DNA from: a virus
Taxonomy: Duplodnaviria > Caudoviricetes
DNA length: 64,000 nucleotides
Virus record (IMG/VR): IMGVR_UViG_3300013121_000027
Coordinates: 167,460-231,459 of that record
Direction: 5' to 3' (one strand)
Part shown: in pieces, positions 1-64,000 of the stretch
Position numbering within the stretch: the stretch's first letter is position 1
Layout: the number at the start of each line of letters is the position of its first letter
Notes under the pieces: generated by a model
What the model was told of the DNA's origin: nothing
Databases searched by the model: none
Seen by the model: only the letters and a program-made list of their open reading frames with translations
Position numbers and translations under genes: made by a program

Positions 1-3000
1 TTACAAATCTACCTTTTCTTGTTCCCCTAAAAAATGTTCGTATTTCGTCAAAACTTTCTATTCCGCGTAATTGAGCTATAGTTTTTGGTCGTTCAATCAA
101 TTCTCTTCGTGCTTCAGCAAGCATATCAATCATCGATCCGCCACCATCTAATCCCATATCTTCTAAGACGTTAAGGCTTATCTTGTTTTCTGCTGCTAAT
201 TTATCTATAGCTAAAATTTGTCTCTTTAATTTATGTGTTGGTATTAAGACGGTTTTATTCTTTTTGACAACCTTCTTAAAAAGCCCCATATCGTATAACT
301 TACGAACTGCTGCAGTATGAAGTTCATCTATACCACCGGCTAAAAATTCTTCTGCACTGTCAAACTGCTCCATACCATGAATGTTCCACCGTTTCGATAA
401 TTCTGCCTCAAATGATTTCATATCAGAAATAAATTTGGAAGCATTTACTTCCTCTTCAGTGGTAAATACTAACCCACTCAATGACTTAACACGCTCTTCA
501 AAAGCGGTTTCAATAACCGGTTTACCCATATCTGTAATATGCTCACCCAAAATAGCTTTACCTTTATAGAAGCCAGACATAGTACTTTCCTTGGTGACTT
601 CCGTAATAGATTTAATTTTCCTTTTGGCGCCAATTTGTTCATTATACGCTTGAATAAATCTTTGTTGAAACGGTTTTGACATTCTTGCCTGTGCCATAGC
701 GCTATCAAAGCCAATATTAAGTTGTTCTGCGCCTACTGGTAAACTCCTATTATATCTTTCGATTAAGGCTTGAGCTTTAGCAAATGCAGCGCCAAACTTT
801 CTTGGATTGTTGTGTAATATTTCCCTTTCCAAATCGTCAATAAGAAAAATATTACCTGTTTTTTTAATTTCGTCTACTGTGACTTCATACTCTACGAATT
901 GTTGTTTAGAGCTTTTTGCTATCTTAATAATTTGCGCTCTTAATTCTGGTGGAAGATTGCTATTATTTAATATATCATCCCAAGCATTGTCTAAAGCAAA
1001 CCTGGCATCAGTTAATTGTCCAAGAAGTCCATTAGCTCTGGCTTCTATTCCAAGTCTATCCTCTATAAGTTTATCTAATGTTTTGCCTCTGGTTAGTCGA
1101 TCTAATTCTGCTCTTTGTTCTCTGGATAAACTTGTAGCTTTAAATCTTGTATATAGGGCATCGTGCCACTCATCAGTTCCGGCAGAAATCTCAAAAGGAA
1201 AAGCTCCAGCATTGGCTCCAAGAGTCCTTTCCAGTTTTCTTTCTGAAACAATAGCGTTAGCAGCGGCGTTAGCTCGCTCCGTTGGAGTACCCCCACCAAA
1301 AGAACGACTTGTGTGGTACGAATGAGAAGCCGATGGCGTAGTATATCTATTCATAGATTCAACAGTTGTCCTCATACCTTTAGGACTTGTGTTTAGAGGC
1401 ATGGCGGGACTTCCATCAGCCAGAGGGGCAGCTGGAGAGAAAGTAGACGCTAAATCAATTTTAGCTATTCTCTTATTTCTCATCATTAAAAGGTGCAACT
1501 TGCTTCGGGTACTATCCAATTCAAAGGTTGCTGTTCTAATCTTTTGAGTCAATCTTTTATAAGTTTTTTCGTAATCTGGAAGCCTTGTATCTAATGCTTC
1601 TCGCTGTAAAAAAAGATTTTCTATTTCAGATGAAAGCTTTCGCTCTTCAACTGATAACTGTCTAACTTGATTATAATTTCCTCTTAAAATATCTTTTTTA
1701 CCAGATTTTGATATTTCAATATCGGGTTGATCAAAAATTCTTCTAAATGCTGAACTTTGATCTTCCGAAGTTAAATCAACATTATAATAACCAAACTCAC
1801 CCTTTTCGGTTGGATCTCTTATACCGAGAGCAAAAATGCGACGAGTTTTTTCATCATACTGCATGTGCCAAACGATACGATCGTCAAGGTCATGTCCACC
1901 GTGAAGCATACTGTGCGTTAAGAAAGATCCAGGATGTATGTGAGCAACGCCCTTCTCAAATCGAACCGTCCCAGGATCTACAAGATCTTTATTCGCCTCA
2001 GGAAAAACCGTTAAGTGAGTACCTACCGATCCCCTTATTGGGAAGTTCAGATTATAATTTGGAATTGACCTGCCACCTAATATTATTTGCTCATCATTTT
2101 TTACGGTTAAGAAATGATCTTGTACCGCATCTAATAATTGAGATGTTATTCGAGGGCTTTGATTTATATCTAAACCAGAATCCAAAGTTGTCTTTATCCT
2201 TTGGGCAAATGCTCTGGAACGCATTTTTTTTGCTATGACGGTTTCGTTATCCTCTGGTAAAATTTCCATTTCAGATAATTCATTAATGAGATTCCTTATT
2301 CCTGGAGTAATTTTTCCATTTTTGATATCGCTTATTAACTCATTGATAACGATTTTGGATTCGTTAACAAAGGAAAAATTATCCCCAAAAAGTCTACTGT
2401 GTGCGGATAAACTTAAAATGTTAGTTCTACCCTGTTTTGGTACTCCGTGACTTTCAAAAGATAAGAAGTAAGTTCCGCGTAATTCGCGTTTTTTATCTGC
2501 GCTGGAAACAAAAGCGTGTGTATTTGCAAATCTTTCCTTTGATAATCTAAAAATCTTCCTAAAAACTTCCTCATTCTCCTCCATAATAACACCGGCATCG
2601 CCTTTATAGTTAAAATCTTCGGACACCATTCGGATATTAACTCTTCCGGTAGAAAACATTGATTTTCTTTGTTTTGTAATTTCTTCTCTTATTGTTTTCG
2701 CTGTGGCAAGATGCTTTGCTCGTTCAGTCAATGGAAGTCTGGAGGCTTGTGCCTCTATCGAATTTGCTTCTTGTTCTAAATTAGAAAACATTTGTTCTAC
2801 AGTTCTTCTATTTAAAAGAACTTCACCATCGTACATTTTTTCAAATGCTGTCTTCCTACTTATTTTTTTTGTACCAGGTGCTGTACTCGCGATAAAAGAA
2901 TCAACCAATCTACCCGCGTCAGGGTTAAAAGCTTCAGCTACTCTTTTTGGATTAAAATGGTGCACGCTAATAGGCGTATCTGCCATAGAAAAAACCCGAT

Positions 3001-3595
3001 CAGATAAGAAAACGCTTAATCGCTTAGAGAGGCTATCGCTTTTCTCAAAAACGGTTGGGAAAGCATTATGATCAGATAGAACTTTCTGTACCTCCGCTAT
3101 TGTCAACCTTTTATTTCCAGAAGTAACATCTAAATGGACCAATTTTCCATTATTAAACCTTGGGACTCCATATATTTCTCCTGTAGGAGATTTTATTTCA
3201 CCTAAAACAGTTTCAGCAGTGTCTTTATTTAAATCCCAAGTTCTAACAGTTGGAGTATATCCTAATCTATCGAATAACATAGCCAATCTATTGGTGGCTG
3301 CTCCAACATATTCGTTTTCTAAAAGATTAGAAGAATACGTTCTTGTGCTTCTTAAAGGTCCTGATCGATAAAATACGTCGTGCCATTCTTCAAAGGACAT
3401 GGCTTTCTTACCAGTTGGACCAAAAGTAAATTTAATTTGATTACCATCTTGAACCAATTTGGTTTGCGGATAAAATTCTTCAAGAATTAAATCAACGGAG
3501 CGTTTAACATTTGAATCTGTAAAATATCTACGGATATTTGGGTGATAGATTAAATTCTTTAATCTTTCATCGTGTCTAAAATTAGGGATTGCCAT
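1..3595 (-). CDS. Single-chain RNA polymerase-like protein (RdRP/YonO-type double-psi beta-barrel), candidate virion RNAP; 3'-partial, >1198 aa
   Basis: Not in the ORF track. Hand translation from ATG 3595 (MAIPNFRHDERL...) is open to ~660 and presumably to the window edge. Motifs in order: SKRLSVF, MYDGEVLL, NIRMVSEDFNYKGDA, LHGGHDLDD (1880-1906), IRDPTEKGE, LLGQLTD, VTVDEIKKTG. These are collinear with the 60126-62816 protein. Confidence 0.8.
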   Translation of the reverse strand, partial: MAIPNFRHDERLKNLIYHPNIRRYFTDSNVKRSVDLILEEFYPQTKLVQDGNQIKFTFGPTGKKAMSFEEWHDVFYRSGPLRSTRTYSSNLLENEYVGAATNRLAMLFDRLGYTPTVRTWDLNKDTAETVLGEIKSPTGEIYGVPRFNNGKLVHLDVTSGNKRLTIAEVQKVLSDHNAFPTVFEKSDSLSKRLSVFLSDRVFSMADTPISVHHFNPKRVAEAFNPDAGRLVDSFIASTAPGTKKISRKTAFEKMYDGEVLLNRRTVEQMFSNLEQEANSIEAQASRLPLTERAKHLATAKTIREEITKQRKSMFSTGRVNIRMVSEDFNYKGDAGVIMEENEEVFRKIFRLSKERFANTHAFVSSADKKRELRGTYFLSFESHGVPKQGRTNILSLSAHSRLFGDNFSFVNESKIVINELISDIKNGKITPGIRNLINELSEMEILPEDNETVIAKKMRSRAFAQRIKTTLDSGLDINQSPRITSQLLDAVQDHFLTVKNDEQIILGGRSIPNYNLNFPIRGSVGTHLTVFPEANKDLVDPGTVRFEKGVAHIHPGSFLTHSMLHGGHDLDDRIVWHMQYDEKTRRIFALGIRDPTEKGEFGYYNVDLTSEDQSSAFRRIFDQPDIEISKSGKKDILRGNYNQVRQLSVEERKLSSEIENLFLQREALDTRLPDYEKTYKRLTQKIRTATFELDSTRSKLHLLMMRNKRIAKIDLASTFSPAAPLADGSPAMPLNTSPKGMRTTVESMNRYTTPSASHSYHTSRSFGGGTPTERANAAANAIVSERKLERTLGANAGAFPFEISAGTDEWHDALYTRFKATSLSREQRAELDRLTRGKTLDKLIEDRLGIEARANGLLGQLTDARFALDNAWDDILNNSNLPPELRAQIIKIAKSSKQQFVEYEVTVDEIKKTGNIFLIDDLEREILHNNPRKFGAAFAKAQALIERYNRSLPVGAEQLNIGFDSAMAQARMSKPFQQRFIQAYNEQIGAKRKIKSITEVTKESTMSGFYKGKAILGEHITDMGKPVIETAFEERVKSLSGLVFTTEEEVNASKFISDMKSFEAELSKRWNIHGMEQFDSAEEFLAGGIDELHTAAVRKLYDMGLFKKVVKKNKTVLIPTHKLKRQILAIDKLAAENKISLNVLEDMGLDGGGSMIDMLAEARRELIERPKTIAQLRGIESFDEIRTFFRGTRKGRFV

Positions 3596-6500
3596 TTAAA
3601 AACTCCCAGCATTCAACTGCAATATATTGCCAGAAAATGGAGTAGGTGACACAGAAACAGAACCACTTATACCATTATCAAATAAGAATCTTTTTATTTG
3701 AGCCCTTGTACTAAATCCGCCGCTTCTCTTATTGTAGTCTGGGTAAGCGGGATTTAATAAATTAGCTTCTTGTACTTGTTGCGGATAATAACCCATTTGC
3801 GCAAGATCCAATCCTAAACTCTGAGCCATTTTTATCTTTAGAGTATCAGTGCTTATTCCACTTGTCCATATATCAGAATCAGGTGGCGGAAGTTCGTGTT
3901 CGTTAAAATACTCTCTAAGATCTGGCTTTTCTTCTACTGGCATACCCCAAGCCGCCTCAAGCATTCTTCTTTCTAATCTTGGTGCAGTTGAAAGGATCTG
4001 CTGCTTTTCTTCTTCAGGGGCATACAGCATGGCTCTAAAATGTTCTCTTTTTCTCTTTGGAACAGCCATAGCTAATTTCTCTGGAGTAACTTTATCAAAA
4101 TCCATTCCATACATAGTAGTATTAGCCTGATTCTGGAAAAGTTGTGCAGATTGCAAATCGCCAAGTCTTTGAGCTTGAGAGGCTAATCTTGATGATCTTA
4201 CATACTCAAATATATCTGCATATTCTTCAATGCTTGCTTGTTGTTTTCTATACATTGGAATATATCTATCGCCAGTAATACCTTCGTAGGCATTGCCGAG
4301 AGCTGAGGAAGCCAATCCCATAGTACCACCAATAACGCTACCAATAGCGGCTGAACGAGAGCTTGCACCGAACAAAGCACCGAGAACACCGCCAGCTGAG
4401 GCGGCGGCGAGCGGATTTCTTTGTGATGCTTTGTGCATTGCTGGTTTAATGAAGCTTTGGATTGGATTTTCCCAAGATGGGAAAGTCGCACCGTAAACAT
4501 TATTCCTTTCCCAATCTTCCACTGCTGTTCTTGGCGTACCAAGTTTAGTGTTAAGATAGGTATCTCTGTGAGTTAGCCATTCCCAAGTCCTACCTATAGT
4601 AAAAGATGCTGGGTGTTTAAGCATTTGATCTGGAGAACTATACTTATATTCATATGGCGTAAACTCATTTTTAGTTCTCATAGCTTCAACTTGAGCTCTT
4701 GTTAATGAGACTTGAGCGCTTTCTGCAGTGGAAAGATTACCTCTTTTAATCAAAGTATCTATATATTTATATTCTTGCGACCAAGGAGCAATATCTCCTA
4801 GGATGTCATGAACATTTACTAATCCCAATTTGCCTGTTGCGTCAGGAAACATTTGATGAGTTCGAGCATAACCAATACCAGGCAATCTCATTTCCGCATC
4901 AGGAACGGCATTATATGGATCACCGCTCTTAATGTTAGCTAATGGGTAATCTACACCGGGTAGCCATGGGTATCTCTTTCCCATTGCGTTAGGTATATTA
5001 TTGATATAGTTCATACCTGCAGGTTCTTTTGGTACGAATCTACGAATGATTTCTGAGATTTCAAAGTTAGAATACTTACCCTCGATTGGTAGAGGTAGAT
5101 CTCCCAAGCCTCCAATCTGCATATTCCAAAAACTTCTATTAGATGAATACCCTCGTGATGCTGGTTCAAGAACAGATTTTTGCGGAGTTAAATCCTTATT
5201 TCCAATACCGAATCCTTCCCTAACAGATGCGGCAGCGAAACCATAAATACCAAAGAGTTCTTGAGATTGGAATCCAAGACGTCTTGCCGACATATTTATG
5301 GTTCCATAATCGAGGGTGCCACCAGCGGAAACCACTCTTGGGTTCATCTGTCCACGCTTTGTCGGTGTTGCATAAGCTAAATTAGAATACGATGTATTCA
5401 TACCAGAGGCGGTTTGTCTAACCAAAGAGGATGCGGTTCCTCGTGGATTCGCATAACCCATTCCGCCATAAAATGGCGCTATAGAAGATGTCGCGCCGGT
5501 ATATCCTGCATTTATATTAGAGAGTGATCTACCGGCGACATATCCACTATAAGAAGATTGTCCACCACCATAAGATTCCTGTCCTTGTCCTATACCTCCG
5601 CTATATGGGAAATAGGCACCTGATTCTCCAACTGGCTGATATTCACTCAGGATTTGCGACATTTCTCCGCCATGCATTCTACGACGCGGCTTTAATACTC
5701 TTCCTATAGTCGCATTAAGGGCTCCAGTTAATGGTCCCCATGGACCAGTAAAATAATCACCAGTTAATGGATAAGGACGCGAGTTATAATCTTCTCTTTC
5801 TCTTCTATATGGATCTAATGGTTTTAATGGCGAAAAATCATATCCGAAAAGAAGCCTCTCCATAGGAGTTTCTTTCATCTCCGGTGTAAATGATGCGCCA
5901 GATTTTAAACGCTTATACCATGACGGGCGGAAGTATTGTATTCTTCCACCGCGAAATGGCGTATTGCCAAGGATCCAGAATCGCCCTTTTCTGATTGGGA
6001 CTTCGCCATTTACTAATTCATTTCTCTTTTGTTCTGCGGTTTGCCCACCAGGTATTATTCCAGCCCAAGCCGTCTGCCCAGCGGCTACAACATCTCCAGC
6101 CTTACCAAGAAAATAGGGAGAGTAAACTCTATTACCATATTTATCTTTTTCGTTAACTGCACCGCCGATAGTCCTATCGACAGCTAATGCAGTTACGCCA
6201 GCTGCATAGATTGGTAAAACCCTCTTACCAACAAAACCTCTGGCAAAAAGATCTACTGGACTCTTATATCTTGTTTCGTCAACTCCTAATCCAAAGTTTT
6301 CAAAATATCTATTAAGACGACCAATCAAGTGGGTCATCGGAACTTGTGATCCCGACATCGCTTGTGGATCTCTCCAACTTAATCCAGCCGCACCCTTAAG
6401 AGCTCTAAGGGGATTTCTGTCAAAAGCCGTTCTAAACGTCGGCATAAAAACAGTCGAGGTGCCAGTTGGGTTATTTCTAAACGGCTTTTCATACGGTACT

Positions 6501-9500
6501 TGCTGCGATAGATTGCTAAACCCTCTTCTAATAAACCCTTTTGGATGAGCTACACGACCAGAACCTACATCCGCAAGGGCTTCTTGTACGTGTGCGCCAC
6601 GCCCAAGGACTTCTTCTAAGATTGCCTTATTGTGTTCTACTGGCATCATGCCAGGTTTAAAAGTTATATTTCGAGCATGTTCAAATTCAAAACTTAAAAC
6701 AGCCGCGCGTGCTTCAATTCTCTCAGCGTGTGTAATAGCGCCTTTCATATACATTGTTTCGAATTCGGTCAACAAATCCTGAATGGTAGTATCAAAACCC
6801 TGTCCCATTCCAGGAAGAGTTTTTCTCATAATGATATAATCAAAAAGTCCAGATTTTAACTCGTCTACTCTTCTATTCAACCCTGGGGATTTACTTCCTT
6901 GTGGAATTGCTAAATCCCAAACGTTTTCTTGTTTTTCTTCTTGTCTTAGAATATTTCTAACGTGCTGCTGAAGTCTACTAACTTCACGACGACTAATATT
7001 ACCTTGAGCTGGAAGAGTCCCAAGGTCTTCGTCTAAAACTCGTCTGGCTACACGTGACAATATATTTCCATCAATATCAAGAATATTTGTTTTTGTCCCA
7101 CCTATATTTATTTCAAACAAATCTTTAAATTTTGAGGATTGACTTAATCCCCTAAGGGCTTTCATTGGTGGGATTTTGCTTCTTAATGAAGAAAAAAGTG
7201 TATTGAGTCCTTCAGAAAGCTCTGGCGTTATACTACTTGGGTCAAATCCCGGATGATTTATCCATCCAGCAGCCGCTCGTGGATTTTTAAGAGCACCTTC
7301 TTCACCCCTAATTCTACGCTTCCATCTTCCTAAAAGGCTTTCTCTTCCAAAAAATACATTATTCTCTTGATCGGTGCTAACATCAAAGGATCTCTTCAAT
7401 CCAGTTTGATATTGAGATGATGGAACGTCCTTCTGTCCAAGAATATTACCTAATGAACGTCCCAACATCGTATCTGTATTGGTTGTAAATGGTCTAAATA
7501 ATCCACGATATTGTTGAACTCTAACTTCTCCACTGATGTTAGAGAATATTCCAGCAACACGACCCTTTGATGCTCTTGCTGAAGATTTCAAATATAAATA
7601 AAAATTAGGATCTACAAATTCTGCGCCAGCCGCTTTCGCCTCAAGCTTTCCAATCATAGCTATTGGCTGAGTTGATCTACCTGGCGCAACAATAACAGAT
7701 GGACTATGCCTCATAGCCCTGAATGATTGATATCCACCAGCTTGAAATGGCTTTAGTTTAATAAGGGGAAGTTGAAATTCTTCTTGGAATTTATCAAATC
7801 CAGAAAGAAGATTACGACCAACTCGACCAAAGTCTAAAATTCTTCCAGATTTACTTACAACCACCTTGTTAATTCTGAGGTCAGATCTACCCATGGCAGC
7901 TGCATCCGATGGCGATTGTCCTGGCGCTCTCCTGCTAATAAAGTCTGATATCTGATCTTGTACTGCCTTTTTATTGCCACCAAAATAACCGCCAACCAAA
8001 GCCTCTTCAACGCTAAATGGTCTAAATCCAAATATATTCGCACCACGTGTTGTCCATGGGGCGGCTATTTCTTTTTTATCTATTAAGAAGCCACGTAGTT
8101 TTTTAAGATTATTTGGATCAAATCCCTTACCTAATAGATGTCCCTCTAAGATAGAAGTTGGTACTAAGTTGCCGGAAGAGTCGACTGTTGAAATTCCAAG
8201 TCTTTGTGCTGAACGTCTTATTAAGAAGTTTCTACGAGCTCCAAGTTGAGAATCGTCAAAGAGTTCATGAGCTTTTTTGATTGGCGATAAAGCTTTTACC
8301 GCTTCGGGAGCTATTAAAGAATCGTGAGCGACATTCCAAGCTCCAGTTATTTCGGCATGAAGACCTCTTTGGACCTGTCTACTGGCAAATATATTATCTG
8401 CCCTACTAACGCCCTCTTTAAAGGAATCGAATCCAGTCTTACCAGATTTTAAAGAAATTCCATGTGCACCTGCAGACTCGACTACATGATCCCACCAAGC
8501 AGTAAGTTTTTCTTCTTCAGTTTTAAAAGCAAGATTACCTTGCCATTCTTTAGAGGTAAATTTAAATCTCCCAATAAAATCACTTCCTTCACCAGCCGTG
8601 CGTGAAAGAGGTAATGGAGAAATATTTTGTGACTCTTTTACAAATTTTAGAGCAGCTTCCTTAGATAAACCAGATGTCTTTTCTAACTCTTCTATTAAGA
8701 CATCTTTGTAATAGTCTGTTTGTCTGCCAGTATAAAATGCGCTTTTGGTCCAATCTGGATTCTTTGATCCATTGGGTAGTAATGGACCACCACCACCCAA
8801 CGTAACGGTATCTCTTGCATATTTTTCAAGGTGCGTTCCGCTACCTTTATCCATAAAGTTTAAAAGGTCTAAGTACTTTTTGGGATGATCCTTAGCTATC
8901 TGCTGTAGTGTTGTAGCTCCATGTAATACATCTTGATATAGGTCATAAGTTTTTCCTATATCTGTAAAAGATTTTCTTCCTTTTGAGATTGCTGAACCCA
9001 TTCCTTTAAACGGTCCAGGAAGTAGGTCAATAGCTTGATTCCTATTACTTTTATTTGAAATAATATCTTTTGCCTGTAAGAAAAGCCTTCTTGCATATCC
9101 AGAATTAGCATATTGTGGAGTGTTCGTTAGAACGGCATTCGCTCTTCTTTTTGCGAATGATTTTAAGGTCAAATTATTCTCAGCGGCATCATCTATCATA
9201 GATGAAAAGGCGCCAAGAGATTGATGAGAAAACCTAATGGTTTTATTCATCATTTCGCCAAAGTCAACGCCCATTTGTCCAAGAATAGTTCTTGTTGCTA
9301 TAAAGTTTAAATTCTTTTGAGTTCCAGGGCGGGACATAGCTTGCATCGCGTAATTACGATAACTATTTTGAATAGTCCCAGCACCAAGTTCAAATGGTAA
9401 AACGTTAAACGTTAGAGTCTTGAGTGTTTGATATGAAAAATCGCCCAAAACATCAAATGGATTAGCCCAATTAACTTTATTTCTTGGATTTTCATTTTGT

Positions 9501-10072
9501 CCGAGTAACGGATCAAGAACAGCTTTCTGAGATACGTAAAGTGCTGGAGCCTCATATGGTAATCTTCTGGCTTGCGATACGAGTTTCCTTTGAAGAGTGT
9601 CTTTATATGTCCAAGACTGTCCTTGACTTGTAGCTATATTATAGCTATCTATAATATTAGTTTCGTCACGCTTTATAGACGTCACGATTCCATTTTGGTC
9701 TAAGATTTTTCTGCCTATAATAAGTTCATCATTAGGATCTGCTAACGTCCTGTTAACGCCCTCTAACGAATCAAGAATATCCTGAATTTTTCTATAGGAC
9801 GTAAGAGCTTTTTTGCTACTGTCCGCAAGTTCACCGGTACCATGCGCCATTTCCTGAAGACGCATACCAAGTCTGAAGCCACCCTCCTTAACTACCTTAC
9901 CTGCTGTCGCCATAGCGACGATAGAAGCCCCCGCAACGGCAAAAAAGCGCATCACGGGATGACCGTTCAGCGCTTTCTCTATAAGATTAGAATTACCATT
10001 ACCCGGTTCCTCAACTTGCTGTTGAGGCATTCCAAACCCGAGGTTATACCGGGGACCTTTATCGCGGATCAT
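3596..10072 (-). CDS. Giant virion protein, tape-measure-like (2158 aa)
   Basis: Very long Gly/Ala/basic ORF directly downstream of the tube genes and two chaperone-like genes, with hydrophobic Gly-rich segments. Confidence 0.6.
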   Translation of the reverse strand: MIRDKGPRYNLGFGMPQQQVEEPGNGNSNLIEKALNGHPVMRFFAVAGASIVAMATAGKVVKEGGFRLGMRLQEMAHGTGELADSSKKALTSYRKIQDILDSLEGVNRTLADPNDELIIGRKILDQNGIVTSIKRDETNIIDSYNIATSQGQSWTYKDTLQRKLVSQARRLPYEAPALYVSQKAVLDPLLGQNENPRNKVNWANPFDVLGDFSYQTLKTLTFNVLPFELGAGTIQNSYRNYAMQAMSRPGTQKNLNFIATRTILGQMGVDFGEMMNKTIRFSHQSLGAFSSMIDDAAENNLTLKSFAKRRANAVLTNTPQYANSGYARRLFLQAKDIISNKSNRNQAIDLLPGPFKGMGSAISKGRKSFTDIGKTYDLYQDVLHGATTLQQIAKDHPKKYLDLLNFMDKGSGTHLEKYARDTVTLGGGGPLLPNGSKNPDWTKSAFYTGRQTDYYKDVLIEELEKTSGLSKEAALKFVKESQNISPLPLSRTAGEGSDFIGRFKFTSKEWQGNLAFKTEEEKLTAWWDHVVESAGAHGISLKSGKTGFDSFKEGVSRADNIFASRQVQRGLHAEITGAWNVAHDSLIAPEAVKALSPIKKAHELFDDSQLGARRNFLIRRSAQRLGISTVDSSGNLVPTSILEGHLLGKGFDPNNLKKLRGFLIDKKEIAAPWTTRGANIFGFRPFSVEEALVGGYFGGNKKAVQDQISDFISRRAPGQSPSDAAAMGRSDLRINKVVVSKSGRILDFGRVGRNLLSGFDKFQEEFQLPLIKLKPFQAGGYQSFRAMRHSPSVIVAPGRSTQPIAMIGKLEAKAAGAEFVDPNFYLYLKSSARASKGRVAGIFSNISGEVRVQQYRGLFRPFTTNTDTMLGRSLGNILGQKDVPSSQYQTGLKRSFDVSTDQENNVFFGRESLLGRWKRRIRGEEGALKNPRAAAGWINHPGFDPSSITPELSEGLNTLFSSLRSKIPPMKALRGLSQSSKFKDLFEINIGGTKTNILDIDGNILSRVARRVLDEDLGTLPAQGNISRREVSRLQQHVRNILRQEEKQENVWDLAIPQGSKSPGLNRRVDELKSGLFDYIIMRKTLPGMGQGFDTTIQDLLTEFETMYMKGAITHAERIEARAAVLSFEFEHARNITFKPGMMPVEHNKAILEEVLGRGAHVQEALADVGSGRVAHPKGFIRRGFSNLSQQVPYEKPFRNNPTGTSTVFMPTFRTAFDRNPLRALKGAAGLSWRDPQAMSGSQVPMTHLIGRLNRYFENFGLGVDETRYKSPVDLFARGFVGKRVLPIYAAGVTALAVDRTIGGAVNEKDKYGNRVYSPYFLGKAGDVVAAGQTAWAGIIPGGQTAEQKRNELVNGEVPIRKGRFWILGNTPFRGGRIQYFRPSWYKRLKSGASFTPEMKETPMERLLFGYDFSPLKPLDPYRREREDYNSRPYPLTGDYFTGPWGPLTGALNATIGRVLKPRRRMHGGEMSQILSEYQPVGESGAYFPYSGGIGQGQESYGGGQSSYSGYVAGRSLSNINAGYTGATSSIAPFYGGMGYANPRGTASSLVRQTASGMNTSYSNLAYATPTKRGQMNPRVVSAGGTLDYGTINMSARRLGFQSQELFGIYGFAAASVREGFGIGNKDLTPQKSVLEPASRGYSSNRSFWNMQIGGLGDLPLPIEGKYSNFEISEIIRRFVPKEPAGMNYINNIPNAMGKRYPWLPGVDYPLANIKSGDPYNAVPDAEMRLPGIGYARTHQMFPDATGKLGLVNVHDILGDIAPWSQEYKYIDTLIKRGNLSTAESAQVSLTRAQVEAMRTKNEFTPYEYKYSSPDQMLKHPASFTIGRTWEWLTHRDTYLNTKLGTPRTAVEDWERNNVYGATFPSWENPIQSFIKPAMHKASQRNPLAAASAGGVLGALFGASSRSAAIGSVIGGTMGLASSALGNAYEGITGDRYIPMYRKQQASIEEYADIFEYVRSSRLASQAQRLGDLQSAQLFQNQANTTMYGMDFDKVTPEKLAMAVPKRKREHFRAMLYAPEEEKQQILSTAPRLERRMLEAAWGMPVEEKPDLREYFNEHELPPPDSDIWTSGISTDTLKIKMAQSLGLDLAQMGYYPQQVQEANLLNPAYPDYNKRSGGFSTRAQIKRFLFDNGISGSVSVSPTPFSGNILQLNAGSF

Positions 10073-10076
10073 TTAT

Positions 10077-10799
10077 TTACCCACCCAACATTTGATGCAG
10101 TTTTCTTGCTATCGGATCATCACTCCTTACTTGTCCTGATGCTTTGACGAGAATATCATCAGCAAGAGTGTCAAGTGCAGCAACAGGACTCGCTGGCGTC
10201 ATTTGTCTTTCTTCTTTAGATATACGTCTAAGGAGTTCTTCTCTATCTACTCTTTGTTTTGACTCACGTTTTGTTTGATTTTCTTGCGGATTATCAACTG
10301 GGACCAAATCTAATTTAATACCATTTTCTGATTTTACCCCACGAACCGCTTGTTGTATTGTCAGTATCTCTTCTGATAGTACCAATTTTTCCAGTAATTG
10401 TTTCATATTAAGCGAATTCAAAAACTCTTCCGAATATACTGGCATTGCAGCTATTATAAAAGCTTTTATCCTTACAAGGATATTCTCAAGTACTTCAGTC
10501 CTTGCAGCTTCCAGCGTTGAAAGGATAAAATCTATATCGGATCCAGATATATTAGCTATTGCTTGAGCTAATTGAGAAACATGTCCGGCTTTGATGGTAT
10601 CAATATCAAAATTTAGAGGATAAACTACAGCAGTCTTAACGAATAGATCCTCAAGATCTGTTTCGTTTTCTGATAACTTTTCGAGAAAAGCCATCTCTTC
10701 AAATGTTAAAGCCCTATAAAGAATTTCTTTACCACCAAAAATAATAGAATGAATATCCCCATATTCATTTTGAAGTTTGGCGTAAATCTCTTTATCCAT
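10077..10799 (-). CDS. Tail assembly chaperone-like protein
   Basis: Lies between the tube genes and the tape-measure-like gene. Shares YGD..., R.L...E and AG..S.L.Q.I...SG with 10799-11287. Confidence 0.55.
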   Translation of the reverse strand: MDKEIYAKLQNEYGDIHSIIFGGKEILYRALTFEEMAFLEKLSENETDLEDLFVKTAVVYPLNFDIDTIKAGHVSQLAQAIANISGSDIDFILSTLEAARTEVLENILVRIKAFIIAAMPVYSEEFLNSLNMKQLLEKLVLSEEILTIQQAVRGVKSENGIKLDLVPVDNPQENQTKRESKQRVDREELLRRISKEERQMTPASPVAALDTLADDILVKASGQVRSDDPIARKLHQMLGG

Positions 10800-11287
10800 T
10801 AGAGTTGGACGACATCCACACTTGTAAAGCCAGAAGCTGCCATAATCTGTTGAGATAGGATTGATGGCAGTCCGGCTAAATTACCAGCAAAGTCTTTATT
10901 CGTAAAGGACGGGAATAAGGCACAGATTTGCGTAACAAGCTCCTCATTGACCATCTCAGCCTCTGACTGGGTGACATTGCCACTTGCTACCAGTTGTTCA
11001 ATTTGTTTCACTACAGCCTTAAATTCGGACCTATTAAGAGTTCTCCAAGCCACATGATAATCGGTAGTTACGGAAGTGACATATACGTCACCGTATTTAT
11101 CTTTCCATTCTTTAGCCTGACCAGCAGTGGGACCATCAGCCCATAGTTTTTCGTCTGGATTCAATTCTTCGACAGCCAACGTCGTAAGATCTTCTTCATC
11201 TACTTCTTCAGTAGATTTAACCTCTTCTTCACTCATATCTAAAGCCTCTTCTTCTATTTGTGTTTGGGGACGGGTAATTTTAGGCAT
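10799..11287 (-). CDS. Tail assembly chaperone-like protein
   Basis: EWKDKYGDVY...WRTLNRSEF...AGLPSILSQQIMAASG; gene position; paralog of the downstream gene. Confidence 0.55.
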   Translation of the reverse strand: MPKITRPQTQIEEEALDMSEEEVKSTEEVDEEDLTTLAVEELNPDEKLWADGPTAGQAKEWKDKYGDVYVTSVTTDYHVAWRTLNRSEFKAVVKQIEQLVASGNVTQSEAEMVNEELVTQICALFPSFTNKDFAGNLAGLPSILSQQIMAASGFTSVDVVQL

Positions 11288-11349
11288 GATAAATCCTTCT
11301 AATCGATAAACCTAATCTTAGTATAGATGAAAAATTTTACAATGTAAAG

Positions 11350-12306
11350 TTATGTAATTTGCGAAGCTCGGGGAGCACCGCCGCCAGATGAACTTGTAGA
11401 TATTGCATTATCTGATGGAACATACACTTTTTGCATTGACCCATCTTCTGGCTTTAATAATCTTTCATCTCTCGCCATAAAAGTATAAGTTTCTAAAAGA
11501 GGAGTTCCTTCCGTATCATACTCTGTTTGCTTAGAAATCAATTCCACATTCTCCAACAGGATCTGCATGTCCATTTCTTCAAATGGTAATTTGACCAGTC
11601 TTTCATTAAGATCAGCCATCATCGTATCATATCCGTATTTATTCCTAATCTCTGATGCACTATAGGAAGGGTTATCGTGAGTGACAGATGTTTGCTGAAG
11701 CCCATATCTAATAACGAAATTAAATGGTGGATGAATACTGAATAAATGCTGTTGCGTTGCTTCAAGATTTGTATCGTAATGTCTACGCCAATAAGTATTA
11801 ATTAAAGTCTCATCCGTATCTAATCCTCTTACCTGATGAAGATTATTCACTTGTTTTGAGGCGACAGTTTTTGCTCTTATTTGAGCTGCCTCAGCTATTT
11901 TTGAAGTTAAAAGATATGGCGCTGTGGAGATAAGACTAAAGGCGCCAGTTACAATTCTTGTACCTCTTAACATGGCATCGTAAGTATATGACCAAAACCC
12001 ATAAAGAGGTTGCTTCTGTTGTTGGATATTGTAAGCAAAAGAATAAATTGGAAGAGGATCTCGTCCGTCGAGTCCATCTATCGTGATTTGAATATCTTGT
12101 CCAGAAAAGAAGTAATCAAAGTATGGGTTATTGAAAGATGTATATTTTTCAAACGCATAAGCCCATTTACTGAATAGATCCGCTTCCGCCTCGTTCCACC
12201 AATTTATAGAAGATTGAGGAACTATAGATCCAGAAAGGGATTGATGTTCGTTACGTTGACTTATAGATTTATCTTCAAATTGGGTTATTCGACCTGGACC
12301 ACTCAT
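11350..12306 (-). CDS. Tail tube-like paralog (tube initiator/baseplate hub candidate)
   Basis: FSGQDI, KQPLYG, RGTRIVTG and HPPF motifs shared with the other two tube-like proteins. Confidence 0.6.
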   Translation of the reverse strand: MSGPGRITQFEDKSISQRNEHQSLSGSIVPQSSINWWNEAEADLFSKWAYAFEKYTSFNNPYFDYFFSGQDIQITIDGLDGRDPLPIYSFAYNIQQQKQPLYGFWSYTYDAMLRGTRIVTGAFSLISTAPYLLTSKIAEAAQIRAKTVASKQVNNLHQVRGLDTDETLINTYWRRHYDTNLEATQQHLFSIHPPFNFVIRYGLQQTSVTHDNPSYSASEIRNKYGYDTMMADLNERLVKLPFEEMDMQILLENVELISKQTEYDTEGTPLLETYTFMARDERLLKPEDGSMQKVYVPSDNAISTSSSGGGAPRASQIT

Positions 12307-12318
12307 TAATTATCTCCT

Positions 12319-12960
12319 TCAAAAACTGGAATTACTTGTGCTATTCGAAAAAGAAATTGTATTTATCGTAGATTGCACACCAGAACTTATAACTTGTGGA
12401 TTGTACGATGTTAATGGTTGAATACCACGAGCCATATACGTATAAACCTGTTCGGTAACGAGGTCATCTACTGACATCGTTCCACCTTCATCAACGATGG
12501 TGACGCCTAAAATTCTCATAACTGAAAATCTTCCATATTCATTAGAAAACGTTAATACAACATCAAATGGCGGTAACATATCAGCAAGTGGAAACATTGG
12601 ATTTGTTGCCAAACCAAATTGTCCAGATGCTCCATGAACTAATTCTTTATACTGTGCAAGACGATAAAAGGCGTATGAATTAAAGACAGTAAAGACTAAA
12701 CTCCCAGCTATTGTTCTTGGACCTTTAATAAATCCTCTCGGATTAACTTTTCCAAGTATGCGAACTGGCTTATTTTCTCTGTGTATAGAATATGATATTG
12801 TTTGAAGTTCACCAAGATTAAGTGGTTTTTCTTCATTCGGTAAAATAATTTGAGCAGTTATATCTACACCAGAAAATGAATCATAAACTATGGGAGCATC
12901 GTCATATTGTTGTCTATTCTTATAGACGCCATAAGTAAACGGTTGAAGAATTTCTCCCAT
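12319..12960 (-). CDS. Tail tube-like paralog
   Basis: FSGVDI, RENKPVRILG, KGPRTIAGSLVF, LPPFDV and GVTIVDEG match the spliced tube protein. Confidence 0.65.
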   Translation of the reverse strand: MGEILQPFTYGVYKNRQQYDDAPIVYDSFSGVDITAQIILPNEEKPLNLGELQTISYSIHRENKPVRILGKVNPRGFIKGPRTIAGSLVFTVFNSYAFYRLAQYKELVHGASGQFGLATNPMFPLADMLPPFDVVLTFSNEYGRFSVMRILGVTIVDEGGTMSVDDLVTEQVYTYMARGIQPLTSYNPQVISSGVQSTINTISFSNSTSNSSF

Positions 12961-12983
12961 AATAGAAAACCTTGTCTTTTAAA

Positions 12984-13019
12984 AGGTGAGGGACATACCT
13001 GATAGTACATCCCCCACCC
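12984..13019 (-). terminator. Probable intrinsic terminator after the tail tube gene
   Basis: Imperfect GGTGGGGGA/TCCCTCACC stem followed by TTTT on the minus strand. Confidence 0.45.
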
Positions 13020-13033
13020 ATTAAATAAAATAC

Positions 13034-14761
13034 TTAGCTACCAAGACCGAAGCCTGCAACTACTGTAGCATCAACAGTTGTATCAACTGTATCAAAGCCA
13101 CCGCGAGCAGTTGGGATCATTGGTCCTATTTCTCTTGCTACGAAAGTCATCGTCTCTTCCATTACCAAGTCATCCATTGAGGCTCCAGAACCTTCATTCA
13201 AAAGTTCCACACCATAGATTGACTTAACGGCTGATTGACCATATTCGTTAGAGAAGGTGATTGTAATATCGAACGGAGGTACCTGATCAGCATAATATGG
13301 AAGTGCGCTTGTTATACCAAAAGCTGTGCTTGATGCATCTGGTAAAGCGGCGACAATTCCACCTGCTGAGTTACTACCCATGTTCGGAATAACGTTCCAA
13401 GCTCTTGTCCAAATCTTGAAACTGTCATTTGCGGAGTTTGCCGCAATGAGGTTATAAAGTGCTGGTCTATCGAAAGTCATGAAAATAAGACTTCCGGCAA
13501 TTCCTCTTTTACCTCTGGAAAAGGAACGTGGATTGGGGCTCAATATTGAGTAATATTGGACTATCTCTTAGATAAAATTTTCCGGAATATCTGCACTAAG
13601 GAGTGCAGCTGCGAATGAACCAAAAAGTCTTTGTATTGGCTTATGAGAAAAAGAATTTTCCCAGTATAAATACTTAACTATTGGAAACCCATCTTCTGGG
13701 GATCCATTTATCTCCCAAAAATTTCTTAAAGAAGAAACTATTTTTAATTGAGCTTCTTCTATTGATATTTTGGTTGATACGGTTCTTTTTGCTTCTTTTT
13801 TTTCTATTGGATTTGAATGTAGTTTATATCCTTGTGGTATTTTATATTTAAGAGTTTTATGTATAAAAGGTTCCACTATTAAAAGGAATTTCCAAGCTTC
13901 ATTTCTTGATAGGTAAGTATAATAATATTGTTTGCCTTTTTTATTTCGTAAGGCTATTTCCATATTTATATTATATTTACTTTTTAATTGACTTTGTAAA
14001 ACTTTGTGAGATTGCAAGTCAAATCCATAAGAGCTTAATTCTATTTTTCCACGGAAAACATCATAACTTCCATCATCCATATACCAAACTGCCATATTAA
14101 ATGGATTTAGTTCTATATCTAATGGAACTTGTTTATGTGAATCTATATACCAATAATCTCTCATTGGTTTAAAAATTTTATTTCCATAAACATGGAATCT
14201 ATATTCTCTGGATGCAACCTCTCTTTCTCCAAAAGATGATTTTCTATCTCTAAAAGAGATATTACAAGAAAATCCTTCCTCTTTAAAGAATGATTGTTTC
14301 CATTCTAAATATTCCATTTGCGATTTTCCATGAGATTCAGAATAATAATAGTTCATACTATTCTGTCTCTTATCAAAAGAAGCAATAATCGCTCCATCTC
14401 CCAAAAGGGAGCCAGTAATAAGATTACTGAGATTAATATTATCTTTAATCATTTTAAAATAACCTCTTTGGGCTAAATTCTGACGCCTCTTACAAGTAAA
14501 AGTTTCGTCAAGTCTCTACAGCTGCTGATTATATCAGCGTGCCTCGGGATTTTACCCCCGATTTCAGATTAATTGGGCAGTTCATCCACCCATTGTAAAC
14601 ACAGGAGCTTTTTCGCGTGAAACGCTCCATGTAATTCCTGCAAGGGTTCCAACCACAGTTCCATTGAATGTAGCTACTATATCTGCGCCAGAGAACGTAG
14701 TATACGTTCTGGTATATTGTTCAATAGTGCTCGTATTCCTTGAACCTAAAAGGTCAGCCAT
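13034..14761 (-). CDS. Major tail tube protein, spliced: exon1 14761-14588, exon2 13540-13034 (226 aa)
   Basis: Joining ...REKAPVFTMG to SPNPRSFSRGKRGIAGSLIF... restores a frame that aligns without gaps to paralog 12319-12960 (RENKPVRILGKVNPRGFIKGPRTIAGSLVF). GAGGAG RBS 9 nt before ATG 14761. Follows the sheath gene. Confidence 0.85.
13541..14587 (-). mobile_element. Group I self-splicing intron (1047 nt) in the tail tube gene
   Basis: The 5' exon ends in U, paired to G in P1 (UGGGU|GG-AUGAA-CUGCCCA). R element GUAGAGACU and S element AAGAGAUAGUCC give P7 GACU/AGUC. P9 is AAUAUU-ACUC-AAUAUU, followed by a terminal G at 13541. Confidence 0.92.
13568..14452 (-). CDS. Intron-encoded LAGLIDADG homing endonuclease
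   Basis: Two motifs, LITGSLLGDG and AVWYMDDGS. C-terminal RLFGSFAAAL resembles the homing-endonuclease-associated repeat. Very AT-rich, lies in the P8 loop, and its stop codon overlaps the S element. Confidence 0.9.
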   Translation of the reverse strand: MIKDNINLSNLITGSLLGDGAIIASFDKRQNSMNYYYSESHGKSQMEYLEWKQSFFKEEGFSCNISFRDRKSSFGEREVASREYRFHVYGNKIFKPMRDYWYIDSHKQVPLDIELNPFNMAVWYMDDGSYDVFRGKIELSSYGFDLQSHKVLQSQLKSKYNINMEIALRNKKGKQYYYTYLSRNEAWKFLLIVEPFIHKTLKYKIPQGYKLHSNPIEKKEAKRTVSTKISIEEAQLKIVSSLRNFWEINGSPEDGFPIVKYLYWENSFSHKPIQRLFGSFAAALLSADIPENFI

Positions 14762-14879
14762 ATGTATCATCTCCTCGCTACATTACAAATGTAGCATCTG
14801 TAGGGATATTGTATTCTTTTCAGTTTTTCGAAAAGATCTTTTTATGCGGCTCGCAAATTTATTTGGAACATCTATCGCA

Positions 14880-16112
14880 TTAGAAGTTTACTGACACCTG
14901 AACAACTACTTCACGCAGTTCAAAAGCTGGGACGATTGCGAGATCGATATAAGCCTTATTGTCTGCTGGTGAGTATTGGACTCTGAAGTCTGATTGGTTA
15001 ATCGCACCAAGCTTAGTCATTGATTGAAGCGAAGAAGAGATTTGTGTCTGGAACGCGTTTTGCATCGTGATAGACATACCTTCGCCAACATAGTTCTGAG
15101 CGATGTTCTTAATTAGCTTAACTGCATCGAATACGATTCGAATTGTTGAAAGTCTAATAAAGTCAGATGTCGTAGCGGCGAACGTAGTACCATCAACCCA
15201 CTTGGGGATTCTGCTGAAGTCGAGCTGTCCAACAACAACACCCTTACCAGAAAGCGTCTCGGCTTGAGCACGAGTCACATTATAGCGCAGTTGGTCAATA
15301 TTATACATCGGCTTATTGGTTGTTGCGCTCCAAGATGAGAGACGAGAAATAAGCGCAGCATACAAGCAGGCACCATTGCTATACCCCCAATCTGTCGGTG
15401 CAGAGATGGGATGCACTTCTGTAGCGATAACAGAAATGTAATCACCAGAAGTAAAAGAGTCCTTATTGATAAGTGAAGAAAATGCTATACCATCAGCTAA
15501 TTGTGTTGGAGTTGGGTTTTGAGGTCCAGCAATTGGATTTACGCCTATGACTCCAACTACTGGATATGAATTGTATGTGATTTCCGAGCACTTATCGGCA
15601 ACTTGCTTTGCCCAGCTATAGGAAGCATTAGTCGAGTTGTCCGCATAGAAGAAATCGCTTGAACTACCACCAGGAGTTGCAACTGGAGTTGCATAGTCAT
15701 CCCAGTCTGTCGTTACACTACCGCGACCCCAAGGCACTACTATATCTGCGCGAACAGCTTCAACCGAGGCGAAAGCCTCATCGAAAATATTCAATGTTGG
15801 ATAAGTAGCACTGGCAATGGTACCAGCGCCATGATTAAATGTAGTGTTAGAAGGTAATGGGATAAAAGCAACTCTCGGCGCTCCACCAGTGCTTAATTCG
15901 TAGAAGGCGCGGTGGATTTGAGAATTTTCACCAAACTTTGTAATAACATCTTGCTCAGAAGTAGCAAGGTAGGGCACAAAATCTGGAGCAGCCGCCGTAG
16001 CATCATTGCTTCTTTTAGCAATAACAGCAATAAGAGGACCACCTGGCAGGTCGGTTCTTGCTTGGTTGTAGAAACGATCTAGAATTGTAGTTTTGACACC
16101 TGGGAGAGCCAT
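14880..16112 (-). CDS. Tail sheath protein
   Basis: LPGV N-terminus; C-terminal RLSTIRI...YVGE...DLAIVPAFELREVVVQV; immediately upstream of the tube gene. Confidence 0.8.
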   Translation of the reverse strand: MALPGVKTTILDRFYNQARTDLPGGPLIAVIAKRSNDATAAAPDFVPYLATSEQDVITKFGENSQIHRAFYELSTGGAPRVAFIPLPSNTTFNHGAGTIASATYPTLNIFDEAFASVEAVRADIVVPWGRGSVTTDWDDYATPVATPGGSSSDFFYADNSTNASYSWAKQVADKCSEITYNSYPVVGVIGVNPIAGPQNPTPTQLADGIAFSSLINKDSFTSGDYISVIATEVHPISAPTDWGYSNGACLYAALISRLSSWSATTNKPMYNIDQLRYNVTRAQAETLSGKGVVVGQLDFSRIPKWVDGTTFAATTSDFIRLSTIRIVFDAVKLIKNIAQNYVGEGMSITMQNAFQTQISSSLQSMTKLGAINQSDFRVQYSPADNKAYIDLAIVPAFELREVVVQVSVNF

Positions 16113-16161
16113 TTGGAAACCTCCATAAACAATATGTAGTAGTGCGGCGTTGACCTATGGA

Positions 16162-16168
16162 TATAGTA
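16162..16168 (-). promoter_or_regulatory. TACTATA late-promoter-like motif (sheath operon)
   Basis: The same heptamer occurs 30-70 nt upstream of several morphogenesis genes. Confidence 0.55.
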
Positions 16169-16230
16169 CGAGAAAAACGCCTATATACAACATTTAAAAG
16201 GTGTTTCTATATAATCAAAATTGATTTTTA

Positions 16231-16938
16231 TTAGCTATTAGTATTATTATCCAGTAGTGAAGTATAAATAGGATAAGTGATTGGTGTAGCGTCAGGCTCA
16301 TAGGATGGTGTTGCGTCGTCCGCAACAATTGCTTGAACTTGTAGGAAGATACTATCAAGCTTATCTATACTGGTAGTAAGAACTTTTTGAATGCCAACCA
16401 TGTAGGCGATCGAGCGAGAGGAAAGATCATCTCCATATCGTGTTTCGTGAGAATCTGACATTCTACGTACGTATGAAATAGATTCAAGACCCAACATTTG
16501 TAACATGGGCTTGATCTGAATCATGAAATCCTCATACTCTTCTATAATTTCTTCTGCAACTCTGGGTACTTTATGAATTGCGGTAAACTTAACAATAATA
16601 TAAAAACTTTCTATAAAGATTGCAAGCTTTTTAGTTGGATCAGTTGGATCATCAACCGTCTCATACGGTTTTGGTTTAGGAGAATTATTTTTGGGCTTTT
16701 TATCTTCTAAAGTGTAAATAATATAACCAAGTTCTGGATTGAATATCTTTTGTTCGCCAAAGGGACCAAATTTAATTTCAGGATGCCCTTCACTCCATAA
16801 TTTATTTACCACATCTATAAATTGTAAATAAGATAAATTTCCTTTAGATTTTAATGGTGGAAGAACAGAACCATATGGCTGTATATATTCTGGAGATGGA
16901 TATGGAGTTTGCTTTTGCGTTGAAAAATCAAATTTCAT
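16231..16938 (-). CDS. Tail completion/terminator-like virion protein
   Basis: Position between the neck and sheath genes; no diagnostic motif. Confidence 0.4.
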   Translation of the reverse strand: MKFDFSTQKQTPYPSPEYIQPYGSVLPPLKSKGNLSYLQFIDVVNKLWSEGHPEIKFGPFGEQKIFNPELGYIIYTLEDKKPKNNSPKPKPYETVDDPTDPTKKLAIFIESFYIIVKFTAIHKVPRVAEEIIEEYEDFMIQIKPMLQMLGLESISYVRRMSDSHETRYGDDLSSRSIAYMVGIQKVLTTSIDKLDSIFLQVQAIVADDATPSYEPDATPITYPIYTSLLDNNTNS

Positions 16939-18119
16939 GACCCTGGACCTACCTCAACTTGAAATGTAATCTGTCTTAATCCAAAAACTGGAGTTAAACT
17001 TATTATGACAGATATTTTTTGGCTTTGATTTGTTTCTACTATATTAAGAGTAAAGTCTTTGATAACCGAAGCGTTTTTCAAATAGAACATATAAGAGGAA
17101 ACGATTTCCTTAAATTTAGCTATATAGATAGAGCCAATAAATGCATATCCGTATTCTCTAATTTGATTGATAACATTGGCAATAATCCTCATTTGACCAA
17201 GTGACCAAAAATCACTTCCATCTTGTCCCAATGTATTATCGGTTAGAAGAATGACTTGATTCGCGTAGCCTCTTTTTCCTCTTGTTGTTCTGGTTGCGCA
17301 ATTTATTTTTGCAGTAGCTAATTCTTCTATCTTGGAAGAAGATAAATCATTGCCAACAAGAGTAGAGACTAATGGTAATTGTATTCCGGTAACACTATGA
17401 TCTAAAGGTGCCGTTGCCATAACTGCAGCAGTTTTAACTGCTAATGATGAAATATAACTGAGTGTCATTTGCGGATTCGTTATAAGACCTTCTCCCATAA
17501 CTAAGAAAACAAATTTACCAGCTTCACCTAATGAACTTATTCTTTCGTCTGTAGTCATATCAATTATTGATTGATCAGAAAACGCACTTATCCTTGTTCC
17601 TAAAACGCCGAAACAAACAGCTCCAGTAATTGTAAAAAAACTGCCGCAAAAATCTACCAATTGTGTTAGAAAATCTACGTCTCCCGCATCATAAAAAACA
17701 GCCTCAACTGGAACTATTATCTCTGGAAAATCATATCCACTTAAAGCGCTATAAGCTACAGTTAGTCTATCGTAATATTTCTCATAGAAAGTTTTGCTAC
17801 CCCATTCTGTACGAGGGGTTAACCTATCGGCAATAGTAGGTTCGTATTCACTCATAGGTGCTACCGGATAAAGCCAAATATCTTTACATCCACAATTATA
17901 TACTTCCAGAAATGCGCGCAACAGGGGTGATTGCGAATCTTTACCCAAAAAAGCAACTGCGTTCTTTGCATTTGTCACCCTATATGGCTCATACATTATA
18001 TCAGCATCGGCATGACCCATTAATAAAATTGTATCAGTTAGCCCAGATCCAAGTATTTGGTATGCGGAAGATTCCAGCATTGTGCCAGATAATGATGGGA
18101 CAGATAAAAGATTTGCCAT
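16935..18119 (-). CDS. Second tail sheath-like protein
   Basis: C-terminus (SDFWSLGQMRI...FIG...ISLTPVFGLRQITFQV) parallels the sheath at 14880-16112. Confidence 0.65.
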   Translation of the reverse strand: MANLLSVPSLSGTMLESSAYQILGSGLTDTILLMGHADADIMYEPYRVTNAKNAVAFLGKDSQSPLLRAFLEVYNCGCKDIWLYPVAPMSEYEPTIADRLTPRTEWGSKTFYEKYYDRLTVAYSALSGYDFPEIIVPVEAVFYDAGDVDFLTQLVDFCGSFFTITGAVCFGVLGTRISAFSDQSIIDMTTDERISSLGEAGKFVFLVMGEGLITNPQMTLSYISSLAVKTAAVMATAPLDHSVTGIQLPLVSTLVGNDLSSSKIEELATAKINCATRTTRGKRGYANQVILLTDNTLGQDGSDFWSLGQMRIIANVINQIREYGYAFIGSIYIAKFKEIVSSYMFYLKNASVIKDFTLNIVETNQSQKISVIISLTPVFGLRQITFQVEVGPGS

Positions 18120-18130
18120 TTAACTCACCC

Positions 18131-18529
18131 TTAGTTGGGCTGGATTCTCGTTGCGGATGCTATATAATAAACGATCTCTCCGGCAATGCCACGTAATCCA
18201 ACTACAGTATCAATAGACCATACGGTTTGATTTGTTTCGGTTCTCGGATTTTCTTCATATATTCTATCACCGTCAAAAGGTTGTGCGGATTCTTTAAAGA
18301 AATAAACTCTTTCAGAGGTAGATAAGAGCCCTTCGATTTCCTCTTGTCCCTTATTCATAATTGTTCTATTATTTGGTATAGAATATCTAACTGTGTGAAT
18401 TTCTAATTTATCCGAATAAGAAACTTGATTATCGGTGCTCTGAGTTCTTCTTTGTAAGAATATATCGTGCCCATATTTTTTTAATATGGACTCAAAATTT
18501 GATTTCATATAATTAATATTTTTAGTCAT
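18131..18529 (-). CDS. Head closure/neck protein candidate
   Basis: Size and position; YFF...P.DGDRIYE pattern. Confidence 0.45.
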   Translation of the reverse strand: MTKNINYMKSNFESILKKYGHDIFLQRRTQSTDNQVSYSDKLEIHTVRYSIPNNRTIMNKGQEEIEGLLSTSERVYFFKESAQPFDGDRIYEENPRTETNQTVWSIDTVVGLRGIAGEIVYYIASATRIQPN

Positions 18530-19344
18530 TAATCAAACTTCCTTAATGACCTGGATGGAATTGGATTGACGAAATTAGATCCTTTAACTACAGTAGAAAA
18601 CGTAACCTTACTCTTTAGTAATTCAGCTTTTAGTGCATAAGCCATCTCACACCATGTCGTAGCGTTACCTCGATAAACAGAATTTCTGGAACCTCCACTA
18701 CCACCACCAAATCCATTATTAATTGTCAAATCGCCAAGACTAAAACTGTCACTCTTACCAAATCCATTTATTCCACCATCTATTAGGTATGTCTTTGATA
18801 ATTCGCAGAGCGTTGCGGCTATTAAATATTCTCTCATTAAAGAAGTTATCGTAAGACCTTGACCAAACCATTCTTCCAATTGCAGAGACTGTTTATATAT
18901 AATCTCTGTCACCTCAACTAAATCAACTTCTGGGAAGATTTCAACTACCCAATCTGGATCTATATATAAAGGATCTAATTCTCCTAAAAATAATTGTTGA
19001 TAAGTTGAACCTAAAGTTATTGTTGGCTCCGATGTTCCAACATAAAATACTCTTGGATTTTCTATTGTTGATGGCGTTGCCCCAGTTAATGTACCTATAA
19101 AGAGTAATTTAAACTTGCCATTATCTGGAGTCGTCCAATCATAATGATAAAGCCCAAGAGAATCATTAACTATCGGGTCTATGACGCCTTGAAGATCATA
19201 AACTTCAGTTGTAGAATTGTATTTATATATAGCGCCAGAAACAGAGGTTGGCGCAATCAATTCATCAACATCGCCAGTTGGATCGAAATCGATAAATCTT
19301 ACAGAAACTCTTACTTGTTGTCCTACTCTAATATTAGAAGCCAT
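18529..19344 (-). CDS. Head-tail adaptor candidate with N-terminal Ig-like domain
   Basis: GLYHYDW beta domain; S.SLGDLTI motif typical of connector proteins. Confidence 0.45.
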   Translation of the reverse strand: MASNIRVGQQVRVSVRFIDFDPTGDVDELIAPTSVSGAIYKYNSTTEVYDLQGVIDPIVNDSLGLYHYDWTTPDNGKFKLLFIGTLTGATPSTIENPRVFYVGTSEPTITLGSTYQQLFLGELDPLYIDPDWVVEIFPEVDLVEVTEIIYKQSLQLEEWFGQGLTITSLMREYLIAATLCELSKTYLIDGGINGFGKSDSFSLGDLTINNGFGGGSGGSRNSVYRGNATTWCEMAYALKAELLKSKVTFSTVVKGSNFVNPIPSRSLRKFD

Positions 19345-19375
19345 ACAAAATCCTCTTATCTATAAGGCACATTGA

Positions 19376-19382
19376 TATAGTA
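19376..19382 (-). promoter_or_regulatory. TACTATA late-promoter-like motif
   Basis: 32 nt upstream of the ATG at 19344. Confidence 0.55.
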
Positions 19383-19390
19383 CCAATGAA

Positions 19391-22378
19391 TCAACTTAAA
19401 ACGATGGGTTTATTCTTATCTAGAATTTCCGTAGAAGAAACACTTTCTTTTTTACTTGGTAGTAAAATAAGAGAGTTTGCCAAAACCTTTTTTTCATTAT
19501 TATCTAAAGATAAAGATCCAAGAAGTTCTTTATTATTAATATTTAGTATTTCATTTCCAGAAAGAATATCAAAATCGTTTCTTATTAAAGATGTATAGCT
19601 TTCAATTACAGGATTTATTACATCTGCAAACGGGAACGTAGCTAAAGCGGTAATTACGCCCAGGGTATCCGACGCTCCAATAAACTCAAAATCATGACCA
19701 ACTATAGTTATAATTTCGCCTATTGATATTACATTAGAGCTACTTATGAAATAAATTTCTTTTTCAAATGTAGCAAATCCAGATGTATTATTGGTACTTG
19801 AGAAAATAGAAACCTTATTTACTGAAAATACCGAAGTTGCTTCTGTATCGGTTGAGCTACTTAGGGTTGCTACGTGCTCTACTACGAAATGGATATTTCC
19901 GTTTGTATTCGATACCCCGTTTGCTGCCTCAACAGTGAACCCTATAGCGAAGGACGCCACGCCAGAGGAAATACTTACCCCCGTAATCGTTACTGGGTGA
20001 TTAACCGTGGCGCTTAGGGCGGCTGAGGTAGTACTCGATCCGGTTAGAGTCGATGGGATCTGGGCGGTGAATGATGCGAAACCGGATGAAGTAGAGTTTC
20101 CGCTGGCAGAAAATGCTATTGGACGGACAAAAGAAGCTGATCCAGTCGACGCAGAAACGCCAGATATGGTTACAGAATGCTCGACCCCAAACGTAGCAGT
20201 GGCTGTAGTGCTGCTTGTTCCACTTGGATATATCAAAACGACCGGAACAATAGACGTAGCGCCAGAGGTCGTACCGCTTCCGGAAGCGGTGAAAGAATGC
20301 TCTACAATTACGGATATATTAGATGAGGTATTCGAATTACCTGAAGCAGAAAGGCTACGATTAACGGTAGCCGATACACTACCAGAGCTTGTAGAAATAC
20401 CGTCAGCGCTAAACGATACTTCCCCAAATCCACCAACGACATCAAAAATTGCCGACCCAGAAGTTGTAGAAGAACCAGCCACGGTTATAGGATGGTCAAC
20501 TATAATTGAAGCTGTTGCGGAAGAAGTAGATGCGCCAGATAAACTTGCTAAAATGGAACATATAACTGAAGCAGTGCCAGAAGTATTACTGGAACCAATA
20601 GCTGTGAAGCTTACGTTAGGAATAAATGTAACAGTCGAGGAAACATTACTTATACCAGCGACTACAACAACATGTTCTACTGTGATAGCGCCATTGGATG
20701 TAATTATCTGATTTCCAGATTCATCCGTTCTATAATCGCCATCTTCATCTATTCTTTCAACGATTCCGGCATCACCGTAGGTCGGACTTGTGCCGACGAA
20801 TGAAACAGCCCCACCACTTGCTACCGTAGATGTTGCACTTCCGGATGTTGTACTTGATCCAGCTAAAACAGCTGGGTGATCTAAGGTAAATGTTGATACA
20901 CCAGAGGTTGATACCGATCCAGCAGAAACAAATGGGTGATCAACTATGAGGGTAACAATTCCAGATGTTGTACTTATACCAGAAACAGTTACGGGATGAT
21001 TGACTCCAAAATCTACAGATCCAGAAGAGCTTGAATTTCCAGATGTTGTAACTATGTGCTCAACTACAAATCCTACGTTACCAGAGGAAGTACTTGTTCC
21101 GTCCGGATATATAAGGACTATTGGAATAACCGAGGCGGCACCGGTGGTATTACTTGTTCCGCTACTAGTAAATGATGTATCTCTTATAAAAATAGATGAA
21201 CCAGATGACGCAATTGAACCACTTGACATCGTAACTGGATGATTGACGCCAATCGTTATTGCACCAGAAGTGGTAGATAATCCATTTGCCACCAAAGTAA
21301 TATTAGGCGTAACTGTAAAGGTAGCAGTTCCAGTAGTCGAAATCGTTTGACTAAATGTAGCTGGATGCTCAACTATAATATTTGCGACTGAAGCTACATT
21401 GGTGTTAGATGTCCCGGAAAAAACAGCTGCCGTATTTCTTATAAAGGTCGCTGTACCAGTAACTGCCACATTAGACGTCGCTGTAATTGGATGATTTACT
21501 CCAAAAGTCGCAGTTCCTGAAGTATTAGATGTGCTTGAGAATATGGCTGGATGATTTGCTGTAAATAAGCCAGCCGCCGATGAGGATATAGAACTACTCG
21601 CTGTGAATGCAAGTGTAACCGTTATATTCGCTACACCACTACTTGTCGCAACTCCAGAAGAAGTTACTATAATATTCTTTGTAAAAGTTGAAGCAGCAGA
21701 TGATGTAGATGATCCGCTTAAAGTTAAAAGTACGATTGGGATAATCGAAGCTACACCAGAAGATGTTGAAGTTCCACCGCCAGTAAATGCGGTATTCCTT
21801 ACAAAAGTGGCAGATCCAACCGCAGATGCTACTCCAGAAGCCGTAACTACGTGATTTACGGTTATAAGTGAAATAGATCCAGATGAAGTGGATGATCCAG
21901 TTGCAGTAAATGACTTATCTGGCGCTATATTAGCAGAACCAGAAGTAGTTGAGGATCCACTACCCGAAACTACATGGTTAACTACCGAAGTTAATACCCC
22001 AGAAGTAGAGCTTGTTCCAGATGCGGAAAATGGAAGATTTGTTACAAAAGTCGCAATGCCAACAGCTGTAGACGATCCACTTACCGTAGCTGGATGATTG
22101 ACAGTTATAAGCGAAACAGACCCAGACGACGTGCTACTTCCTGCAGCCGTGAAAGCTTTATCTGGAGCTATATTAGCTGTACCAGAAGACGTCGAGGTTC
22201 CAGTTGCAGTGACAACATGATTTACGGTTGCTGTAACCGTACCAGAACTTGTGCTATCTCCAGAAGCAGTGACGATGTGATCAATGCTAAATGTACTGGT
22301 ACCGGAAGATGTGGATGATCCAGCAGCCGTGAATGTAATATTAGCGGATGATGCACCGAAGAGAATTAGTAGACTCAT
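19391..22378 (-). CDS. Ser/Thr/Gly-rich tandem-repeat virion protein (995 aa)
   Basis: Dozens of ~21-aa repeats of the type (F/V)TASGSSTSSGTATF.V.H. Confidence 0.7.
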   Translation of the reverse strand: MSLLILFGASSANITFTAAGSSTSSGTSTFSIDHIVTASGDSTSSGTVTATVNHVVTATGTSTSSGTANIAPDKAFTAAGSSTSSGSVSLITVNHPATVSGSSTAVGIATFVTNLPFSASGTSSTSGVLTSVVNHVVSGSGSSTTSGSANIAPDKSFTATGSSTSSGSISLITVNHVVTASGVASAVGSATFVRNTAFTGGGTSTSSGVASIIPIVLLTLSGSSTSSAASTFTKNIIVTSSGVATSSGVANITVTLAFTASSSISSSAAGLFTANHPAIFSSTSNTSGTATFGVNHPITATSNVAVTGTATFIRNTAAVFSGTSNTNVASVANIIVEHPATFSQTISTTGTATFTVTPNITLVANGLSTTSGAITIGVNHPVTMSSGSIASSGSSIFIRDTSFTSSGTSNTTGAASVIPIVLIYPDGTSTSSGNVGFVVEHIVTTSGNSSSSGSVDFGVNHPVTVSGISTTSGIVTLIVDHPFVSAGSVSTSGVSTFTLDHPAVLAGSSTTSGSATSTVASGGAVSFVGTSPTYGDAGIVERIDEDGDYRTDESGNQIITSNGAITVEHVVVVAGISNVSSTVTFIPNVSFTAIGSSNTSGTASVICSILASLSGASTSSATASIIVDHPITVAGSSTTSGSAIFDVVGGFGEVSFSADGISTSSGSVSATVNRSLSASGNSNTSSNISVIVEHSFTASGSGTTSGATSIVPVVLIYPSGTSSTTATATFGVEHSVTISGVSASTGSASFVRPIAFSASGNSTSSGFASFTAQIPSTLTGSSTTSAALSATVNHPVTITGVSISSGVASFAIGFTVEAANGVSNTNGNIHFVVEHVATLSSSTDTEATSVFSVNKVSIFSSTNNTSGFATFEKEIYFISSSNVISIGEIITIVGHDFEFIGASDTLGVITALATFPFADVINPVIESYTSLIRNDFDILSGNEILNINNKELLGSLSLDNNEKKVLANSLILLPSKKESVSSTEILDKNKPIVLS

Positions 22379-23196
22379 CTACGACTCACCATTGTACCCA
22401 TTTCCCAGTTCATGGGAATTGTATTAGGGGCTCTGTTCTGAGACAAAACCGCACCGTTTATCGTTGAGATAGTCGGATTGCCAACAGTTAGGCTCGTCTG
22501 CGCCCATCGCCTTGTCCATGCTCCTCCGTAGTCAAGATGGAAAGTAGCAATCTCGAATGTCGCAGCATAACCAGCAGAGACAAGATTCTGGATATCAAAT
22601 TTACCACACTGAGTTGGTAGAACAAGTTTCTCGTAAATAAGATTTGATTCCCCGGGAAGAATGGTTCCAGCGGTAACAGTCGGGAGAATCCCACGTCCTG
22701 TTTGCGTACCAGCGTGAATAGCCAAGCAGTCGCCTATGTCTCCCTGAAAGGCAACCGTGCCAGTACCACGATTTCCGATAGTCATGGCGGTGCCAGCCGT
22801 GAAGTTGCCCGCAGGAGCTGTTGTTTGTGCCATCGTCGCATTGCGCCACCCGCTCACGTCATCATAAACCCAGGCAACAACACTCAACTGAGGTCCTGTA
22901 TTTCTGGTTGTGGAAAAAAGAGCGATAAAGTGCCACTTGTTCGTGGTGATCGCAGCAGTAGTAGATGTCCACACACCATTAGTGGTGGCGTTTGCCGTAG
23001 TCCACGTCAGTTCGCTCGTAGTTCCGGCTACACCAAGACCGATTGTATTCCCGCAGGATAGATAGTATCTTCCGGTTGTTAGTGTAGTTGGATAGAACCA
23101 TCCTGCGTGAAACGATTGGGCATTGTTGCCATTCGCGCCGGCTGCCATACCAAGGTTGATGTCATCCGCGGTGTTACCCCCAAACGTGTATGCCAT
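22375..23196 (-). CDS. LamG/concanavalin-like domain protein
   Basis: AGWFYP, NKWHFIA and MTIGN...FQGDI motifs. Confidence 0.55.
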   Translation of the reverse strand: MAYTFGGNTADDINLGMAAGANGNNAQSFHAGWFYPTTLTTGRYYLSCGNTIGLGVAGTTSELTWTTANATTNGVWTSTTAAITTNKWHFIALFSTTRNTGPQLSVVAWVYDDVSGWRNATMAQTTAPAGNFTAGTAMTIGNRGTGTVAFQGDIGDCLAIHAGTQTGRGILPTVTAGTILPGESNLIYEKLVLPTQCGKFDIQNLVSAGYAATFEIATFHLDYGGAWTRRWAQTSLTVGNPTISTINGAVLSQNRAPNTIPMNWEMGTMVSRR

Positions 23197-23202
23197 ATTG
23201 GT

Positions 23203-23499
23203 TCACTCCTCCCAAGTTGCTACCGGACTCTCATCAAGTGCTGTAGGCAATAGGACTTCCACTTCTTCGACGGACAACCCCCCCTCTTCAGGGCGGCGGC
23301 GTTCGGTTGCGGTTAAATCTGGCCAGACAATCCGACACCTACATATTTCCCCATTTTCTTCCCATTCGATTATTGCTCCGACCGGAGCCTTCTTGATCGG
23401 GGCATCATCCTGCGTCTGCCACGCTTCCAGTACGGTCGCGGGATGTCCACGCCAATCAATAACTTGTCCTATTTCAAGAGTATCGCCACGAATATCCAT
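23203..23499 (-). CDS. Hypothetical protein (98 aa from MDIRG)
   Basis: ATG 23499 overlaps the upstream TGA; acidic composition. Confidence 0.5.
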   Translation of the reverse strand: MDIRGDTLEIGQVIDWRGHPATVLEAWQTQDDAPIKKAPVGAIIEWEENGEICRCRIVWPDLTATERRRPEEGGLSVEEVEVLLPTALDESPVATWEE

Positions 23500-24299
23500 C
23501 AGTTGCGCTCCACATATATAATAAGTTGTATGTCGGTTGCCGCGGCGAATGGAGTTGCGGCAATGGCACCACGGGTGATGATCCCGGCGTACAGCGACGT
23601 TCCACCCGAGCAAACGTAGGGGATCGCCAGGTTGAATGCTTGGGCGATACGGTTGTTGCCGATGTCGAATGCGCCCGCTAACTGCACCAGACCGACAATC
23701 TTCAAGGCGTCCGCGTCAGAAATGGCATAGGCAGCATTATCCGCCGCGAGGGTGATAGACGAGTCAGTAAACACCACATCCATTGTGCCGATAGTGTCCG
23801 CAGCCGAAATAACCTGCACCCCAGTGATAACCCCAGACCCACCCGAGGCACGAGAAGCCCCAGCAATAGTAAACTGGTTACCGACTTGATCGCCAGCTGT
23901 ATACGCCGTCGCCGTGGTGGTTAGACCACCGGATTGCACGGACACGCGGACCAACTCACGATGAGCCATAACACGCTGTTCGCCGGTGGATGTCGTTGAC
24001 ATAGCGGAATAATCTCCGTCAGTCCCCGCCCCAGTGTAGTTACGCACACCAAGAAGCAACACCCCAGTATCTCCATCGGTATGGGCGGCGTCTTCAGCCT
24101 TGCCGAGCGCCGTAGCTGTGACGCCAGGGACAACCCTTGTCACATCAACGTCCAAACCGTTGGTCGCATCTCCACCGATTGCACCGGTGCCATCGAGAGT
24201 ACCATCAACTAACTTAACACGTTGATAATGAACACCCGATACATCATCAGTGGCGACAGTAGTGCCAGATCCGGCGGTAATAGCTACATTGTCAGCCAT
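23499..24299 (-). CDS. Virion structural protein (fibre/appendage-like)
   Basis: Gly/Ala/Thr-rich ORF in the structural operon, with an RBS. Confidence 0.5.
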   Translation of the reverse strand: MADNVAITAGSGTTVATDDVSGVHYQRVKLVDGTLDGTGAIGGDATNGLDVDVTRVVPGVTATALGKAEDAAHTDGDTGVLLLGVRNYTGAGTDGDYSAMSTTSTGEQRVMAHRELVRVSVQSGGLTTTATAYTAGDQVGNQFTIAGASRASGGSGVITGVQVISAADTIGTMDVVFTDSSITLAADNAAYAISDADALKIVGLVQLAGAFDIGNNRIAQAFNLAIPYVCSGGTSLYAGIITRGAIAATPFAAATDIQLIIYVERN

Positions 24300-24314
24300 A
24301 TCGGCTCACCCCAA

Positions 24315-24695
24315 TCAGGAGGCTACGCCGATAGTTAGTGTGATAGCTGAGATAGCGGCGGTATATGTATCTCCTGCTGTATAGGCGTTAGCTGTGATCG
24401 TTCCACTGAAACAAAATGTACCAGTACCATCTGTGTCAGCTCCTGCACCTCTCCAAAGAGAGAAGTGTGTCGCATCTTGCGAACCAGCGATGTTTGTCCA
24501 TTGTACTTGAGCAGAGTTAGTCATTGAGCCACCTGAAGCCGCGCTGAAAGTAACAGCCTTACGAGTAACCTCAGTTGCCTTGTTTGCTGTGCCCGCCGCT
24601 CCGGGGTCACCGATATGAAGCTGGATATATGGTGTATCTGTACGAATTGCATCCAAAGCGGTATTCGCTTGAGCTGCTGCTAATCCTGTTGCCAT
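24315..24695 (-). CDS. Small virion structural protein
   Basis: LHIGDPG...RKAVTF...THFSLW pattern common in phage minor virion proteins; GAGGT RBS. Confidence 0.55.
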   Translation of the reverse strand: MATGLAAAQANTALDAIRTDTPYIQLHIGDPGAAGTANKATEVTRKAVTFSAASGGSMTNSAQVQWTNIAGSQDATHFSLWRGAGADTDGTGTFCFSGTITANAYTAGDTYTAAISAITLTIGVAS

Positions 24696-24762
24696 TTGAT
24701 TTACCTCTTTTTGTTTTGGGGCTTAAATTAAAAGAGATATAGTTATATCTCTGTACTGAGTG

Positions 24763-24769
24763 TATAGTA
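24763..24769 (-). promoter_or_regulatory. TACTATA motif with an adjacent AGAGATAT-AGTT-ATATCTCT inverted repeat
   Basis: 68 nt upstream of 24695; the inverted repeat is at 24733-24752. Confidence 0.5.
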
Positions 24770-24808
24770 ATTGAGAAAATATTCTTTTAACTTAAAGGGA
24801 TTGATTTA

Positions 24809-25582
24809 TTAAACATAGAAGTTCGGAGCTTTTTGCTTAGTGCCAATACCCGTACTCTGATAGTGGATATCTATAGCGTGAATAAATGGCTCTGCCGTAG
24901 TACCTCCAGTAATCGTTGGTATTGTGTCTACAGTAAAATTAACAAGAATCATACCATCTACTTCGATAATATTCGAATCTAAAAGTCCACCCGTCCCGCC
25001 ATTGTTGCTAATTTGAACTTCGTCAATACGATGAAAATATTGCGGAGTATTTGCCGTTGTAATATTTGTATTTGATACTACAACGGTTTTTTCGGCGCCA
25101 AAACTGGCTTGTTGGTGACCCTTTGCATAAGACATGACAAAAGTCCCAGCGAATGTACCAGTTCCAGTTATCGCAGTTCCATTATGTGACCAATGTACAT
25201 GCATGAAAAGATCGGTGCCTGGGGCATAGTCATGTGGAAGATGATATCGCAAATCGATCTTATCACTTACACCAAAGCGATATTCACGCACTGAGCCGCC
25301 GCGATATACTACGAGTGTTGCGCTGTTTGCTCTTGCCTCATCAACAGCCATAAATCCAATTAAATCGACCCAAGGATAGGTTGGTGTTGCTGTGTCTACT
25401 TTTATTCCTAATCCCGAAGTCTTTTCTATAATTAATCCATTAGCTGCTATACCAGTAGCCAAACTACTATAAGCTATTTTTTTAGAAGTTGGAGTTGTGG
25501 CGACATCAGTAACTATTTCAAATAGATCAGTCGATGATGGAGTTGCGGCAGAAGTAAAATCAGTTATCTTTTTATTTGCCAT
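24809..25582 (-). CDS. Virion structural protein
   Basis: MANKKITDF fibre-type N-terminus; HLPHDYAPGT domain. Confidence 0.5.
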   Translation of the reverse strand: MANKKITDFTSAATPSSTDLFEIVTDVATTPTSKKIAYSSLATGIAANGLIIEKTSGLGIKVDTATPTYPWVDLIGFMAVDEARANSATLVVYRGGSVREYRFGVSDKIDLRYHLPHDYAPGTDLFMHVHWSHNGTAITGTGTFAGTFVMSYAKGHQQASFGAEKTVVVSNTNITTANTPQYFHRIDEVQISNNGGTGGLLDSNIIEVDGMILVNFTVDTIPTITGGTTAEPFIHAIDIHYQSTGIGTKQKAPNFYV

Positions 25583-25584
25583 GA

Positions 25585-26364
25585 TTAAATACCTATCTGT
25601 GCAGAAATTCGCAATCTATATTTATATCCAGGCTCCCAATAAGTTACATCTGGTTCACCATAAACTGGAGTCGCATCATTTGACGGCATATAAATAACTA
25701 CAAGTGCTGTCTCTGGATTGGAAGCAACTATAGTATTAACTTTTTCCCATCTTGTAATTGTATTTACTATGGGTTTTCTCTCTACTTTAAAATAATCACC
25801 AGAAATGAAGTTCGCTGCGGGAATTGTATTAAAAGTAATTTCAATTCTTCCCTCATTATAAGATTCCGCCAAATAATATGACGTATTAAGATCTGGTTTA
25901 ACAGATATTACCGAAATAGCAGTTGTGTCAGAAACTAAAAATGGGGAAAAGAAACTACTTACATCTTTTATAGAATAGTCTTCGACATCACCAACACTAA
26001 CGTCTTTAGTCGGCTGTTCTACAGAAGTTAGTTCGGTTAAACTCCCAACAGAAAAATCAAGTACGTCGCTACTTATAACTTCGCCAATAACTGTTTTTAA
26101 TCCAGATATTCTTATCTCATAATCGTTATTAGCTAAAAGATTTACATTAAACCATAGATTAAAAGTTCTGCTTATAGAGTAATAATCTCGTGCAATATCT
26201 ATTTCTTTAAAAGGTGTAGATATTTCAACTGGACTTTCTGGAACGGTTGTGTTGAAAAGACTAAAATTGTCAAGTGTAAGTGTGGGTGTCGAAATAGTAT
26301 CTAAGAATTTTATCTCAGCATAATCAAGATGTATTTGATACCATGCGTAAATTGGTGTTGTCAT
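25585..26364 (-). CDS. Ig-like virion protein
   Basis: Beta-rich composition; directly downstream of the capsid gene. Confidence 0.4.
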   Translation of the reverse strand: MTTPIYAWYQIHLDYAEIKFLDTISTPTLTLDNFSLFNTTVPESPVEISTPFKEIDIARDYYSISRTFNLWFNVNLLANNDYEIRISGLKTVIGEVISSDVLDFSVGSLTELTSVEQPTKDVSVGDVEDYSIKDVSSFFSPFLVSDTTAISVISVKPDLNTSYYLAESYNEGRIEITFNTIPAANFISGDYFKVERKPIVNTITRWEKVNTIVASNPETALVVIYMPSNDATPVYGEPDVTYWEPGYKYRLRISAQIGI

Positions 26365-26396
26365 TTAAAACCCCTAAAAGATTAAACTTCATACAC

Positions 26397-26403
26397 TATA
26401 GTA
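26397..26403 (-). promoter_or_regulatory. TACTATA late-promoter-like motif
   Basis: 33 nt upstream of 26364, just after the capsid terminator. Confidence 0.55.
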
Positions 26404-26409
26404 ATAGAA

Positions 26410-26442
26410 ATTGGGGAGCAGGCATAAAACCCACTCCCCAAT
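26410..26442 (-). terminator. Intrinsic terminator after the major capsid gene
   Basis: TTGGGGAG...CTCCCCAA stem followed by a T-rich tail. Confidence 0.65.
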
Positions 26443-26473
26443 TATCTATAATTTATTTATTGTTACTTATAAC

Positions 26474-27514
26474 TCAGATATCTGAAGTAAGTGAGCGAGT
26501 AACCTCAACGTCATAGCTCGGGGCGAGTCTAACGTTCTTGGCAACGGCAATACCTTCACCGTCACCGTAGCATACGATGTCGTAGCGCTCCTTCATCTTC
26601 AGGTAGCGGATATCGCGGGTCTGATCATTCCAGTCATCGACTGACATGTCATCCTTAACAAGAATCGTACCAATTTCGTTACGATCAAGCAGGAAGACGT
26701 CAGACTTGGCAGGTGAACCAGCGGTAAAGCTAACGAAAGGTGAAAGAATAACGTTTAGACCAGCAGGAGCTGTAGCGTTTGAAACGCCATCCTTTGAGCC
26801 AAGTGGGTTATTCCACGCAGGCGCGCCAGGAAGAGTGAACGGAGTACTCTTAATGAATACAGCCCACATCAATGGATGAAGGATAAAGTCGGTAGGAATA
26901 TGATTCTCCGCATGAAGAACCGCAGCCATATCAACAACATCCATCCATGATAGCGTCAAGTTAGCAGCACCATTGATGTTGCGACCAGTGGTATCACCAA
27001 AGCTACCACTATCATTATCAAAAACAGTAGTTGCGGCGTCCTTGAAACGTCCAAGAGCAATTTGCTCCTTTAGGCGAGCCATGGCGCGACCAGCAGCGCG
27101 GACGTGAAGACCTACGATATCCCACTGAGAGTCGGCTACGACTTCTTCAGTGAAAGCGACCTTTACACCCTTCTTGCTGACCTTACCCTCAACTTGCTTG
27201 ATTACGGCGAGTTGCTGCTCTGGGTATTCCTGACCTTCAGGTACTTCACCGGCTTGGATAGCATTGATGGCGGGAAATTCCATCGAACGACCCTTACCTA
27301 AGCGAACGGTACTCAAAAGTGGAGTAACCAGATAAGCTGGCTCAGCTGCCTCTTTCAAGGCACGTGAGATAATCTTTGGAAATAGTGCGGGCATGTCGGG
27401 GCTGGCGAGGGCTTCCTTAATGCTGACACGAATATCATCATTGATGTATCCGTCTTCATTAAAGGCAGCTTGCCAAGCTTCCGCCTTGCTAAGCAGTTCG
27501 TGAATATTTGTCAT
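26474..27514 (-). CDS. Major capsid protein (HK97-fold)
   Basis: EVPEGQEYP, KKGVKVAFTEE...DSQWD and ILHPLMW; strongly biased codon usage; downstream of the protease-scaffold. Confidence 0.88.
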   Translation of the reverse strand: MTNIHELLSKAEAWQAAFNEDGYINDDIRVSIKEALASPDMPALFPKIISRALKEAAEPAYLVTPLLSTVRLGKGRSMEFPAINAIQAGEVPEGQEYPEQQLAVIKQVEGKVSKKGVKVAFTEEVVADSQWDIVGLHVRAAGRAMARLKEQIALGRFKDAATTVFDNDSGSFGDTTGRNINGAANLTLSWMDVVDMAAVLHAENHIPTDFILHPLMWAVFIKSTPFTLPGAPAWNNPLGSKDGVSNATAPAGLNVILSPFVSFTAGSPAKSDVFLLDRNEIGTILVKDDMSVDDWNDQTRDIRYLKMKERYDIVCYGDGEGIAVAKNVRLAPSYDVEVTRSLTSDI

Positions 27515-27538
27515 TTTAAGGAAAGCCTCCTGTGTTAA

Positions 27539-28333
27539 TTAAAGTGTTAGGGCTACACGGACTGCGCCGAGTGCATTTGCTACATCAAGGTTATTACGGA
27601 TTCCAAGCTTGCCCTGGTATGTGCCAGTGCGGAGGATGGAATAAACATCCTTCAGACCACCAGGATCAGAAGGAAGCTGCATGTAGCTAAGTAAGCCATC
27701 ATCAAAGTTGGTGGCAAACTTTTCTACCTCAATGACCTTACCAACAACCAAGTATGCATAAACATTGCTTGAGTTGTAAAGATCAGTTGTAGCGCACTTT
27801 ACCGGACGACCCATGTGATCCGAACGGACCAAATCGCCTACAGCAAGATCGCCATTAACGCCGCTAATTAATGGCCACTCTACATAACCTTGTCTAATTG
27901 TACCGGCACCTTGTGAAGTGCCCTTATCGAACGGGCGAAGCAGATCGTACTGAGCGCAGCCTACTGGAACTGAGCGAGCAGGAACTGAAATGTAATCTGC
28001 GGTTGATCCACCATACGTTGCAGGGGTAGCGCCTGTCTCTTCCATCGTGGTTGAGTAAAGTCCACTTGCGGTTGAGGTATCGTCTTGCCAAACGAAAGCT
28101 GAAGCCGAACCGTTGGCGGGAACAATGCGCGAATCACCATTGCTATCGGCTACAACCGAAAGAATAGTACCCTTAGGGATTACTGTCTCGAAACGATCAT
28201 CTTCAGTGTCTTTGTACCAGGTTGGTAGACCTGGGTGAGGAAGAAGGTATGCTGAAACGGCATTACCCTCAGATACGACGAAGCGACCTGAGTTTGTCTT
28301 ACCGTATACCTTGCGGAATTTAGCTAATGACAT
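27539..28333 (-). CDS. Capsid decoration/cement protein candidate
   Basis: Lies between scaffold and capsid; VIPKGTILS and LAVGDLVRSD..G motifs. Confidence 0.6.
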   Translation of the reverse strand: MSLAKFRKVYGKTNSGRFVVSEGNAVSAYLLPHPGLPTWYKDTEDDRFETVIPKGTILSVVADSNGDSRIVPANGSASAFVWQDDTSTASGLYSTTMEETGATPATYGGSTADYISVPARSVPVGCAQYDLLRPFDKGTSQGAGTIRQGYVEWPLISGVNGDLAVGDLVRSDHMGRPVKCATTDLYNSSNVYAYLVVGKVIEVEKFATNFDDGLLSYMQLPSDPGGLKDVYSILRTGTYQGKLGIRNNLDVANALGAVRVALTL

Positions 28334-28354
28334 AGTGTTTTATCTCCTTGAAGA

Positions 28355-29989
28355 TTATTTGCGGTTCAAAAGTTGATTTACAAGAATGTTTTCAAGTTTT
28401 TCTTGAGGAGAAACATCCAACTTTACGTTGTCAGTCTCACCTTCTTCAATCACTCGCTCGCTCTCGTCTACCGTTGCAAGTGCATTGGGGACGATTGGAG
28501 TTGCAATTGATTCTTTGGCGAATGGGATGTTTCTGCTTACTGAAAGCTTTTCTAAATCGCGAATCGCATCCGCAAGAGATGCGGCGGTACGATTTGAGTG
28601 TTCATTCAAAGCTTCTTGCCGATCCGCAAGTTCAACCAAACCAAGCGAAATCTTTGTATCTACAACTCTTTCCGCAAGCATAAAATGAAGAGCTTTCTTC
28701 AATTTATCATTTTCCTGCTTAAGAGAAGCTATGACATCATCCTTTTCGTCATGGACTTGCTCTTCATTTACGTGATCGACTTCAGTTGACTCATTCTGCT
28801 CTGCTTGCTCTTCTGTAGAATCTTCTACTTGAACTTCGGAGAGCTGCTCTTCAACCGCAGTTGAATCGTCAGAGTCCTTATCGCCATCTTCCTTAGTTTC
28901 TACGGCTGTTTCTTCTGGGGCGGTCTCTTCGTCTGAACTTTCAGACAACTCGTCAGAAGCATTATCAGCCTGATCAGTTTCGGAAGCTTCCTCTGTAGTC
29001 ACTTCTGCGTCAGTAGAAGCAAGATCTGCACTTAGCTGTTCTGCTATGGACAAAATGTCCTCAGTCTCTTGAGTGCTCATTTCACTTCCCTCCTGCATTT
29101 CAGTAACTTCTTTGGTCGAGCCAGTGTCTTGTGTCCTTGGCTCGTTATCAATAGTAGTAATTGTTTCGTCAAATGTTATATTTGTGTCCATATTTTCCTC
29201 ATAATCGTAAGCTGAAGCTGTTAAAAAGGTACCCTTTACATTCATATACGTATAATGAGCATCTTTTTTCTTCAATCCGGATAGAATATTTCTCGGCTCT
29301 TCTGATTCAGTTAGCTCAAGAATTTTTTCTTCGCTCATATTTACAGCGAAAAGTTTTGCGGATTTAATCCATTCTGGAGCCGATTCATCCGAAGAGGTAT
29401 TTCCACCATCGTTCAGAACTCCAGACTTCTTATCCGCAGGGATGTTAACGAACGAATACTCTCTCCATTCAAGTCCGCTTAAATTAAAGAAAGCTAACTT
29501 ACCATTATAAATCTGACCCCTCTTATGCTTACAAGGAAGCGCAAAGCCTTCAGTCGACTTAGCCCAGTCAGTATTGCAAATTGAGCATTTTGCCGATTCT
29601 GCTTTTCCGCCAACAGAACCAGTAATAAATCTTCCATCCATAACTTTTGATATGGCTTCTGAATTGATAACTGCAATTTGTAGCCTCGAAAATGGAGTGC
29701 CGTCTTTTTCTTTATCCATACGAGCAGCCATCACACGCCCAAGTGGATCGCTCTCTGGATCATGATTAATTATGATTGGCTTTGGATATGGATCAACCCA
29801 ACTTCTCAATGAGGCTTCTAATTCATCTGCTGGATAATTATTAAAGTTGGCTGTTAGACCAGCATGGATGGCGGCGATTTCAACAACCAGTTTCTGATTA
29901 TTATTATCAGCTTCTGCAAACTCAGTCAAAGTTTTTTGATCGATGTTTGGAAGTGTAATTCCAACGTTCTCTGTAAATTCAAAAGACAT
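28355..29989 (-). CDS. Prohead protease fused to an acidic scaffold
   Basis: PIIINHD, GSVGG, CSIC..CKH and EYSFVNIPAD protease motifs, then a Glu/Asp-rich linker and coiled coil. Confidence 0.8.
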   Translation of the reverse strand: MSFEFTENVGITLPNIDQKTLTEFAEADNNNQKLVVEIAAIHAGLTANFNNYPADELEASLRSWVDPYPKPIIINHDPESDPLGRVMAARMDKEKDGTPFSRLQIAVINSEAISKVMDGRFITGSVGGKAESAKCSICNTDWAKSTEGFALPCKHKRGQIYNGKLAFFNLSGLEWREYSFVNIPADKKSGVLNDGGNTSSDESAPEWIKSAKLFAVNMSEEKILELTESEEPRNILSGLKKKDAHYTYMNVKGTFLTASAYDYEENMDTNITFDETITTIDNEPRTQDTGSTKEVTEMQEGSEMSTQETEDILSIAEQLSADLASTDAEVTTEEASETDQADNASDELSESSDEETAPEETAVETKEDGDKDSDDSTAVEEQLSEVQVEDSTEEQAEQNESTEVDHVNEEQVHDEKDDVIASLKQENDKLKKALHFMLAERVVDTKISLGLVELADRQEALNEHSNRTAASLADAIRDLEKLSVSRNIPFAKESIATPIVPNALATVDESERVIEEGETDNVKLDVSPQEKLENILVNQLLNRK

Positions 29990-30018
29990 GTTTCTACTCC
30001 TTATTGGGATTCTATGAA

Positions 30019-30025
30019 TATAGTA
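30019..30025 (-). promoter_or_regulatory. TACTATA late-promoter-like motif (head operon)
   Basis: 30 nt upstream of the protease ATG. Confidence 0.55.
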
Positions 30026-30032
30026 AACGCTA

Positions 30033-30818
30033 CTATATAGATATCAGTCTTTTTCTTGGATCTATACCTGATTTTATATAGTCAGATAGCATCTGCCTAC
30101 TCATGATATGAGGGCAATAAATATCCCATGCTGCCCAACTCTCAAATCCCATTTCCGCTAAGGCAGTAGCAAACCCAAGGTCTTCACCTTGTCTATGCCA
30201 TTGATAGCGAACATTTTGAAAAACATACTTTTGCATAAAAACAGCAGCCATTACCACATCTGCTTTGAATAATTCTCCAACTCTATATTCATCTCTTTTT
30301 CTGGCAGCATTGCTGCCAGGTTTTTCGATCCAACTCATTGCACTCGGAAAATTAGTGTCAAATGGAGTCATATATGAAAGTGGGGAGACAACCGCTCTCG
30401 TAGAATCTTCTTGAGCATAAGAAACAAGCTTATTTAGGGTTTCTGGATCTTCCAGGAGAAGATCGCTATCAAGAGAGAAATAGAAGTCAAACTGGTCTGA
30501 TAGGGCGGCAGCTCTATCTAAAAGATTATTCCTCATATAAACCATGTTATAATACTGCATTTGCGACCAACTACGATGTCCTTCTTCGTGGGTGAAATGA
30601 TTTATGTCGAGTTGAATCTGCGCGTCGAAAACTCTAAATTCGGGATGAGACATATGCCATCCCCAAAGTAAATCATGGGTTGAATCGTCATCTGGTCCTA
30701 AATCAAAAACAAAACCTAAATTTTCTTTAGGGAAATTTTGATTTTCAATTGCCTTAAACCAATAAGGTAAAACCCATTCCCTTTTAAAGATTGGTGCACC
30801 AATTAAGATATTAACCAT
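30033..30818 (-). CDS. GT-A fold (family 2-like) glycosyltransferase
   Basis: ILIGAP, RNNLL, FSLDSD (DxD), GEDLGF and a C-terminal His. Confidence 0.8.
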   Translation of the reverse strand: MVNILIGAPIFKREWVLPYWFKAIENQNFPKENLGFVFDLGPDDDSTHDLLWGWHMSHPEFRVFDAQIQLDINHFTHEEGHRSWSQMQYYNMVYMRNNLLDRAAALSDQFDFYFSLDSDLLLEDPETLNKLVSYAQEDSTRAVVSPLSYMTPFDTNFPSAMSWIEKPGSNAARKRDEYRVGELFKADVVMAAVFMQKYVFQNVRYQWHRQGEDLGFATALAEMGFESWAAWDIYCPHIMSRQMLSDYIKSGIDPRKRLISI

Positions 30819-31051
30819 TATTTTAATCCATTAAAAGTATATTTGAATTTGCGTTTTGTTATTTTTTCTAAAGTGTATCGCGAGTACTGCATTGTCCCTA
30901 CTTGATTCTTTTCCCTATCTATTTCGACTTGATCTTCGTTTAGGAGTGGGGAAAAATGATTAAGACAATAGATGTTGTCAATGGGTGGTTCAATAGAACG
31001 TTCTATATATCCATCTTTTGGACCTCCCCAAAAAATGGCTTCATATATCAT
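30818..31051 (-). CDS. Hypothetical protein
   Basis: Translationally coupled small ORF with a GGPKDG motif. Confidence 0.55.
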   Translation of the reverse strand: MIYEAIFWGGPKDGYIERSIEPPIDNIYCLNHFSPLLNEDQVEIDREKNQVGTMQYSRYTLEKITKRKFKYTFNGLK

Positions 31052-31398
31052 TATTCAGCTTTTCCTTCTTTATTAGGCTCATCCTTTGGCTTAGGTGTTG
31101 GCTGATGTTGCTTCTGTATCTTTCTTGAAGGAGCTAACGAGTCATCGGCAGTAGCTTCAAAAGTTGCAGAGGCTTTAATAACAAATGCTTCTTCTGGATT
31201 TCTGTCTGGTTGTGTCTCTTGATCTGTAGACAGTCTTTCGTCCAGAATGTCAACTATATGAACCATATATTCAAGAGCTAAAAGAGCTTGATTATTTCTT
31301 ACTGCTCTTTTAAATCCAGTTAATAAATCAGTATCCAATTTATAAACTGTTCTGGTAGAATTGATTTTTGCATCATCTACAATAAAAAGATTACTCAT
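31051..31398 (-). CDS. Hypothetical protein
   Basis: Coupled ORF after the portal gene. Confidence 0.55.
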   Translation of the reverse strand: MSNLFIVDDAKINSTRTVYKLDTDLLTGFKRAVRNNQALLALEYMVHIVDILDERLSTDQETQPDRNPEEAFVIKASATFEATADDSLAPSRKIQKQHQPTPKPKDEPNKEGKAE

Positions 31399-33049
31399 TT
31401 ATATTATCCTCATTATCTATTAATTCAACTATCTTAGTTAAAACATCGTCATCGAAATGACGAATATTAGGACTCATTCTTCTACCGTGTTGATTAGCAG
31501 GTCTGTTTAAGTTTCCAATTCCTTTTTTCTTATTTGGAGTATTCGGCATGAGACCAGTTGAGGGAGCTTGTCCATCAGGCTTTTTCGCGGGGGGCGGTAA
31601 AGCTTTTGTCGCTCCGGTAGCGGTTTTGACTGTTGGCGGATTTAATTCTGCTTGCTGTCTCGCTACCGCCATCTGTTGCAGTGTTGCAACATGCGCATTG
31701 ATTGTCGCCTGCATCGCAGAGAGATCGAAATCAGGATCTAATCCAAGAGCTAATCTTAACTCATGTAGATCTGTTGCGCCGTTAGCATACTTCTGTATTT
31801 CGTGATTTTGTTTCTTAATTTGTGTGTCGATATCTATTTCCCGGAATCTCATAAAACATCTATTCGAATCCCCCTCTTCTCTTGGGTCTTCAGAAAGATC
31901 AAATCCACCTTCACGTAGAAGAGGGTTAAAAATATGAAGTCTTAGGGCATTTTCAACATAGTCTTGTAATACTTTTATTTTATCATATAAAGCTATATCA
32001 AGTCTATCGGTTATAGATCTATTACCGCCTTGGTTCATTATTCCAAGATGATGAGGGGCAAGACCTAATCCGGCTATAACCCTATCCCTCATAGTCGCAA
32101 GATATGGCGCAGCATCTAATGCTTTACCCTGTCCGCCAATAACTTCTACATCGTGAGTATTAGGAATAATCAATCCACCCTCTACCCTTAAATTAGCAAG
32201 TTGAGCTGCAGCAGCCTCTATATCCCCAGGTAGAGTTGGGCTTTCATCTGTTCCAACCTTATACTTGTATAGGGGGAATAACTCTCTGTGAATAAGATTT
32301 TGCACGTCTTCTTCGATTTGGCGCAAAGCAATAACATCATCAAGAACACTAACAATAAATGGCGTACCAAATGCACGTCCTGGCTTCTTATCTAAATAAA
32401 GATGTATTACTTCTTTCGCATCAAAAACTGGGTCTACTAGATTATCTGTGGTATATGGCAAATCGGAAAGGGTTTGCTTATATTTAAGAGGTTGATTATA
32501 TTTATTTCTTAGAATTCTAACCGTCTCCGTAGGGATAGTATAGAATCCAGATATAGGAAATTGCCCATCCTGAGTCTTTAATCTACCGGGGAAAGATGGT
32601 GCAATATTACCGCGTGCAACAACGATAAAAACATTACTGAATTTAATTAAACTATCTACAATCTCCGCAAGATAATCATTAAATGGTCTTCCCATTGTCT
32701 CTTCAAATAGATCTATTCTTTGATAGAGATAATTAACAGCATCTTGATTTTCACCTATTATCTCCCAACCTTCCTTAAAAAACAGCTCTTTATATTTTAA
32801 GAAACCCTGTTTTATATAGGAATCGGTGTCTACCGCTTCTATAATCCTATCAAAGTCATATGAAGCAGCTTCAAAATTAGCCCTCTTACCTGGAGAGGAA
32901 GACAGAGAAATAAGGCTATTATGAAAGTCAACACCCAGTGTTCTTATTTGAAGAACTTTTCCGGGCTTAATTGAGGTAATATCCTTTTCCTGTTTTATCT
33001 GTGTATCTACTACACTATTAAAAGGAAAAATTCTCTTTAAGAATGACAT
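31391..33049 (-). CDS. Portal protein
   Basis: EVIHL...AFGTP...VLDD...LRQIE and ELRLALGLDP; upstream of the protease. Confidence 0.82.
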   Translation of the reverse strand: MSFLKRIFPFNSVVDTQIKQEKDITSIKPGKVLQIRTLGVDFHNSLISLSSSPGKRANFEAASYDFDRIIEAVDTDSYIKQGFLKYKELFFKEGWEIIGENQDAVNYLYQRIDLFEETMGRPFNDYLAEIVDSLIKFSNVFIVVARGNIAPSFPGRLKTQDGQFPISGFYTIPTETVRILRNKYNQPLKYKQTLSDLPYTTDNLVDPVFDAKEVIHLYLDKKPGRAFGTPFIVSVLDDVIALRQIEEDVQNLIHRELFPLYKYKVGTDESPTLPGDIEAAAAQLANLRVEGGLIIPNTHDVEVIGGQGKALDAAPYLATMRDRVIAGLGLAPHHLGIMNQGGNRSITDRLDIALYDKIKVLQDYVENALRLHIFNPLLREGGFDLSEDPREEGDSNRCFMRFREIDIDTQIKKQNHEIQKYANGATDLHELRLALGLDPDFDLSAMQATINAHVATLQQMAVARQQAELNPPTVKTATGATKALPPPAKKPDGQAPSTGLMPNTPNKKKGIGNLNRPANQHGRRMSPNIRHFDDDVLTKIVELIDNEDNINE

Positions 33050-33110
33050 AATATATAAATCTCCTCTAAAAGACGACTACTTATGTAGTAACCACTTAAA
33101 GGAGAAAGAG

Positions 33111-33257
33111 TTATTCGTTAGTGATTTTAGCTTGACCAGATATAATTAAATATTTTATATGGTCTAACCAAAAATTCATTTCCGCAACCGAAAGATTTGT
33201 TGAAAACGTGACTGCATCATCTTCGATATTGATTTGGATATTGCCTTTTTCACTCAT
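33111..33257 (-). CDS. Small hypothetical protein (48 aa, MSEKGNIQ...)
   Basis: Hand-translated; fills the gap in the operon. Confidence 0.45.
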   Translation of the reverse strand: MSEKGNIQINIEDDAVTFSTNLSVAEMNFWLDHIKYLIISGQAKITNE

Positions 33258-33258
33258 T

Positions 33259-33498
33259 TTATACACTTTCTCTATTCAAAGGAATTTGCGTTTTCTGTTT
33301 TGTTGCATTCTCGACAATAATTCTCGATACTTCAATTTCATTTTCTAAATTTTTTATATACTGCTGTAACATAGAGTTAGCGCCCTGTAAGGTAGCAAGT
33401 TTTACAGTCAACTCTGATACTTGAAGAGTCAGCTTCTCTATAATCATCTGCTGAGGAACTTGTAGAGCTCCAGATTCATTAAATGGTTTTTCTATCAT
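33259..33498 (-). CDS. Small coiled-coil protein
   Basis: Heptad pattern; follows the fibre genes, so possibly a fibre chaperone. Confidence 0.45.
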   Translation of the reverse strand: MIEKPFNESGALQVPQQMIIEKLTLQVSELTVKLATLQGANSMLQQYIKNLENEIEVSRIIVENATKQKTQIPLNRESV

Positions 33499-33528
33499 AA
33501 TTAATATTATATCATAGAAAAATGTTTT

Positions 33529-35301
33529 TTACCAACCAGGAATATGTGTTACAAGTCTTCCACGAAATGCGTTTAAATCTCTGCGAGAAGTAAAGCCTAA
33601 AGTTTGGTTTCCTGCACCTGCCGCCTGCCATAATTTAAATCGTAAAACATCTCCAGACTTTAACGGGACTAATCCACTTCCTCCAGCTGGACCTGAAGTT
33701 GTTCCACCGCCAAATTCATTAGCGTATCTTCTTCCAGTGTCTGATGTTGGTATACTTGCATCTACAGTATTAACATCGCACCACGTCTGAAACGTGGGCA
33801 TAACAGTCGCATTGTTTGGGTCCCAAAGCGTTTCGACAACATACCATCCGCCAATACCATTGCCATTTCCATCTTTAGCTGGTAACGTAATTCCATCAGC
33901 GTTAGCGGCGTGAAGTCCATCAGTATCATAATCTTCAGTATCCCACACTACTACTTTTGCTGAAGCATTTCCAACGGTAACTTGCGCGCTATGATGTAAA
34001 TCCCAAGATGGCATGTTTCCTCCTATAATCCTCCATAATGAATGTCTTGTTAGCGTCGGAGAAGCTACTGCGGTCCATGTTTCGCCAGTAGTATTTATAG
34101 AAGTCCATGTTGTTGTAAAGCTCTGTGGAATATCTCCTGCTGTAAAATAAGCTGCTAATGTATTATCTGGTGGTACAGTTCCAGATGTTTGTAATCCCGA
34201 CCGCACAATAGCCTGATATATTCTTCCTCCAGCAATTTTGTTGCCACCAGTACCGTCTGCCCCAACTCCAAGAGGGGATATACCACTATAAATAGATGTT
34301 GTACCAGCTGTTGTCACCGTCTCTATCAAAGTCCATTCGTTTGCAGTTGGTTCCAACTCTTGATCCGCACAGTAATAGAAATTAGCCACTCTATTTGAGC
34401 TATTCACTACATCAAGAGATACTCTAATCCAATAAGTTGTATTATCTGAGAATGGAGACGCTGCCGTTTGAGATGTATTTACGGTATCAGATCCAGTTGT
34501 ACTGTTTACTATTCTTAATTTACCAGTAGTTAAAAGAACTAATCTGTATGAGTCATTATTTGAAGTCCCCCATTTACCCATAAGCGTAGTGGTGGATGAA
34601 GGTGACCAGTCGGTCATTCTTATTCTCATAATGAGTTCTATGTCGCCAGTTACATCTAAGGTTGTGCTATCTGGTGTAGTAAAATATTCGCTACCTGTTA
34701 AAGTAAAATAAGCTGGACCATAATTATTATACGTTTTCAACCTGGCTTTACCACCAGATATATCAAGCCAAGTCCATCCGATATCTGGATTAGCTGGGGC
34801 TGTTGTCCCAACATGATGAGGAACATGTGTCGCTCCGCCGTGTGTAAACGTACCAGGTATAGTTAAGTTTGAAGTCAAAGCTGAAGAGGAAAATGTGCCT
34901 GATGGTGTTGCTCCAGTAATGATTTGTACGGTGTCAGCAGCGCTTCTTATAATTCCAGTATCTGAATCCGAGGTAAAAGCAAGGCTGGGAGTTGCTGCGG
35001 TTCCGTCAGCTATTCTCAAATAATCATTAACAGTAGCTATACCAGATGTATCAAGCGAAAATCTTGGTGTAGCGCCCGTCACTAAAACCATATTATTTGT
35101 ACCGGCTCTATATATACCAGTATCTGTATCTGCCGAGAACGCAGCTGCGGGAGCGCTTGACGATCCATCAGGAAGAAGAACTGAACCCGTTAGTGTTCCA
35201 CCGGTGGTGGGCAAAGATCCATCTAATACTATTTCTCTCCAACCAGGACGGGTAGGGTCCGTCATTGTTGTTCCGTCATATCTCCATATTTTAGAAGCCA
35301 T
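33529..35301 (-). CDS. Tail fibre/receptor-binding protein with LamG-like domain
   Basis: GGTLTG, repeated DG..P..AF..D.DTG shaft motifs, and a beta-sandwich domain. Confidence 0.7.
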   Translation of the reverse strand: MASKIWRYDGTTMTDPTRPGWREIVLDGSLPTTGGTLTGSVLLPDGSSSAPAAAFSADTDTGIYRAGTNNMVLVTGATPRFSLDTSGIATVNDYLRIADGTAATPSLAFTSDSDTGIIRSAADTVQIITGATPSGTFSSSALTSNLTIPGTFTHGGATHVPHHVGTTAPANPDIGWTWLDISGGKARLKTYNNYGPAYFTLTGSEYFTTPDSTTLDVTGDIELIMRIRMTDWSPSSTTTLMGKWGTSNNDSYRLVLLTTGKLRIVNSTTGSDTVNTSQTAASPFSDNTTYWIRVSLDVVNSSNRVANFYYCADQELEPTANEWTLIETVTTAGTTSIYSGISPLGVGADGTGGNKIAGGRIYQAIVRSGLQTSGTVPPDNTLAAYFTAGDIPQSFTTTWTSINTTGETWTAVASPTLTRHSLWRIIGGNMPSWDLHHSAQVTVGNASAKVVVWDTEDYDTDGLHAANADGITLPAKDGNGNGIGGWYVVETLWDPNNATVMPTFQTWCDVNTVDASIPTSDTGRRYANEFGGGTTSGPAGGSGLVPLKSGDVLRFKLWQAAGAGNQTLGFTSRRDLNAFRGRLVTHIPGW

Positions 35302-35312
35302 TTAAATCACCA

Positions 35313-38300
35313 TTATCCCCAGTGTGTAAATTCAAGATATCCGGAGAAACCATTCTCTCCAACGGAATCAAAGTTCATAAATGTAGCTCCAGTTGATGTA
35401 TAACAAGCAATACCTCTATATGTTCCGGCGACTATACCTTCTGCCCATCCGGCTGGAAGATCATTCCACGCATAGTAAGTTCCAGAGCCCGGCTTCGACA
35501 TCGTATTCGAAAGAGTTGTTTGAGTGCCATAGAGTGTTGGCGCTCCAGCGGGCTTGCTGGTATCTGCATGAAGCTTGATTTTAGCATTTGCGTAGGAGGC
35601 GGTGCCCCAATCGTTACGAGATAAATAAATCCTTCCACCCAATATAATACGACGTCCCGAATTCTTAAGCGTAGTTTCTGGAGTAGTTCCGTAATACCAA
35701 GTGCCTATTGCGTTAAGTGCTGGATCGGTATAGTATCCTTGTACTGGTCTATAAGTTCCATTGCCATTCCAAGAGCCATTCCAATAGTTAGTAGCTGTAG
35801 CTGCTATATATGTTGGGCTCGCAATTAGGGTATAACTTGACGTAACTGGTGATCCAGAGTTTGTATTACCAAGAGAGTCAGTTGTCCAAACTTTAAGATC
35901 TATCACATCTCCAGCTACTCCAGTGACCACATTGAAATAATCTTCATGTCCAAGTCCCGTAACATTTGCGGCATTCATGTAATAAGTCCAAGCCCCACCA
36001 TTCTTACGGTATTGTACTGTTCCGTATGTAGGATTACTTGTTGCGTCATCATTCCACGTAATAGCGAGTAACATCTCTCCATAATTACCAAACGGTAACC
36101 AGTTTTCAAGAGTTGGTGCTGGGGGCGCTGTGCTATCTGGGCTTGCTTGAGTAGTATCCGCTCCAGAAGCTACAGTATTAGAATACAGTCCACCAGTGTC
36201 ATATGCGTCCACATATACCGTATACCCAGTAGAGTATGAAAGTCCAGTAAATGTATATGTGAGATTAGATGTTGTTACAGTTTGTTGTAGAGACATATCA
36301 CTTGTCTTATACAATCTAATTCTATACCCAGCAAGATCAGTTATACCACCCACTGCAGACCAATCTGCTTTAATTTGATTATAGTTCTGGTCCGTAACGG
36401 TAAGTCCGGTTACGTCCGGTGGTTTAGCGTTGGTACATGTAGAAACTATAGTCGTAGTAGTTGAGCCCAACGAATTAACGGTGCCATTATTGCTTGGTAA
36501 ATCACCCTTGTCCCAAACCTTGACTCCTAATGTGTGAGATGTATTTTCTGTTAACCCAGTAAAAGTATAAGTAGTTGAAGTCGTATACGCAATTGAGGTA
36601 TTTCCATCAAAAACTTCATAAGTATTAGAGGATCTTTGATCTGTTGTATTATTTGTCCAGTTAAGAATAATTGAAGTTGTTGATGGTGTAGCACCGGTAA
36701 TTGTTGGAGCGGCTGGCGCCGCGTTTATGGTTGTCATGCTTGTTATATATGCGTAGGACCCTGCGCCTTGACTGTTAAGGGCTCTTATTCTGTATTTATA
36801 CTCGGTTTTTTCACTCAATCCAGTATCTGTCTTCGTACTGTCTGAAACCGAAACGGTAAGCGTTACTGGGGCTGGAGTGGACCAGTTACCAGCTATAGTA
36901 GTTCTTTGCAATTCTATACTACTTACTTCCGCAGATGTAGCCCACGGATCCCACGCTACAACTGCCGTAGTGCTTCCGATTGTTGTAACTCTAAAGTTCA
37001 ACGCGGCAGGTGGTGGGGTAAGAGAAAGGTTAAATGTCTCAAACCAAAAATCGCCAACAGATGGATTATTTGGTGTGGCGCTACCAATATAAATGACCGA
37101 TGAGACTGCATTATCAGTAGCTTGAACTTCGTCAATATTTATATGAGTATGATCTATAGCCGCATAATCTTCATCATGATTATGAACTATTGCAGCAAAA
37201 TCTTCTAAAGCATCTGATACTTTAAGATACTGAGGATGGGCATCGGGATTAATTTCAATTGAGGCATGGTTTGCTACTGCATTGATTACTTCATAGTCGT
37301 TATCATGATTATGATCGATATCAGAATATAGTAATTCTGCTTCTGCCTCTCTCAAATATATAATATGTGGGTCATAAGAAATGAGACCAGAAGAGACTGG
37401 GGTAGCTGGAGTATATATAGCTGGGGTAGCTAATGTATAAGTGATTTTATTAGTTGCGGGAATTGCACTTATATTCCATGATCCATCTAATGGACTACCC
37501 AATCCAGTGACGTTAATACCTTCCAGTATAGAAAAGCCATGATTAGAAACTGTAGTTAATGTTACTAAACCAATATCGTTTGGTGTAGCAATTTCTATAT
37601 TATTAACCGAAATTGCATATTCACGCGTATGTGCACTAATTAATTCGAAAAGATCATCATCGTGATCGTGATTAATTAGAGAATAGAGGGCGTCGGTTTC
37701 AGTTTGTCGTAGATATTGAGGGTGAGGGTGTGTATAAGTTGTTGGCGTTGCTGGATCCGTGTACAGCTCGGTGTGTCTATCTATAGCAGCCTGAATAAAT
37801 GTTTCTGTAGAATATGGAATATACTGGAAAATAATATCATTTACGCCAAGAGCTATATCTGATGGGGTTGCTCCTGTATTAGGATCTAAACTTATAATCC
37901 AGTCACCGTTTAAAAGAACTACTGGAGCGTCAAGCACGACATCTTTTCTGCCTGAATAGTCAGTATCAAGAAAGTCTACCTGTCCAGTACCGGCTACAAT
38001 CCAATACATTCCATGACGATATTGTTCTGATGCTTTTAGATAAAAATCACTGACTGTAGAAGATTCTTCGAGCTGAACCGCATCTACTTGTATCCAGTCG
38101 CCAACTGTTGGAGTAGCACCGCCTATCTCAAATTCGATAGTGCAAAATGCCGCATTTGATGGAGAAGTAACTGATGTACTTACTCTGTCGAATGAAGAAT
38201 CAGAGAAGTAAGAGGTATACGAATCAGAGATTTCTACTAAACCAGAAGTTAACCATCTTATTGATAATCTACCCTTGCTGGCTGCGCTTCCTTTACCATA

Positions 38301-40169
38301 AGCTGAAACTGTATAAGAAGTAGAAGGTAAAATAGCTATTGGATCAATAGTTCCAAAAGACGTTTTGTTTGTATTTCCAACAGTTCCAGATATCTGTATT
38401 TTTTGCGATTTCGTACCATTTTGAGCCCAATCCGTTTCAGCTGTTGCGGTATACGTCCTGGACGAATCAGTACCGCGAATCCAGACTTTCCATTGGTCTG
38501 CTAACTGATCAGCTGGGCTATGTGGCGTTGAATTTTCGTAATATGGAGTAGCAGAGCCAAATCCTGGACTCACCGCCTGATAGGCGTCTATTTCAAAAGA
38601 AGAGTTTGGTATTAAATTATATGATCCAGATGGTGCCCAAACAGGTTTTGGATAAGTATTAATAGTAAAATCATAAGTAGATGCATCATAGGAGCCGACA
38701 AAAAGAAGATCTCCAAGAAGAGCTTCTAACTGATCCTTAGATGGGTATCTTATATCGCCACGATAATCATTATGATATTGTGGAAGTGGGTCTTCAGCTC
38801 CTAAAATACTATCTGAAATCGTATCAGAGACCGTATCCACATAAAGCTTATTCGCTACCTGAGAATCGCTCGTGGGTGTGGCGGCGATCATCAATGGACC
38901 AGACATGGTATCGCCACTGACATTAACAAAAAGGCTGTCAGTCTCAGCCTCTGTATAATATCTTCCGTCATGATGATGTGAATCGTAATCTGTATCGTCA
39001 GCAATCGTGACCGCAAGAGTCACATTTGCGGATCCATCAAAATTGGTAGAACCGGTGGCGTCACCATTTAATGTTATGCTACGTGGGGTAGCAAGTTGTC
39101 CAGCAACTGCAACTGAACCAGTAATATCAATGTTGTAGGTTCCACTTAGTCTTCCAGTTGGAACTGTTCCAGTAGAAAGTTTATCCGCATCAAGTAAAGT
39201 TAATCCAGTTCCTGGACCAGTAAAAACGCCAGTCGATGAAACATAAGATAAAACGCTTCCATTATGATCAGCCCATTGCTGTAAGGCTACGGATTGTCCG
39301 GTAAAACCTTGAACAACAACACCTACCCTATTTGCCTGAATTGGCTGAACTGAAAGTGCAGCAACACCAAACGGCATGCCATTGACTACTAAGTCGCCTT
39401 GAACCTCTACGTCATCACTAAAAGTAACTCTGCTTGCTGTTACTACAAGTCCATTACTTAAAACCGAATATTGTATCCTGGAATCATAATCATCTCCAAG
39501 ATAATTTTTGAAATCAATATATGGACCTGAGGCGTTTGTTAATTCTATTTGTCCAGACGGCTTCAATCTAACTTCGTTAGTACCATCTGTAGTATAAATA
39601 TCATAGCCCGATCCAAGGGTACCAGTTAATGTTCCACCGCCAGCAGATAAGTATTCTCTATCGAGTTTGATTGGCGTAATCGCACTATCTTGTATATCAC
39701 TTGTTTTTACATAACCAGCGGTTGTAGAAACGTATGAACTATAGGCTGAAGCATTTCCCGCAGCATCTATAGCTCTTATTTTTACAGAATAAAGATTTCC
39801 AGGTACTAAATCTACAAATGCAGCGCCATTCCAATACTTTGTTATAATAAATGTATTGCTTTGGGCGCAAACACCAACCAACGTATTTACATTTGGGGTA
39901 AATTCTCCCGATCCTGTCGTGACATTGATCTCATATTCCGAAAGATCATTATCATCAACCGGAGTCCATCTTGCAACTATACCTCTTGGATATGATGAAA
40001 CCGATACATTAGATGGCGCACCGGGTGCATCCGCATCATCTGTAGTAGTTATAACAAGTCCCTCTGACCAGTCTGAAGAAACACCAAAACTATTAATACT
40101 CCTTACGCGTACAACGTAGCGAGTATTAGCGTCTAATTCTATAGGGACTGTTTTTATAACTCCTGTCAT
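35313..40169 (-). CDS. Large FN3-repeat tail/fibre protein (1618 aa)
   Basis: Several FN3 repeats (Y.VRVRS, YKYRIRA, YTFTGL), a CBM-like NLIPNSSFE domain, and His-rich HPQY/HDHD repeats. Confidence 0.75.
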   Translation of the reverse strand: MTGVIKTVPIELDANTRYVVRVRSINSFGVSSDWSEGLVITTTDDADAPGAPSNVSVSSYPRGIVARWTPVDDNDLSEYEINVTTGSGEFTPNVNTLVGVCAQSNTFIITKYWNGAAFVDLVPGNLYSVKIRAIDAAGNASAYSSYVSTTAGYVKTSDIQDSAITPIKLDREYLSAGGGTLTGTLGSGYDIYTTDGTNEVRLKPSGQIELTNASGPYIDFKNYLGDDYDSRIQYSVLSNGLVVTASRVTFSDDVEVQGDLVVNGMPFGVAALSVQPIQANRVGVVVQGFTGQSVALQQWADHNGSVLSYVSSTGVFTGPGTGLTLLDADKLSTGTVPTGRLSGTYNIDITGSVAVAGQLATPRSITLNGDATGSTNFDGSANVTLAVTIADDTDYDSHHHDGRYYTEAETDSLFVNVSGDTMSGPLMIAATPTSDSQVANKLYVDTVSDTISDSILGAEDPLPQYHNDYRGDIRYPSKDQLEALLGDLLFVGSYDASTYDFTINTYPKPVWAPSGSYNLIPNSSFEIDAYQAVSPGFGSATPYYENSTPHSPADQLADQWKVWIRGTDSSRTYTATAETDWAQNGTKSQKIQISGTVGNTNKTSFGTIDPIAILPSTSYTVSAYGKGSAASKGRLSIRWLTSGLVEISDSYTSYFSDSSFDRVSTSVTSPSNAAFCTIEFEIGGATPTVGDWIQVDAVQLEESSTVSDFYLKASEQYRHGMYWIVAGTGQVDFLDTDYSGRKDVVLDAPVVLLNGDWIISLDPNTGATPSDIALGVNDIIFQYIPYSTETFIQAAIDRHTELYTDPATPTTYTHPHPQYLRQTETDALYSLINHDHDDDLFELISAHTREYAISVNNIEIATPNDIGLVTLTTVSNHGFSILEGINVTGLGSPLDGSWNISAIPATNKITYTLATPAIYTPATPVSSGLISYDPHIIYLREAEAELLYSDIDHNHDNDYEVINAVANHASIEINPDAHPQYLKVSDALEDFAAIVHNHDEDYAAIDHTHINIDEVQATDNAVSSVIYIGSATPNNPSVGDFWFETFNLSLTPPPAALNFRVTTIGSTTAVVAWDPWATSAEVSSIELQRTTIAGNWSTPAPVTLTVSVSDSTKTDTGLSEKTEYKYRIRALNSQGAGSYAYITSMTTINAAPAAPTITGATPSTTSIILNWTNNTTDQRSSNTYEVFDGNTSIAYTTSTTYTFTGLTENTSHTLGVKVWDKGDLPSNNGTVNSLGSTTTTIVSTCTNAKPPDVTGLTVTDQNYNQIKADWSAVGGITDLAGYRIRLYKTSDMSLQQTVTTSNLTYTFTGLSYSTGYTVYVDAYDTGGLYSNTVASGADTTQASPDSTAPPAPTLENWLPFGNYGEMLLAITWNDDATSNPTYGTVQYRKNGGAWTYYMNAANVTGLGHEDYFNVVTGVAGDVIDLKVWTTDSLGNTNSGSPVTSSYTLIASPTYIAATATNYWNGSWNGNGTYRPVQGYYTDPALNAIGTWYYGTTPETTLKNSGRRIILGGRIYLSRNDWGTASYANAKIKLHADTSKPAGAPTLYGTQTTLSNTMSKPGSGTYYAWNDLPAGWAEGIVAGTYRGIACYTSTGATFMNFDSVGENGFSGYLEFTHWG

Positions 40170-40170
40170 A

Positions 40171-40965
40171 TCATGGTCCTACTATTGACGTTATTGGTCC
40201 GGTTAATGAGTAAAACTCTTCGCCCTGATCTACGCAGGGGACATATCTCGAATATTGCATTGAGACTATTTTAATTGATGATCCAGTAGAGCTTGGTGCC
40301 TTATCTCCAGTTACCCTCATACGAACATAATGTCTTTGTGGGTCCAGATCTGATAATTCGTACACAGAAACCTGTTCAACTTGAGTAGAATAACAATCTA
40401 TAAAGGTTGGGGTCGAATTATCCAATTTCACTTCTAAAATACCTCTATCTGGACCTTTTTCTACAATAAGGCGCATTGTTATACCAATAAAGCTTAAGGT
40501 TGCTCTTGCATTGGTATTTAATGATTCTCCACCGTTCCAATCTTCAGTCGGACGAGAGAACATCAAACCCAAGCCATTTAATGGAGTTGCAGTTATGACA
40601 TAGAGAGCGGATTCATATTCTGGACGAGGTTCAACACCAGTAAGTGTTGGGTTTCCCATATGTATATAGTAATCGTAATTTGTCGTAGTAATTTCATTTA
40701 AAACATTAAATGTTGCAACTAAATAATTATCAGTATTTAAATAAACATTTCTTGCGACTAAAGTCCACTCTTCTTCTGCTTGGTTATAATATAAGATCTC
40801 TAAATCCTCATATGACTCTAACATTTTTTCTAATCCAATTAGATTATCTGGATCGTAAATAGCATAAACGGGATGCCCAGGATCTAAAGATAATCCTGTT
40901 AAAGGTGTAATTTTAAGATTACGCCTTATCGGATAATTTATATTCCACCAAGAAGCAGCTGTCAT
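40171..40965 (-). CDS. Virion structural protein
   Basis: WWN..Y..RR N-terminus; GPDRGILEV beta domain. Confidence 0.5.
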   Translation of the reverse strand: MTAASWWNINYPIRRNLKITPLTGLSLDPGHPVYAIYDPDNLIGLEKMLESYEDLEILYYNQAEEEWTLVARNVYLNTDNYLVATFNVLNEITTTNYDYYIHMGNPTLTGVEPRPEYESALYVITATPLNGLGLMFSRPTEDWNGGESLNTNARATLSFIGITMRLIVEKGPDRGILEVKLDNSTPTFIDCYSTQVEQVSVYELSDLDPQRHYVRMRVTGDKAPSSTGSSIKIVSMQYSRYVPCVDQGEEFYSLTGPITSIVGP

Positions 40966-40978
40966 AGTTTAAATCTCT

Positions 40979-42514
40979 TTAATTCGGAAGTTTCGTCACT
41001 TCAAATTCATAACTAACTATATTGGTTGTGTCTACGTTAAATGAAACTTTGCTTGATATTTTCGTTATACCTGGCGGTATAATACTTGCTACCTGAGAAA
41101 TTAACATTAAATCGGTTGGAACGCTTGTTGAAGGCGTGTTATTATCAACTTCATTATCTGTAATAGAATTTTCAGCTAAACTATCTCTACTGATTTTAGA
41201 TGAGCCATCGCTACCCGTATGTGCATGTTTTGACGGAATAATTCCACCAATTCGCACATCCTCACTCATTTCTATATCACCTGTAATTATACTATCTATT
41301 CCACCACTTCTCAATAGATATTGGGGATGAGCCAATATGTCTTCAGTATCAGTTAATTCTGAGTGGGATGGATTAAAATTATCGGTAAAATTAACTGTTC
41401 TATTATAATTAGAATTAACTTCATCCAAACTAATAGTTTTTATCGCTTCAGGATGGTCAATATGGGAAGTATTGGTAAACTGATCCGGCATCATTTTACC
41501 TTTTGCGGACAAATCTTTCAAATGAGACCAATAAGTATCTCTTTGAGCTATGTTTACCAATATCTCGGTTAAACTATTACTAAAAAGATGATTTCTTCTT
41601 ATCTGATCAGCTAATATGCCCGAGAAGTTAGAATTTAGTCCAGTCATTGTACCGATAATTTCATTACTGATCGTCGGCATGTTTTTTATATTCGCCTGAT
41701 CAAATATATTTCTTCCTACCTTAAGTTGGAATTTTAGAGCAGGACCGAGATGTTTATCGTAAAATATATCACTTGGATCTTCCCAATTTTTAATAAGCTG
41801 ACCTAATAAATCACGGATATTTTGATTTATCTTATTGAGCTTGACTTGAAGAAGAGCTTGGAGTTGAACGGCTGTTTCTTGAGTGAGTTGATCCAACTCA
41901 GATTGCGGCAATCGAGTTGTGATCTGCCCTTTGAGCGCCTGCCAAAATTTCTCGATAAAAGCTGTGGCGTCCTCTGTCCAGTCTTGGAGTAATTCAACTG
42001 TTCTCTGTTCTGATGAATCATCTACTTCTCCAACATATCCATCTATGAATCCCCTTATTCTATTAATTTCATTATTGATATAGGAAGCTATATTGCTTAT
42101 GTCTAATGCATTGTTGCCATTCGGACCTCTTAGGGCGTTTTCGTATTGAGTTAATATATATTGCGATGCATTAGATGTATTATTCGCTTGTAAGTATTTA
42201 TATTCTTCAAAGCTAATTATTGAAGGTGGAGTATCAGACGGATAAACTAATTTATGCGCATTTGATAAATCAGAAAGATCACTATCAATGATAAGTCCAA
42301 AATCTTGTAATTGATTTTGAGCTTCTCCGTAGATAGTACCCACTTTTGCTGCCAGCTTATCTAATAGTCCTAAAAGATAATGGATGTCGGAATATCCATT
42401 ACCAACTCCAGCTGTATTTACTGGCTTTTGAGTTCGCACACCCATAGATTCACCTATTGGAGGCAAGTACTCTGTTTGTGGACCTTGATATTCTATTGGT
42501 TTAAGTCTTGCCAT
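40979..42514 (-). CDS. Hypothetical virion protein
   Basis: Helical N-half; HPQYL and HAHTG.DG motifs. Confidence 0.45.
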   Translation of the reverse strand: MARLKPIEYQGPQTEYLPPIGESMGVRTQKPVNTAGVGNGYSDIHYLLGLLDKLAAKVGTIYGEAQNQLQDFGLIIDSDLSDLSNAHKLVYPSDTPPSIISFEEYKYLQANNTSNASQYILTQYENALRGPNGNNALDISNIASYINNEINRIRGFIDGYVGEVDDSSEQRTVELLQDWTEDATAFIEKFWQALKGQITTRLPQSELDQLTQETAVQLQALLQVKLNKINQNIRDLLGQLIKNWEDPSDIFYDKHLGPALKFQLKVGRNIFDQANIKNMPTISNEIIGTMTGLNSNFSGILADQIRRNHLFSNSLTEILVNIAQRDTYWSHLKDLSAKGKMMPDQFTNTSHIDHPEAIKTISLDEVNSNYNRTVNFTDNFNPSHSELTDTEDILAHPQYLLRSGGIDSIITGDIEMSEDVRIGGIIPSKHAHTGSDGSSKISRDSLAENSITDNEVDNNTPSTSVPTDLMLISQVASIIPPGITKISSKVSFNVDTTNIVSYEFEVTKLPN

Positions 42515-42516
42515 AG

Positions 42517-44427
42517 CTAAAACATCTTTCTTCTAACAGATGAACTAACAGAACGTCCACGTACATTATACGCCATTGGTCTTTTAAGATGTACGGGACC
42601 TTTATCTTTGCCCCATTTATCTTCCGCTATTTCTTTTTCTTGTTCTGTAACAAGATCAAATGTCGGCATAAAGAAATCAGAAGAAATGGATTTCGATACG
42701 TTTTCAAACTTCATGTTAAGTAGTTCGTCGTAATTATCCGCTATAGCGAAACACGCAAGCAAAAGAGCATCATGAGCATGATCGGTTGTGTTTCCTCCAG
42801 CTGCGAAAATTGGATCTCCGGTGGTTGCGGATGTTCTCAATACTACATAAGATAAAAGTGCAGTGTTTAATTCTTCATCTTCTGCAGGAAATATAATTCT
42901 TTGCTCTTCAAGCATTCTGTATAGGTTATCTACCATAAATACTTTGAGTCGCTTTTTAATTATCTCTTTAGTATAAGGATCGCGAATTTCAGTCGTTTCC
43001 GCAAACTGCTTACCTTGAACAATTCTATGTAGATTACTCTGTGGATTTTCTATTCCGTATTTGTGTAGCATTTCTACTTGTGTATCCCCAGAACCTTTAT
43101 CTACGTAAATATGTTTTGGTTTAAAAGTACGGTTTAACTCAATAATTCTATCGACTGCAGCTGTATATGTAAATTCGCCTTTACTTACTTCTTCTCTATG
43201 AATTAGTCTAATTTTTCCAGCATATTCAGCAACTGGATAATCATCGCGACATATTTCAAGTACGATAATGTTAACGCCAGCTCCGTACTTATCCCAGTCT
43301 ACCCCAAAAACAAAATAAGCTTTATCCGAGTTTACTTGTGCCCTATATGTCCATCCTGGATCAATAAAAGCTATTTTTACGAATCTATGAGGATAAACGC
43401 CTTCTACATCTTCGCCCCAGTCGGCTTCGATTTCGTGACGATATGATTGTTCGTTAGGATAGAATTTATGCATCTCATCTTCGGTTTTTTGATCCCAAAG
43501 TGGATTTGCGTAACTGGGTAACCAATAAGCGCTGAAATTCTCATCCCGATTAACATTCCATTCCCAAAACTTATTTCTTTGTCCTGTCGGTGTAGATGCT
43601 GCCCAAACCATTTTATCCGCTGTCTTGTTTTCATTGGTCTTCTGCATCATGGCGAGAAGTGCAACTAAGTCTTCTTTACCCATATAGTCCATCTCGTCAA
43701 GAATAAGAACATCTGCATCCTGACCACGAGCTACGTCTGCGCGACCATTAGATTTCATACCGGTAGTAAAGAATTTAATAGTTGATCCATTATCAAAATC
43801 TATTTGATACTGTGGAGACATGACATGTCTAACTATTGCACAGCCTTTTTCTTCTTTATTTAAGATAAGATCATTTTGTTTAGCTAATGCCATTATTTCA
43901 TCAAAAATTAGACCGACGTGAGTTTTCATAGGCGCAACAATAACAATTCTGGCATTATTATGAGTATAAGAATACCAAAGAGAGAAATAAGCCATGGTAC
44001 GACTTTTTCCGAGTCTTCGACCAAACCTCATGATCTTTTTGTCATTCTGATCCCTGAGAAGAAGGGTCTGATAAGCTCTTGGCTTTTCCGATAAGAAATG
44101 TTTCGCCCAAAGAACCGGATCAGAAGCTACATGTATATGCCTTTGTTGTTCCTCATTAAAACCAGCCTGTGCTAAAGACTTATCGAACATAAAGGGTGGA
44201 TCTATTAAGGCAATTAACTCATCTTTAGTGAATTCTTTGCCATTTACTGGATCACCATTATCCCAAGTTAAATGTCTCAATTTGTATTTAAAAACATATT
44301 CTATTCTTTCAATATGCTTGATATATTGCGGATCTTGTTCTTTAATAATAGCAAAAAGCTCTTCTCTTGAAAGCTCTTTTAACTTCTCTTTAAAAAGCTT
44401 TACGTTTTCTGTTTCTATATAAGACAT
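42517..44427 (-). CDS. terL: Terminase large subunit
   Basis: GRRLGKS Walker A, LILDE Walker B, STPTG, and GVDW / DHAHDA nuclease motifs. Confidence 0.92.
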   Translation of the reverse strand: MSYIETENVKLFKEKLKELSREELFAIIKEQDPQYIKHIERIEYVFKYKLRHLTWDNGDPVNGKEFTKDELIALIDPPFMFDKSLAQAGFNEEQQRHIHVASDPVLWAKHFLSEKPRAYQTLLLRDQNDKKIMRFGRRLGKSRTMAYFSLWYSYTHNNARIVIVAPMKTHVGLIFDEIMALAKQNDLILNKEEKGCAIVRHVMSPQYQIDFDNGSTIKFFTTGMKSNGRADVARGQDADVLILDEMDYMGKEDLVALLAMMQKTNENKTADKMVWAASTPTGQRNKFWEWNVNRDENFSAYWLPSYANPLWDQKTEDEMHKFYPNEQSYRHEIEADWGEDVEGVYPHRFVKIAFIDPGWTYRAQVNSDKAYFVFGVDWDKYGAGVNIIVLEICRDDYPVAEYAGKIRLIHREEVSKGEFTYTAAVDRIIELNRTFKPKHIYVDKGSGDTQVEMLHKYGIENPQSNLHRIVQGKQFAETTEIRDPYTKEIIKKRLKVFMVDNLYRMLEEQRIIFPAEDEELNTALLSYVVLRTSATTGDPIFAAGGNTTDHAHDALLLACFAIADNYDELLNMKFENVSKSISSDFFMPTFDLVTEQEKEIAEDKWGKDKGPVHLKRPMAYNVRGRSVSSSVRRKMF

Positions 44428-44440
44428 AATAAAATTCCGA

Positions 44441-45634
44441 TCACCCGTATCTTGCGTGGATCATGCTTGCTTCGCTACCTAAGATACTTCTTGCGTTCAA
44501 TTGACTATTTTGGATTGCCATTACGCCTCTTTGTCTTGAAGATGCCGCTACGGCATTATCTTTAAATCCCGCACCCATCAAAGGCTTATTAAGTGGGGCT
44601 ACTACCGATTTTCCAGCATCCATAGTAAGCTTACCAACTGCCCCTGCCATTTTTCCAACACCAAGAGCAACATCATGGGCTATTGTGATATATGAAGCGA
44701 CATTTAAACCTTTTAGCGCTGTGCCTGTGAATGGGGCAATTTTTGCTAAAAATTTACCCTCCTCCGCAGCTTTTAACCCTATTCTAACACCTTGTCCAAA
44801 AAATCCATCTCCAGCTTCTTTACCTGCAGCCCATATAATTCTATTACCAGCAGATCTAAAATCTCGTAAAGCTTCTTTACCAGCGTAGGAAGTTGCTTTT
44901 TTGTATGCACTTGCACCATGTACATATCCAGCAAATCTTCCAGAAACAGATCCGGTTATAGTAGATCCAACTCGCGATGCCGCCCCCCATTTACCGACAT
45001 CACTCGCGACATATTCAAAAACTTTTGCTATACCTTTAGTATTACTAATATCGGCAACAGATCCCAATATATTCGGAAGAGCTTTAGCAAATTTTTTATT
45101 CGACATCTTGGTTATGTCACGCATTGTCATAACTCGACCAAATGTACCTGGTGAAAATGGAACGGTGCCAGCTTCATTACCCATTGATCCAGGTATCTTA
45201 TTTAGAAGAGCATTAGCTTTGCTTCCTATCAACGGAATATTAATTGGGGTATCTCTTTTTTTAAAAAGAAGATTTCCACTGTGCGCTAAGAAGTTGAATG
45301 GCGAATATATTTTACTACCTTCACCATAGGCTGTTGGATCTATGTTTGCTGCACGACTCAATCGTCTAAGATGTCTTGGTCCAAAAGTTTGTCTTGTTCC
45401 TTGTCTAATAAATCCGCCTTCACCAGATAGCGGAATTCTGCTCCATTTCCCTCCCGCAGTTTTATGCGGTAAACGAGTCTTGATAGGACCATGGGTTATA
45501 GTTCTGGAAGTACGACCTAAGTTCCATCCGATAGTAGCCCAAAGAGGGGGAACGCTCTCCATAGCGTCCAACATGAACGGAGTATAGACTTGAGGCATGG
45601 ATGGATCTACATACATATCAGACATATTTATCAT
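44441..45634 (-). CDS. Basic Gly/Ala-rich protein, candidate internal/ejected virion protein
   Basis: Composition resembles the tape-measure-like protein. Confidence 0.4.
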   Translation of the reverse strand: MINMSDMYVDPSMPQVYTPFMLDAMESVPPLWATIGWNLGRTSRTITHGPIKTRLPHKTAGGKWSRIPLSGEGGFIRQGTRQTFGPRHLRRLSRAANIDPTAYGEGSKIYSPFNFLAHSGNLLFKKRDTPINIPLIGSKANALLNKIPGSMGNEAGTVPFSPGTFGRVMTMRDITKMSNKKFAKALPNILGSVADISNTKGIAKVFEYVASDVGKWGAASRVGSTITGSVSGRFAGYVHGASAYKKATSYAGKEALRDFRSAGNRIIWAAGKEAGDGFFGQGVRIGLKAAEEGKFLAKIAPFTGTALKGLNVASYITIAHDVALGVGKMAGAVGKLTMDAGKSVVAPLNKPLMGAGFKDNAVAASSRQRGVMAIQNSQLNARSILGSEASMIHARYG

Positions 45635-46032
45635 CCATTCCTTGCATTATACATTCCAAATATTAGAGACCCATCAGCTTGAGGGGGTTGATTATTGGTA
45701 TAGGCTTGTTGAGCAAATTGCTTGTCTGCATTTGCAAAAGCAGCGCCTATGTTTTTTCTATTTACTAGCCCAGTTGGAAGCGTTGCTAAAAGTCTTGGAA
45801 GTCCTGATCGAAATCCTGGAACTTCACCTCTTGCTATGTTAAAGGGTGAAATTGGTATAACAAGATCTAACGGATTAACGCTCGCACCTAAAACCTGCTG
45901 ATCTAAATCTGGAACGCCAGATATAAATTCATAGAATGAACTTTTTACACCAGATTGCCCAAAACCTTTATTAAAACCATGAACTACTGCGCCTAACCCA
46001 ATTAAACCTGCTACTGATTTTCCAGCTATCAT
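45631..46032 (-). CDS. Hypothetical protein with hydrophobic N-terminus
   Basis: Coupled ORF. Confidence 0.5.
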   Translation of the reverse strand: MIAGKSVAGLIGLGAVVHGFNKGFGQSGVKSSFYEFISGVPDLDQQVLGASVNPLDLVIPISPFNIARGEVPGFRSGLPRLLATLPTGLVNRKNIGAAFANADKQFAQQAYTNNQPPQADGSLIFGMYNARNG

Positions 46033-48995
46033 ATGAATCCTCCATATAGGGATGCATTTTTATCCTTCGACATATTAGTATGCCCGATTTTATTAGAGTC
46101 TAAGTTATCCACGACAAATGCGGTATCTAATGGGTTATACCCTTGGCGAGATAGATCTATGCCCATTAATTTCTTTTGTTCAAGTAAAAAAGCTACATTC
46201 CGTTTACGATCTAATTCCAATGGTTGTTGCTCGAAAACTTCTCTATACGGTTCATTTTCCTGATACTTATTCCATTCGTGCACGCCAAAAGCTACCGCCA
46301 ATGCGCCGACGACAATTGAGGCTGAATGTGGTCTTATTTTTTCATATACTCTATAAGCCTTTTCGACTCTGGCAATACCTTTTTCTGTACCTACCCAAGC
46401 AGCCATTTTTGCAGCAGCAATCGCGCGAGGATTTTCAAACCTTAAGTCCAAAAACGCATTAAGGATTTCTCCAACTTGTTTAGTGCTTCTTTGGACTGCT
46501 CGGACATCTCTATTGGTTAATCCGCGATCAAATACTGCACCGCCGACTCTTACCACATTATCACCCTCTCTACTGGGTAAAGTAGATAGAAATGGCAATC
46601 TAAAAGGTAATCTTTCAGTATCTCTTAATTCACCGCCATTAACCCTTTCTAAAAGTCCAATAACTTCTTCTGCCTTATCTCCATATACTTGACCTACAGA
46701 AACGCCCCTTTCAAGTCCATTAGCTCTTAAATCCGCGATAATACCATCTGTTACTCCCTCTTTAAAAGGCTTTATTGCATCGCTTACAAATCCAAGTTCA
46801 TCATCACTTAGTTGTTTACCAGCTAATATTTGCGATTCATCAAAAGCCAATGGCACTCCAAGATGCCTTGCTAAGACGGTATCTTCTTCTCCTCTTAATC
46901 GAGTTAAATAATCCGCAAAGTCGTCTACTTCAGATTGACTACCGAACCTATGAACTAAGTTAACACCGCGTTGGGGCGATTTTGAAGTTGCTTGAACAAT
47001 GCTCAAGTCCAATAAAGATCCTTGTTTTATTCGACCATTAAGAAGAGCTATCGGAAATGATTGTCTACCACTGGCTGTAACGTAAGCTACATTTTTGGGC
47101 TTAAATGCTTCAAAAGATGAAACCATTAGATCTGAGACTAAAGACTGTATACTGGCTCGGGCTGGATCTATACTCGCAGTTATGTGGGATAATGCAGTAC
47201 CAAAATTTCTCTCTTCAAAAGACAATCCAGCAAATGGGATTTTAGAACCGGCTAATCCTTTCTGGAATCTGGCAAAGTCAGCCGGACTCATTTCAGAATT
47301 AACCGCTCCTGTTTTAATCCCTGTATCGAAAGTATCCCTAGATCTAAAGAGATATGCCTCAGCGTCTACAGATTTTGGTAATTGTACAACATGAGTGCCT
47401 AATCTTCTTTGTTCAAAAATCTGTTGTTCAATTGGGTTAATCTTAAAATCAAGCCCATCTATATTACCATTTCTGATTAAATCAAAAGCTTGTTTTACCT
47501 TAACTGGATTACTGCCTAAATCATCAGAAGATAAGATTGCATGGAGTTGCCTTGCCTTATCTGATGCATTTCTTCCGATTGGTACATGAATACCTCCTGG
47601 CACATTCGCTATAAGATGTTTAAGAGCGATATCAGAAACTTGCTCTTGCATCCTCGCATTGGTAAATGGTGTCATTGCAGCCGACCTGAGAATAGCTTGT
47701 CTTGCTCCAACATGCTTCAATTCTCTTATTCGCAATGAACTCATATGTCTGAGAAGTCCGCGAGTGACTTCATCATCCACTGATGCGCCGTGCAGACCTT
47801 CTCTTGCTAATAAATCGTAAAACCCACCGCCCATATCTTTATTTAAACGCGCACCGAGATCAGTCTGAAGTAAAAGATTTTCAATAGAGTAAACGGTACC
47901 TTGACCTCTTTGCAGGAGCGCTCTATCTGTTTTCAATCCAACAAGATTTTCCGATCTTTGAGCTAAAGTAAGAGTATCTACTATCTTAGAATCAATGTCT
48001 TTAAAGGCTGTATCGACAAGTCTACGAAACCCATTAATATCTGATTGATAAGCCTTAGTTCCAATTAGCTGACTATAAACTTGCGGAATATCAAAAGATG
48101 CTATATTGTGTCCGATAATATAATCAGATTGTGTCATTTCATGAAGAAATGGAGTCATACGTTCGGCAAAATCTGTAGAAATTGGAGTAATTTCACCTAT
48201 TCGGCTCGCGTCAAAAAGAGATGCGGATCCAATTTTTCTCCCTCTCCTGACTCCAAGACTACCTCTTCTAAAAGCTGGAGCATCAAAAAGTAATCGAGTT
48301 GGATTTGGAGCAGCGCCACCAATAATTCCAGCACTATATCCCACTTCTCTTATTTGCCCCTTCATAAGACCAGCGGTCTCAAGGTCAAAAGATAAAAATC
48401 TTTTTCCGTTAATTAAATTTGAAGTCATAGAAAGAGAAGATTCCGGAATAGGGTCTATAACACCAGTTCCAATACCAAAAAATGAAGCTGCAGTCTGCGC
48501 ACCTTCAATAACTCCAGCACGAACGCCCCTAAATCGTTTATCTAATTGCAGGTTCAGACCCGCATAAATTGCGAGTACAGGATTCTCACCGGGAACAAAA
48601 CTTGAAGCAACTTTATAAAGGGGCGCTTCAGCGTCAAATCCCTTTATCTCTCTAAGAGCTTGTTGTATATTATGGACTTGTTCCGCATGGACACCGTAAG
48701 CTTCTCTTACTTGTCTCGGTATCCTTTTTTTTGATTTAACTTTGCCTAACTCGTTTAGAAACTTATCTAAACCAATTATATCTCGATATTCCCCCATCGC
48801 AGCGACACGTCTATCATACGGTAACATATGAAGAGGTACCTGCCCGGTTTTCATATATTCTGCCAATTGAAGATCTGGATTCATAGTTCTTAATTCAGCA
48901 AATATATTACTACGCCAACTTGCTATTCTGCCCATGACGTCTTTACCAGCACTATTTTCAATTAGCTTAGCAGTCACTGCACGTGTTAAAGCCAC
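46029..48995 (-). CDS. 988-aa protein with DEDD 3'-5' exonuclease-like domain
   Basis: SFDLETAG (ExoI), IIGHNIASFD (ExoII), VDTL and HGASVD (ExoIII); hydrophobic helix near the C-terminus. Confidence 0.7.
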   Translation of the reverse strand: MALTRAVTAKLIENSAGKDVMGRIASWRSNIFAELRTMNPDLQLAEYMKTGQVPLHMLPYDRRVAAMGEYRDIIGLDKFLNELGKVKSKKRIPRQVREAYGVHAEQVHNIQQALREIKGFDAEAPLYKVASSFVPGENPVLAIYAGLNLQLDKRFRGVRAGVIEGAQTAASFFGIGTGVIDPIPESSLSMTSNLINGKRFLSFDLETAGLMKGQIREVGYSAGIIGGAAPNPTRLLFDAPAFRRGSLGVRRGRKIGSASLFDASRIGEITPISTDFAERMTPFLHEMTQSDYIIGHNIASFDIPQVYSQLIGTKAYQSDINGFRRLVDTAFKDIDSKIVDTLTLAQRSENLVGLKTDRALLQRGQGTVYSIENLLLQTDLGARLNKDMGGGFYDLLAREGLHGASVDDEVTRGLLRHMSSLRIRELKHVGARQAILRSAAMTPFTNARMQEQVSDIALKHLIANVPGGIHVPIGRNASDKARQLHAILSSDDLGSNPVKVKQAFDLIRNGNIDGLDFKINPIEQQIFEQRRLGTHVVQLPKSVDAEAYLFRSRDTFDTGIKTGAVNSEMSPADFARFQKGLAGSKIPFAGLSFEERNFGTALSHITASIDPARASIQSLVSDLMVSSFEAFKPKNVAYVTASGRQSFPIALLNGRIKQGSLLDLSIVQATSKSPQRGVNLVHRFGSQSEVDDFADYLTRLRGEEDTVLARHLGVPLAFDESQILAGKQLSDDELGFVSDAIKPFKEGVTDGIIADLRANGLERGVSVGQVYGDKAEEVIGLLERVNGGELRDTERLPFRLPFLSTLPSREGDNVVRVGGAVFDRGLTNRDVRAVQRSTKQVGEILNAFLDLRFENPRAIAAAKMAAWVGTEKGIARVEKAYRVYEKIRPHSASIVVGALAVAFGVHEWNKYQENEPYREVFEQQPLELDRKRNVAFLLEQKKLMGIDLSRQGYNPLDTAFVVDNLDSNKIGHTNMSKDKNASLYGGFI

Positions 48996-49000
48996 GATAG

Positions 49001-49723
49001 TTATCTTTCTAAGTCATCTGGCGGGGGATTCTGTATATAGTCGTCTACATCGATAATACCGAGTTGCTTTTTGAGATTATTATCCCTTTCTTGTTGAACT
49101 GCTCTAAATGAATCCATCACATTAGCCAAAGAAGCAGCATTTTGATAATCAACCGCTCTTGCTTTAATCTTCGCTTCTCTTGTAGCGGCAAGTTGCTTTA
49201 AAAGTTGCGCTTTTCTTTTGGCGGTTTTCTCACTTAATTCAAAAGCAAGGTGAAGCTCTTTACGGAAGATAGGTTCACCATCACCACTTATTCCTACAAT
49301 ATTATCTTGGATAAAACTTTCCTTAGATAAATATTTAGCAGCGCGCATGTCTTGAACTTCTAAGTTGACAAGATCTCTAATTTGCGAATATTCAACAATA
49401 TCGTTGATATCAACTTCTAATTTGTCAACATATTCCGACATTAAGACTTTTACCATACCCATTTCATATGGACAAGGGAAATTGAGAGGATGTGCATTAT
49501 CCTGAAATAGTTTACAGTTATCTTTAAAAACACACTTGTCCCCACGACAAATCATTGGTATTGATGTGACCATTCCTGTTTTTACCTTACTTGGAGTCGT
49601 CTCTGCCGCAACGATATCTTTTTTCTTCTGATCCCATCCTTTTGGTAAAAACTCATCGCCAAAAGTATCTTCAAACTGTTGCAAGAATGCAGCTTTAGGA
49701 TCTAATTTCTCTATTTCTTTCAT
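49001..49723 (-). CDS. Hypothetical protein, possible small terminase
   Basis: Cys cluster, helical, L.ATRE motif; upstream of terL. Confidence 0.35.
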   Translation of the reverse strand: MKEIEKLDPKAAFLQQFEDTFGDEFLPKGWDQKKKDIVAAETTPSKVKTGMVTSIPMICRGDKCVFKDNCKLFQDNAHPLNFPCPYEMGMVKVLMSEYVDKLEVDINDIVEYSQIRDLVNLEVQDMRAAKYLSKESFIQDNIVGISGDGEPIFRKELHLAFELSEKTAKRKAQLLKQLAATREAKIKARAVDYQNAASLANVMDSFRAVQQERDNNLKKQLGIIDVDDYIQNPPPDDLER

Positions 49724-49932
49724 TACGTTAGAGACCTTCTAATGCAATCCTCACTACAATAAAATTTGCCTTTATATTCAGAGATCATACCCTTTTTAAA
49801 AGATCTTGAGCAATCGCAAGTGAAAACTGCATCATGAGAGCCTATATATCTAACTTTTTTACCTAATTGAATGATAGCCGTATCGGCAATTTCACGACCA
49901 CCAGTTTTAGCGTTCTTCTTTGGCTTTCCCAT
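49723..49932 (-). CDS. Small Zn-finger protein
   Basis: CDC...YCSEDC. Confidence 0.55.
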   Translation of the reverse strand: MGKPKKNAKTGGREIADTAIIQLGKKVRYIGSHDAVFTCDCSRSFKKGMISEYKGKFYCSEDCIRRSLT

Positions 49933-50364
49933 TTATATCGACCCTTCAATTTTTACAGCTACCTGCATTGCTTTTTCTAATCCTGATTTTAGTTTTGCGG
50001 CAATCTCATCCTGGGCATCTGCACCAAAGGCGTAGGATATTTGCCTTATTTCATCTGCTGTCATAGCCTCAGATAAGATATATCTACTTCCGCCACATAA
50101 TTTACAAAATTCATCATGCGCACATATACAAGGTTGAATAATTTCAAAGAACTCTAATAGCGATGCGATATCAAGCCATTTCTCTTTATAAACAGCTTTG
50201 ATTCTTTCTTTATATGCCCTGAGTTTTGCTGCATCGTTGCAAACCAGAGTTCCAAGATCTAAATTGACTTTCATCATTTCAGAAATGGTTTTAAATAGAT
50301 ATTTGGGAAATTCGAAATTCCCCTGCTTATCTACATACTTTTGCCAATCGGTTGACTTTATCAT
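49933..50364 (-). CDS. Hypothetical protein with CxC...CxxCGG
   Basis: ORF track; Cys motif. Confidence 0.55.
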   Translation of the reverse strand: MIKSTDWQKYVDKQGNFEFPKYLFKTISEMMKVNLDLGTLVCNDAAKLRAYKERIKAVYKEKWLDIASLLEFFEIIQPCICAHDEFCKLCGGSRYILSEAMTADEIRQISYAFGADAQDEIAAKLKSGLEKAMQVAVKIEGSI

Positions 50365-50407
50365 AGTAAATACCTTTCACATTACACATTTAACTTTTAA
50401 ACTTTTA

Positions 50408-50617
50408 TTAAAGACCGGTTCTTTGCCCGTGACGGTGAGAAGCGATTGTGCTTGAAACTACTATTGCACCGCCACCACCCAATACTCTTCTTCTACCTTT
50501 GGCTATTGCTCTTGGGTTTATAATGCCAAGTCTTCCACGCCCACCACCCATTTTACCAAAAAACTCAAGAGCGCTATCATTTTTTAACGCTCTGCTTATA
50601 GTCTTCATACCAAACAT
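50408..50617 (-). CDS. Small basic Gly/Arg-rich protein
   Basis: GAGGT RBS; TACTATA motif at 50662-50668. Confidence 0.5.
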   Translation of the reverse strand: MFGMKTISRALKNDSALEFFGKMGGGRGRLGIINPRAIAKGRRRVLGGGGAIVVSSTIASHRHGQRTGL

Positions 50618-51996
50618 TAGTAACTTACCTCAAATCGTTGTTCCTGAACAGTTATATTAAATATAGTACCTTTAGCTGGCTTACTCTTCAAAAGAATTTC
50701 TGCAAGGGGATTTTCTATCTCTTCACGACGAATCCTCGCCATGCCCCTGGCTCCCTCTATAGAGACACCAGATTTCTCGGAAAGCAGATTTACGACTTCA
50801 TCATCCCATCTTATATCTAAATTGCTTTTAATGAGTTTATTAGAAAGACTATTTAATTCCAAAACTGCAATTTTATTGTAGTCATAGGACATAAGATTAT
50901 TAAAGATGACTATTTCATCTAGTCTATTCAAGAATTCTGGTTTAAAGAATTTTCTAATAGCCTCATTTGTTTGTCTTTCAACCATTGCCCTCTTGGGAGC
51001 TTCCTTGGATTTAAAGCCATCACTTAGACTTGCAGTAAATCCTGATGATTTGCCAAATGTAGCTTCTGATATTTTGTCATTGCCAAGATTAGAAGTGATA
51101 ATAATTATTACATCTCTAAAAGAAACATTATTTCCGCGTCCATCTGTTATGTAGCCATCATCAAATACTTTTAGGAATGTGTTCCAAAAATCAGGATGCG
51201 CCTTTTCTGCCTCATCTAATAATAGCACAGTGCTTGGATTCTTCATAATAGAACGAGTGAGTTGCCCACCATCCTCATATCCAACAAAGCCATTTGGAGA
51301 ACCAATCAATTTTTGGTTCTCATGTTTATGTTGATACTCGCCACAATCAATACGAACCAATTCCTGATCCCCATACAAATACTTTTGTAGTTCTTTAGCA
51401 ACTAAAGTCTTTCCAACTCCAGAAGGTCCTGTAAAGAGAAAAACGCCTAATGGTCTATCTGGGTCATTAAGCTTCACATAAGCCCTCTTGAGAGCATTGG
51501 AGAGCCTTCTTATGGCTTCTGGCTGTCCTATTACCCTACTATTAAGATAATCCTCTAATTGGAGGAATTTATCACTCAAATTCGTATTAGCATTCTTCTT
51601 TTTACTTGCTCTTGGTTTAGGTTGAGTAAAAGTCTCTTCTTGCTGGTCAGCAGACGGATGAGGTTCTAATTCCTTCTTCTCTTCAGTTTTTTGAAAAACG
51701 TTATAAGATTGTGTTAATCCCATCCATGCATCTAAATCTAAAATAGGATTAAGCATGATGCAGCCGTTATAAAGAGATGTCAAAACCTCATCTGCTACCT
51801 GAGGAGATAATTTCTGCATGACAGCTTTTACTTCTGTCTTCAGATTAAAAATGCATTGATCTAAAGTTAAAAGGATATATTCCATTTTAGGAACATCAGA
51901 ATAGTTATCTACAAAAGCTTGGGCTTCTTGAACGGACAAGGCTCTAAACTTGGTAGACATTTCTAATGTGGGATAGTAGATCTCATATATCTTCAT
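50617..51996 (-). CDS. ClpA/ClpB-like AAA+ ATPase (second NBD only)
   Basis: RVIGQ, GPSGVGKT, LIGSP.G.VGYE.GG.LT, LLDEAEKAHP, FKPEFLNRLD and GAR. Confidence 0.9.
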   Translation of the reverse strand: MKIYEIYYPTLEMSTKFRALSVQEAQAFVDNYSDVPKMEYILLTLDQCIFNLKTEVKAVMQKLSPQVADEVLTSLYNGCIMLNPILDLDAWMGLTQSYNVFQKTEEKKELEPHPSADQQEETFTQPKPRASKKKNANTNLSDKFLQLEDYLNSRVIGQPEAIRRLSNALKRAYVKLNDPDRPLGVFLFTGPSGVGKTLVAKELQKYLYGDQELVRIDCGEYQHKHENQKLIGSPNGFVGYEDGGQLTRSIMKNPSTVLLLDEAEKAHPDFWNTFLKVFDDGYITDGRGNNVSFRDVIIIITSNLGNDKISEATFGKSSGFTASLSDGFKSKEAPKRAMVERQTNEAIRKFFKPEFLNRLDEIVIFNNLMSYDYNKIAVLELNSLSNKLIKSNLDIRWDDEVVNLLSEKSGVSIEGARGMARIRREEIENPLAEILLKSKPAKGTIFNITVQEQRFEVSY

Positions 51997-52283
51997 GGAT
52001 CCCGCTTTCAAAAAAACTTTATTCTTGTATTCATAGTACTTATGCTTTAGCGTTTAGGCATAGCACAAAAACCCCTCCCCTGCGACACCACCTTCGCAGG
52101 ACCAAACTTGGGGACAAGATATACGGAATTACACATTAAACACAATTGCTAATTAAGCCGTTTCCGGCGTTCCTTTCCGTAAAGGCTTCACTCAAGCAAC
52201 TTCATGCTTGTTAAGTTTCTCTACGAAGCTGGAATCGTACCGCTCCAGCACGGTTTTTGCAAAACGTATTATAACAGAAGGTA

Positions 52284-52637
52284 TTATCTCTTGTCTACCA
52301 CTTTATCAAAGATGACATGTGCCCATTCTGCAATGACATCTTCTTTGTTCTCTGTTTCGTCCTCAAGATAAAATTCTTTTTCCTCTATAGAACAATTATG
52401 TCTCATAGCTACTAAATTAGCTTGAGGAAGATTTTCTCTATGGATGACAACAGATAAATGATTTACGTGTTTTAGTTCTTCATCTATTCTTCCCATTTCC
52501 CATCCAGCCACGTATGCTCCGTCTTCAAATGATCCGCCGTTAGACTTAGTCGCAATAAACGGCATAATCAATTCATAATTAGATTCGGTCATTTCTATCT
52601 TCCTTGTCCTTATCCTTTTTGACATGATTTTCGACAA
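52284..52637 (-). CDS. Hypothetical protein
   Basis: ORF track; start uncertain. Confidence 0.5.
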   Translation of the reverse strand: MSKIMSKRIRTRKIEMTESNYELIMPFIATKSNGGSFEDGAYVAGWEMGRIDEELKHVNHLSVVIHRENLPQANLVAMRHNCSIEEKEFYLEDETENKEDVIAEWAHVIFDKVVDKR

Positions 52638-52709
52638 TAATTAATTCATCCTTTTTAGAAGGCAAAGGCATACCAAATGATATATGGTTTGGGAATTCTT
52701 CAACTAAAT

Positions 52710-52961
52710 TCATTTCTTACTTCCAAATGTATCTTTTTGAATCGCGCCCAATAACTTGAGCACAACTAACGATACACGCTGTCGTAAACTACGTGGTTTG
52801 TCAATAGTTGCTTGTGCGTGCGCGCAACACACCAACTCATATATCGGTGTATTGCCAACCATTGCGTCAAGTACTTGGTGAGTAGCGGGTATTTTACAGC
52901 CGGGAATGGTACAGTATGACTCCTGGTCCCAATCACATGGGGATATATCTTGTTTAGTCAT
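52710..52961 (-). CDS. Hypothetical Cys-rich protein
   Basis: ORF track. Confidence 0.5.
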   Translation of the reverse strand: MTKQDISPCDWDQESYCTIPGCKIPATHQVLDAMVGNTPIYELVCCAHAQATIDKPRSLRQRVSLVVLKLLGAIQKDTFGSKK

Positions 52962-52964
52962 TCT

Positions 52965-53399
52965 TTAACCCCTTTTTCTAATAATTCCATCATCATCATC
53001 ATCTTTACAAAACTCAAAGTTGGACTTAGGATCTAGTAATCTATTCCTTGTCGTAGCCCCTTTGGCGGATGGCTGATTTTCAGATTTTATCTCATAGAGA
53101 GCAAACGGATACGGAGAACTATGCTTCACATAACCAGAATCACCAAACGGTGCTGCTGTGCCAAGAACAATTTCCGCACAATCCCAATACCCTCTCTTAC
53201 TAACCGCAATTAATCCCGCCCCACAAATACATCTATCAAATGCTGAATAGATATGATTTGAGCTTTCGTGTTCGACTTCCTTTTTGATTATAGCAAGGCG
53301 TCGATGATTTACAAAATTTTCAACTTTTTGCCAAAACCTTTTCCTCAATCCCATAGACCTGCTCTCCAATCTGTATATAATCTTTCTATCCTCGGACAA
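52965..53399 (-). CDS. Hypothetical protein
   Basis: RCICGAGL...YWDC...YEIKSE; start uncertain. Confidence 0.5.
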   Translation of the reverse strand: MSEDRKIIYRLESRSMGLRKRFWQKVENFVNHRRLAIIKKEVEHESSNHIYSAFDRCICGAGLIAVSKRGYWDCAEIVLGTAAPFGDSGYVKHSSPYPFALYEIKSENQPSAKGATTRNRLLDPKSNFEFCKDDDDDGIIRKRG

Positions 53400-53574
53400 T
53401 CAGTCTGTCGAGTCTTAAAAATCCCCCAAAACCTTACTAAATCATTCACGGTATTGATTTGGTTTTCCAACATCCATAGTGCTGGTCCTAAGTCTTGTTC
53501 TATGAGAGGATTTTTCATGAAATTTCTTTTCTTTAGTGTTGCAAATTTTCAACTTTCATAGTATATTTTATCAC

Positions 53575-53808
53575 ATGACCACTTCAAATACCACTGGTAC
53601 TGTAAGCGCCAGCACCGCTGCCAGAAAACTGTCTCGTCTGAATACCCTCACTGAGTTCGTTGAAAAAGTAGATGTTGCTATTCTTGGTGAAGAGCCTCAA
53701 ATGCGCAAGGAACTTCAACGAGTTAGAAAACTTGCTATTGATGAAATGCGTACTCTTCGTATTGAATTAGATAAAATAGCTCATCAAAAAAACGAAAATA
53801 TGGTATAA
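53575..53808 (+). CDS. Hypothetical helical protein
   Basis: First plus-strand ORF, upstream of recA; probable start MTTSN. Confidence 0.5.
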   Translation: MTTSNTTGTVSASTAARKLSRLNTLTEFVEKVDVAILGEEPQMRKELQRVRKLAIDEMRTLRIELDKIAHQKNENMV

Positions 53809-53819
53809 TAGTAGTTATT

Positions 53820-54812
53820 ATGAAAGACATTGACACACAAGCATTACATTTAGCTATTGCTAAGTTAGATAAAGAATTTGGCAAAAATACTGTTATTTTT
53901 GGCAATGCATTACCTGATAAGGTTGATGTTGTTCCTACTGGTAATTTTAAGTTAGACTTGGCATTAGGTGTTGGGGGATTTCCAAAAGGTCGTATTATTG
54001 AATTATTTGGTGCAGAGGCTTTGGGAAAATCACTATTATCTCTCTCAGCAGTTGCTGAATGTCAAGCTATGGGTGGTTTAGCGGCATACTTGGATGTTGA
54101 ATGTGATTTAGATCCAGATTGGGCAACTAAGTTAGGGGTTAATCTTGATGATTTGGTTTTGGCGCAACCTGAATATGGGGAGCAGACCTTTACAATACTG
54201 CATGACCTTATTAAGACTAATCTTTTTGATTTAATTGTGGTGGATTCTGTTGCTGCTATGACGCCTAAAGCAGAGCTTGAAGGTGAAATGGAGGACCAAC
54301 AAGTTGGTGCACAGGCACGTATGATGGCTAAGGGTTTGCGGAAAACTCGACATGCAGTCTTAGAGGCTAAGACTTGTGTTATCTTTATTAACCAAATTAG
54401 AGATAAAATAGGATTTATGCAGACTGGTACCACTTCACCTGGTGGTAGAGCATTGAAATTTGCAGCTTCTGTGAGAATCGAATTGAAACGTATGGGAGAT
54501 GCGAAAAATTCTAAGCAAGAAGTGGTTGGAACTAAGGTTAAGGCTTTAATTCTTAAAAATAAGGTAGCAAGACCAATGAGAGCCTTAGAGTTTGATGTTT
54601 TGCATGGTGTGGGATTTTCTAATTTTGGAATGATCTTGGATTTAGCTGAGAAACATGGGTTAATAAATAAAAAGGGTGGCGGTTATTACTATAAGATAGG
54701 AGAAGATAAGTCCTTTGCTCAAGGCGAAGCTGCTGCTATTGAATATCTTGCTTCCGATTTAGAGTGGGTTGAAGAACTTAAGAAAAATATAACAGAGAAA
54801 GAACTAGCATGA
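53820..54812 (+). CDS. recA: RecA recombinase
   Basis: LDLALGVGGFPKGRIIE, VVDSVAA, GAQARMM, FINQIRDKIG, PGGRALKF and KNKVA. Walker A is the variant GAEALGKS. TGGTATAAT extended -10 at 53801-53809. Confidence 0.97.
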   Translation: MKDIDTQALHLAIAKLDKEFGKNTVIFGNALPDKVDVVPTGNFKLDLALGVGGFPKGRIIELFGAEALGKSLLSLSAVAECQAMGGLAAYLDVECDLDPDWATKLGVNLDDLVLAQPEYGEQTFTILHDLIKTNLFDLIVVDSVAAMTPKAELEGEMEDQQVGAQARMMAKGLRKTRHAVLEAKTCVIFINQIRDKIGFMQTGTTSPGGRALKFAASVRIELKRMGDAKNSKQEVVGTKVKALILKNKVARPMRALEFDVLHGVGFSNFGMILDLAEKHGLINKKGGGYYYKIGEDKSFAQGEAAAIEYLASDLEWVEELKKNITEKELA

Positions 54813-54914
54813 TAAGTGAGGAAACTTGTCCGTACTGTGATTCTTGGAATATAAGGATTGCGGAAACTTGTTTTTGTAGGGATTGCGGAGAAAAATGGAG
54901 AGAGGGGGTCTCTG

Positions 54915-55460
54915 ATGAGAAAACAAGTGATTCATTATGGGACTTCAACGAACAACTCCGTCTTGACTACTCCGACGAAACTAGTTGAATTCTTAGATAA
55001 ACGTATTCATCTACAGATACAACAGCTACACGATGTATTTACGCATTGCGGAAAATCAGCTGTTGGTCTTGCGTCGAATCAAATAGGTAATGATAGCAGA
55101 ATATTCATCTATTTTGATGAACAGACGTCTACAAATAAAATTGTGATCAATCCTATGATAGTTTTTGGGAATGATGAGGTCATAGAAATGGAAGGATGTC
55201 TATCCTTTCCTAATATGTGGACTCCTGTGAAGAGATTTAAAGAAATTCAAGTGACATATGTGGATTTTCTTAGTTTAGAAGATAAAATAATAGAGGTAAA
55301 TGGCTTCAAATCAAGATTGTTTCAGCATGAAATAGAACACTTGATGGGAGAACTGTTTATTCAAAATCTCTCCGGAGAGGAAAAAGATGAATTCTTGGCT
55401 CGATATGCACGAATTAATAGACTTACCAAGGATAACGCAAGACGATATCGTTCCAGATGA
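54915..55460 (+). CDS. def: Peptide deformylase
   Basis: VGLASNQIG, EGCLS and QHEIEHL.G motifs. Confidence 0.92.
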   Translation: MRKQVIHYGTSTNNSVLTTPTKLVEFLDKRIHLQIQQLHDVFTHCGKSAVGLASNQIGNDSRIFIYFDEQTSTNKIVINPMIVFGNDEVIEMEGCLSFPNMWTPVKRFKEIQVTYVDFLSLEDKIIEVNGFKSRLFQHEIEHLMGELFIQNLSGEEKDEFLARYARINRLTKDNARRYRSR

Positions 55461-55686
55461 CTCAACTCATCTCATCTATGTGCGTAATACAGAGGATTCA
55501 CACCTTTCGGCTGCCTATGTTCCTATTGTTCTGGCTGGTTACCAGTGGGATTTTATATGGTGGATTTATCGACTTGATGTTGATTTGGGGGAAGTTGAAA
55601 AGGAAGCTTTGTCCTTCGATATGTTCCTACTTGAATACGTTGAGGGCATATTTAAAGAGTACGTGAAGAGAAAGAAACGAATGTAG
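55387..55686 (+). CDS. Hypothetical protein
   Basis: ORF ending before the terminator; start uncertain. Confidence 0.45.
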   Translation: MNSWLDMHELIDLPRITQDDIVPDDSTHLIYVRNTEDSHLSAAYVPIVLAGYQWDFIWWIYRLDVDLGEVEKEALSFDMFLLEYVEGIFKEYVKRKKRM

Positions 55687-55709
55687 CGCTGAATAATAGC
55701 TCATTAATT

Positions 55710-55748
55710 AAGGACCATCTTAGAGTAAAATCTAAGGTGGTCTTTTTT
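55710..55748 (+). terminator. Intrinsic terminator
   Basis: AAGGACCATCTTAGA-GTAAAA-TCTAAGGTGGTCTT followed by a T run. Confidence 0.85.
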
Positions 55749-55987
55749 ATTATTATCGTATAACATGTTGAAAAAAATATTAGAAAAAATTTTGAAAAAC
55801 CGGAAAGATATAACCCCTAAATAACCCAGAATTTTCTATAAAATTTATGGGGGGAACAGGTTGAGTATCGTCATCAAGACGAAATCTTAACTTGCCCACC
55901 GGAGTATGGGGCTATCAATAATACATACACGCAGTACAGTACGTAGTACTCTATACGTACACATACATTACCCTAAAGGAGGGTATC

Positions 55988-56683
55988 ATGTTTAAGGCAT
56001 TCATCATTGCACTGATGGCATCACTCACCATCAACGTACACACGGCTACCGCTACTGAGCAGTATGACCTGTGTGATCTGACCGTGGTGTTGGGGGATTC
56101 ACTGATCTCCCGCTCACCCATCGTGTATGCGGAGGCATTCGCCAACTTGGGGATTGATGCATTGATCCTCAGTGGTGCAGGTCGGGCGATTGATTTCCCT
56201 GATGTGCAGAACGACAACACCATCACCTGGGTGAAGGATGGACACATTGGTACATTGGTGTCCTACAATACTCACATGAGCGGTATCGAGTCGGTTGAGT
56301 TCGCTCGCCGTGCATACCCGAACAAGGATTTGTGCTGGGTTGTTGCACTTGGTACCAATGATGCAGCACACCTGCCCGAGTCGTGGTGGGATGCAGATAT
56401 CGACAAGATGACCACTGCATTGGGTGGCGATCTGGCGTTGTGGATCCCCATCTACATGGACAGCAAGGAGTGGGACGGTTACACTCCTGAGGTAGCAGAA
56501 GCATGGCATACTCGTTTCTACTACAACCATGACATCATGGCGATCTCATTGTGGGATGAATTCGCCAGCGCCAACGCAGAAGCTGTCCTGTCTGATGATG
56601 GTGTGCACTTGACCGAGTATGGTTCGTGGGCGCGTGCGCTGTACATCGCCAGCGGTACCACCGGTTGGTACAACATCGACTGA
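55988..56683 (+). CDS. Secreted SGNH/GDSL hydrolase-family protein
   Basis: Signal peptide; blocks LGDSL, G, LGTND and DGVHL. Confidence 0.85.
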   Translation: MFKAFIIALMASLTINVHTATATEQYDLCDLTVVLGDSLISRSPIVYAEAFANLGIDALILSGAGRAIDFPDVQNDNTITWVKDGHIGTLVSYNTHMSGIESVEFARRAYPNKDLCWVVALGTNDAAHLPESWWDADIDKMTTALGGDLALWIPIYMDSKEWDGYTPEVAEAWHTRFYYNHDIMAISLWDEFASANAEAVLSDDGVHLTEYGSWARALYIASGTTGWYNID

Positions 56684-56772
56684 TATATGTACCCACTGCG
56701 TACAAGATGTAACCCGGCTTGTACGTAGTGATGTATGTGTATTGGACACATGCAAAAATAGGAGGAAAAGCA

Positions 56773-57024
56773 ATGACACAGCACACGTATGCTGTAGTGT
56801 TGGTTACCCTGCTCATAGTGGGTGGTGGTGTAGGCACGTTGGTGTGCACGTACATCATCATGCGCCCCATCATGGCTGCACGTAGGGCGGCGCGGTTGGA
56901 GGCATGGGAGCGTCAGGCTCGCCTCATCCGTATCGTGCAGGCGTACCAGGATGACCTGCAGTACAGGAAGGCACGTTGCAAAGAATTGGCTGAACAAGTT
57001 GCTCGTATGGAGCGTGTGAAGTAG
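56773..57024 (+). CDS. Small membrane protein
   Basis: GGAGG RBS; N-terminal TM helix followed by a coiled coil. Confidence 0.65.
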   Translation: MTQHTYAVVLVTLLIVGGGVGTLVCTYIIMRPIMAARRAARLEAWERQARLIRIVQAYQDDLQYRKARCKELAEQVARMERVK

Positions 57025-57030
57025 TAATAC

Positions 57031-57085
57031 TACCCTTACCCTACAATGGTGTAGGTACATACAGGTTCGATTCCTGGTAAGGGTA
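57031..57085 (+). ncRNA. tRNA-like element lacking an anticodon arm (copy 1)
   Basis: TACCCTTAC/GTAAGGGTA stem, CCTAC-AATGGT-GTAGG arm, CAGG-TTCGATT-CCTG T-arm. Confidence 0.6.
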
Positions 57086-57135
57086 CTGCAGTTTGTATGT
57101 TCTGCCGGAAAAACATATAAAGGAGAGTAAGTGTC

Positions 57136-57303
57136 ATGTTGTTCTTCATTGCAACTTGTGACACCTGCGGAATGGACGTGTATGTTCGCGTCCTCGATGC
57201 TGACAAGGAGCATGCTCTGAGCCACGGTACCGTTCTGTGCGAGAACGAGTTGAAGTGGCGCTGGTACACCGTACCCGCCGACGTCAAGTACGTCCGGAAG
57301 TAA
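57136..57303 (+). CDS. Small CxxC protein (55 aa)
   Basis: AAGGAG RBS; hand-translated MLFFIATCDTCG... Confidence 0.65.
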   Translation: MLFFIATCDTCGMDVYVRVLDADKEHALSHGTVLCENELKWRWYTVPADVKYVRK

Positions 57304-57312
57304 TAAGAGGTA

Positions 57313-57361
57313 GCCCTTCCCCAGTGGTGGGTAGACACATGGTTCGACTCCATGGTGGGGC
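57313..57361 (+). ncRNA. tRNA-like element lacking an anticodon arm (copy 2)
   Basis: GCCCTTC/GTGGGGC stem, CCC-AGTGGT-GGG arm, CATGG-TTCGACT-CCATG T-arm. Confidence 0.6.
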
Positions 57362-57404
57362 ACAGCGTCTTGCGTATACGCACAAATACGCTAAAGGAGA
57401 GATC

Positions 57405-57563
57405 ATGGCTTACACCTTCACTCCTACTGATCCCGAGCCCGTGTACGAAGAAGAGAAGAGCTTCGTCGTGCAGGTTTGCCGTGGCTCGGGCAAGTCGGGT
57501 CGAGTGGACTTCACTATGCGTGAGGTCTTGAAGTCGATGAAGAACGCTCCTACCAGCAAGTGA
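57405..57563 (+). CDS. Small hypothetical protein (52 aa)
   Basis: AAGGAG RBS; MAYTFTP... Confidence 0.65.
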   Translation: MAYTFTPTDPEPVYEEEKSFVVQVCRGSGKSGRVDFTMREVLKSMKNAPTSK

Positions 57564-57689
57564 TCTGGTAAGAGTAGGTTTTGCGGGATTTCCTGAAACT
57601 GAATAATCCCGTCCCCTTCATTATATTCATTTATGGTGGAGGGACTGCGTTTAACGTCTACGCTCAAAGACGTAAAAGGAGAAAAGGAA

Positions 57690-57947
57690 ATGTTGCGTTT
57701 CCAGCACCCGTACGGCGGCATCTGCACCGTCATCGGTGAATTCACCCCGCAGGAAATCATGGACTGGCTGATCAAGAGCCAGATCCCGGCGATGTACCTC
57801 TGCGCCCTGCAGGACGGCATGCGCTACAACCTGACCGACCCGTTCGGGATGAAGATCCTCGACATCATCGAGAAGGACCGCGAGATCCTGGTCTACAGCC
57901 AGGGCAAGGGCAACCCCATGGTGCGCTTGGAGGTGATCAACAAGTAG
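57690..57947 (+). CDS. Small hypothetical protein (85 aa)
   Basis: AAGGAG RBS; GC3-rich codons. Confidence 0.7.
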   Translation: MLRFQHPYGGICTVIGEFTPQEIMDWLIKSQIPAMYLCALQDGMRYNLTDPFGMKILDIIEKDREILVYSQGKGNPMVRLEVINK

Positions 57948-57953
57948 AGAGGG

Positions 57954-58010
57954 AAAAACTGAGAGTGAGGGGATTGGCGAAATTCGTCAGTCCCTTCCTC
58001 TGAGCTTTTT
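57954..58010 (+). repeat. Intergenic long-hairpin repeat, copy 1
   Basis: GAGAGTGAGGGGAT...TCCCTTCCTCTGAGCTT is shared with 58409-58466. Confidence 0.75.
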
Positions 58011-58110
58011 GCTCATGACGTGTCCATAGCGTCATAAAATAAGTATGGAAAGACCCTGCTCACAGCGCGGCAGTAACTTAGTGCTGTACTGTTCTAATGG
58101 AGGAACAGTC

Positions 58111-58413
58111 ATGTCGAAGAACCAGAACACCAACGGTCAGCAGAAGTCCTCCAAGGGCGGCTGCAAGAAGCACATGTCGGGCAACCGTAAGAGCGACGTC
58201 GCCAAGGCGGGCAAGCGCTCCCGCAACCGTGGCGAGAACCAGGGCAAGAACCACGTCACCACGACGGAGTTCCTGGTCCGTCAGGGCATGGGCAAGACCG
58301 TCAACATGATGCCGGTGGTCCAGCAGCACACGATCCCGCAGGAGCTCATCAAGGTCATGCACATCGAGACCGAGATCGCCCGCAAGGTCAACGCGTCCTG
58401 GCTGAACAGCTGA
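58111..58413 (+). CDS. Basic hypothetical protein (100 aa)
   Basis: GGAGG RBS; Lys/Arg-rich N-half. Confidence 0.7.
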   Translation: MSKNQNTNGQQKSSKGGCKKHMSGNRKSDVAKAGKRSRNRGENQGKNHVTTTEFLVRQGMGKTVNMMPVVQQHTIPQELIKVMHIETEIARKVNASWLNS

Positions 58414-58466
58414 TCAGTTGAGAGTGAGGGGATGGTGCGATCATCCCTTCCTCTGAGCTTATCAGC
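58409..58466 (+). repeat. Intergenic long-hairpin repeat, copy 2
   Basis: Same flanks as copy 1, with a different but fully paired apical stem. Confidence 0.75.
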
Positions 58467-58497
58467 CCGATAGCTCAACATGATTCAAAGGAGGATC

Positions 58498-58632
58498 ATG
58501 GACAGGAATGGAAAGACAACTGTTGCCGAATTGGCAGCAATGATGAAGATGACGCGTGAGGTGCAGCTGTTGCAGATCGCAAGGATCAGGCAGTTCATCG
58601 AGACCATCAACCAGAGAGGAGCAAGGTCATGA
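58498..58632 (+). CDS. Small protein (44 aa), possible HTH fragment
   Basis: AAGGAGG RBS; TVAELAAMMKMTRE; ATGA coupling to the next gene. Confidence 0.55.
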   Translation: MDRNGKTTVAELAAMMKMTREVQLLQIARIRQFIETINQRGARS

Positions 58633-59234
58633 GGTGCTCAGCTATGATCAAAAAGCCTGGTGATGAGTTCTATCACCAGTGTCCGAAGAGTGCGACGAGG
58701 TTTGGGTTTTGCGGAACCCACCTCATGAACTGGGAGCCCCCAGTGAAGACACCGCGTAACGTGCCCAGCTACACGGTCTGTCGTCCACCACGTAGACTCA
58801 CGTTCCGACTGATTCCCGAGTCGAAGATCGTGCGTCACAGTTGGTGGTTGCGTCAAGAGATCGTCACGGCGGCGGCGCGCTGTGTCGAAATGAAGCGCAA
58901 CCATGGCATCGACTGGCACAACTACGAGGTGGCGACTCGTAAGCGTGAGGCAGAATTGCAGAGGTTGAGGGAGGCAAACACCATCCACTGCAAGGAATGT
59001 GGTGAACTCCTCACCGAAGGCGCTTCTGCCATGCGTGATCGGTACATCACGCCGCGTCAGCACTACTTCATCGTGCGACTGGTGAATTCTCGCCAGTTAG
59101 ATGTTGATCGCAAGATGTTGATCATGGAGCGTCTGGCTACCCACGATCGTCTGTGGGCACTCAAGGCGATCCATCAGCTGCTGAAGCACACACCAGTCAT
59201 CGATACCTTCGAGTTGGAGGCTGAGCCCTTCTGA
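58629..59234 (+). CDS. Hypothetical protein with Cys/His Zn-binding motifs
   Basis: C...C...FCGTH and HCKECG. Confidence 0.65.
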   Translation: MRCSAMIKKPGDEFYHQCPKSATRFGFCGTHLMNWEPPVKTPRNVPSYTVCRPPRRLTFRLIPESKIVRHSWWLRQEIVTAAARCVEMKRNHGIDWHNYEVATRKREAELQRLREANTIHCKECGELLTEGASAMRDRYITPRQHYFIVRLVNSRQLDVDRKMLIMERLATHDRLWALKAIHQLLKHTPVIDTFELEAEPF

Positions 59235-59329
59235 CATGAAGGCACTGAGAGTGGATAGTGCGATTATCCACTCAATTGTGTTTTTGTGCAATCCCGCATG
59301 AGACACACATCCATAAGGAGGGATGTAAA

Positions 59330-60001
59330 ATGAAGTGTGGTATCAAAGTCAACAACCGTCAGTGCAAGAACAACGTCGTAAGCGGTCTGACCATCGGAGT
59401 CCTCGATTCCGTGGTGTACTGCTGCAGCAGCCACTACAAGAAGTACGCCAATGTGGACGCCATCAACGTCCCGGTGTACACCAGCACCAAGAAGGTCACC
59501 CCCAAGGAGGAGATCATGAACAAGGAAGATATGCCGTTCCACGGACACTGCGACTGTGGTGGCTGCACGACTGTAGCCGAAGCGGAAGCCTGCCACGCTG
59601 AAATGGTTGCGAGAGTCGAAGAAGAAATCAACACCACCACCAAGAAGGAGGAGACCATGAAGACCGACATCGGCATCTTCACCATCAACTACCACGAGAA
59701 GGGGACGGTCAAGTGCATCAAGTGCAGCAAGGAACTGCCCATCAGTGATCCCGAGGGCAACTGGGAGCGTGGTGCGTTCCACTCCATCGAGGATCTGCGC
59801 AAGTGCCTCGGTGCTGCTCCTGCACCCGCCAACCCCCACAACGCGCTCATCAACGAGTGGGAAGCCAAGGACGGGACCAAGATGGTGAGTGAGTGGTACG
59901 CCAACGCCCACCTCGCCAACAAGCGCTGCCTGGAACTCCGCAAGGGCTATGTCAAGCCTGCGAAGAAGGGCAACGGTCACTGGGTGCACTACGCCAAGTG
60001 A
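59330..60001 (+). CDS. Modular Zn-finger protein (223 aa)
   Basis: AAGGAGG RBS; three Cys/His clusters. Confidence 0.7.
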   Translation: MKCGIKVNNRQCKNNVVSGLTIGVLDSVVYCCSSHYKKYANVDAINVPVYTSTKKVTPKEEIMNKEDMPFHGHCDCGGCTTVAEAEACHAEMVARVEEEINTTTKKEETMKTDIGIFTINYHEKGTVKCIKCSKELPISDPEGNWERGAFHSIEDLRKCLGAAPAPANPHNALINEWEAKDGTKMVSEWYANAHLANKRCLELRKGYVKPAKKGNGHWVHYAK

Positions 60002-60125
60002 TTCAGCCGTGCTGAGCATCACGCAAAAAGGCTTCGGGTGTTGCGTAAGTGGGAATTCGCAGCCCACCACCCGCTATATTCACATAATCCCGTGTGGATA
60101 TAAGACAAGATTCATAGGAGGAATC

Positions 60126-62816
60126 ATGTCAACGCAAGTACAACTCCGTAATGGTCGGTGGCTTGAAGCTACCGCACTGCCTGGAGATTTGTTTGAGGCA
60201 ATTCTCGCTTCAGGCAAGAGCAAGATCTATCCCATGAGCGAGCTTCGTGCTGTGCTCACGGATGGACAGGAAGAGGTCATCCCCAACAAGAAGGAGGAGA
60301 AGATGACCAACTACATCAACCACTACCTGCACAGGTTGGCGTTCACGGATGATGATGGTGAGCAGTTCGCTGCCATCGTCCGTGCTCTGACCAGCAATGT
60401 GCCTGATGCCACCAAGGCTGACTACCTGGCGTCAGTCGAGAGCAAGACTGTGGTGAACAACGTCCTCGCCCTCAATTCGGGCAACTGGATGTTCCACCTG
60501 CTCAAGGCTCGTCTGGAGCAGTGCCACGTGAACTTCAAGACCTGGGTGATCAAGCTCAGGACTCAGGATGACGTGTATGGCTTGGACAACATGTCCGCTG
60601 CCAAGCGTCAGGAACTCATCGATGGTTCTACGTTCTGCTACGCCAACGCGGATTACGCCTTCTTCTTCAAGGTGGAAGGTGTTCCCGAGTTCGGTCTGCA
60701 CCTGATGGGACTGAACATCACCCATGCCAAGAAGAGTGCCAAGCGCCTGCAGGAGCTGTTCCGTCAGGTGGAGGCATTTCTGCATCTGGAGGGTGAGGAT
60801 CAGAAGAGTCTGACGTGGGATTTCAATCCGCGTCTGGACCTGGCTGGTGATGAGGTCAAGCGCTATGACGGCAAGACTTACATCCGTCAGTCCTTCGCCC
60901 TGCGCATGGCTGAGAACATCAGCGATCTCATCCGCCGGGCGAGCGTCATCAGGGCGATCCGGTCGCGCAAGTTGGTTCACATCACCATCCGCATCCTGAC
61001 TCCTCAAGGTCTGCTCAAGGGCGATGCTGTCATCGTTCCTGACAACCAGATCAGTGCGGACATCTCCACTGTGAGCGAAAATGTCAAGGGTGAGCTGTTC
61101 ACCAATGACTTCACTTTCGCCTGCATGTGGGAGCATGCCATGGTGCACAACGCGGTGTGGGACGACCAGAGTGCGATCAACTTTGGTTATGCCCTCTCCG
61201 AGCAGGCTCAGATCAGCGACATCATCCGTCTGGTGGAGAATCTTCGCAATGCCATCCAGACAGGTGAGCTCCCTGAGTGGCTGCTCCTCGGTGAAGATGG
61301 ACACGGTGATGATGGGCTGCCCAGCGTTGAGAAGCTGAGCGACACCATCAACAAGAGCTGGGTCCGCTTCCAGGCGTTCGGGTTGGACATCAAGGCAGCA
61401 CAGAATCTGCTGTACATGGCGCTCAACGGCGTCATCCTGCGCATGATCCGCGCTGGTATGACAAAGGAAGGGTTCTACCGCAAGATGTGGATCCCCATGA
61501 CCAATGCGTGTTTGCTCACGATCAACACATGGGAATCGGCTACCCGCGTTGGAGGGTTCAACTTCCATGGTCGCAACAAGAACATCGCGTTCTACGATCC
61601 TCGTTGCGGCTTCGTGATCAGCAGCCAGCGCTTCATCGAGACCTACCATCTCCATGGTGGTTGGGATCTGGATGACAGTGTGAAGGTCATCTTGGTGAAG
61701 GTGTTCTGCAGTGATGCGGAAATCCTGACCCAGCATGTCCACAAGACTGTCCCTGGTGAGATCGAGTACCCCACCAGTGCCGACGATGCCAAGTTGATGG
61801 TGCTGTTGGTCCGTTCTCCCAACGGTCCGGGCGAATGGAGCATCGAGGAGTGCGATATCACCTCCCTGCCCATCCCGCAGGACTTCCGTCATGACGACAT
61901 CACGGTTATCGACATCGCCAAGATGCCGTTGCCTCAGGATGTCATGCTGGCGCAGGTTGGTCCGATCGCAGGATTCACCTCCAACATGAAGTACACTGGT
62001 CTTGAAATGACCAGGGCTGAAGGTGAACTCATGGTCAATGCTCAGATGTCCAACCCCGGTGTTGGTGAGTACTGCAACGGGATGATGTGGTGGGCATTGA
62101 TCAAGCCTGGTTCCTTCCCGCCCATCATGAATGCCAAGATGGAGGAAGTGGTGGACACCAGTCAGCAGGAGCATGATGCAGTGAAGTTCGCTGCCATCAA
62201 GGCTGAGACTGATCTCATCATCAAGCAGGCTCTTGCCACCAATCTGCCCGTCGATGCAGCGTTTGCATCCACCAGGATGTCCTTCACGAACATGATGAAG
62301 GTCCGACTGGTCAAGGGTCGTTTCTACCGTGTCCAGCACGAGTACAAGAAGGCGATCGAGACCATGCGGACTGAACTCCGTGACCACACGCTGCAGATGC
62401 GTGCTGCGGATCCGACGGTCCAGGCTGTCAAGCACATGCGGTTCGGTGACGAGTTGTTCCAGTGGGCTGAGCACTTCTATGTGTCCAACTCGCAGGCAAT
62501 GACCAGCACCGATCGTGCGTACGAAGTCAGCCCCAAGGACCATCCGTTCCACAAGATGGAGATGGCTCGCCTGCACAAGGAAGCAATGGAAGAGATCGTG
62601 GCTTCCATGGTCAAGGAACTGGATGATTTCGGTGACGAAACCAACAACCATGTCCTGGCGCTGTGGAAGTACATCAACCACTCCACCCGTCGCTTCCCCA
62701 TGGGTGTCTCGGATCGCATCGTCTTCCACCCCAACAAGACGGGTGAGCGGTCGGTCATGGACGTCCTCATCGAGGCGCTGCTGGCTGTCAACCTGGCGGT
62801 CAAGCCCAGTAAGTGA
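60126..62816 (+). CDS. Single-chain RNA polymerase-like protein (RdRP/YonO-type), candidate non-virion RNAP (896 aa)
   Basis: AGGAGG RBS at ATG 60126. Motifs in order: AKRLQELF, RYDGKTYI, TIRILTPQGLLKGDA, LHGGWDLDD (61650-61676), VRSPNGPGE, GVGEYCN, EEVVD. Confidence 0.8.
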   Translation: MSTQVQLRNGRWLEATALPGDLFEAILASGKSKIYPMSELRAVLTDGQEEVIPNKKEEKMTNYINHYLHRLAFTDDDGEQFAAIVRALTSNVPDATKADYLASVESKTVVNNVLALNSGNWMFHLLKARLEQCHVNFKTWVIKLRTQDDVYGLDNMSAAKRQELIDGSTFCYANADYAFFFKVEGVPEFGLHLMGLNITHAKKSAKRLQELFRQVEAFLHLEGEDQKSLTWDFNPRLDLAGDEVKRYDGKTYIRQSFALRMAENISDLIRRASVIRAIRSRKLVHITIRILTPQGLLKGDAVIVPDNQISADISTVSENVKGELFTNDFTFACMWEHAMVHNAVWDDQSAINFGYALSEQAQISDIIRLVENLRNAIQTGELPEWLLLGEDGHGDDGLPSVEKLSDTINKSWVRFQAFGLDIKAAQNLLYMALNGVILRMIRAGMTKEGFYRKMWIPMTNACLLTINTWESATRVGGFNFHGRNKNIAFYDPRCGFVISSQRFIETYHLHGGWDLDDSVKVILVKVFCSDAEILTQHVHKTVPGEIEYPTSADDAKLMVLLVRSPNGPGEWSIEECDITSLPIPQDFRHDDITVIDIAKMPLPQDVMLAQVGPIAGFTSNMKYTGLEMTRAEGELMVNAQMSNPGVGEYCNGMMWWALIKPGSFPPIMNAKMEEVVDTSQQEHDAVKFAAIKAETDLIIKQALATNLPVDAAFASTRMSFTNMMKVRLVKGRFYRVQHEYKKAIETMRTELRDHTLQMRAADPTVQAVKHMRFGDELFQWAEHFYVSNSQAMTSTDRAYEVSPKDHPFHKMEMARLHKEAMEEIVASMVKELDDFGDETNNHVLALWKYINHSTRRFPMGVSDRIVFHPNKTGERSVMDVLIEALLAVNLAVKPSK

Positions 62817-62826
62817 CAATCGGATT

Positions 62827-62870
62827 AGGGGTGTATATATGGTTTCGGCTGTGTATACACCCCTTTTCCC
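62827..62870 (+). terminator. 17-bp hairpin (terminator or processing site) after the RNAP gene
   Basis: AGGGGTGTATATATGGT-TTCG-GCTGTGTATACACCCCT followed by TTT. Confidence 0.65.
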
Positions 62871-62913
62871 TCGTTTTTCGCAATACACACACTCAAACAC
62901 AAGGAGCAATGTC

Positions 62914-63405
62914 ATGCAATACGTAACTGTCCCCGCAATTGGTTCATCGAAGTACAACGCTGTTTGCATGCCCAACGGCGTGATCGCAGTCACATACGGA
63001 CTCAAGAATCTGCTCACCGAGGAAGAGCTGGAAGCTGTTCTCCTTCACGAGAAGGGGCACAAGGAAGGAGAGGATGCCCAGATCACAATGATCATCGCGT
63101 GCATCATGACCATCCTCTGGGTGATCGTGCTCAAGAAGAAGGGCTACAAGAAGAGCATCATGTTCAATTATCTCGGCATGATCCCAACAGCCTTCCTCAA
63201 CTGGGGCATGGAACTCAATGCCGACGCCTATGTAGTGGCTCACGGCAATGGAGAAGACCTCATTTCCGCCCTTGAGAAGATCGATGCAGCCAACCACATG
63301 AATGTATGGTGGAAGCAGGCAATCGGAAGTCTCAAGCACCCGCCGACAACCTTGAGGGCAATGCACATCCGCGAAGAAATCGCATCACTGAATGGAGGTA
63401 AGTGA
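62914..63405 (+). CDS. M48/HtpX-like membrane zinc metalloprotease
   Basis: NA..., ELEAVLLHEKGH, TM segments, ELNAD and HPP...R. Confidence 0.85.
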   Translation: MQYVTVPAIGSSKYNAVCMPNGVIAVTYGLKNLLTEEELEAVLLHEKGHKEGEDAQITMIIACIMTILWVIVLKKKGYKKSIMFNYLGMIPTAFLNWGMELNADAYVVAHGNGEDLISALEKIDAANHMNVWWKQAIGSLKHPPTTLRAMHIREEIASLNGGK

Positions 63406-63406
63406 A

Positions 63407-63868
63407 ATGACTAACAAGAGAGCACAACGCAAAGCGGAAAAGCTGGTTGAGTGGTTCCTCACCCAGATTCCAGAAGGAGAAGGTTGGTGGATCTATATCG
63501 GTGGTCCAATCGCCAACGCTCTCACTGACAAGAAGGCAGCAGTTGCTTTCTGCGAGACTGAGCTCTTGATTCTGGATGGGCAATTTGTCCATGCCATGAA
63601 GGGCACTGTGCTGGTGCATGGTGGATTGTGCGAACATTTCCCCTACAAGGAGATGCAAGCATGTATACTCCATGAGATTGGTCATCTTCTCTATGGTAAG
63701 TCAGAGAGGGACGCTGATCAGCATGTAGTCGATAGCGGTATGGGTAATGAGATGGCGGATTTTCTCGACAGACTCTTCACCATCGTCCCCATCGACATGG
63801 CTGTGTACGAAAAGGATTACGGCATCCACGAAGTTCGTATTGCCCATTTGAGAGGAGGAAAGTCATGA
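63407..63868 (+). CDS. Second M48-like zinc metalloprotease (soluble)
   Basis: ILHEIGH, ERDAD and a C-terminal R. Confidence 0.75.
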   Translation: MTNKRAQRKAEKLVEWFLTQIPEGEGWWIYIGGPIANALTDKKAAVAFCETELLILDGQFVHAMKGTVLVHGGLCEHFPYKEMQACILHEIGHLLYGKSERDADQHVVDSGMGNEMADFLDRLFTIVPIDMAVYEKDYGIHEVRIAHLRGGKS

Positions 63869-64000
63869 AGAAGATCATGGGTACTGGGTCACGCTCAATG
63901 GTGACTCATCCAGATGCCAAGATCATCTACGCCAATCTGGAAGCCAAGATTCTCCAGATAGCGGAAAAGGAAGAAGTCATGCTGATCACAGGCATGGCTG
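63865..64000 (+). CDS. SLOG/YspA-like protein, 3'-partial
   Basis: KIMGTGSR...LITGMA; GAGGAGG RBS. Confidence 0.5.
   Translation, partial: MKKIMGTGSRSMVTHPDAKIIYANLEAKILQIAEKEEVMLITGMA

Follow-up and report, generated by a model that had tools for sequence, protein, structure and literature searches.

The 231-kb genome of this jumbo phage codes for three highly diverged proteins, designated A, B and P0019, that resemble the two-barrel RNA polymerase QDE-1. We consider it likely that these are three anciently diverged, single-chain, DNA-dependent RNA polymerases which run phage transcription without the host enzyme. The polymerase family to which they belong was previously unannotated. A set of three, one of which is in the tail module, probably points to a self-contained and staged transcription system, in which we infer RNA synthesis, packaging and the pairing of enzymes with promoters. 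The window analyzed here is the whole 64,000-nucleotide stretch (positions 167,460 to 231,459 of the record). An earlier note on this DNA had proposed two paralogous polymerases; the paralogy was borne out by profile-level homology between A and B, but the number was not, as P0019 is also a member. The three genes are:

Window 1–3595 (genome 166642–171054), minus strand: copy A (ORF-A, P0003), 1470 aa, the long paralogue, in the tail module.
Window 60126–62816, plus strand: copy B (ORF-B, P0002:80-975), 896 aa, the short paralogue, in the GC-rich block.
Genome 33951–36572, outside the window: P0019, 873 aa, the third paralogue, on the same arm as B and 34 kb further along.

The three-paralogue set was found in four of five related phage records (169–216 kb), and the fifth record, which is 84% complete, has two. 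Both open reading frames of the window lie where the earlier note had placed them: the window holds the first 1198 codons of the 1470-aa A gene, and B runs for 896 aa from an ATG at 60126 that is preceded by AGGAGG.

All 11 of the 11 motif pairs that had been quoted as collinear are present, once per protein and in identical order in A and B: SKRL/AKRL, FNPKR/FNPRL, YDGE/YDGK, IR...KGDA in both, KREL/KGEL, GLDI in both, LHGGHDLDD/LHGGWDLDD, RDP..KGE/RSP..PGE, LGQLTD/VGEYCN, TVDEIKKTG/VVDTSQ and ARMS/TRMS. In direct comparison of the two proteins by BLASTP, the pairwise alignment was not significant (E 0.031) and covered only the region around HGGxDLDD...RxP..GE, whereas profile-profile comparison with hhalign was clearly positive. 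The A family (28 sequences) and the B family (16 sequences) aligned with a probability of 97.6% and an E value of 2.6e-12 over 655 columns (A 181–1150 with B 193–884), with KRL, DG, R..KGD, K.EL, GLDI, GGxDLDD, RxP...GE and LG...N in register. An HMM of the B family did not retrieve A (E 34), and it matched P0019 with an E value of 2.4e-16; P0019 also matched the A family (E 4.6e-17). Relatives of A escaped a word-index homologue search but were recovered by an exhaustive one, and the resulting A family consists of homologues of about 1370–1590 aa. Exhaustive phmmer with A also reached P0055, a B-type protein of 860 aa, with an E value of 3.8e-5 among 1.8 billion sequences, and fifteen homologues were found for B. 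Judged by their sequences, A and B are distant paralogues.

Known families did not account for these proteins. No match to the Pfam models of RdRP (PF05183), Rpb1 (PF00623), Rpb2 (PF00562) or T7-type polymerases (PF00940, a model that was silent in the control too and is hence uninformative) was detected in A, B, P0019 and nine orthologues at E values up to 5, and the whole 231-kb genome had no Rpb1, Rpb2, T7-type, RdRP or sigma70 family match. YonO in the control genome gave a weak match, below the cut-off, with the Pfam RdRP model, whereas A, B and P0019 gave none. PHROGs scans of the same three proteins and nine orthologues identified no polymerase family, searches of PDB sequences by phmmer and profile hmmsearch (with A, B, the alignments A1 and A2 and the catalytic-barrel alignment A4) returned nothing significant, and none of 50,697 phage records was matched by tblastn. 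The best PDB sequence match, archaeal Rpo1C (E 0.09), was treated as noise, and no link was found to the "moraphage" lineage of sigma-factor-encoding phages (PMC12619734). Since Pfam, PHROGs and PDB sequence searches all miss this family, jumbo phages that carry it would be counted as having no RNA polymerase of their own and as relying on the host.

Structure prediction agreed with the two-barrel polymerase fold that had been suggested for both proteins: when the AlphaFold models were searched with Foldseek, all top matches of both were single-chain two-barrel polymerases. The AF2 models had pLDDT values of 84.3 (A) and 81.9 (B). For B, the top 19 Foldseek matches were all QDE-1 or RDR2 (best E 3.2e-7, probability 1.0), followed by P74-26 gp62 and P23-45 gp64, with gp96 at rank 28 (E 0.27). 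VIA aligned the B model with RDR2 (Z 11.9 over 581 aa) and QDE-1 (Z 9.6 over 612 aa). P23-45 gp64 was matched with Z scores of 8.3 (B model) and 6.8, and gp96 (Z 6.4) was matched by the B model only and was not listed for the A model. For A, the top 17 Foldseek matches were all two-barrel polymerases (E 6e-5), crAss gp66 among them, and VIA gave Z scores of 7.3–9.8 over 578–625 aa (e.g., 9.8 with 578 aa aligned and 7.9 with 618 aa), whereas unrelated matches fell to approximately 100 aligned residues. In both models, the first barrel matched isolated DPBB domains in VIA (A 204–383, B 216–336). Thus, A and B are both predicted, on the basis of these models, to have the QDE-1/RDR2-type single-chain two-barrel fold. 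Global TM-scores of the A model to QDE-1 were low (0.18–0.24, Foldseek), and therefore the domain arrangement of A appears to differ from that of QDE-1. PolD was absent from the Foldseek matches of both models. Pieces of crAss proteins were among the BFVD matches of the A model, and a structure search of the ESM Atlas with the B model found one unnamed cluster (TM 0.44/0.58), an uninformative match.

The conserved residues of the two proteins in the window are located as follows:

1880–1906, minus strand: LHGGHDLDD (A 564–572), with D569, D571 and D572 as a putative metal-binding loop of the second barrel.
61650–61676, plus strand: LHGGWDLDD (B 509–517), with D514, D516 and D517, invariant in the B family.
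1796–1819, minus strand: RDPTEKGE (A 593–600), a family-specific R-x-P-x3-G-E after the Asp loop, with R593, P595 and E600 invariant.
61812–61835, plus strand: RSPNGPGE (B 563–570), with R563–G569 invariant, aligned with RDPTEKGE of A.
2594–2605, minus strand: KGDA of A (K331), preceded by NIR322, the first-barrel R...KG element, with K331 invariant.
61017–61028, plus strand: KGDA of B (K298-G299), preceded by the invariant R289, in the first barrel.
2822–2833, minus strand: YDGE of A (D256-G257), a first-barrel acidic residue, nearly invariant.

The Asp loop of A is invariant in 36 A-family sequences, and a joint alignment of 39 sequences, which covers all three branches, shows little or no variation in D-x-D-D, R-x-P and G-E. 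The loop reads DLDD in A, B and P0019, and the strict D-x-D-x-D triad is absent from all three; thus, the different catalytic signature that had been claimed holds for every copy of this genome in the form of a non-canonical D-x-D-D loop. B orthologues in sister phages have W-D-Q-D-G-D, i.e., the canonical D-Q-D-G-D, at this alignment column, and D-x-D-D therefore looks like the triad minus its Gly. In canonical two-barrel enzymes, an R-x-P-x-x-H element occurs before the Asp loop, whereas the R-x-P...G-E element found here follows it. K298, R289 and K321 of B and K331 of A are invariant and lie within the DPBB-matching region, and R322/R289 is conserved; the basic first-barrel residues expected of two-barrel RNA polymerases are thus present in A and B, with equivalence judged from order and spacing. 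In QDE-1, the residues in corresponding roles are D709, R738, K743, K767 and D1007/1009/1011, of which three belong to DPBB1: R738 and K743 bind the RNA product, and D709 helps hold cation B (PMC9508822). By the same order and spacing, the Asp of YDGE in A may be equivalent to D709. All three copies retain the D-G, R...K-G and K-x-E-L elements of the first barrel, which would hold the 3' end of the RNA and the phosphates of the NTP, the invariant G-G-x-D-x-D-D loop of the second barrel, which would bind Mg2+, and, in the helical region after the second barrel, an invariant Asp within a (V/I)-D motif.

The long copy had been assigned to the tail and baseplate module, and its neighborhood agrees with this. 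A is located between sheath and baseplate genes, with the sheath genes upstream and a lysin-bearing giant gene, a spike gene and gp25/gp6-like wedge genes downstream. The upstream neighbors are:

14880–16112 and 16935–18119, minus strand: two tail-sheath paralogues (phrog_16991, E 1.4e-36 and 3.8e-16).
3596–10072, minus strand: P0059, a giant gene of 2158 aa directly upstream of A, in a tape-measure-like position.

The tail is contractile, as was previously claimed, because two sheath paralogues are present. P0059 had no Pfam, PHROG or ESM Atlas match, and thus no tape-measure family match, and a weak Gly-zipper was seen at residues 1891–1923. Its TAA directly abuts the ATG of A, with GGGAG 7 nt before that ATG, and this gapless junction with its GGGAG suggests translational coupling of the two genes. 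Relatives keep the order of giant gene followed by A, the two genes being either overlapping by 1 nt or 14 nt apart, and out of frame. Thus, A is a separate ORF and does not form one polypeptide with the upstream giant protein. A read-through fusion via a phage suppressor tRNA was considered and rejected, since the stop codon is TAA and the genes are out of frame in relatives. A has late-type codon usage, an extra helical insert of approximately 230 aa and a C-terminal extension of approximately 270 aa with a hydrophobic Gly-rich segment. It would be made late, together with the tail, and virions would probably carry it and eject it along with the DNA, starting transcription.

The very different base composition that had been pointed out for the two genes was also found: A has 37.4% GC (GC3 25.5%) and B has 55.7% GC (GC3 74%). 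The surroundings of B contain two further features:

55850–64000, plus strand: a GC-rich block (52–56% GC), which continues across the circular junction to approximately genome position 4000, about 12 kb in total.
55710–55745, plus strand: a strong terminator-like hairpin (15-bp stem and T run), at the end of the UvsX/deformylase unit and immediately ahead of the GC-rich block.

The block contains B and small genes that have no known family. In a related contig, the B homologue lies within an equivalent GC-rich island, and a relative with a B of only 33% identity keeps the order ClpB-like, UvsX, deformylase and B, as well as the island and the motif described below.

This promoter-like motif, AAAAAGAGGGGA, starts only after B, extends to P0019 and is conserved in a relative. 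Its core, AAAAGAGGGG, has 10 copies on the plus strand between genome positions 728 and 28067, against 0.12 expected, and none before or inside B; a variant of the core is located 74 nt before P0019. A related contig has 8 copies of the motif, all just after the B homologue and mostly approximately 40–50 nt before a Shine-Dalgarno sequence and start codon, and in another relative all 3 copies fall within 2 kb downstream of B. As the AAAAAGAGGGGA-type motif first appears downstream of B, a staged programme gains indirect support. It should be noted that some copies of AAAAAGAGGGGA are just 8–14 nt from a start codon, and these could be ribosome-binding sites. A tentative late-promoter motif, TACTATA, was present in 7 of 25 upstream regions of the minus arm, against 0.29 expected, and ranked highest of 140 permutations of its letters. 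Its five copies in the window are:

16162–16168, minus strand: upstream of a sheath gene.
19376–19382, 24763–24769, 26397–26403 and 30019–30025: the other four copies.

Other candidates were discarded: TTTTGCGGGATTTCC and ATAATCCCGT, located upstream of pre-early genes, had only two good copies each, and the frequent AT-rich k-mers AAAAAGAATAA and AAGATAAATAT were mostly inside genes. Sigma70-like sites were seen in the divergent region at 52.2–53.6 kb, and the host polymerase may therefore transcribe some genes; within 52–64 kb such sites were no commoner than in shuffled sequence.

In the likeliest form of the cascade, A would read the GC-rich block, including B; B would read the units with AAAAAGAGGGGA, including P0019, which is behind the last copy of this motif; and P0019 would read the late structural arm. 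A more far-reaching version, which we offer tentatively and with some doubt, is that an aquatic/environmental clade of jumbo myophages has a fully host-independent, three-stage programme run by three two-barrel RNA polymerases, one of them delivered via the contractile tail. Each enzyme would have its own promoter class (a pre-early signal in the GC-rich block, AAAAAGAGGGGA and a TACTATA-like late motif), and the D-x-D-D loop would have evolved from D-x-D-G-D.

It is also conceivable, if unlikely, that A, although descended from a polymerase, serves chiefly in tail structure or ejection (lumen, plug or membrane channel), with transcription left to B and P0019 or, early on, to the host enzyme. 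Its location among giant tail and baseplate genes, the helical insert and the hydrophobic, Gly-rich extension, both absent from the short copies, and a global arrangement of the A model unlike that of QDE-1 (TM ~0.2) are consistent with such a role. However, D569, D571, D572, K331, R192 and D908 are invariant across 36 A homologues at only 16–33% identity, and this invariance of the putative catalytic residues argues for retained enzyme activity. Moreover, the known virion polymerases P23-45 gp96 and crAss gp66 are structural and active at once (PMC10770324). In another scenario, B and the GC-rich block would be a horizontally acquired island that has nothing to do with a polymerase cascade, with early genes transcribed by the host polymerase and AAAAAGAGGGGA serving as a translation or RNA-processing signal. 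The GC3 difference between B (74%) and A (25%), the nearby sigma70-like sites and the motif copies that abut start codons would fit this scenario, but B-type genes were found only on phage contigs, most motif copies are 40–59 nt upstream of a separate Shine-Dalgarno sequence and start codon, and island, synteny and motif are all kept in the relative whose B is just 33% identical, and we regard it as very unlikely. Least probable, in our opinion, is that A, B and P0019 have two barrels but are RNA-dependent polymerases, primases or PolD-like DNA polymerases. The nearest solved folds are indeed RNA-dependent (RDR2, and QDE-1 with both activities), and the altered D-x-D-D loop could mean a changed chemistry. 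On the other hand, every phage member of this fold that has been characterized is a DNA-dependent RNA polymerase (PMC7824862), no further RNA polymerase and no sigma factor was detected in the genome, and PolD is not among the fold matches.

The preferred reading, three DNA-dependent RNA polymerases acting in stages, is a variant of the known phage scheme of virion and non-virion polymerases. In P23-45, which also has paralogous single-chain two-barrel polymerases, one associated with the tail module and the other located in an early region, the tape-measure-fused virion enzyme gp96 transcribes the gene of the second, non-virion enzyme gp64 (PMC10770324; structures 8h2m and 8f72). However, the polymerase of gp96 is an N-terminal domain of the tape measure, whereas A is a separate ORF after the giant gene, and P23-45 has two paralogues with a DFDGD loop, whereas this contractile-tailed jumbo phage has three with D-x-D-D. 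The predicted folds are also nearer to Neurospora QDE-1 and plant RDR2 (PDB 2j7n, 7y7s and 7w84), the best matches of both models over approximately 580–620 residues, than to gp64 or gp96. QDE-1 and RDR2 share the order of elements (DG, R..KG and K in the first barrel, the GG-Asp loop in the second, and a helical region), but sequence similarity to them is not detectable (PF05183 was not matched), their loop is D-x-D-G-D, and the family described here differs in its invariant R-x-P...G-E after the loop, its phage context and a template that is likely DNA. The phi14:2 crAss-like phage protein gp66 (PDB 6vr4) is likewise a virion-packaged two-barrel RNA polymerase and a fold match of A (E 1.2e-3, Z 5.3 over 545 aa), but it is approximately 2200 aa long, belongs to a podovirus, has a DFDxD loop and lacks non-virion paralogues. 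YonO of SPbeta and the YonO-like proteins of the jumbo phages 0305phi8-36 and c-st are also single-subunit two-barrel phage polymerases (PMC7824862); compared by description, YonO differs in being a single copy outside the tail module with the canonical triad (PMC7824862). The phiKZ/AR9-type jumbo phages follow the same logic of host-independent transcription by a packaged polymerase and a later-made paralogue (PMC7598289), but with split beta/beta'-like subunits that Pfam Rpb1 and Rpb2 detect and that this genome lacks.

Among the relatives of cellular RNA polymerases and of eukaryotic RNAi polymerases, the phage-encoded two-barrel enzymes are the simplest, and just a handful (YonO, crAss gp66 and P23-45 gp64/gp96) have been characterized so far. 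The phage described here would be the third independent single-chain case of packaged and later polymerases, in this instance with a contractile tail, a jumbo genome and three paralogues. The putative change from D-x-D-G-D to D-x-D-D within one family offers a natural test of what the metal-binding triad requires, and the QDE-1/RDR2-like predicted folds are relevant to the proposal that eukaryotic RdRPs originated in phages. The motifs described above are candidate short promoters for small, possibly orthogonal polymerases.

The long polymerase-like paralogue of the tail module (A) has a reading frame open on the minus strand from the window start to 3595, and the whole gene in the genome encodes 1470 aa. 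The short paralogue of the GC-rich early block (B, 896 aa) starts with an ATG at 60126, with AGGAGG in front of it. The earlier note had proposed that these ORFs share a collinear motif series, and all 11 of the 11 motif pairs were found, each once per protein and in identical order. Pairwise BLASTP of A against B was marginal (E 0.031) and confined to the HGGxDLDD...RxP..GE region; homology became significant once profiles were used. The B-family alignment included 15 metagenomic homologs (26–55% identity). An indexed homolog search detected no relatives of A, and an exhaustive search with A yielded 40 proteins at E values up to 0.001 (A itself counted), most of them 1370–1590 aa. Profile-profile comparison of the A and B families gave a probability of 97.6% and E 2.6e-12 over 655 columns (A 181–1150, B 193–884), with the quoted motifs in register. 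A direct bridge was also observed: phmmer with A matched an 860-aa protein (P0055, E 3.8e-5), which is of the B type (E 7.6e-16 against the B-family alignment). The two proteins are homologous at the profile level, as claimed, but they are not the only paralogues, as a third copy is present:

Genome 33951–36572 (L002:3952–6570), outside the window, plus strand: P0019, 873 aa, detected by searching all genome ORFs with the B-family HMM (E 2.4e-16)

P0019 contains the motifs HGGPDLDD and LVRSPNDLGEYS, and matches the A family (probability 98.8%, E 4.6e-17, 450 columns) better than the B family. At its C-terminal end is a CxxC...CxxC cluster, absent from A and B, which in sequence looks like a zinc ribbon. 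We also searched a catalytic-barrel profile against five related IMG/VR records (169–216 kb). Four records each had three copies, and the fifth, which is 84% complete, had two. The two short copies (~860–920 aa; one in the 84%-complete record) lie on the same strand, ~12 kb apart, and the single long copy is on the opposite strand. The occurrence of the triple set in related records indicates a conserved feature of this jumbo-phage clade; retention of three paralogues across a jumbo myophage clade is new.

Sequence methods (Pfam, PHROGs, PDB sequence and profile searches) gave no link from this polymerase-like family to anything known, and it is new in that current libraries do not detect it. 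Structures were modeled with AlphaFold2 using the family alignments (B: pLDDT 81.9, pTM 0.76; A residues 1–1200: pLDDT 84.3, pTM 0.83). When the B model was compared with the PDB by Foldseek, ranks 1–19 were all QDE-1 or RDR2, eukaryotic single-chain two-barrel RNA polymerases (best E 3.2e-7, probability 1.0, TM 0.43), and later matches were P74-26 gp62, P23-45 gp64 and then gp96 at rank 28 (E 0.27). With VIA-align, RDR2 scored Z 11.9 (581 aa), QDE-1 9.6 (612 aa), gp64 8.3 and gp96 6.4; isolated DPBB domains, ranked below the polymerases, matched residues 216–336. For the A model, Foldseek ranks 1–17 contained only two-barrel single-chain polymerases, crAss phi14:2 gp66 among them, and VIA Z scores were 9.8 over 578 aa (RDR2), 7.3–7.9 over ~620 aa (QDE-1), 6.8 (gp62/gp64) and 5.3 (gp66), with unrelated matches at Z 5 or below over ~100 residues and DPBB proteins matching residues 204–383. 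Global TM-scores of A were low (~0.2), suggesting that its domain arrangement differs from that of QDE-1. In BFVD, its best two matches were uncharacterized proteins of uncultured Caudovirales (E 2e-18), and fragments of crAss-like proteins came next. Thus, the proposed kinship with two-barrel polymerases is supported by both models, which match such enzymes first, and the predicted folds are closest to eukaryotic RdRPs, also a new feature. A, B and P0019 are very probably homologous two-barrel proteins, and it is likely that they act as DNA-dependent RNA polymerases. A small SH3/KOW/Tudor-like barrel was also modeled at B residues 1–54 (window 60126–60287; Z ~4–4.7 to Spt5 KOW and SH3 domains).

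Residues invariant in the A family (36 members, 16–33% identity) were R192, K331, G566, D569, D571, D572, R593, P595, E600 and D908, and the B family retained the counterparts K206/R207, R289, K298/G299, K321, D514, D516, D517, R563–G569 and D677. When 39 sequences representing every branch were aligned jointly, invariance was confined to D-x-D-D and R-x-P; the middle residue of D-x-D varied (L, F, A, W, K, N, E), in keeping with this motif. The most distant B-type proteins, including B orthologs of the five sister genomes, have W-D-Q-D-G-D at the Asp-loop column, whereas sister-genome orthologs of P0019 have HGGHDEDD and those of A have GGFDLDD. D-x-D-D thus occupies the very column at which these relatives carry the canonical triad, and differs by loss of Gly. 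The different catalytic signature suspected earlier is therefore present in A, B and P0019, and such a loop in a family that also has members with the canonical triad is new. In QDE-1, D1007, D1009 and D1011 bind the metals, and the first-barrel residues D709, R738, K743 and K767 contribute to binding of cation B, product and NTP (PMC9508822). The first-barrel order D-G, R...K-G, K-x-E-L fits these roles, with residue equivalence inferred; K298 and K321 of B are 23 residues apart, compared with 24 in QDE-1. R-x-P...G-E, invariant and C-terminal to the Asp loop, is a feature of this family without a verified counterpart in known polymerases.

The window covers the final 64 kb of a 231,459-bp IMG/VR record, whose 141-bp terminal overlap implies a circular map. 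Most genes fall in two arms, a plus arm from ~221 kb across the junction to ~99 kb and a minus arm (103 to 220.8 kb) with the structural genes. Minus-strand genes in the window include the large terminase, portal, major capsid protein, a head-protease-like gene, a tail fibre and two tail-sheath paralogues, a set that makes this a jumbo phage with a contractile tail; the earlier note had also called the tail contractile. Rpb1, Rpb2 and RdRP polymerase families and the sigma70 region-2 domain were not detected in the whole genome; the T7-type family also had no match, but its positive control was silent in every control genome too, which makes this single negative uninformative. All 22 phage tRNAs are in the plus arm (16.5–97 kb) and mostly decode A/U-ending codons. 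ARAGORN reported a tRNA with a CTA anticodon (genome 82082–82155, plus strand), which would be an amber suppressor.

Gene order in the tail module, read along the minus strand towards A and beyond (all minus strand)
1. Two sheath genes
2. LAGLIDADG endonuclease, flanked by two pieces of a single structural family
3. Several small genes
4. 2158-aa gene
5. A
6. 138-aa gene
7. Genome 157911–166214 (L035:10912–19215): 2767-aa protein with an endolysin-like region (phrog_20474, E 7e-125) and a C-terminal endonuclease-like part
8. Spike-like gene
9. gp25-like and gp6-like wedge genes
10. 1507-aa virion protein
Window 13568–14452: LAGLIDADG homing-endonuclease gene, adjoining the adjacent ORFs 12319–12960 and 13034–13543

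The TAA of the 2158-aa gene is followed immediately by the ATG of A, with GGGAG 7 nt upstream of it; with this stop, the CTA-anticodon tRNA has no bearing on the junction. The same order, giant gene then A, is seen in one close relative and one distant genome. The 2158-aa protein had no family match; it contains 10% Gly and a hydrophobic Gly/Ala/Ser segment near the C-terminus, and calling it a tape measure is a guess based on position. Relative to the short copies, A carries an additional helical insert of ~230 aa (about residues 620–850) and is extended by 270 aa at the C-terminus, a stretch that includes a conserved hydrophobic segment. Together with the gene context, these support a tail-associated, probably ejected polymerase, and we somewhat favor A being virion-borne. 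In P23-45, a packaged two-barrel polymerase sets off a cascade that leads on to a non-virion paralogue (PMC10770324). That polymerase is fused to the tape measure, whereas A, placed in the tail module as proposed, is a separate gene, and this arrangement is new. The packaged/non-virion scheme also exists in multisubunit form in phiKZ/AR9-type jumbo phages, and two jumbo phages have YonO-like single-chain enzymes (PMC7824862).

The GC-rich block that contains B spans roughly 12 kb (window 55.85 kb to genome 4 kb); shortly ahead of the block, a strong terminator closes the UvsX/deformylase unit. The contrast in base composition with A was evident (GC3 74% for B, 25.5% for A; P0019, 39%); genes of the block (window 55850–64000 and genome 1–4000) have GC3 of 0.63–0.88, and those elsewhere ~0.25–0.4. 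Recent import or an assembly chimera could be considered, but the block is conserved in a 78-kb relative (B 33% identical), in which the order ClpB-like, UvsX, deformylase, B matches and the GC-rich island is also present. Since more distant B orthologs are likewise GC-enriched versus their own A orthologs, the block is old, neither recently imported nor chimeric. Pre-early genes may be adapted to the tRNAs of the host, with later genes adapted to those of the phage. An 861-aa antisense ORF opposite B (window 60432–63017, minus strand) is most likely an artefact of its high GC3, because B has homologs and a confident fold. The ClpB/Hsp104-like AAA+ gene (window 50617–52011, minus strand; phrog_4871, E 2e-101) adjoins a divergent promoter region and occupies the same place in a relative. 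In one relative (L012:5398–8616, plus strand), the open frame of the B ortholog also takes in a NADAR domain on its upstream side (Pfam E 1.2e-22). This may be a fusion, or simply a preceding gene that happens to be in frame.

The most over-represented 12-mer of the genome was AAAAAGAGGGGA. Its 10-nt core has 10 plus-strand copies (genome 728–28067) and one minus-strand copy; the expectation is 0.12 per strand. A further copy with one mismatch is 74 nt upstream of the start of P0019, and no core was found before or within B. The motif (genome 728–33878, plus strand) is upstream of small genes, often with a short hairpin next. The 78-kb relative has eight copies directly after its B homolog (L003:12854–17415, plus strand; 0.02 expected), mostly ~40–50 nt ahead of a Shine-Dalgarno sequence and start codon of a small gene, and a complete 210-kb relative has three copies of AAAAATAGGGG, all within 2 kb after B. 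Judged by its distribution, AAAAAGAGGGGA has the behavior expected of a phage-specific promoter class, one that would be on once B is made; such a conserved candidate promoter is new. A weaker motif, TACTATA, is located ahead of minus-arm genes, those for sheath and the protease-like protein among them (7 of 25 upstream regions, 0.29 expected; first of 140 letter permutations). The motif distribution and the context of B fit a three-stage programme without assigning signals to particular enzymes; that A acts first, B second and P0019 third is a tentative suggestion that we consider rather less probable than other arrangements taken together. In the L003 contig (6950–9230, plus strand), spacers before genes upstream of the B homolog carry sequences resembling tRNA T-arms (GGTTCGACTCC and similar), with a conserved hairpin after each one; they may serve as tRNA-like punctuation or as processing elements.

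Follow-up and report, generated by a model that had tools for sequence, protein, structure and literature searches.

A proposed mobile group I intron with a LAGLIDADG nuclease gene and a reduced core in a tail-tube gene of a giant wastewater phage

Introduction

In a giant wastewater phage, a minus-strand insert of 1047 nt (14587..13541) interrupts the first of three tail-tube paralogs, which raises the question whether this insert is removed from the RNA, and by what means, or whether it leaves the gene permanently split. The whole stretch of DNA analyzed here, referred to as the window, is 64,000 nt long (positions 167,460 to 231,459 of IMG/VR record IMGVR_UViG_3300013121_000027) and belongs to a 231,459-bp phage record with terminal repeats. 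Our preferred reading, to which we assign a probability of about 0.87, is a mobile group I intron with a nuclease gene, which is removed from the late mRNA at ...AUGGGU|AGCCCC.... We infer from the features described below that splicing takes place, that it proceeds in two steps after initiation by guanosine, and that the encoded nuclease has activity.

Results and Discussion

Reading through from exon 1 gives GGA TGA, an in-frame stop two codons inside the insert. The first base of the insert directly follows a U, and its last base is the G at 13541. Joining the exons without the insert yields ...FTMG|SPNPRSFSRGKRG... (TMG|SPNPR) with the reading frame restored, and the predicted spliced tube protein has 226 residues. 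The two exon products occupy consecutive positions of PHROG 9206 (12-60 and 62-164), and when the exons are aligned with the continuous genes of Bacillus phages KLEB27-3 and WH1, they abut with 0 residues lost or gained. The joined sequence PIYTMGSPNPRS (TMGSPNPRS) is present without a gap in 80/80 of the closest IMG/VR relatives, which share 56-69% identity over exon 2. More distant tube-gene loci are contiguous at the same codon boundary in 10/10 cases, so that the gene is uninterrupted in a total of 90/90. The in-frame restoration of TMG|SPNPR, already put forward in a preliminary description of this DNA, is thus matched by close and distant relatives alike. The nuclease ORF region within the insert has a G+C content of 23-31%, compared with 43-45% for the exons. 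Tube paralogs 2 and 3 in the window are both continuous ORFs, in line with the preliminary statement that they are free of introns; the accompanying statement that they differ at the homing site holds for the second paralog, in which ~ 20 of the 36 site positions differ (counted by hand). All features are listed in Table 1.

Table 1. Features of the split tail-tube gene and of the proposed intron, in window coordinates. Intron position i equals window coordinate 14588 - i; every listed pair was checked as a standard pair.
Feature	Window coordinates	Strand	Description
Exon 1, tail-tube paralog 1	14588..14761	-	58 codons, end ...ACA ATG GGT; PHROG 9206 positions 12-60
Proposed group I intron	13541..14587	-	1047 nt, 162 nt outside ORF
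P1	14574..14592	-	exon UGGGU (-5..-1) and intron GG (1-2) paired with guide CUGCCCA (8-14); 7 bp
P10	guide 14579-14580 (U9, C8)	-	two pairs possible with exon-2 bases A, G
P3	14563..14567 (CUGAA) / 14473..14477 (UUUAG)	-	positions 21-25 / 111-115, 5 pairs
P4 hairpin UCGGGG/UCCCGA	14544..14561	-	positions 27-32 / 39-44, closed by GUAAAA
P6/P6a hairpin	14520..14543	-	positions 45-68
J6/7 (GUA) and P7 5' strand GAGACU	14511..14519	-	positions 69-71 and 72-77; bulged A73
P7.1/P7.1a hairpin	14481..14510	-	positions 78-107, between P7 and P3'
P8 5' strand	14456..14465	-	positions 123-132; contains GAGG ribosome-binding site of nuclease gene
LAGLIDADG (I-SceI family) homing endonuclease ORF	13568..14452	-	294 aa, intron positions 136-1020, P8 loop
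P8 3' strand	13570..13581	-	positions 1007-1018; overlaps ORF end
J8/7 (AAGAGA) and P7 3' strand UAGUCC	13558..13569	-	positions 1019-1024 and 1025-1030
P9 and terminal G at 13541	13541..13557	-	P9 positions 1031-1046, 6 A-U pairs, loop ACUC; G = 1047
Exon 2, tail-tube paralog 1	13034..13540	-	start AGC CCC AAT CCA CGT; PHROG 9206 positions 62-164

The identity of the host gene can be read from its surroundings and from a predicted structure. A sheath PHROG match lies upstream of the split gene, which is followed by its two paralogs; the same gene order is found in phages KLEB27-3 and WH1, where chaperone and tape-measure genes come next. Pfam holds no family for the tube protein, for any of 28 members, and PHROG 9206 carries the label 'major head protein'. 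For these reasons the fold was tested on a model of an ortholog without an insert (L312, with 65% identity over exon 2), built with 100 family sequences, and not on the spliced window protein. The L312 model reaches a pLDDT of 82; a first model built from 28 close sequences had a pLDDT of 53 and was discarded. Foldseek returned 58 matches to the L312 model at E up to 0.001, the best being the phage 812 tube chains (E 3e-8), with further matches to PVC, AFP and diffocin tubes, lambda gpV, Hcp and T4. The predicted fold of the host protein is that of a tail tube (Hcp / gpV / gp19 fold), from which it follows that the PHROG label would be wrong. Model fold and gene order both agree with the preliminary assignment of the host gene as a tail-tube gene.

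In the predicted L312 model, the intron site falls between G57 and S58, in a loop at the tip of a long beta-hairpin. A split in such a surface loop is what one would expect if the insert were never spliced and two polypeptides assembled across the hairpin tip, the second of which could begin at a TTG that shares bases with the very end of the intron and is in frame with exon 2; the tube gene could also simply be dead, with the two existing paralogs covering for it. However, no ribosome-binding site precedes the TTG, which itself lies inside the P9 hairpin, and in a related insert at the same site (L015, discussed below) none of the four codons preceding exon 2 is an in-frame start codon. Both exons are intact, their junction gives the exact family sequence, and the group I core elements are all present in the insert. 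Cover by paralogs fits poorly with the three tube paralogs being kept in all relatives examined. Taken together, we consider an unspliced insert to be very unlikely.

Over both junctions and the stretch from P4 to P6, contigs from four other studies show 0 differences, and the region 14448-14656 is covered without a difference by contigs from three runs of other studies. Because these independent contigs are identical, the sequence is not an assembly artefact, and its recurrence in four further studies indicates that the phage circulates with the intron in place. An intron-less joint of the same phage was not present in the DNA contigs of four runs, and the sequencing runs listed as containing the phage include none of RNA. 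That the phage is unchanged across several studies argues that its tube gene works and, hence, that splicing occurs.

At the RNA level, the core helices P3, P4, P6, P7 and P8 follow each other in canonical order with the P3/P7 pseudoknot, as in the alignment of a wider intron family described below. The splice-site U(-1) forms a wobble pair with G10 in P1, and the loop of P1 holds an in-frame UGA. In the preliminary description the intron had been placed at 13541..14587 on the basis of a U·G pair in P1, P7, P9 and a terminal G, all of which were found again. The minimum-energy fold of the 5' part yields P1, P4, P6 and P7.1 (z = -2.35), with 5 of 200 shuffled sequences folding as well. A core signature composed of P4, P4' and J6/7-P7 occurs once in the window, at 14511-14561 on the minus strand, and in 0/100 shuffles, the pattern being partly derived from this sequence. 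The pairings of P8 and P9 are weak evidence when taken alone, as they are A-U rich.

The intron core is split by an 885-nt ORF, the product of which scores 93.2 bits against LAGLIDADG_2 (PF03161, cut-off 25) and falls in phrog_11023; it is the sole LAGLIDADG_2 gene in the genome. With 93 bits against a cut-off of 25, the preliminary claim that the intron holds a LAGLIDADG endonuclease is well founded. An 11-member profile, consisting of the protein and 10 relatives, matches I-SceI with an E of 4e-24 over residues 11-206. The motifs LLGDG (D19) and YMDDG (D126, D127) are invariant in 11/11 aligned relatives, and we take D19, D126 and D127 to be the catalytic residues. Among relatives with a solved structure, the one nearest to the nuclease is I-SceI, encoded in the yeast mitochondrial 21S rRNA intron and likewise a two-motif monomer; the phage protein differs from it by an additional C-terminal part of ~ 90 residues. 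This part is conserved in the relatives and shows a faint match to PF18780, a homing-endonuclease-associated repeat (E 0.05). The closest relatives of the nuclease are metagenomic proteins with 45-68% identity.

Inteins and a few group II introns likewise harbor LAGLIDADG genes (reference 36 of PMC3706429, as cited in an excerpt of that paper), and the insert could in principle be one of these or a nuclease cassette that stands alone and lacks a ribozyme. As the ORF is preceded by stop codons and does not share the reading frame of the exons, it cannot represent an intein, and Rfam gives no group II match. The flanks of the ORF carry the group I core of a family that Rfam recognizes as group I in 5/20 loci. 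An element of another kind is therefore extremely improbable.

The Infernal search with group I covariance models that had been proposed in the preliminary description gives, with Rfam, no usable match to the window intron. Rfam RF00028 finds nothing in the window at the gathering score, nor with a limit of E 10 in the region of the insert; the highest score it gives there, in a scan of the genome, is 10.5 bits against a cut-off of 50 (E 0.6, over the 3' 200 nt). The Intron_gpI model is similarly insensitive to the wider family: at gathering score it detects 5 of the 20 family loci tested (L208, L210, L212, L218, L242). As the other 15/20 are missed as well, the failure of Rfam on the window is weak evidence against a group I intron.

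This wider family was collected with the core pattern UCGGNG..UNCCGAGG..GUAGAGACU..GAUAUAGUCC, which is degenerate and was designed to include the window, and which occurs in at least 127 places in IMG/VR. The pattern was built on P4, P4' and J6/7-P7, a core that the window has in common with the related introns of L014 and L015 described below. The family and the window have P3, P4, P6, J6/7-P7 and J8/7-P7' in common, both in sequence and in order. The two positions of P4 that the pattern leaves free are Watson-Crick paired in 85 of 87 fetched matches (80 loci), as U:A in 75, G:C in 8 and C:G in 2; the two unpaired exceptions look like chance matches. For 40 non-redundant members without an ORF, RNAalifold recovered P3, P4, P5 and P6, and five of the six P3 pairs show double changes in 9-18 sequences each, with 2 at the sixth. 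In these 40 members ~ 4 nt separate P7 from P3', whereas the window, L014, L015 and L174 insert P7.1-type hairpins at this place. A separate scan for exact 16-mers gave 11 loci, comprising four introns (L174, L179, L181, L182) and seven chance matches in coding DNA.

The 40 family members were used to build a covariance model (R1), which matches the window at 14470-14574 on the minus strand with a modest 19.6 bits (E 0.022), as the sole match with E up to 10 and with a training pattern that fits the window. The same match is the best in the 231-kb genome (E 0.079). A second genome match (G000 60457-60541) falls within an intact ORF of 204 aa and is due to chance. The R1 test is not an independent one, as the pattern behind its training set had been made to fit the window. 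At the level of sequence comparison, the family data show that the window carries what appears as the invariant core of a real, structured RNA family.

Introns related to that of the window were found through the nuclease. An IMG/VR search with the single nuclease protein found nothing, and the 11-member nuclease alignment retrieved L014, L015 and L094, the only full-length relatives available there as DNA. These loci represent two other phage lineages (L014 and L015/L094) and harbor homologous introns at exactly the same codon boundary. Their inserts begin right after ATGGGT of the homologous tube gene and end before AGC (L014) or AGT (L015, L094), and they contain full-length nuclease homologs with 33-34% identity over residues 11-294. 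A further contig (L016/L182) is identical to L015 in the 5' part that was compared. A boundary that is occupied in three distant lineages and empty in 90/90 others displays the sporadic pattern expected of a homing element.

The related introns are recognized more readily by the RNA models. R1 scores 45.7 bits for L015 and 37.4 bits for L014, and the Rfam group I model gives 29.8 bits for L015 (2597-2866, E 2e-4) and 20 bits for L014. Stop codons are reached 2, 1 and 7 codons into the three introns (those of the window, L014 and L015), and in all three the nuclease gene has its GAGG ribosome-binding site within the 5' strand of P8. The tube gene of L015 contains two more group I introns, three in all; the upstream one is separated from the LAGLIDADG intron by a micro-exon of ~ 13 nt, and the downstream one scores 92 bits with Rfam.

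Comparison of paired positions between the window, L014 and L015 was done by hand with scripted checks, since MAFFT misplaced the 5' part of the window intron owing to its deletions. The pairings are accompanied by compensatory changes in several helices. The intron side of P1 reads GG/CU, AG/CU and AA/UU in the three introns, pair 2 of P3 is U-A or C-G and its pair 5 A-U or G-C, pair 5 of P4 is G-C or U-A, and a P8 pair is C-G or U-A. In P10, exon AG faces guide CU, compared with AGU facing AUU. The first serine codon of exon 2 is AGC or AGT in the intron-bearing alleles and TCN in 79/80 empty alleles. This codon usage fits P10 as read from the sequences, with AG pairing with the guide bases beside P1 and with L015 changing both sides. 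Co-conversion of flanking exon sequence would explain it equally well.

The window intron is distinguished from its relatives by what it has lost. P2, a hairpin present in L014, L015 and the wider family, is absent, and six unpaired bases occupy its place. P5 is absent as well, the P4 strands being linked by six bases (GUAAAA), whereas the gap between these strands is at least 14 nt in 87/87 fetched family matches and contains a stem of three or more base pairs in 86/87. Consistently, R1 aligns 5 window bases to 24 model positions at P5. P3 in the window is limited to 5 pairs, and J3/4 to 1 nt compared with 4 nt in the family. The preliminary group I reading therefore holds in its core helices, its P1 U·G pair and its terminal G, while the missing P2 and P5 had gone unnoticed.

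A further difference concerns the 3' end, where P9 of the window consists of six A-U pairs with an ACUC loop and no GNRA sequence, as opposed to 7 bp capped by GAAA in L014 and L015. In small group I introns from bacteria and phages, P5 serves as the docking site of the L9 tetraloop. If this holds here, the window copy has lost both partners of the L9-P5 contact, having neither a P5 nor a GNRA loop. The absence of P2 and P5 together with a short P9 without GNRA makes unaided self-splicing less certain than the identity of the intron.

These reductions lend some weight to a group I intron that cannot fold or splice alone and depends on its own LAGLIDADG product as a maturase or on a host RNA chaperone. 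P5 is absent only here: an IMG/VR scan for other copies with a short gap between the P4 strands returned 3 matches, of which 0/3 are introns, their P4 positions being unpaired and their DNA coding-looking. The P9 difference from L014 and L015 points in the same direction. On the other hand, the A-rich GUAAAA loop could replace J4/5, and the acidic residues of both nuclease motifs are retained, as would be the case in an active endonuclease. We hence regard dependence on a protein as possible, though the less favored option. A bolder version, in which a naturally minimized group I ribozyme splices in vivo with the LAGLIDADG protein and its extra C-terminal domain as maturase, is rather doubtful. 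If true, this would be an instance from a phage in which intron and protein depend on each other, and it would serve as a test by nature of the extent to which a group I core requires the P4-P6 domain.

For the preferred reading, a mobile group I intron that is spliced out, the following course of events can be proposed. The late tube mRNA would be transcribed, and ribosomes entering the intron would be halted by the UGA of the P1 loop. Folding of the intron would follow, and two transesterifications would excise it at AUGGGU|AGCCCC, the ligated mRNA giving the uninterrupted 226-residue tube protein. RNA that stays unspliced would be translated into the nuclease. The latter presumably cuts intron-less tube alleles during co-infection, thereby driving the copying of the intron into them.

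The kind of element is already known: mobile group I introns occur in phage structural genes, including that of the tail tube, and the reduced core represents a variant. The rarity claimed in the preliminary description was overrated, as both a phage tail-tube gene with group I introns (Twort orf142; PMC11878797) and a mycobacteriophage LAGLIDADG intron (PMC3706429) had already been published. According to an excerpt of PMC11878797, orf142 of Staphylococcus phage Twort is a tail tube gene with three group I introns. It resembles the present case in that group I introns reside in the tail-tube gene of a contractile-tailed phage, and the L015 tube gene has three introns as well. In contrast, the window has a single intron, which carries a LAGLIDADG gene. 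The tube family shows no sequence similarity to the annotated Twort ORF178 fragment (hhalign probability 0.4), and its fold matches the phage 812 tube chains.

In mycobacteriophages, introns in capsid and tail genes have been verified by RT-PCR, one of them with a LAGLIDADG ORF, according to the excerpted text of PMC3706429. The Cluster J phage LittleE has its capsid gene split by a group I-like intron with a putative LAGLIDADG gene, and its splicing was established by RT-PCR; unlike in the window, the ORF is encoded on the opposite strand, the interrupted gene is that of the capsid, and LittleE is an unrelated siphovirus (PMC3706429, same excerpt). A phrog_11023 LAGLIDADG gene inside a phage group I intron is also described for Nitunavirus (Bastillevirinae), where the host gene is not structural but encodes DNA polymerase (PMC11878797, in the portion dealing with this intron). 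LAGLIDADG enzymes are not the usual type in phages, and a bacterial LAGLIDADG maturase exists, as stated in an excerpt of PMC3984707.

Conclusions

The codon boundary at the tube hairpin tip appears to be a conserved homing site, occupied in at least three distant phage lineages. Since Rfam mostly misses this very large family (5/20 loci found), counts of introns in phage metagenomes are probably underestimates, and mis-annotation of split structural genes is likely. The reduced core of this intron, in a phage that circulates unchanged in several wastewater data sets, offers a naturally occurring case in which to test how small a group I core can be and whether proteins assist its splicing.

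The tail module and its tube genes

The tail module of the window (see table) contains three tube-like paralogs. Two sheath-like genes probably lie on either side of a small gene, as judged from synteny with the Bacillus phage KLEB27-3; the PHROGs comparison of these sheath-like genes was confined to one of them. The family at issue for two stretches of the window, PHROG 9206, is annotated as "major head protein", and the RefSeq name of the 0305phi8-36 homolog is the same. By its predicted fold this family is tail tube, and hence the label looks wrong.

Coordinates of features in the window and in IMG/VR contigs
Feature	Sequence	Position
Tail module	window	11350-18119
PHROG 9206	window	12319-12960; 13034-14761
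Sheath gene compared with PHROGs	window	14880-16112
First serine codon of exon 2	window	13538-13540
Serine codon, empty alleles	L312-L391	2601
Tube-gene ortholog with three group I introns, another phage	L015	1363-3745
Adjacent R1 matches	L174	1374-1888
tmRNA gene and tRNA run	L263	2261-3657
Loci of the very large family of group I introns in phages	L185-L264	

A large family of phage group I introns

Across the large intron family, the core (P4, J6/7-P7 and J8/7-P7') is almost invariant, and its pattern yields at least 127 matches in IMG/VR, with two or three copies on several contigs (e.g., L189, L206, L208/L209 and L232). The gathering score of Rfam RF00028 is attained in only 5 of 20 tested loci. 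On L174, two adjacent matches (35.6 and 34.3 bits) to R1, a covariance model built from 40 ORF-less members, suggest tandem introns of one subfamily with P7.1/P7.2 hairpins; one of the two carries a long insert in P5. Near one family intron, the phage contig L263 harbors a tmRNA gene (97 bits) and, adjoining it, a series of seven or more tRNA genes.

Introns and codon usage in tube-gene orthologs

In the L015 ortholog, introns 1 and 2 are separated by a micro-exon of ~13 nt, and intron 3 is ORF-less, with an Rfam score of 92 bits. The loci of L094 and L016/L182 are near-identical. Twort orf142, which likewise has three introns (PMC11878797), offers a parallel.

In every intron-bearing allele, the codon for the first serine of exon 2 is AGC or AGT, whereas the uninterrupted genes of the closest relatives use TCN in 79 of 80 cases and AGC in the remaining one. 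This split is compatible with either P10 pairing or exon co-conversion.

Follow-up and report, generated by a model that had tools for sequence, protein, structure and literature searches.

A family of phage proteins resembling two-barrel RNA polymerases carries the RxP motif downstream of the catalytic aspartate loop

Can a polymerase keep the universal residues of its catalytic barrel in the reverse order along the chain? In cellular-type RNA polymerases, the catalytic double-psi barrel with RxP ahead of DxDxD is treated as an invariant hallmark and is used as a filter (PMC10770324, PMC2919709). R446 and P448 of Rpb1 belong to eight universal residues (PMC2919709), and Chaban et al. listed viral two-barrel polymerases by means of an [RK]xP located 20 to 100 residues ahead of DxDxD (PMC10770324). 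The DNA analyzed here (the window) comprises the terminal 64 kb of a contig from an uncultured phage; the contig is 231,459 bp long and has a 141-bp end repeat. In two of its genes, a first-pass annotation noticed a DLDD loop followed, rather than preceded, by an R(S/D)P..GE motif, and proposed a rearranged or permuted catalytic barrel that would define a distinct RNA polymerase family.

Three diverged paralogs share the same motif order

The window holds gene C and most of paralog B, whereas a third copy, paralog A (873 aa), lies outside it (genome 33951-36572).

60126..62816, plus strand: gene C, encoding an 896-aa single-chain two-barrel polymerase-like protein; ATG at 60126, AGGAGG 6 nt upstream
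2..3595, minus strand: paralog B, 1470 aa in the whole genome, running past the window start; HGGHDLDD at nt 1900-1880

A longer, GTG-initiated frame of gene C from 59889 finds no support, as homologs align from residue 1. Translation bore out the annotated motifs in both window genes, those of gene C falling within 61650-61850. The Asp loop of gene C reads H510-G-G-W-D514-L-D516-D517 (nt 61653-61676), and 46 residues past it we found LLVRSPNGPGEW; the RxP motif, preceded by LL, is V562-R563-S-P565-N-G-P-G-E570-W (nt 61809-61838). In paralog B, HGGHDLDD is followed after 19 residues by GIRDPTEKGE, and in paralog A, HGGPDLDD is followed after 18 residues by VLVRSPNDLGE. Identity among the three paralogs is only 22-23%, and the occurrence of the motif pair in the same order in all of them is far beyond chance.

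The order that the annotation had taken as canonical was confirmed in eight reference enzymes, namely YonO, five of its relatives, and gp64 and gp96 of P23-45: in 8/8 cases, RxP is located 38-52 residues upstream of DxDxD. All eight reference enzymes with the Asp loop match the [RK]xP-upstream filter, whereas gene C does not.

The gene C family is large, unnamed, and known only from metagenomes

Among metagenomic proteins, word-based searches recovered 46 relatives for C and 61 for A. When 1.84 billion representatives were searched with a profile, 550 clusters were returned at E<=1e-3 (439 at E<=1e-10), all unnamed. A follow-up word-based search with a 79-sequence alignment gave just 15 proteins, and an IMG/VR profile scan with A2 gave 5 loci. 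The two members present in BFVD bear the title "uncharacterized protein, uncultured Caudovirales phage". Paralogs A, B and C found nothing informative in Pfam, PHROGs or PDB (phmmer and family profile), and tblastn with the same three proteins found no match in 50,697 GenBank phage records. Searching 149 domain sequences against Pfam at E<=10 revealed no RdRP or RNA polymerase family, and PF05183 had no match in the phage genome at E<=10, while the same HMM matched in B. subtilis. The annotation's suggestion of a distinct family is thus upheld: these 550 clusters form a large set of two-barrel polymerase-like proteins, and no described family with RxP downstream of the Asp loop was found in Pfam, PHROGs, PDB sequences, GenBank phages or the literature searched.

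The order of DxDD followed by a downstream RxP is kept in 224 of the 227 aligned relatives. In the HMM alignment of relatives, D514 and D516 are present in 172/172 sequences and D517 in 171/172, R563 in 173/175 and P565 in 175/175; N566 (156/175), G569 (164/175) and E570 (158/175) follow closely. R563 and P565 are the sole invariant arginine and proline of the catalytic domain, and K453 and P457 are nearly invariant. The spacing from DxDD to RxP varies from 18 to 63 residues, with modes at 18, 23 and 46. The pattern [RK]xPx{20,100}DxDxD was found anywhere in the protein in only 14/238 members. The argument that conservation speaks against decay, first made from two copies, now extends to more than 170 diverged sequences in which the catalytic residues are invariant.

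The loop itself deserves a more nuanced description. It was annotated as non-canonical, and indeed the literal DxDxD signature is absent from gene C, its third aspartate standing one residue earlier than in the canonical loop. However, two metagenomic relatives (P0100 and P0127) carry HGGWDQDGD, with canonical spacing, at the same site, and their RNP..GE is still downstream. These two proteins are a natural intermediate linking both loop forms, and since they carry DQDGD, DxDD is a one-residue slide of the third aspartate in a homologous loop, which is only a small variation. The reversed motif order, and not DxDD, is the true hallmark of the family.

Predicted fold of the gene C protein

Gene C very probably specifies a cellular-type, "two-barrel" RNA polymerase. 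The predicted overall fold consists of two barrels facing one cleft and is alignable to solved two-barrel polymerases. The first barrel has the standard beta-type topology with two conserved basic residues. The parts of the protein are as follows.

60126..60287, plus strand: N-terminal small beta-barrel, SH3/KOW/Tudor-like (aa 1-54)
60765..61142, plus strand: first barrel, standard double-psi (aa 214-339), with DG (248-249), R289, K298-G-D300 and K321
61494..61529, plus strand: P457-M-T-N-A and strand s1 (461-468), assigned to beta1 from structural alignment and mutual information (MI)
61587..61655, plus strand: hairpin s2-s3 (488-498) and helix hB (500-510), the probable beta2, beta5 and alpha2, from DSSP of both models
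61653..61676, plus strand: metal-binding loop H510-GGWDLDD-517, with D514, D516 and D517 invariant or nearly so
61677..61706, plus strand: strand s4 (518-527), assigned to beta6; it comes right after the Asp loop, like canonical beta6
61707..61790, plus strand: subfamily insertion, aa 528-555 (helix 531-537), from alignment and spacing modes; not in short-spacing members, including A and B
61791..61853, plus strand: s5 (556-562), R563-S-P565-N-G-P-G-E570 and s6 (571-576), the proposed relocated beta3-RxP-beta4 hairpin
62052..62078, plus strand: N643-P-G-V-G-E-Y-C-N651, collinear with YonO INIGEYSN past the Asp loop (alignment, hhalign)

In the last of these segments, G647 is invariant and N651 nearly invariant among relatives. 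Residues 443-612 folded in isolation, using 149 sequences, reached a pLDDT of 95.3. In full-length numbering, the predicted elements are s1 (461-468), hA (469-475), s2 (488-491), s3 (495-498), hB (500-510), the Asp loop (511-517), s4 (518-527), the insertion (528-555) and s5 (556-562), which ends in RSP and is followed by the NGPGE loop, s6 (572-576) and s7 (593-596). Only about 15 residues, without real strands, separate the predicted helix 426-441 from s1, and beta1-beta3 therefore do not fit upstream. The case in which another arginine occupies the canonical position was likewise not encountered, as there is no space for strands and no other invariant arginine upstream of the Asp loop.

Evidence for a proposed reordering of the catalytic barrel

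In structural comparison, the catalytic domain of C aligned to no standard barrel. In range-only structural alignments, six polymerases align the start of beta1 onto model residue 12-15; the Z scores of these VIA rows are at noise level, and their weight comes only from mutual consistency.

We then considered which strands are neighbors. Coevolution was analyzed as plain MI-APC on a shallow alignment of 225 sequences from which invariant columns had been removed; mean-field DCA was dropped because gap and indel covariation dominated it, and entropy-normalised MI ladder scores were replaced because near-invariant columns inflated them. An antiparallel ladder was seen between s1 and s4 (459/460-524/525, 463-520 and 465-518; z 4.0-4.7), and further pairs linked s4 to s5 (519/521-561 and 523-559; z 3.2-3.4), s5 to s6 (559-576; z 5.3) and s1 to s3 (460-495 and 465-493; z 3.5-3.7). 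With s4 taken as beta6, the neighbor chain s1-s4-s5-s6 maps to beta1-beta6-beta3-beta4. The mirror mapping was rejected, since it requires parallel s5 and s6, which is impossible for an 8-residue hairpin.

In the double-psi ring, beta6 is flanked by two antiparallel strands, beta1 and beta3; the partner of beta3 on its other side is beta4, and beta2 and beta5 form a further pair. Castillo et al. reportedly described in 1999 the neighbor ring 1-5-2-4-3-6, in which strands 1 and 5 run parallel to each other, as do strands 2 and 4. Inverting beta2 and beta2' yields an all-antiparallel barrel (PMC11258233), in agreement with such a ring.

The spacing of the motifs points in the same direction. The R-x-P-x4-E spacing is identical in gene C (RSPNGPGE) and YonO (RSPHLFRE). 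Between beta2 and beta5 there are about 50 residues in YonO-like proteins versus 3 in the gene C family, and the gene C family has about 50 extra residues from the Asp loop to GEYxN relative to YonO-like proteins. With hhalign against six YonO-like sequences, E values were only 0.02-0.03; the best linear alignment (E 0.025) paired the RSP blocks and the GEYxN motifs and left the Asp loops unaligned. One hhalign alignment that placed s1-hA onto YonO beta5-alpha2 was set aside as pseudo-symmetry or noise. Short segment HMMs run against eight canonical polymerases matched the canonical RxP in only 2/8, with negative scores. A GD-box role for PGE, matching the GD of DxDGD by symmetry, was not retained, as no symmetry relates the two positions.

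We consider it probable, if not securely so, that a relocation has taken place: the beta3-RxP-beta4 hairpin, which canonically precedes the Asp loop, would now follow beta6, giving the same active site by another chain path. We infer this strand path from the secondary structure and the motif spacing, together with range-only structural alignments and weak coevolution. The canonical order is beta1, beta2, [beta3-RxP-beta4], beta5, alpha2, Asp loop, beta6; that of gene C would be beta1, beta2, beta5, alpha2, Asp loop (GGxDxDD), beta6, [beta3-RxP-x4-E-beta4]. Since beta2/beta5 and beta6/beta3 are antiparallel neighbors, both new joins can be plain hairpins, and indeed the links s2-s3 and, in short-spacing members, s4-s5 are short and would join antiparallel neighbors of the canonical barrel. 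R563 would then come to lie next to the Asp loop, where all other two-barrel polymerases have this arginine, and the first barrel, a normal double-psi, would supply the conserved lysines.

Alternative explanations

A circular permutation of the catalytic barrel, with halves swapped or the chain cut before beta3, would place the RSP strand in the beta1 position and turn RSPNGPGE into the psi-turn leading to beta2; in that case, R563 would be a newly acquired arginine that approaches the site from the opposite side of beta6. Such a change has a simple genetic route, tandem duplication and then trimming, and the domain can be read as beta-beta-alpha-beta twice (s2-s3-hB-loop-s4 and s5-loop-s6-helical turns-s7). 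Moreover, the MI pairs 499-576, 495-568 and 498-567 put s3 near the RSP loop and s6, and canonical beta1 likewise ends in a Pro motif (LLSPKIL in gp64). However, a permutation conflicts with the lack of any standard-barrel match, with the alignment of s1 to beta1 of six enzymes and with the s5-s6 contact, and we regard it as unlikely. Of the barrel annotated as rearranged or permuted, the rearrangement is what we retain, the evidence favoring relocation of one hairpin over circular permutation.

The protein might also have a polymerase fold and yet not be the DNA-dependent transcriptase of the phage, but instead an RNA-dependent polymerase, a PolD-like DNA polymerase or primase, or an inactive relic. 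The nearest solved relatives, QDE-1 and RDR2, are RNA-dependent, and the Asp loop deviates from DxDxD. In contrast, the characterised phage members of the clade (YonO, crAss gp66, P23-45 gp64 and gp96) are all DNA-dependent RNA polymerases (PMC5467207, PMC10770324). The invariance of the catalytic residues is at odds with a relic, and both the lack of another recognisable RNA polymerase in the genome and the joint retention of A-type and C-type paralogs in related contigs argue against this explanation, which appears decidedly improbable. The putative gene C polymerase is most likely DNA-dependent.

Finally, a standard-order barrel, in which an upstream basic residue (e.g., K453) stands in for the canonical arginine and RSP..GE is an extra post-barrel element like SPANGEP after NADFDGD in bacterial beta', is highly improbable: an S-P-x-x-G/N-x-P segment does occur in beta' and Rpb1 some 28 residues past the Asp loop, K453 and P457 are nearly invariant, and the b1-segment profile reached RAPMTN of a phage c-st protein (with a negative score), but the strandless stretch before s1 leaves no space for beta1-beta3, no other arginine or proline of the domain is invariant, and the domain aligns to no standard barrel.

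Genome setting and possible division of labor

The terminase, portal, sheath and fibre genes are all on the minus strand of the window. Paralog B sits in this tail/virion module next to a gene for a 2158-aa protein. Upstream of gene C are a ClpX-like gene (minus strand), a UvsX/RecA-like gene, a peptide deformylase gene and a strong terminator-like hairpin (55710-55745, plus strand; 15-bp stem and T-run), the latter between the deformylase gene and a GC-rich block. An order of ClpX-like ATPase (minus), UvsX/RecA-like (plus), peptide deformylase (plus), small ORFs, C-type polymerase and many small ORFs is kept in relatives (window 50617-55460 and 60126-62816; related 167-kb contig L019, 2188-10760). 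Just 3' of C, an ORF at 62515-63405 (plus strand) encodes an M48-type metallopeptidase domain (Pfam E 1.7e-12); as listed, with a GTG start, it overlaps the 3' end of C, and its real start is therefore probably later.

The GC-rich block extends over about 12 kb (window 56,000-64,000 and, across the end repeat, genome 1-4,000), with 50-60% GC versus 38% for the genome. GC3 is 74% in gene C, 39% in paralog A and 25.5% in paralog B. In L019, the block around the C-type gene has 52-56% GC, compared to 37-41% in its flanks. A chimeric assembly was rejected as the source of the block because synteny and GC shift recur in related contigs; the recurrence in L019 makes it a conserved property of the gene block, so that neither a chimera nor a recent transfer accounts for it. 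The composition may be tuned to host codon use ahead of phage tRNA production, or it may be a property that the first polymerase needs in its template. Near the contig start, a 12- to 14-mer, GGAAAAAGAGGGGA, occurs in 7-9 copies on a single strand (genome 725-13,250 and 28,066, plus strand) and resembles a ribosome-binding site or part of an early promoter.

Profile searches for Rpb1 domain 2 (PF00623), T7-type RNA polymerase (PF00940) and PF05183 gave no match in the phage genome; beyond its three paralogs, the phage has no recognisable polymerase. One related contig of 155,733 bp carries genes of both the A type and the C type (P0032 and P0209), and further A-type genes (P0195, P0200 and P0213) are on contigs of 224-237 kb. 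This co-occurrence, together with the presence of A-type genes on large contigs, indicates that the paralogs are old and kept together in a large-phage lineage. By analogy with P23-45 (PMC10770324), we infer that paralog B would be virion-borne and transcribe the first genes, that gene C, located in a GC-rich block of small genes, would be made early and take over after B, and that paralog A would serve another gene class.

Taken as a whole, we tentatively propose, as something that could well be so, a clade of phage RNA polymerases (at least 550 clusters) with a non-circularly rearranged catalytic barrel whose hairpin is transposed after beta6; with up to three paralogs, one likely virion-borne and two not, a lineage of 150-240-kb phages would transcribe independently of the host by means of enzymes missed by signature surveys.

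Significance

Because the gene C family keeps the residues in reverse order, motif-based searches would miss it, and reports of "no RNA polymerase" in large phages may overlook such an enzyme. If our reading is true, the most conserved polymerase core has, in this family, a naturally occurring variant topology. A reversed order with the residues kept would mean that the catalytic core tolerates rewiring, which bears on the origin of the barrel from hairpin-sized pieces. The family also offers compact single-chain putative polymerases (about 870-900 aa) for biochemistry, and the three-paralog phage a system for testing a temporal polymerase relay.

Comparison with known polymerases

From the structural models, gene C would be a single-chain two-barrel polymerase of the QDE-1/RDR2/YonO clade. 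By structure, its closest solved relatives are QDE-1 (PDB 2J7N, 7Y7P-T) and RDR2 (7W82, 7W84, 7EU1), although they have no sequence-level match to it (PF05183 at E<=10; PDB profile search). Both are RNA-dependent and have RxP before a DxDGD loop, whereas gene C has RxP after DxDD. Furthermore, QDE-1 and RDR2 are eukaryotic, while gene C belongs to a phage, and hence its template is probably DNA.

YonO of the Bacillus prophage SPbeta and the YonO-like proteins are phage-encoded single-chain two-barrel enzymes, as is predicted for gene C. They share with gene C the R-x-P-x4-E spacing, a helix between beta1 and beta2, and GEYxN past the Asp loop. However, the RSP of YonO is located 43 residues ahead of DNDGD, unlike in gene C, and tblastn finds no similarity.

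The non-virion gp64 and the tail-tape-fused virion gp96 of Thermus phage P23-45 (PDB 8F72, 8F5M, 8H2M) show the canonical order of RxP then DxDGD, unlike gene C. Where P23-45 has gp64 and gp96, the gene C phage has three paralogs, and its paralog B is a separate 1470-aa protein without a tape-measure fusion. Finally, gp66 of the crAss-like phage phi14:2 (PDB 6VR4) is a two-barrel polymerase that is packaged in the virion and whose Asp loop (DFDID) is non-standard.
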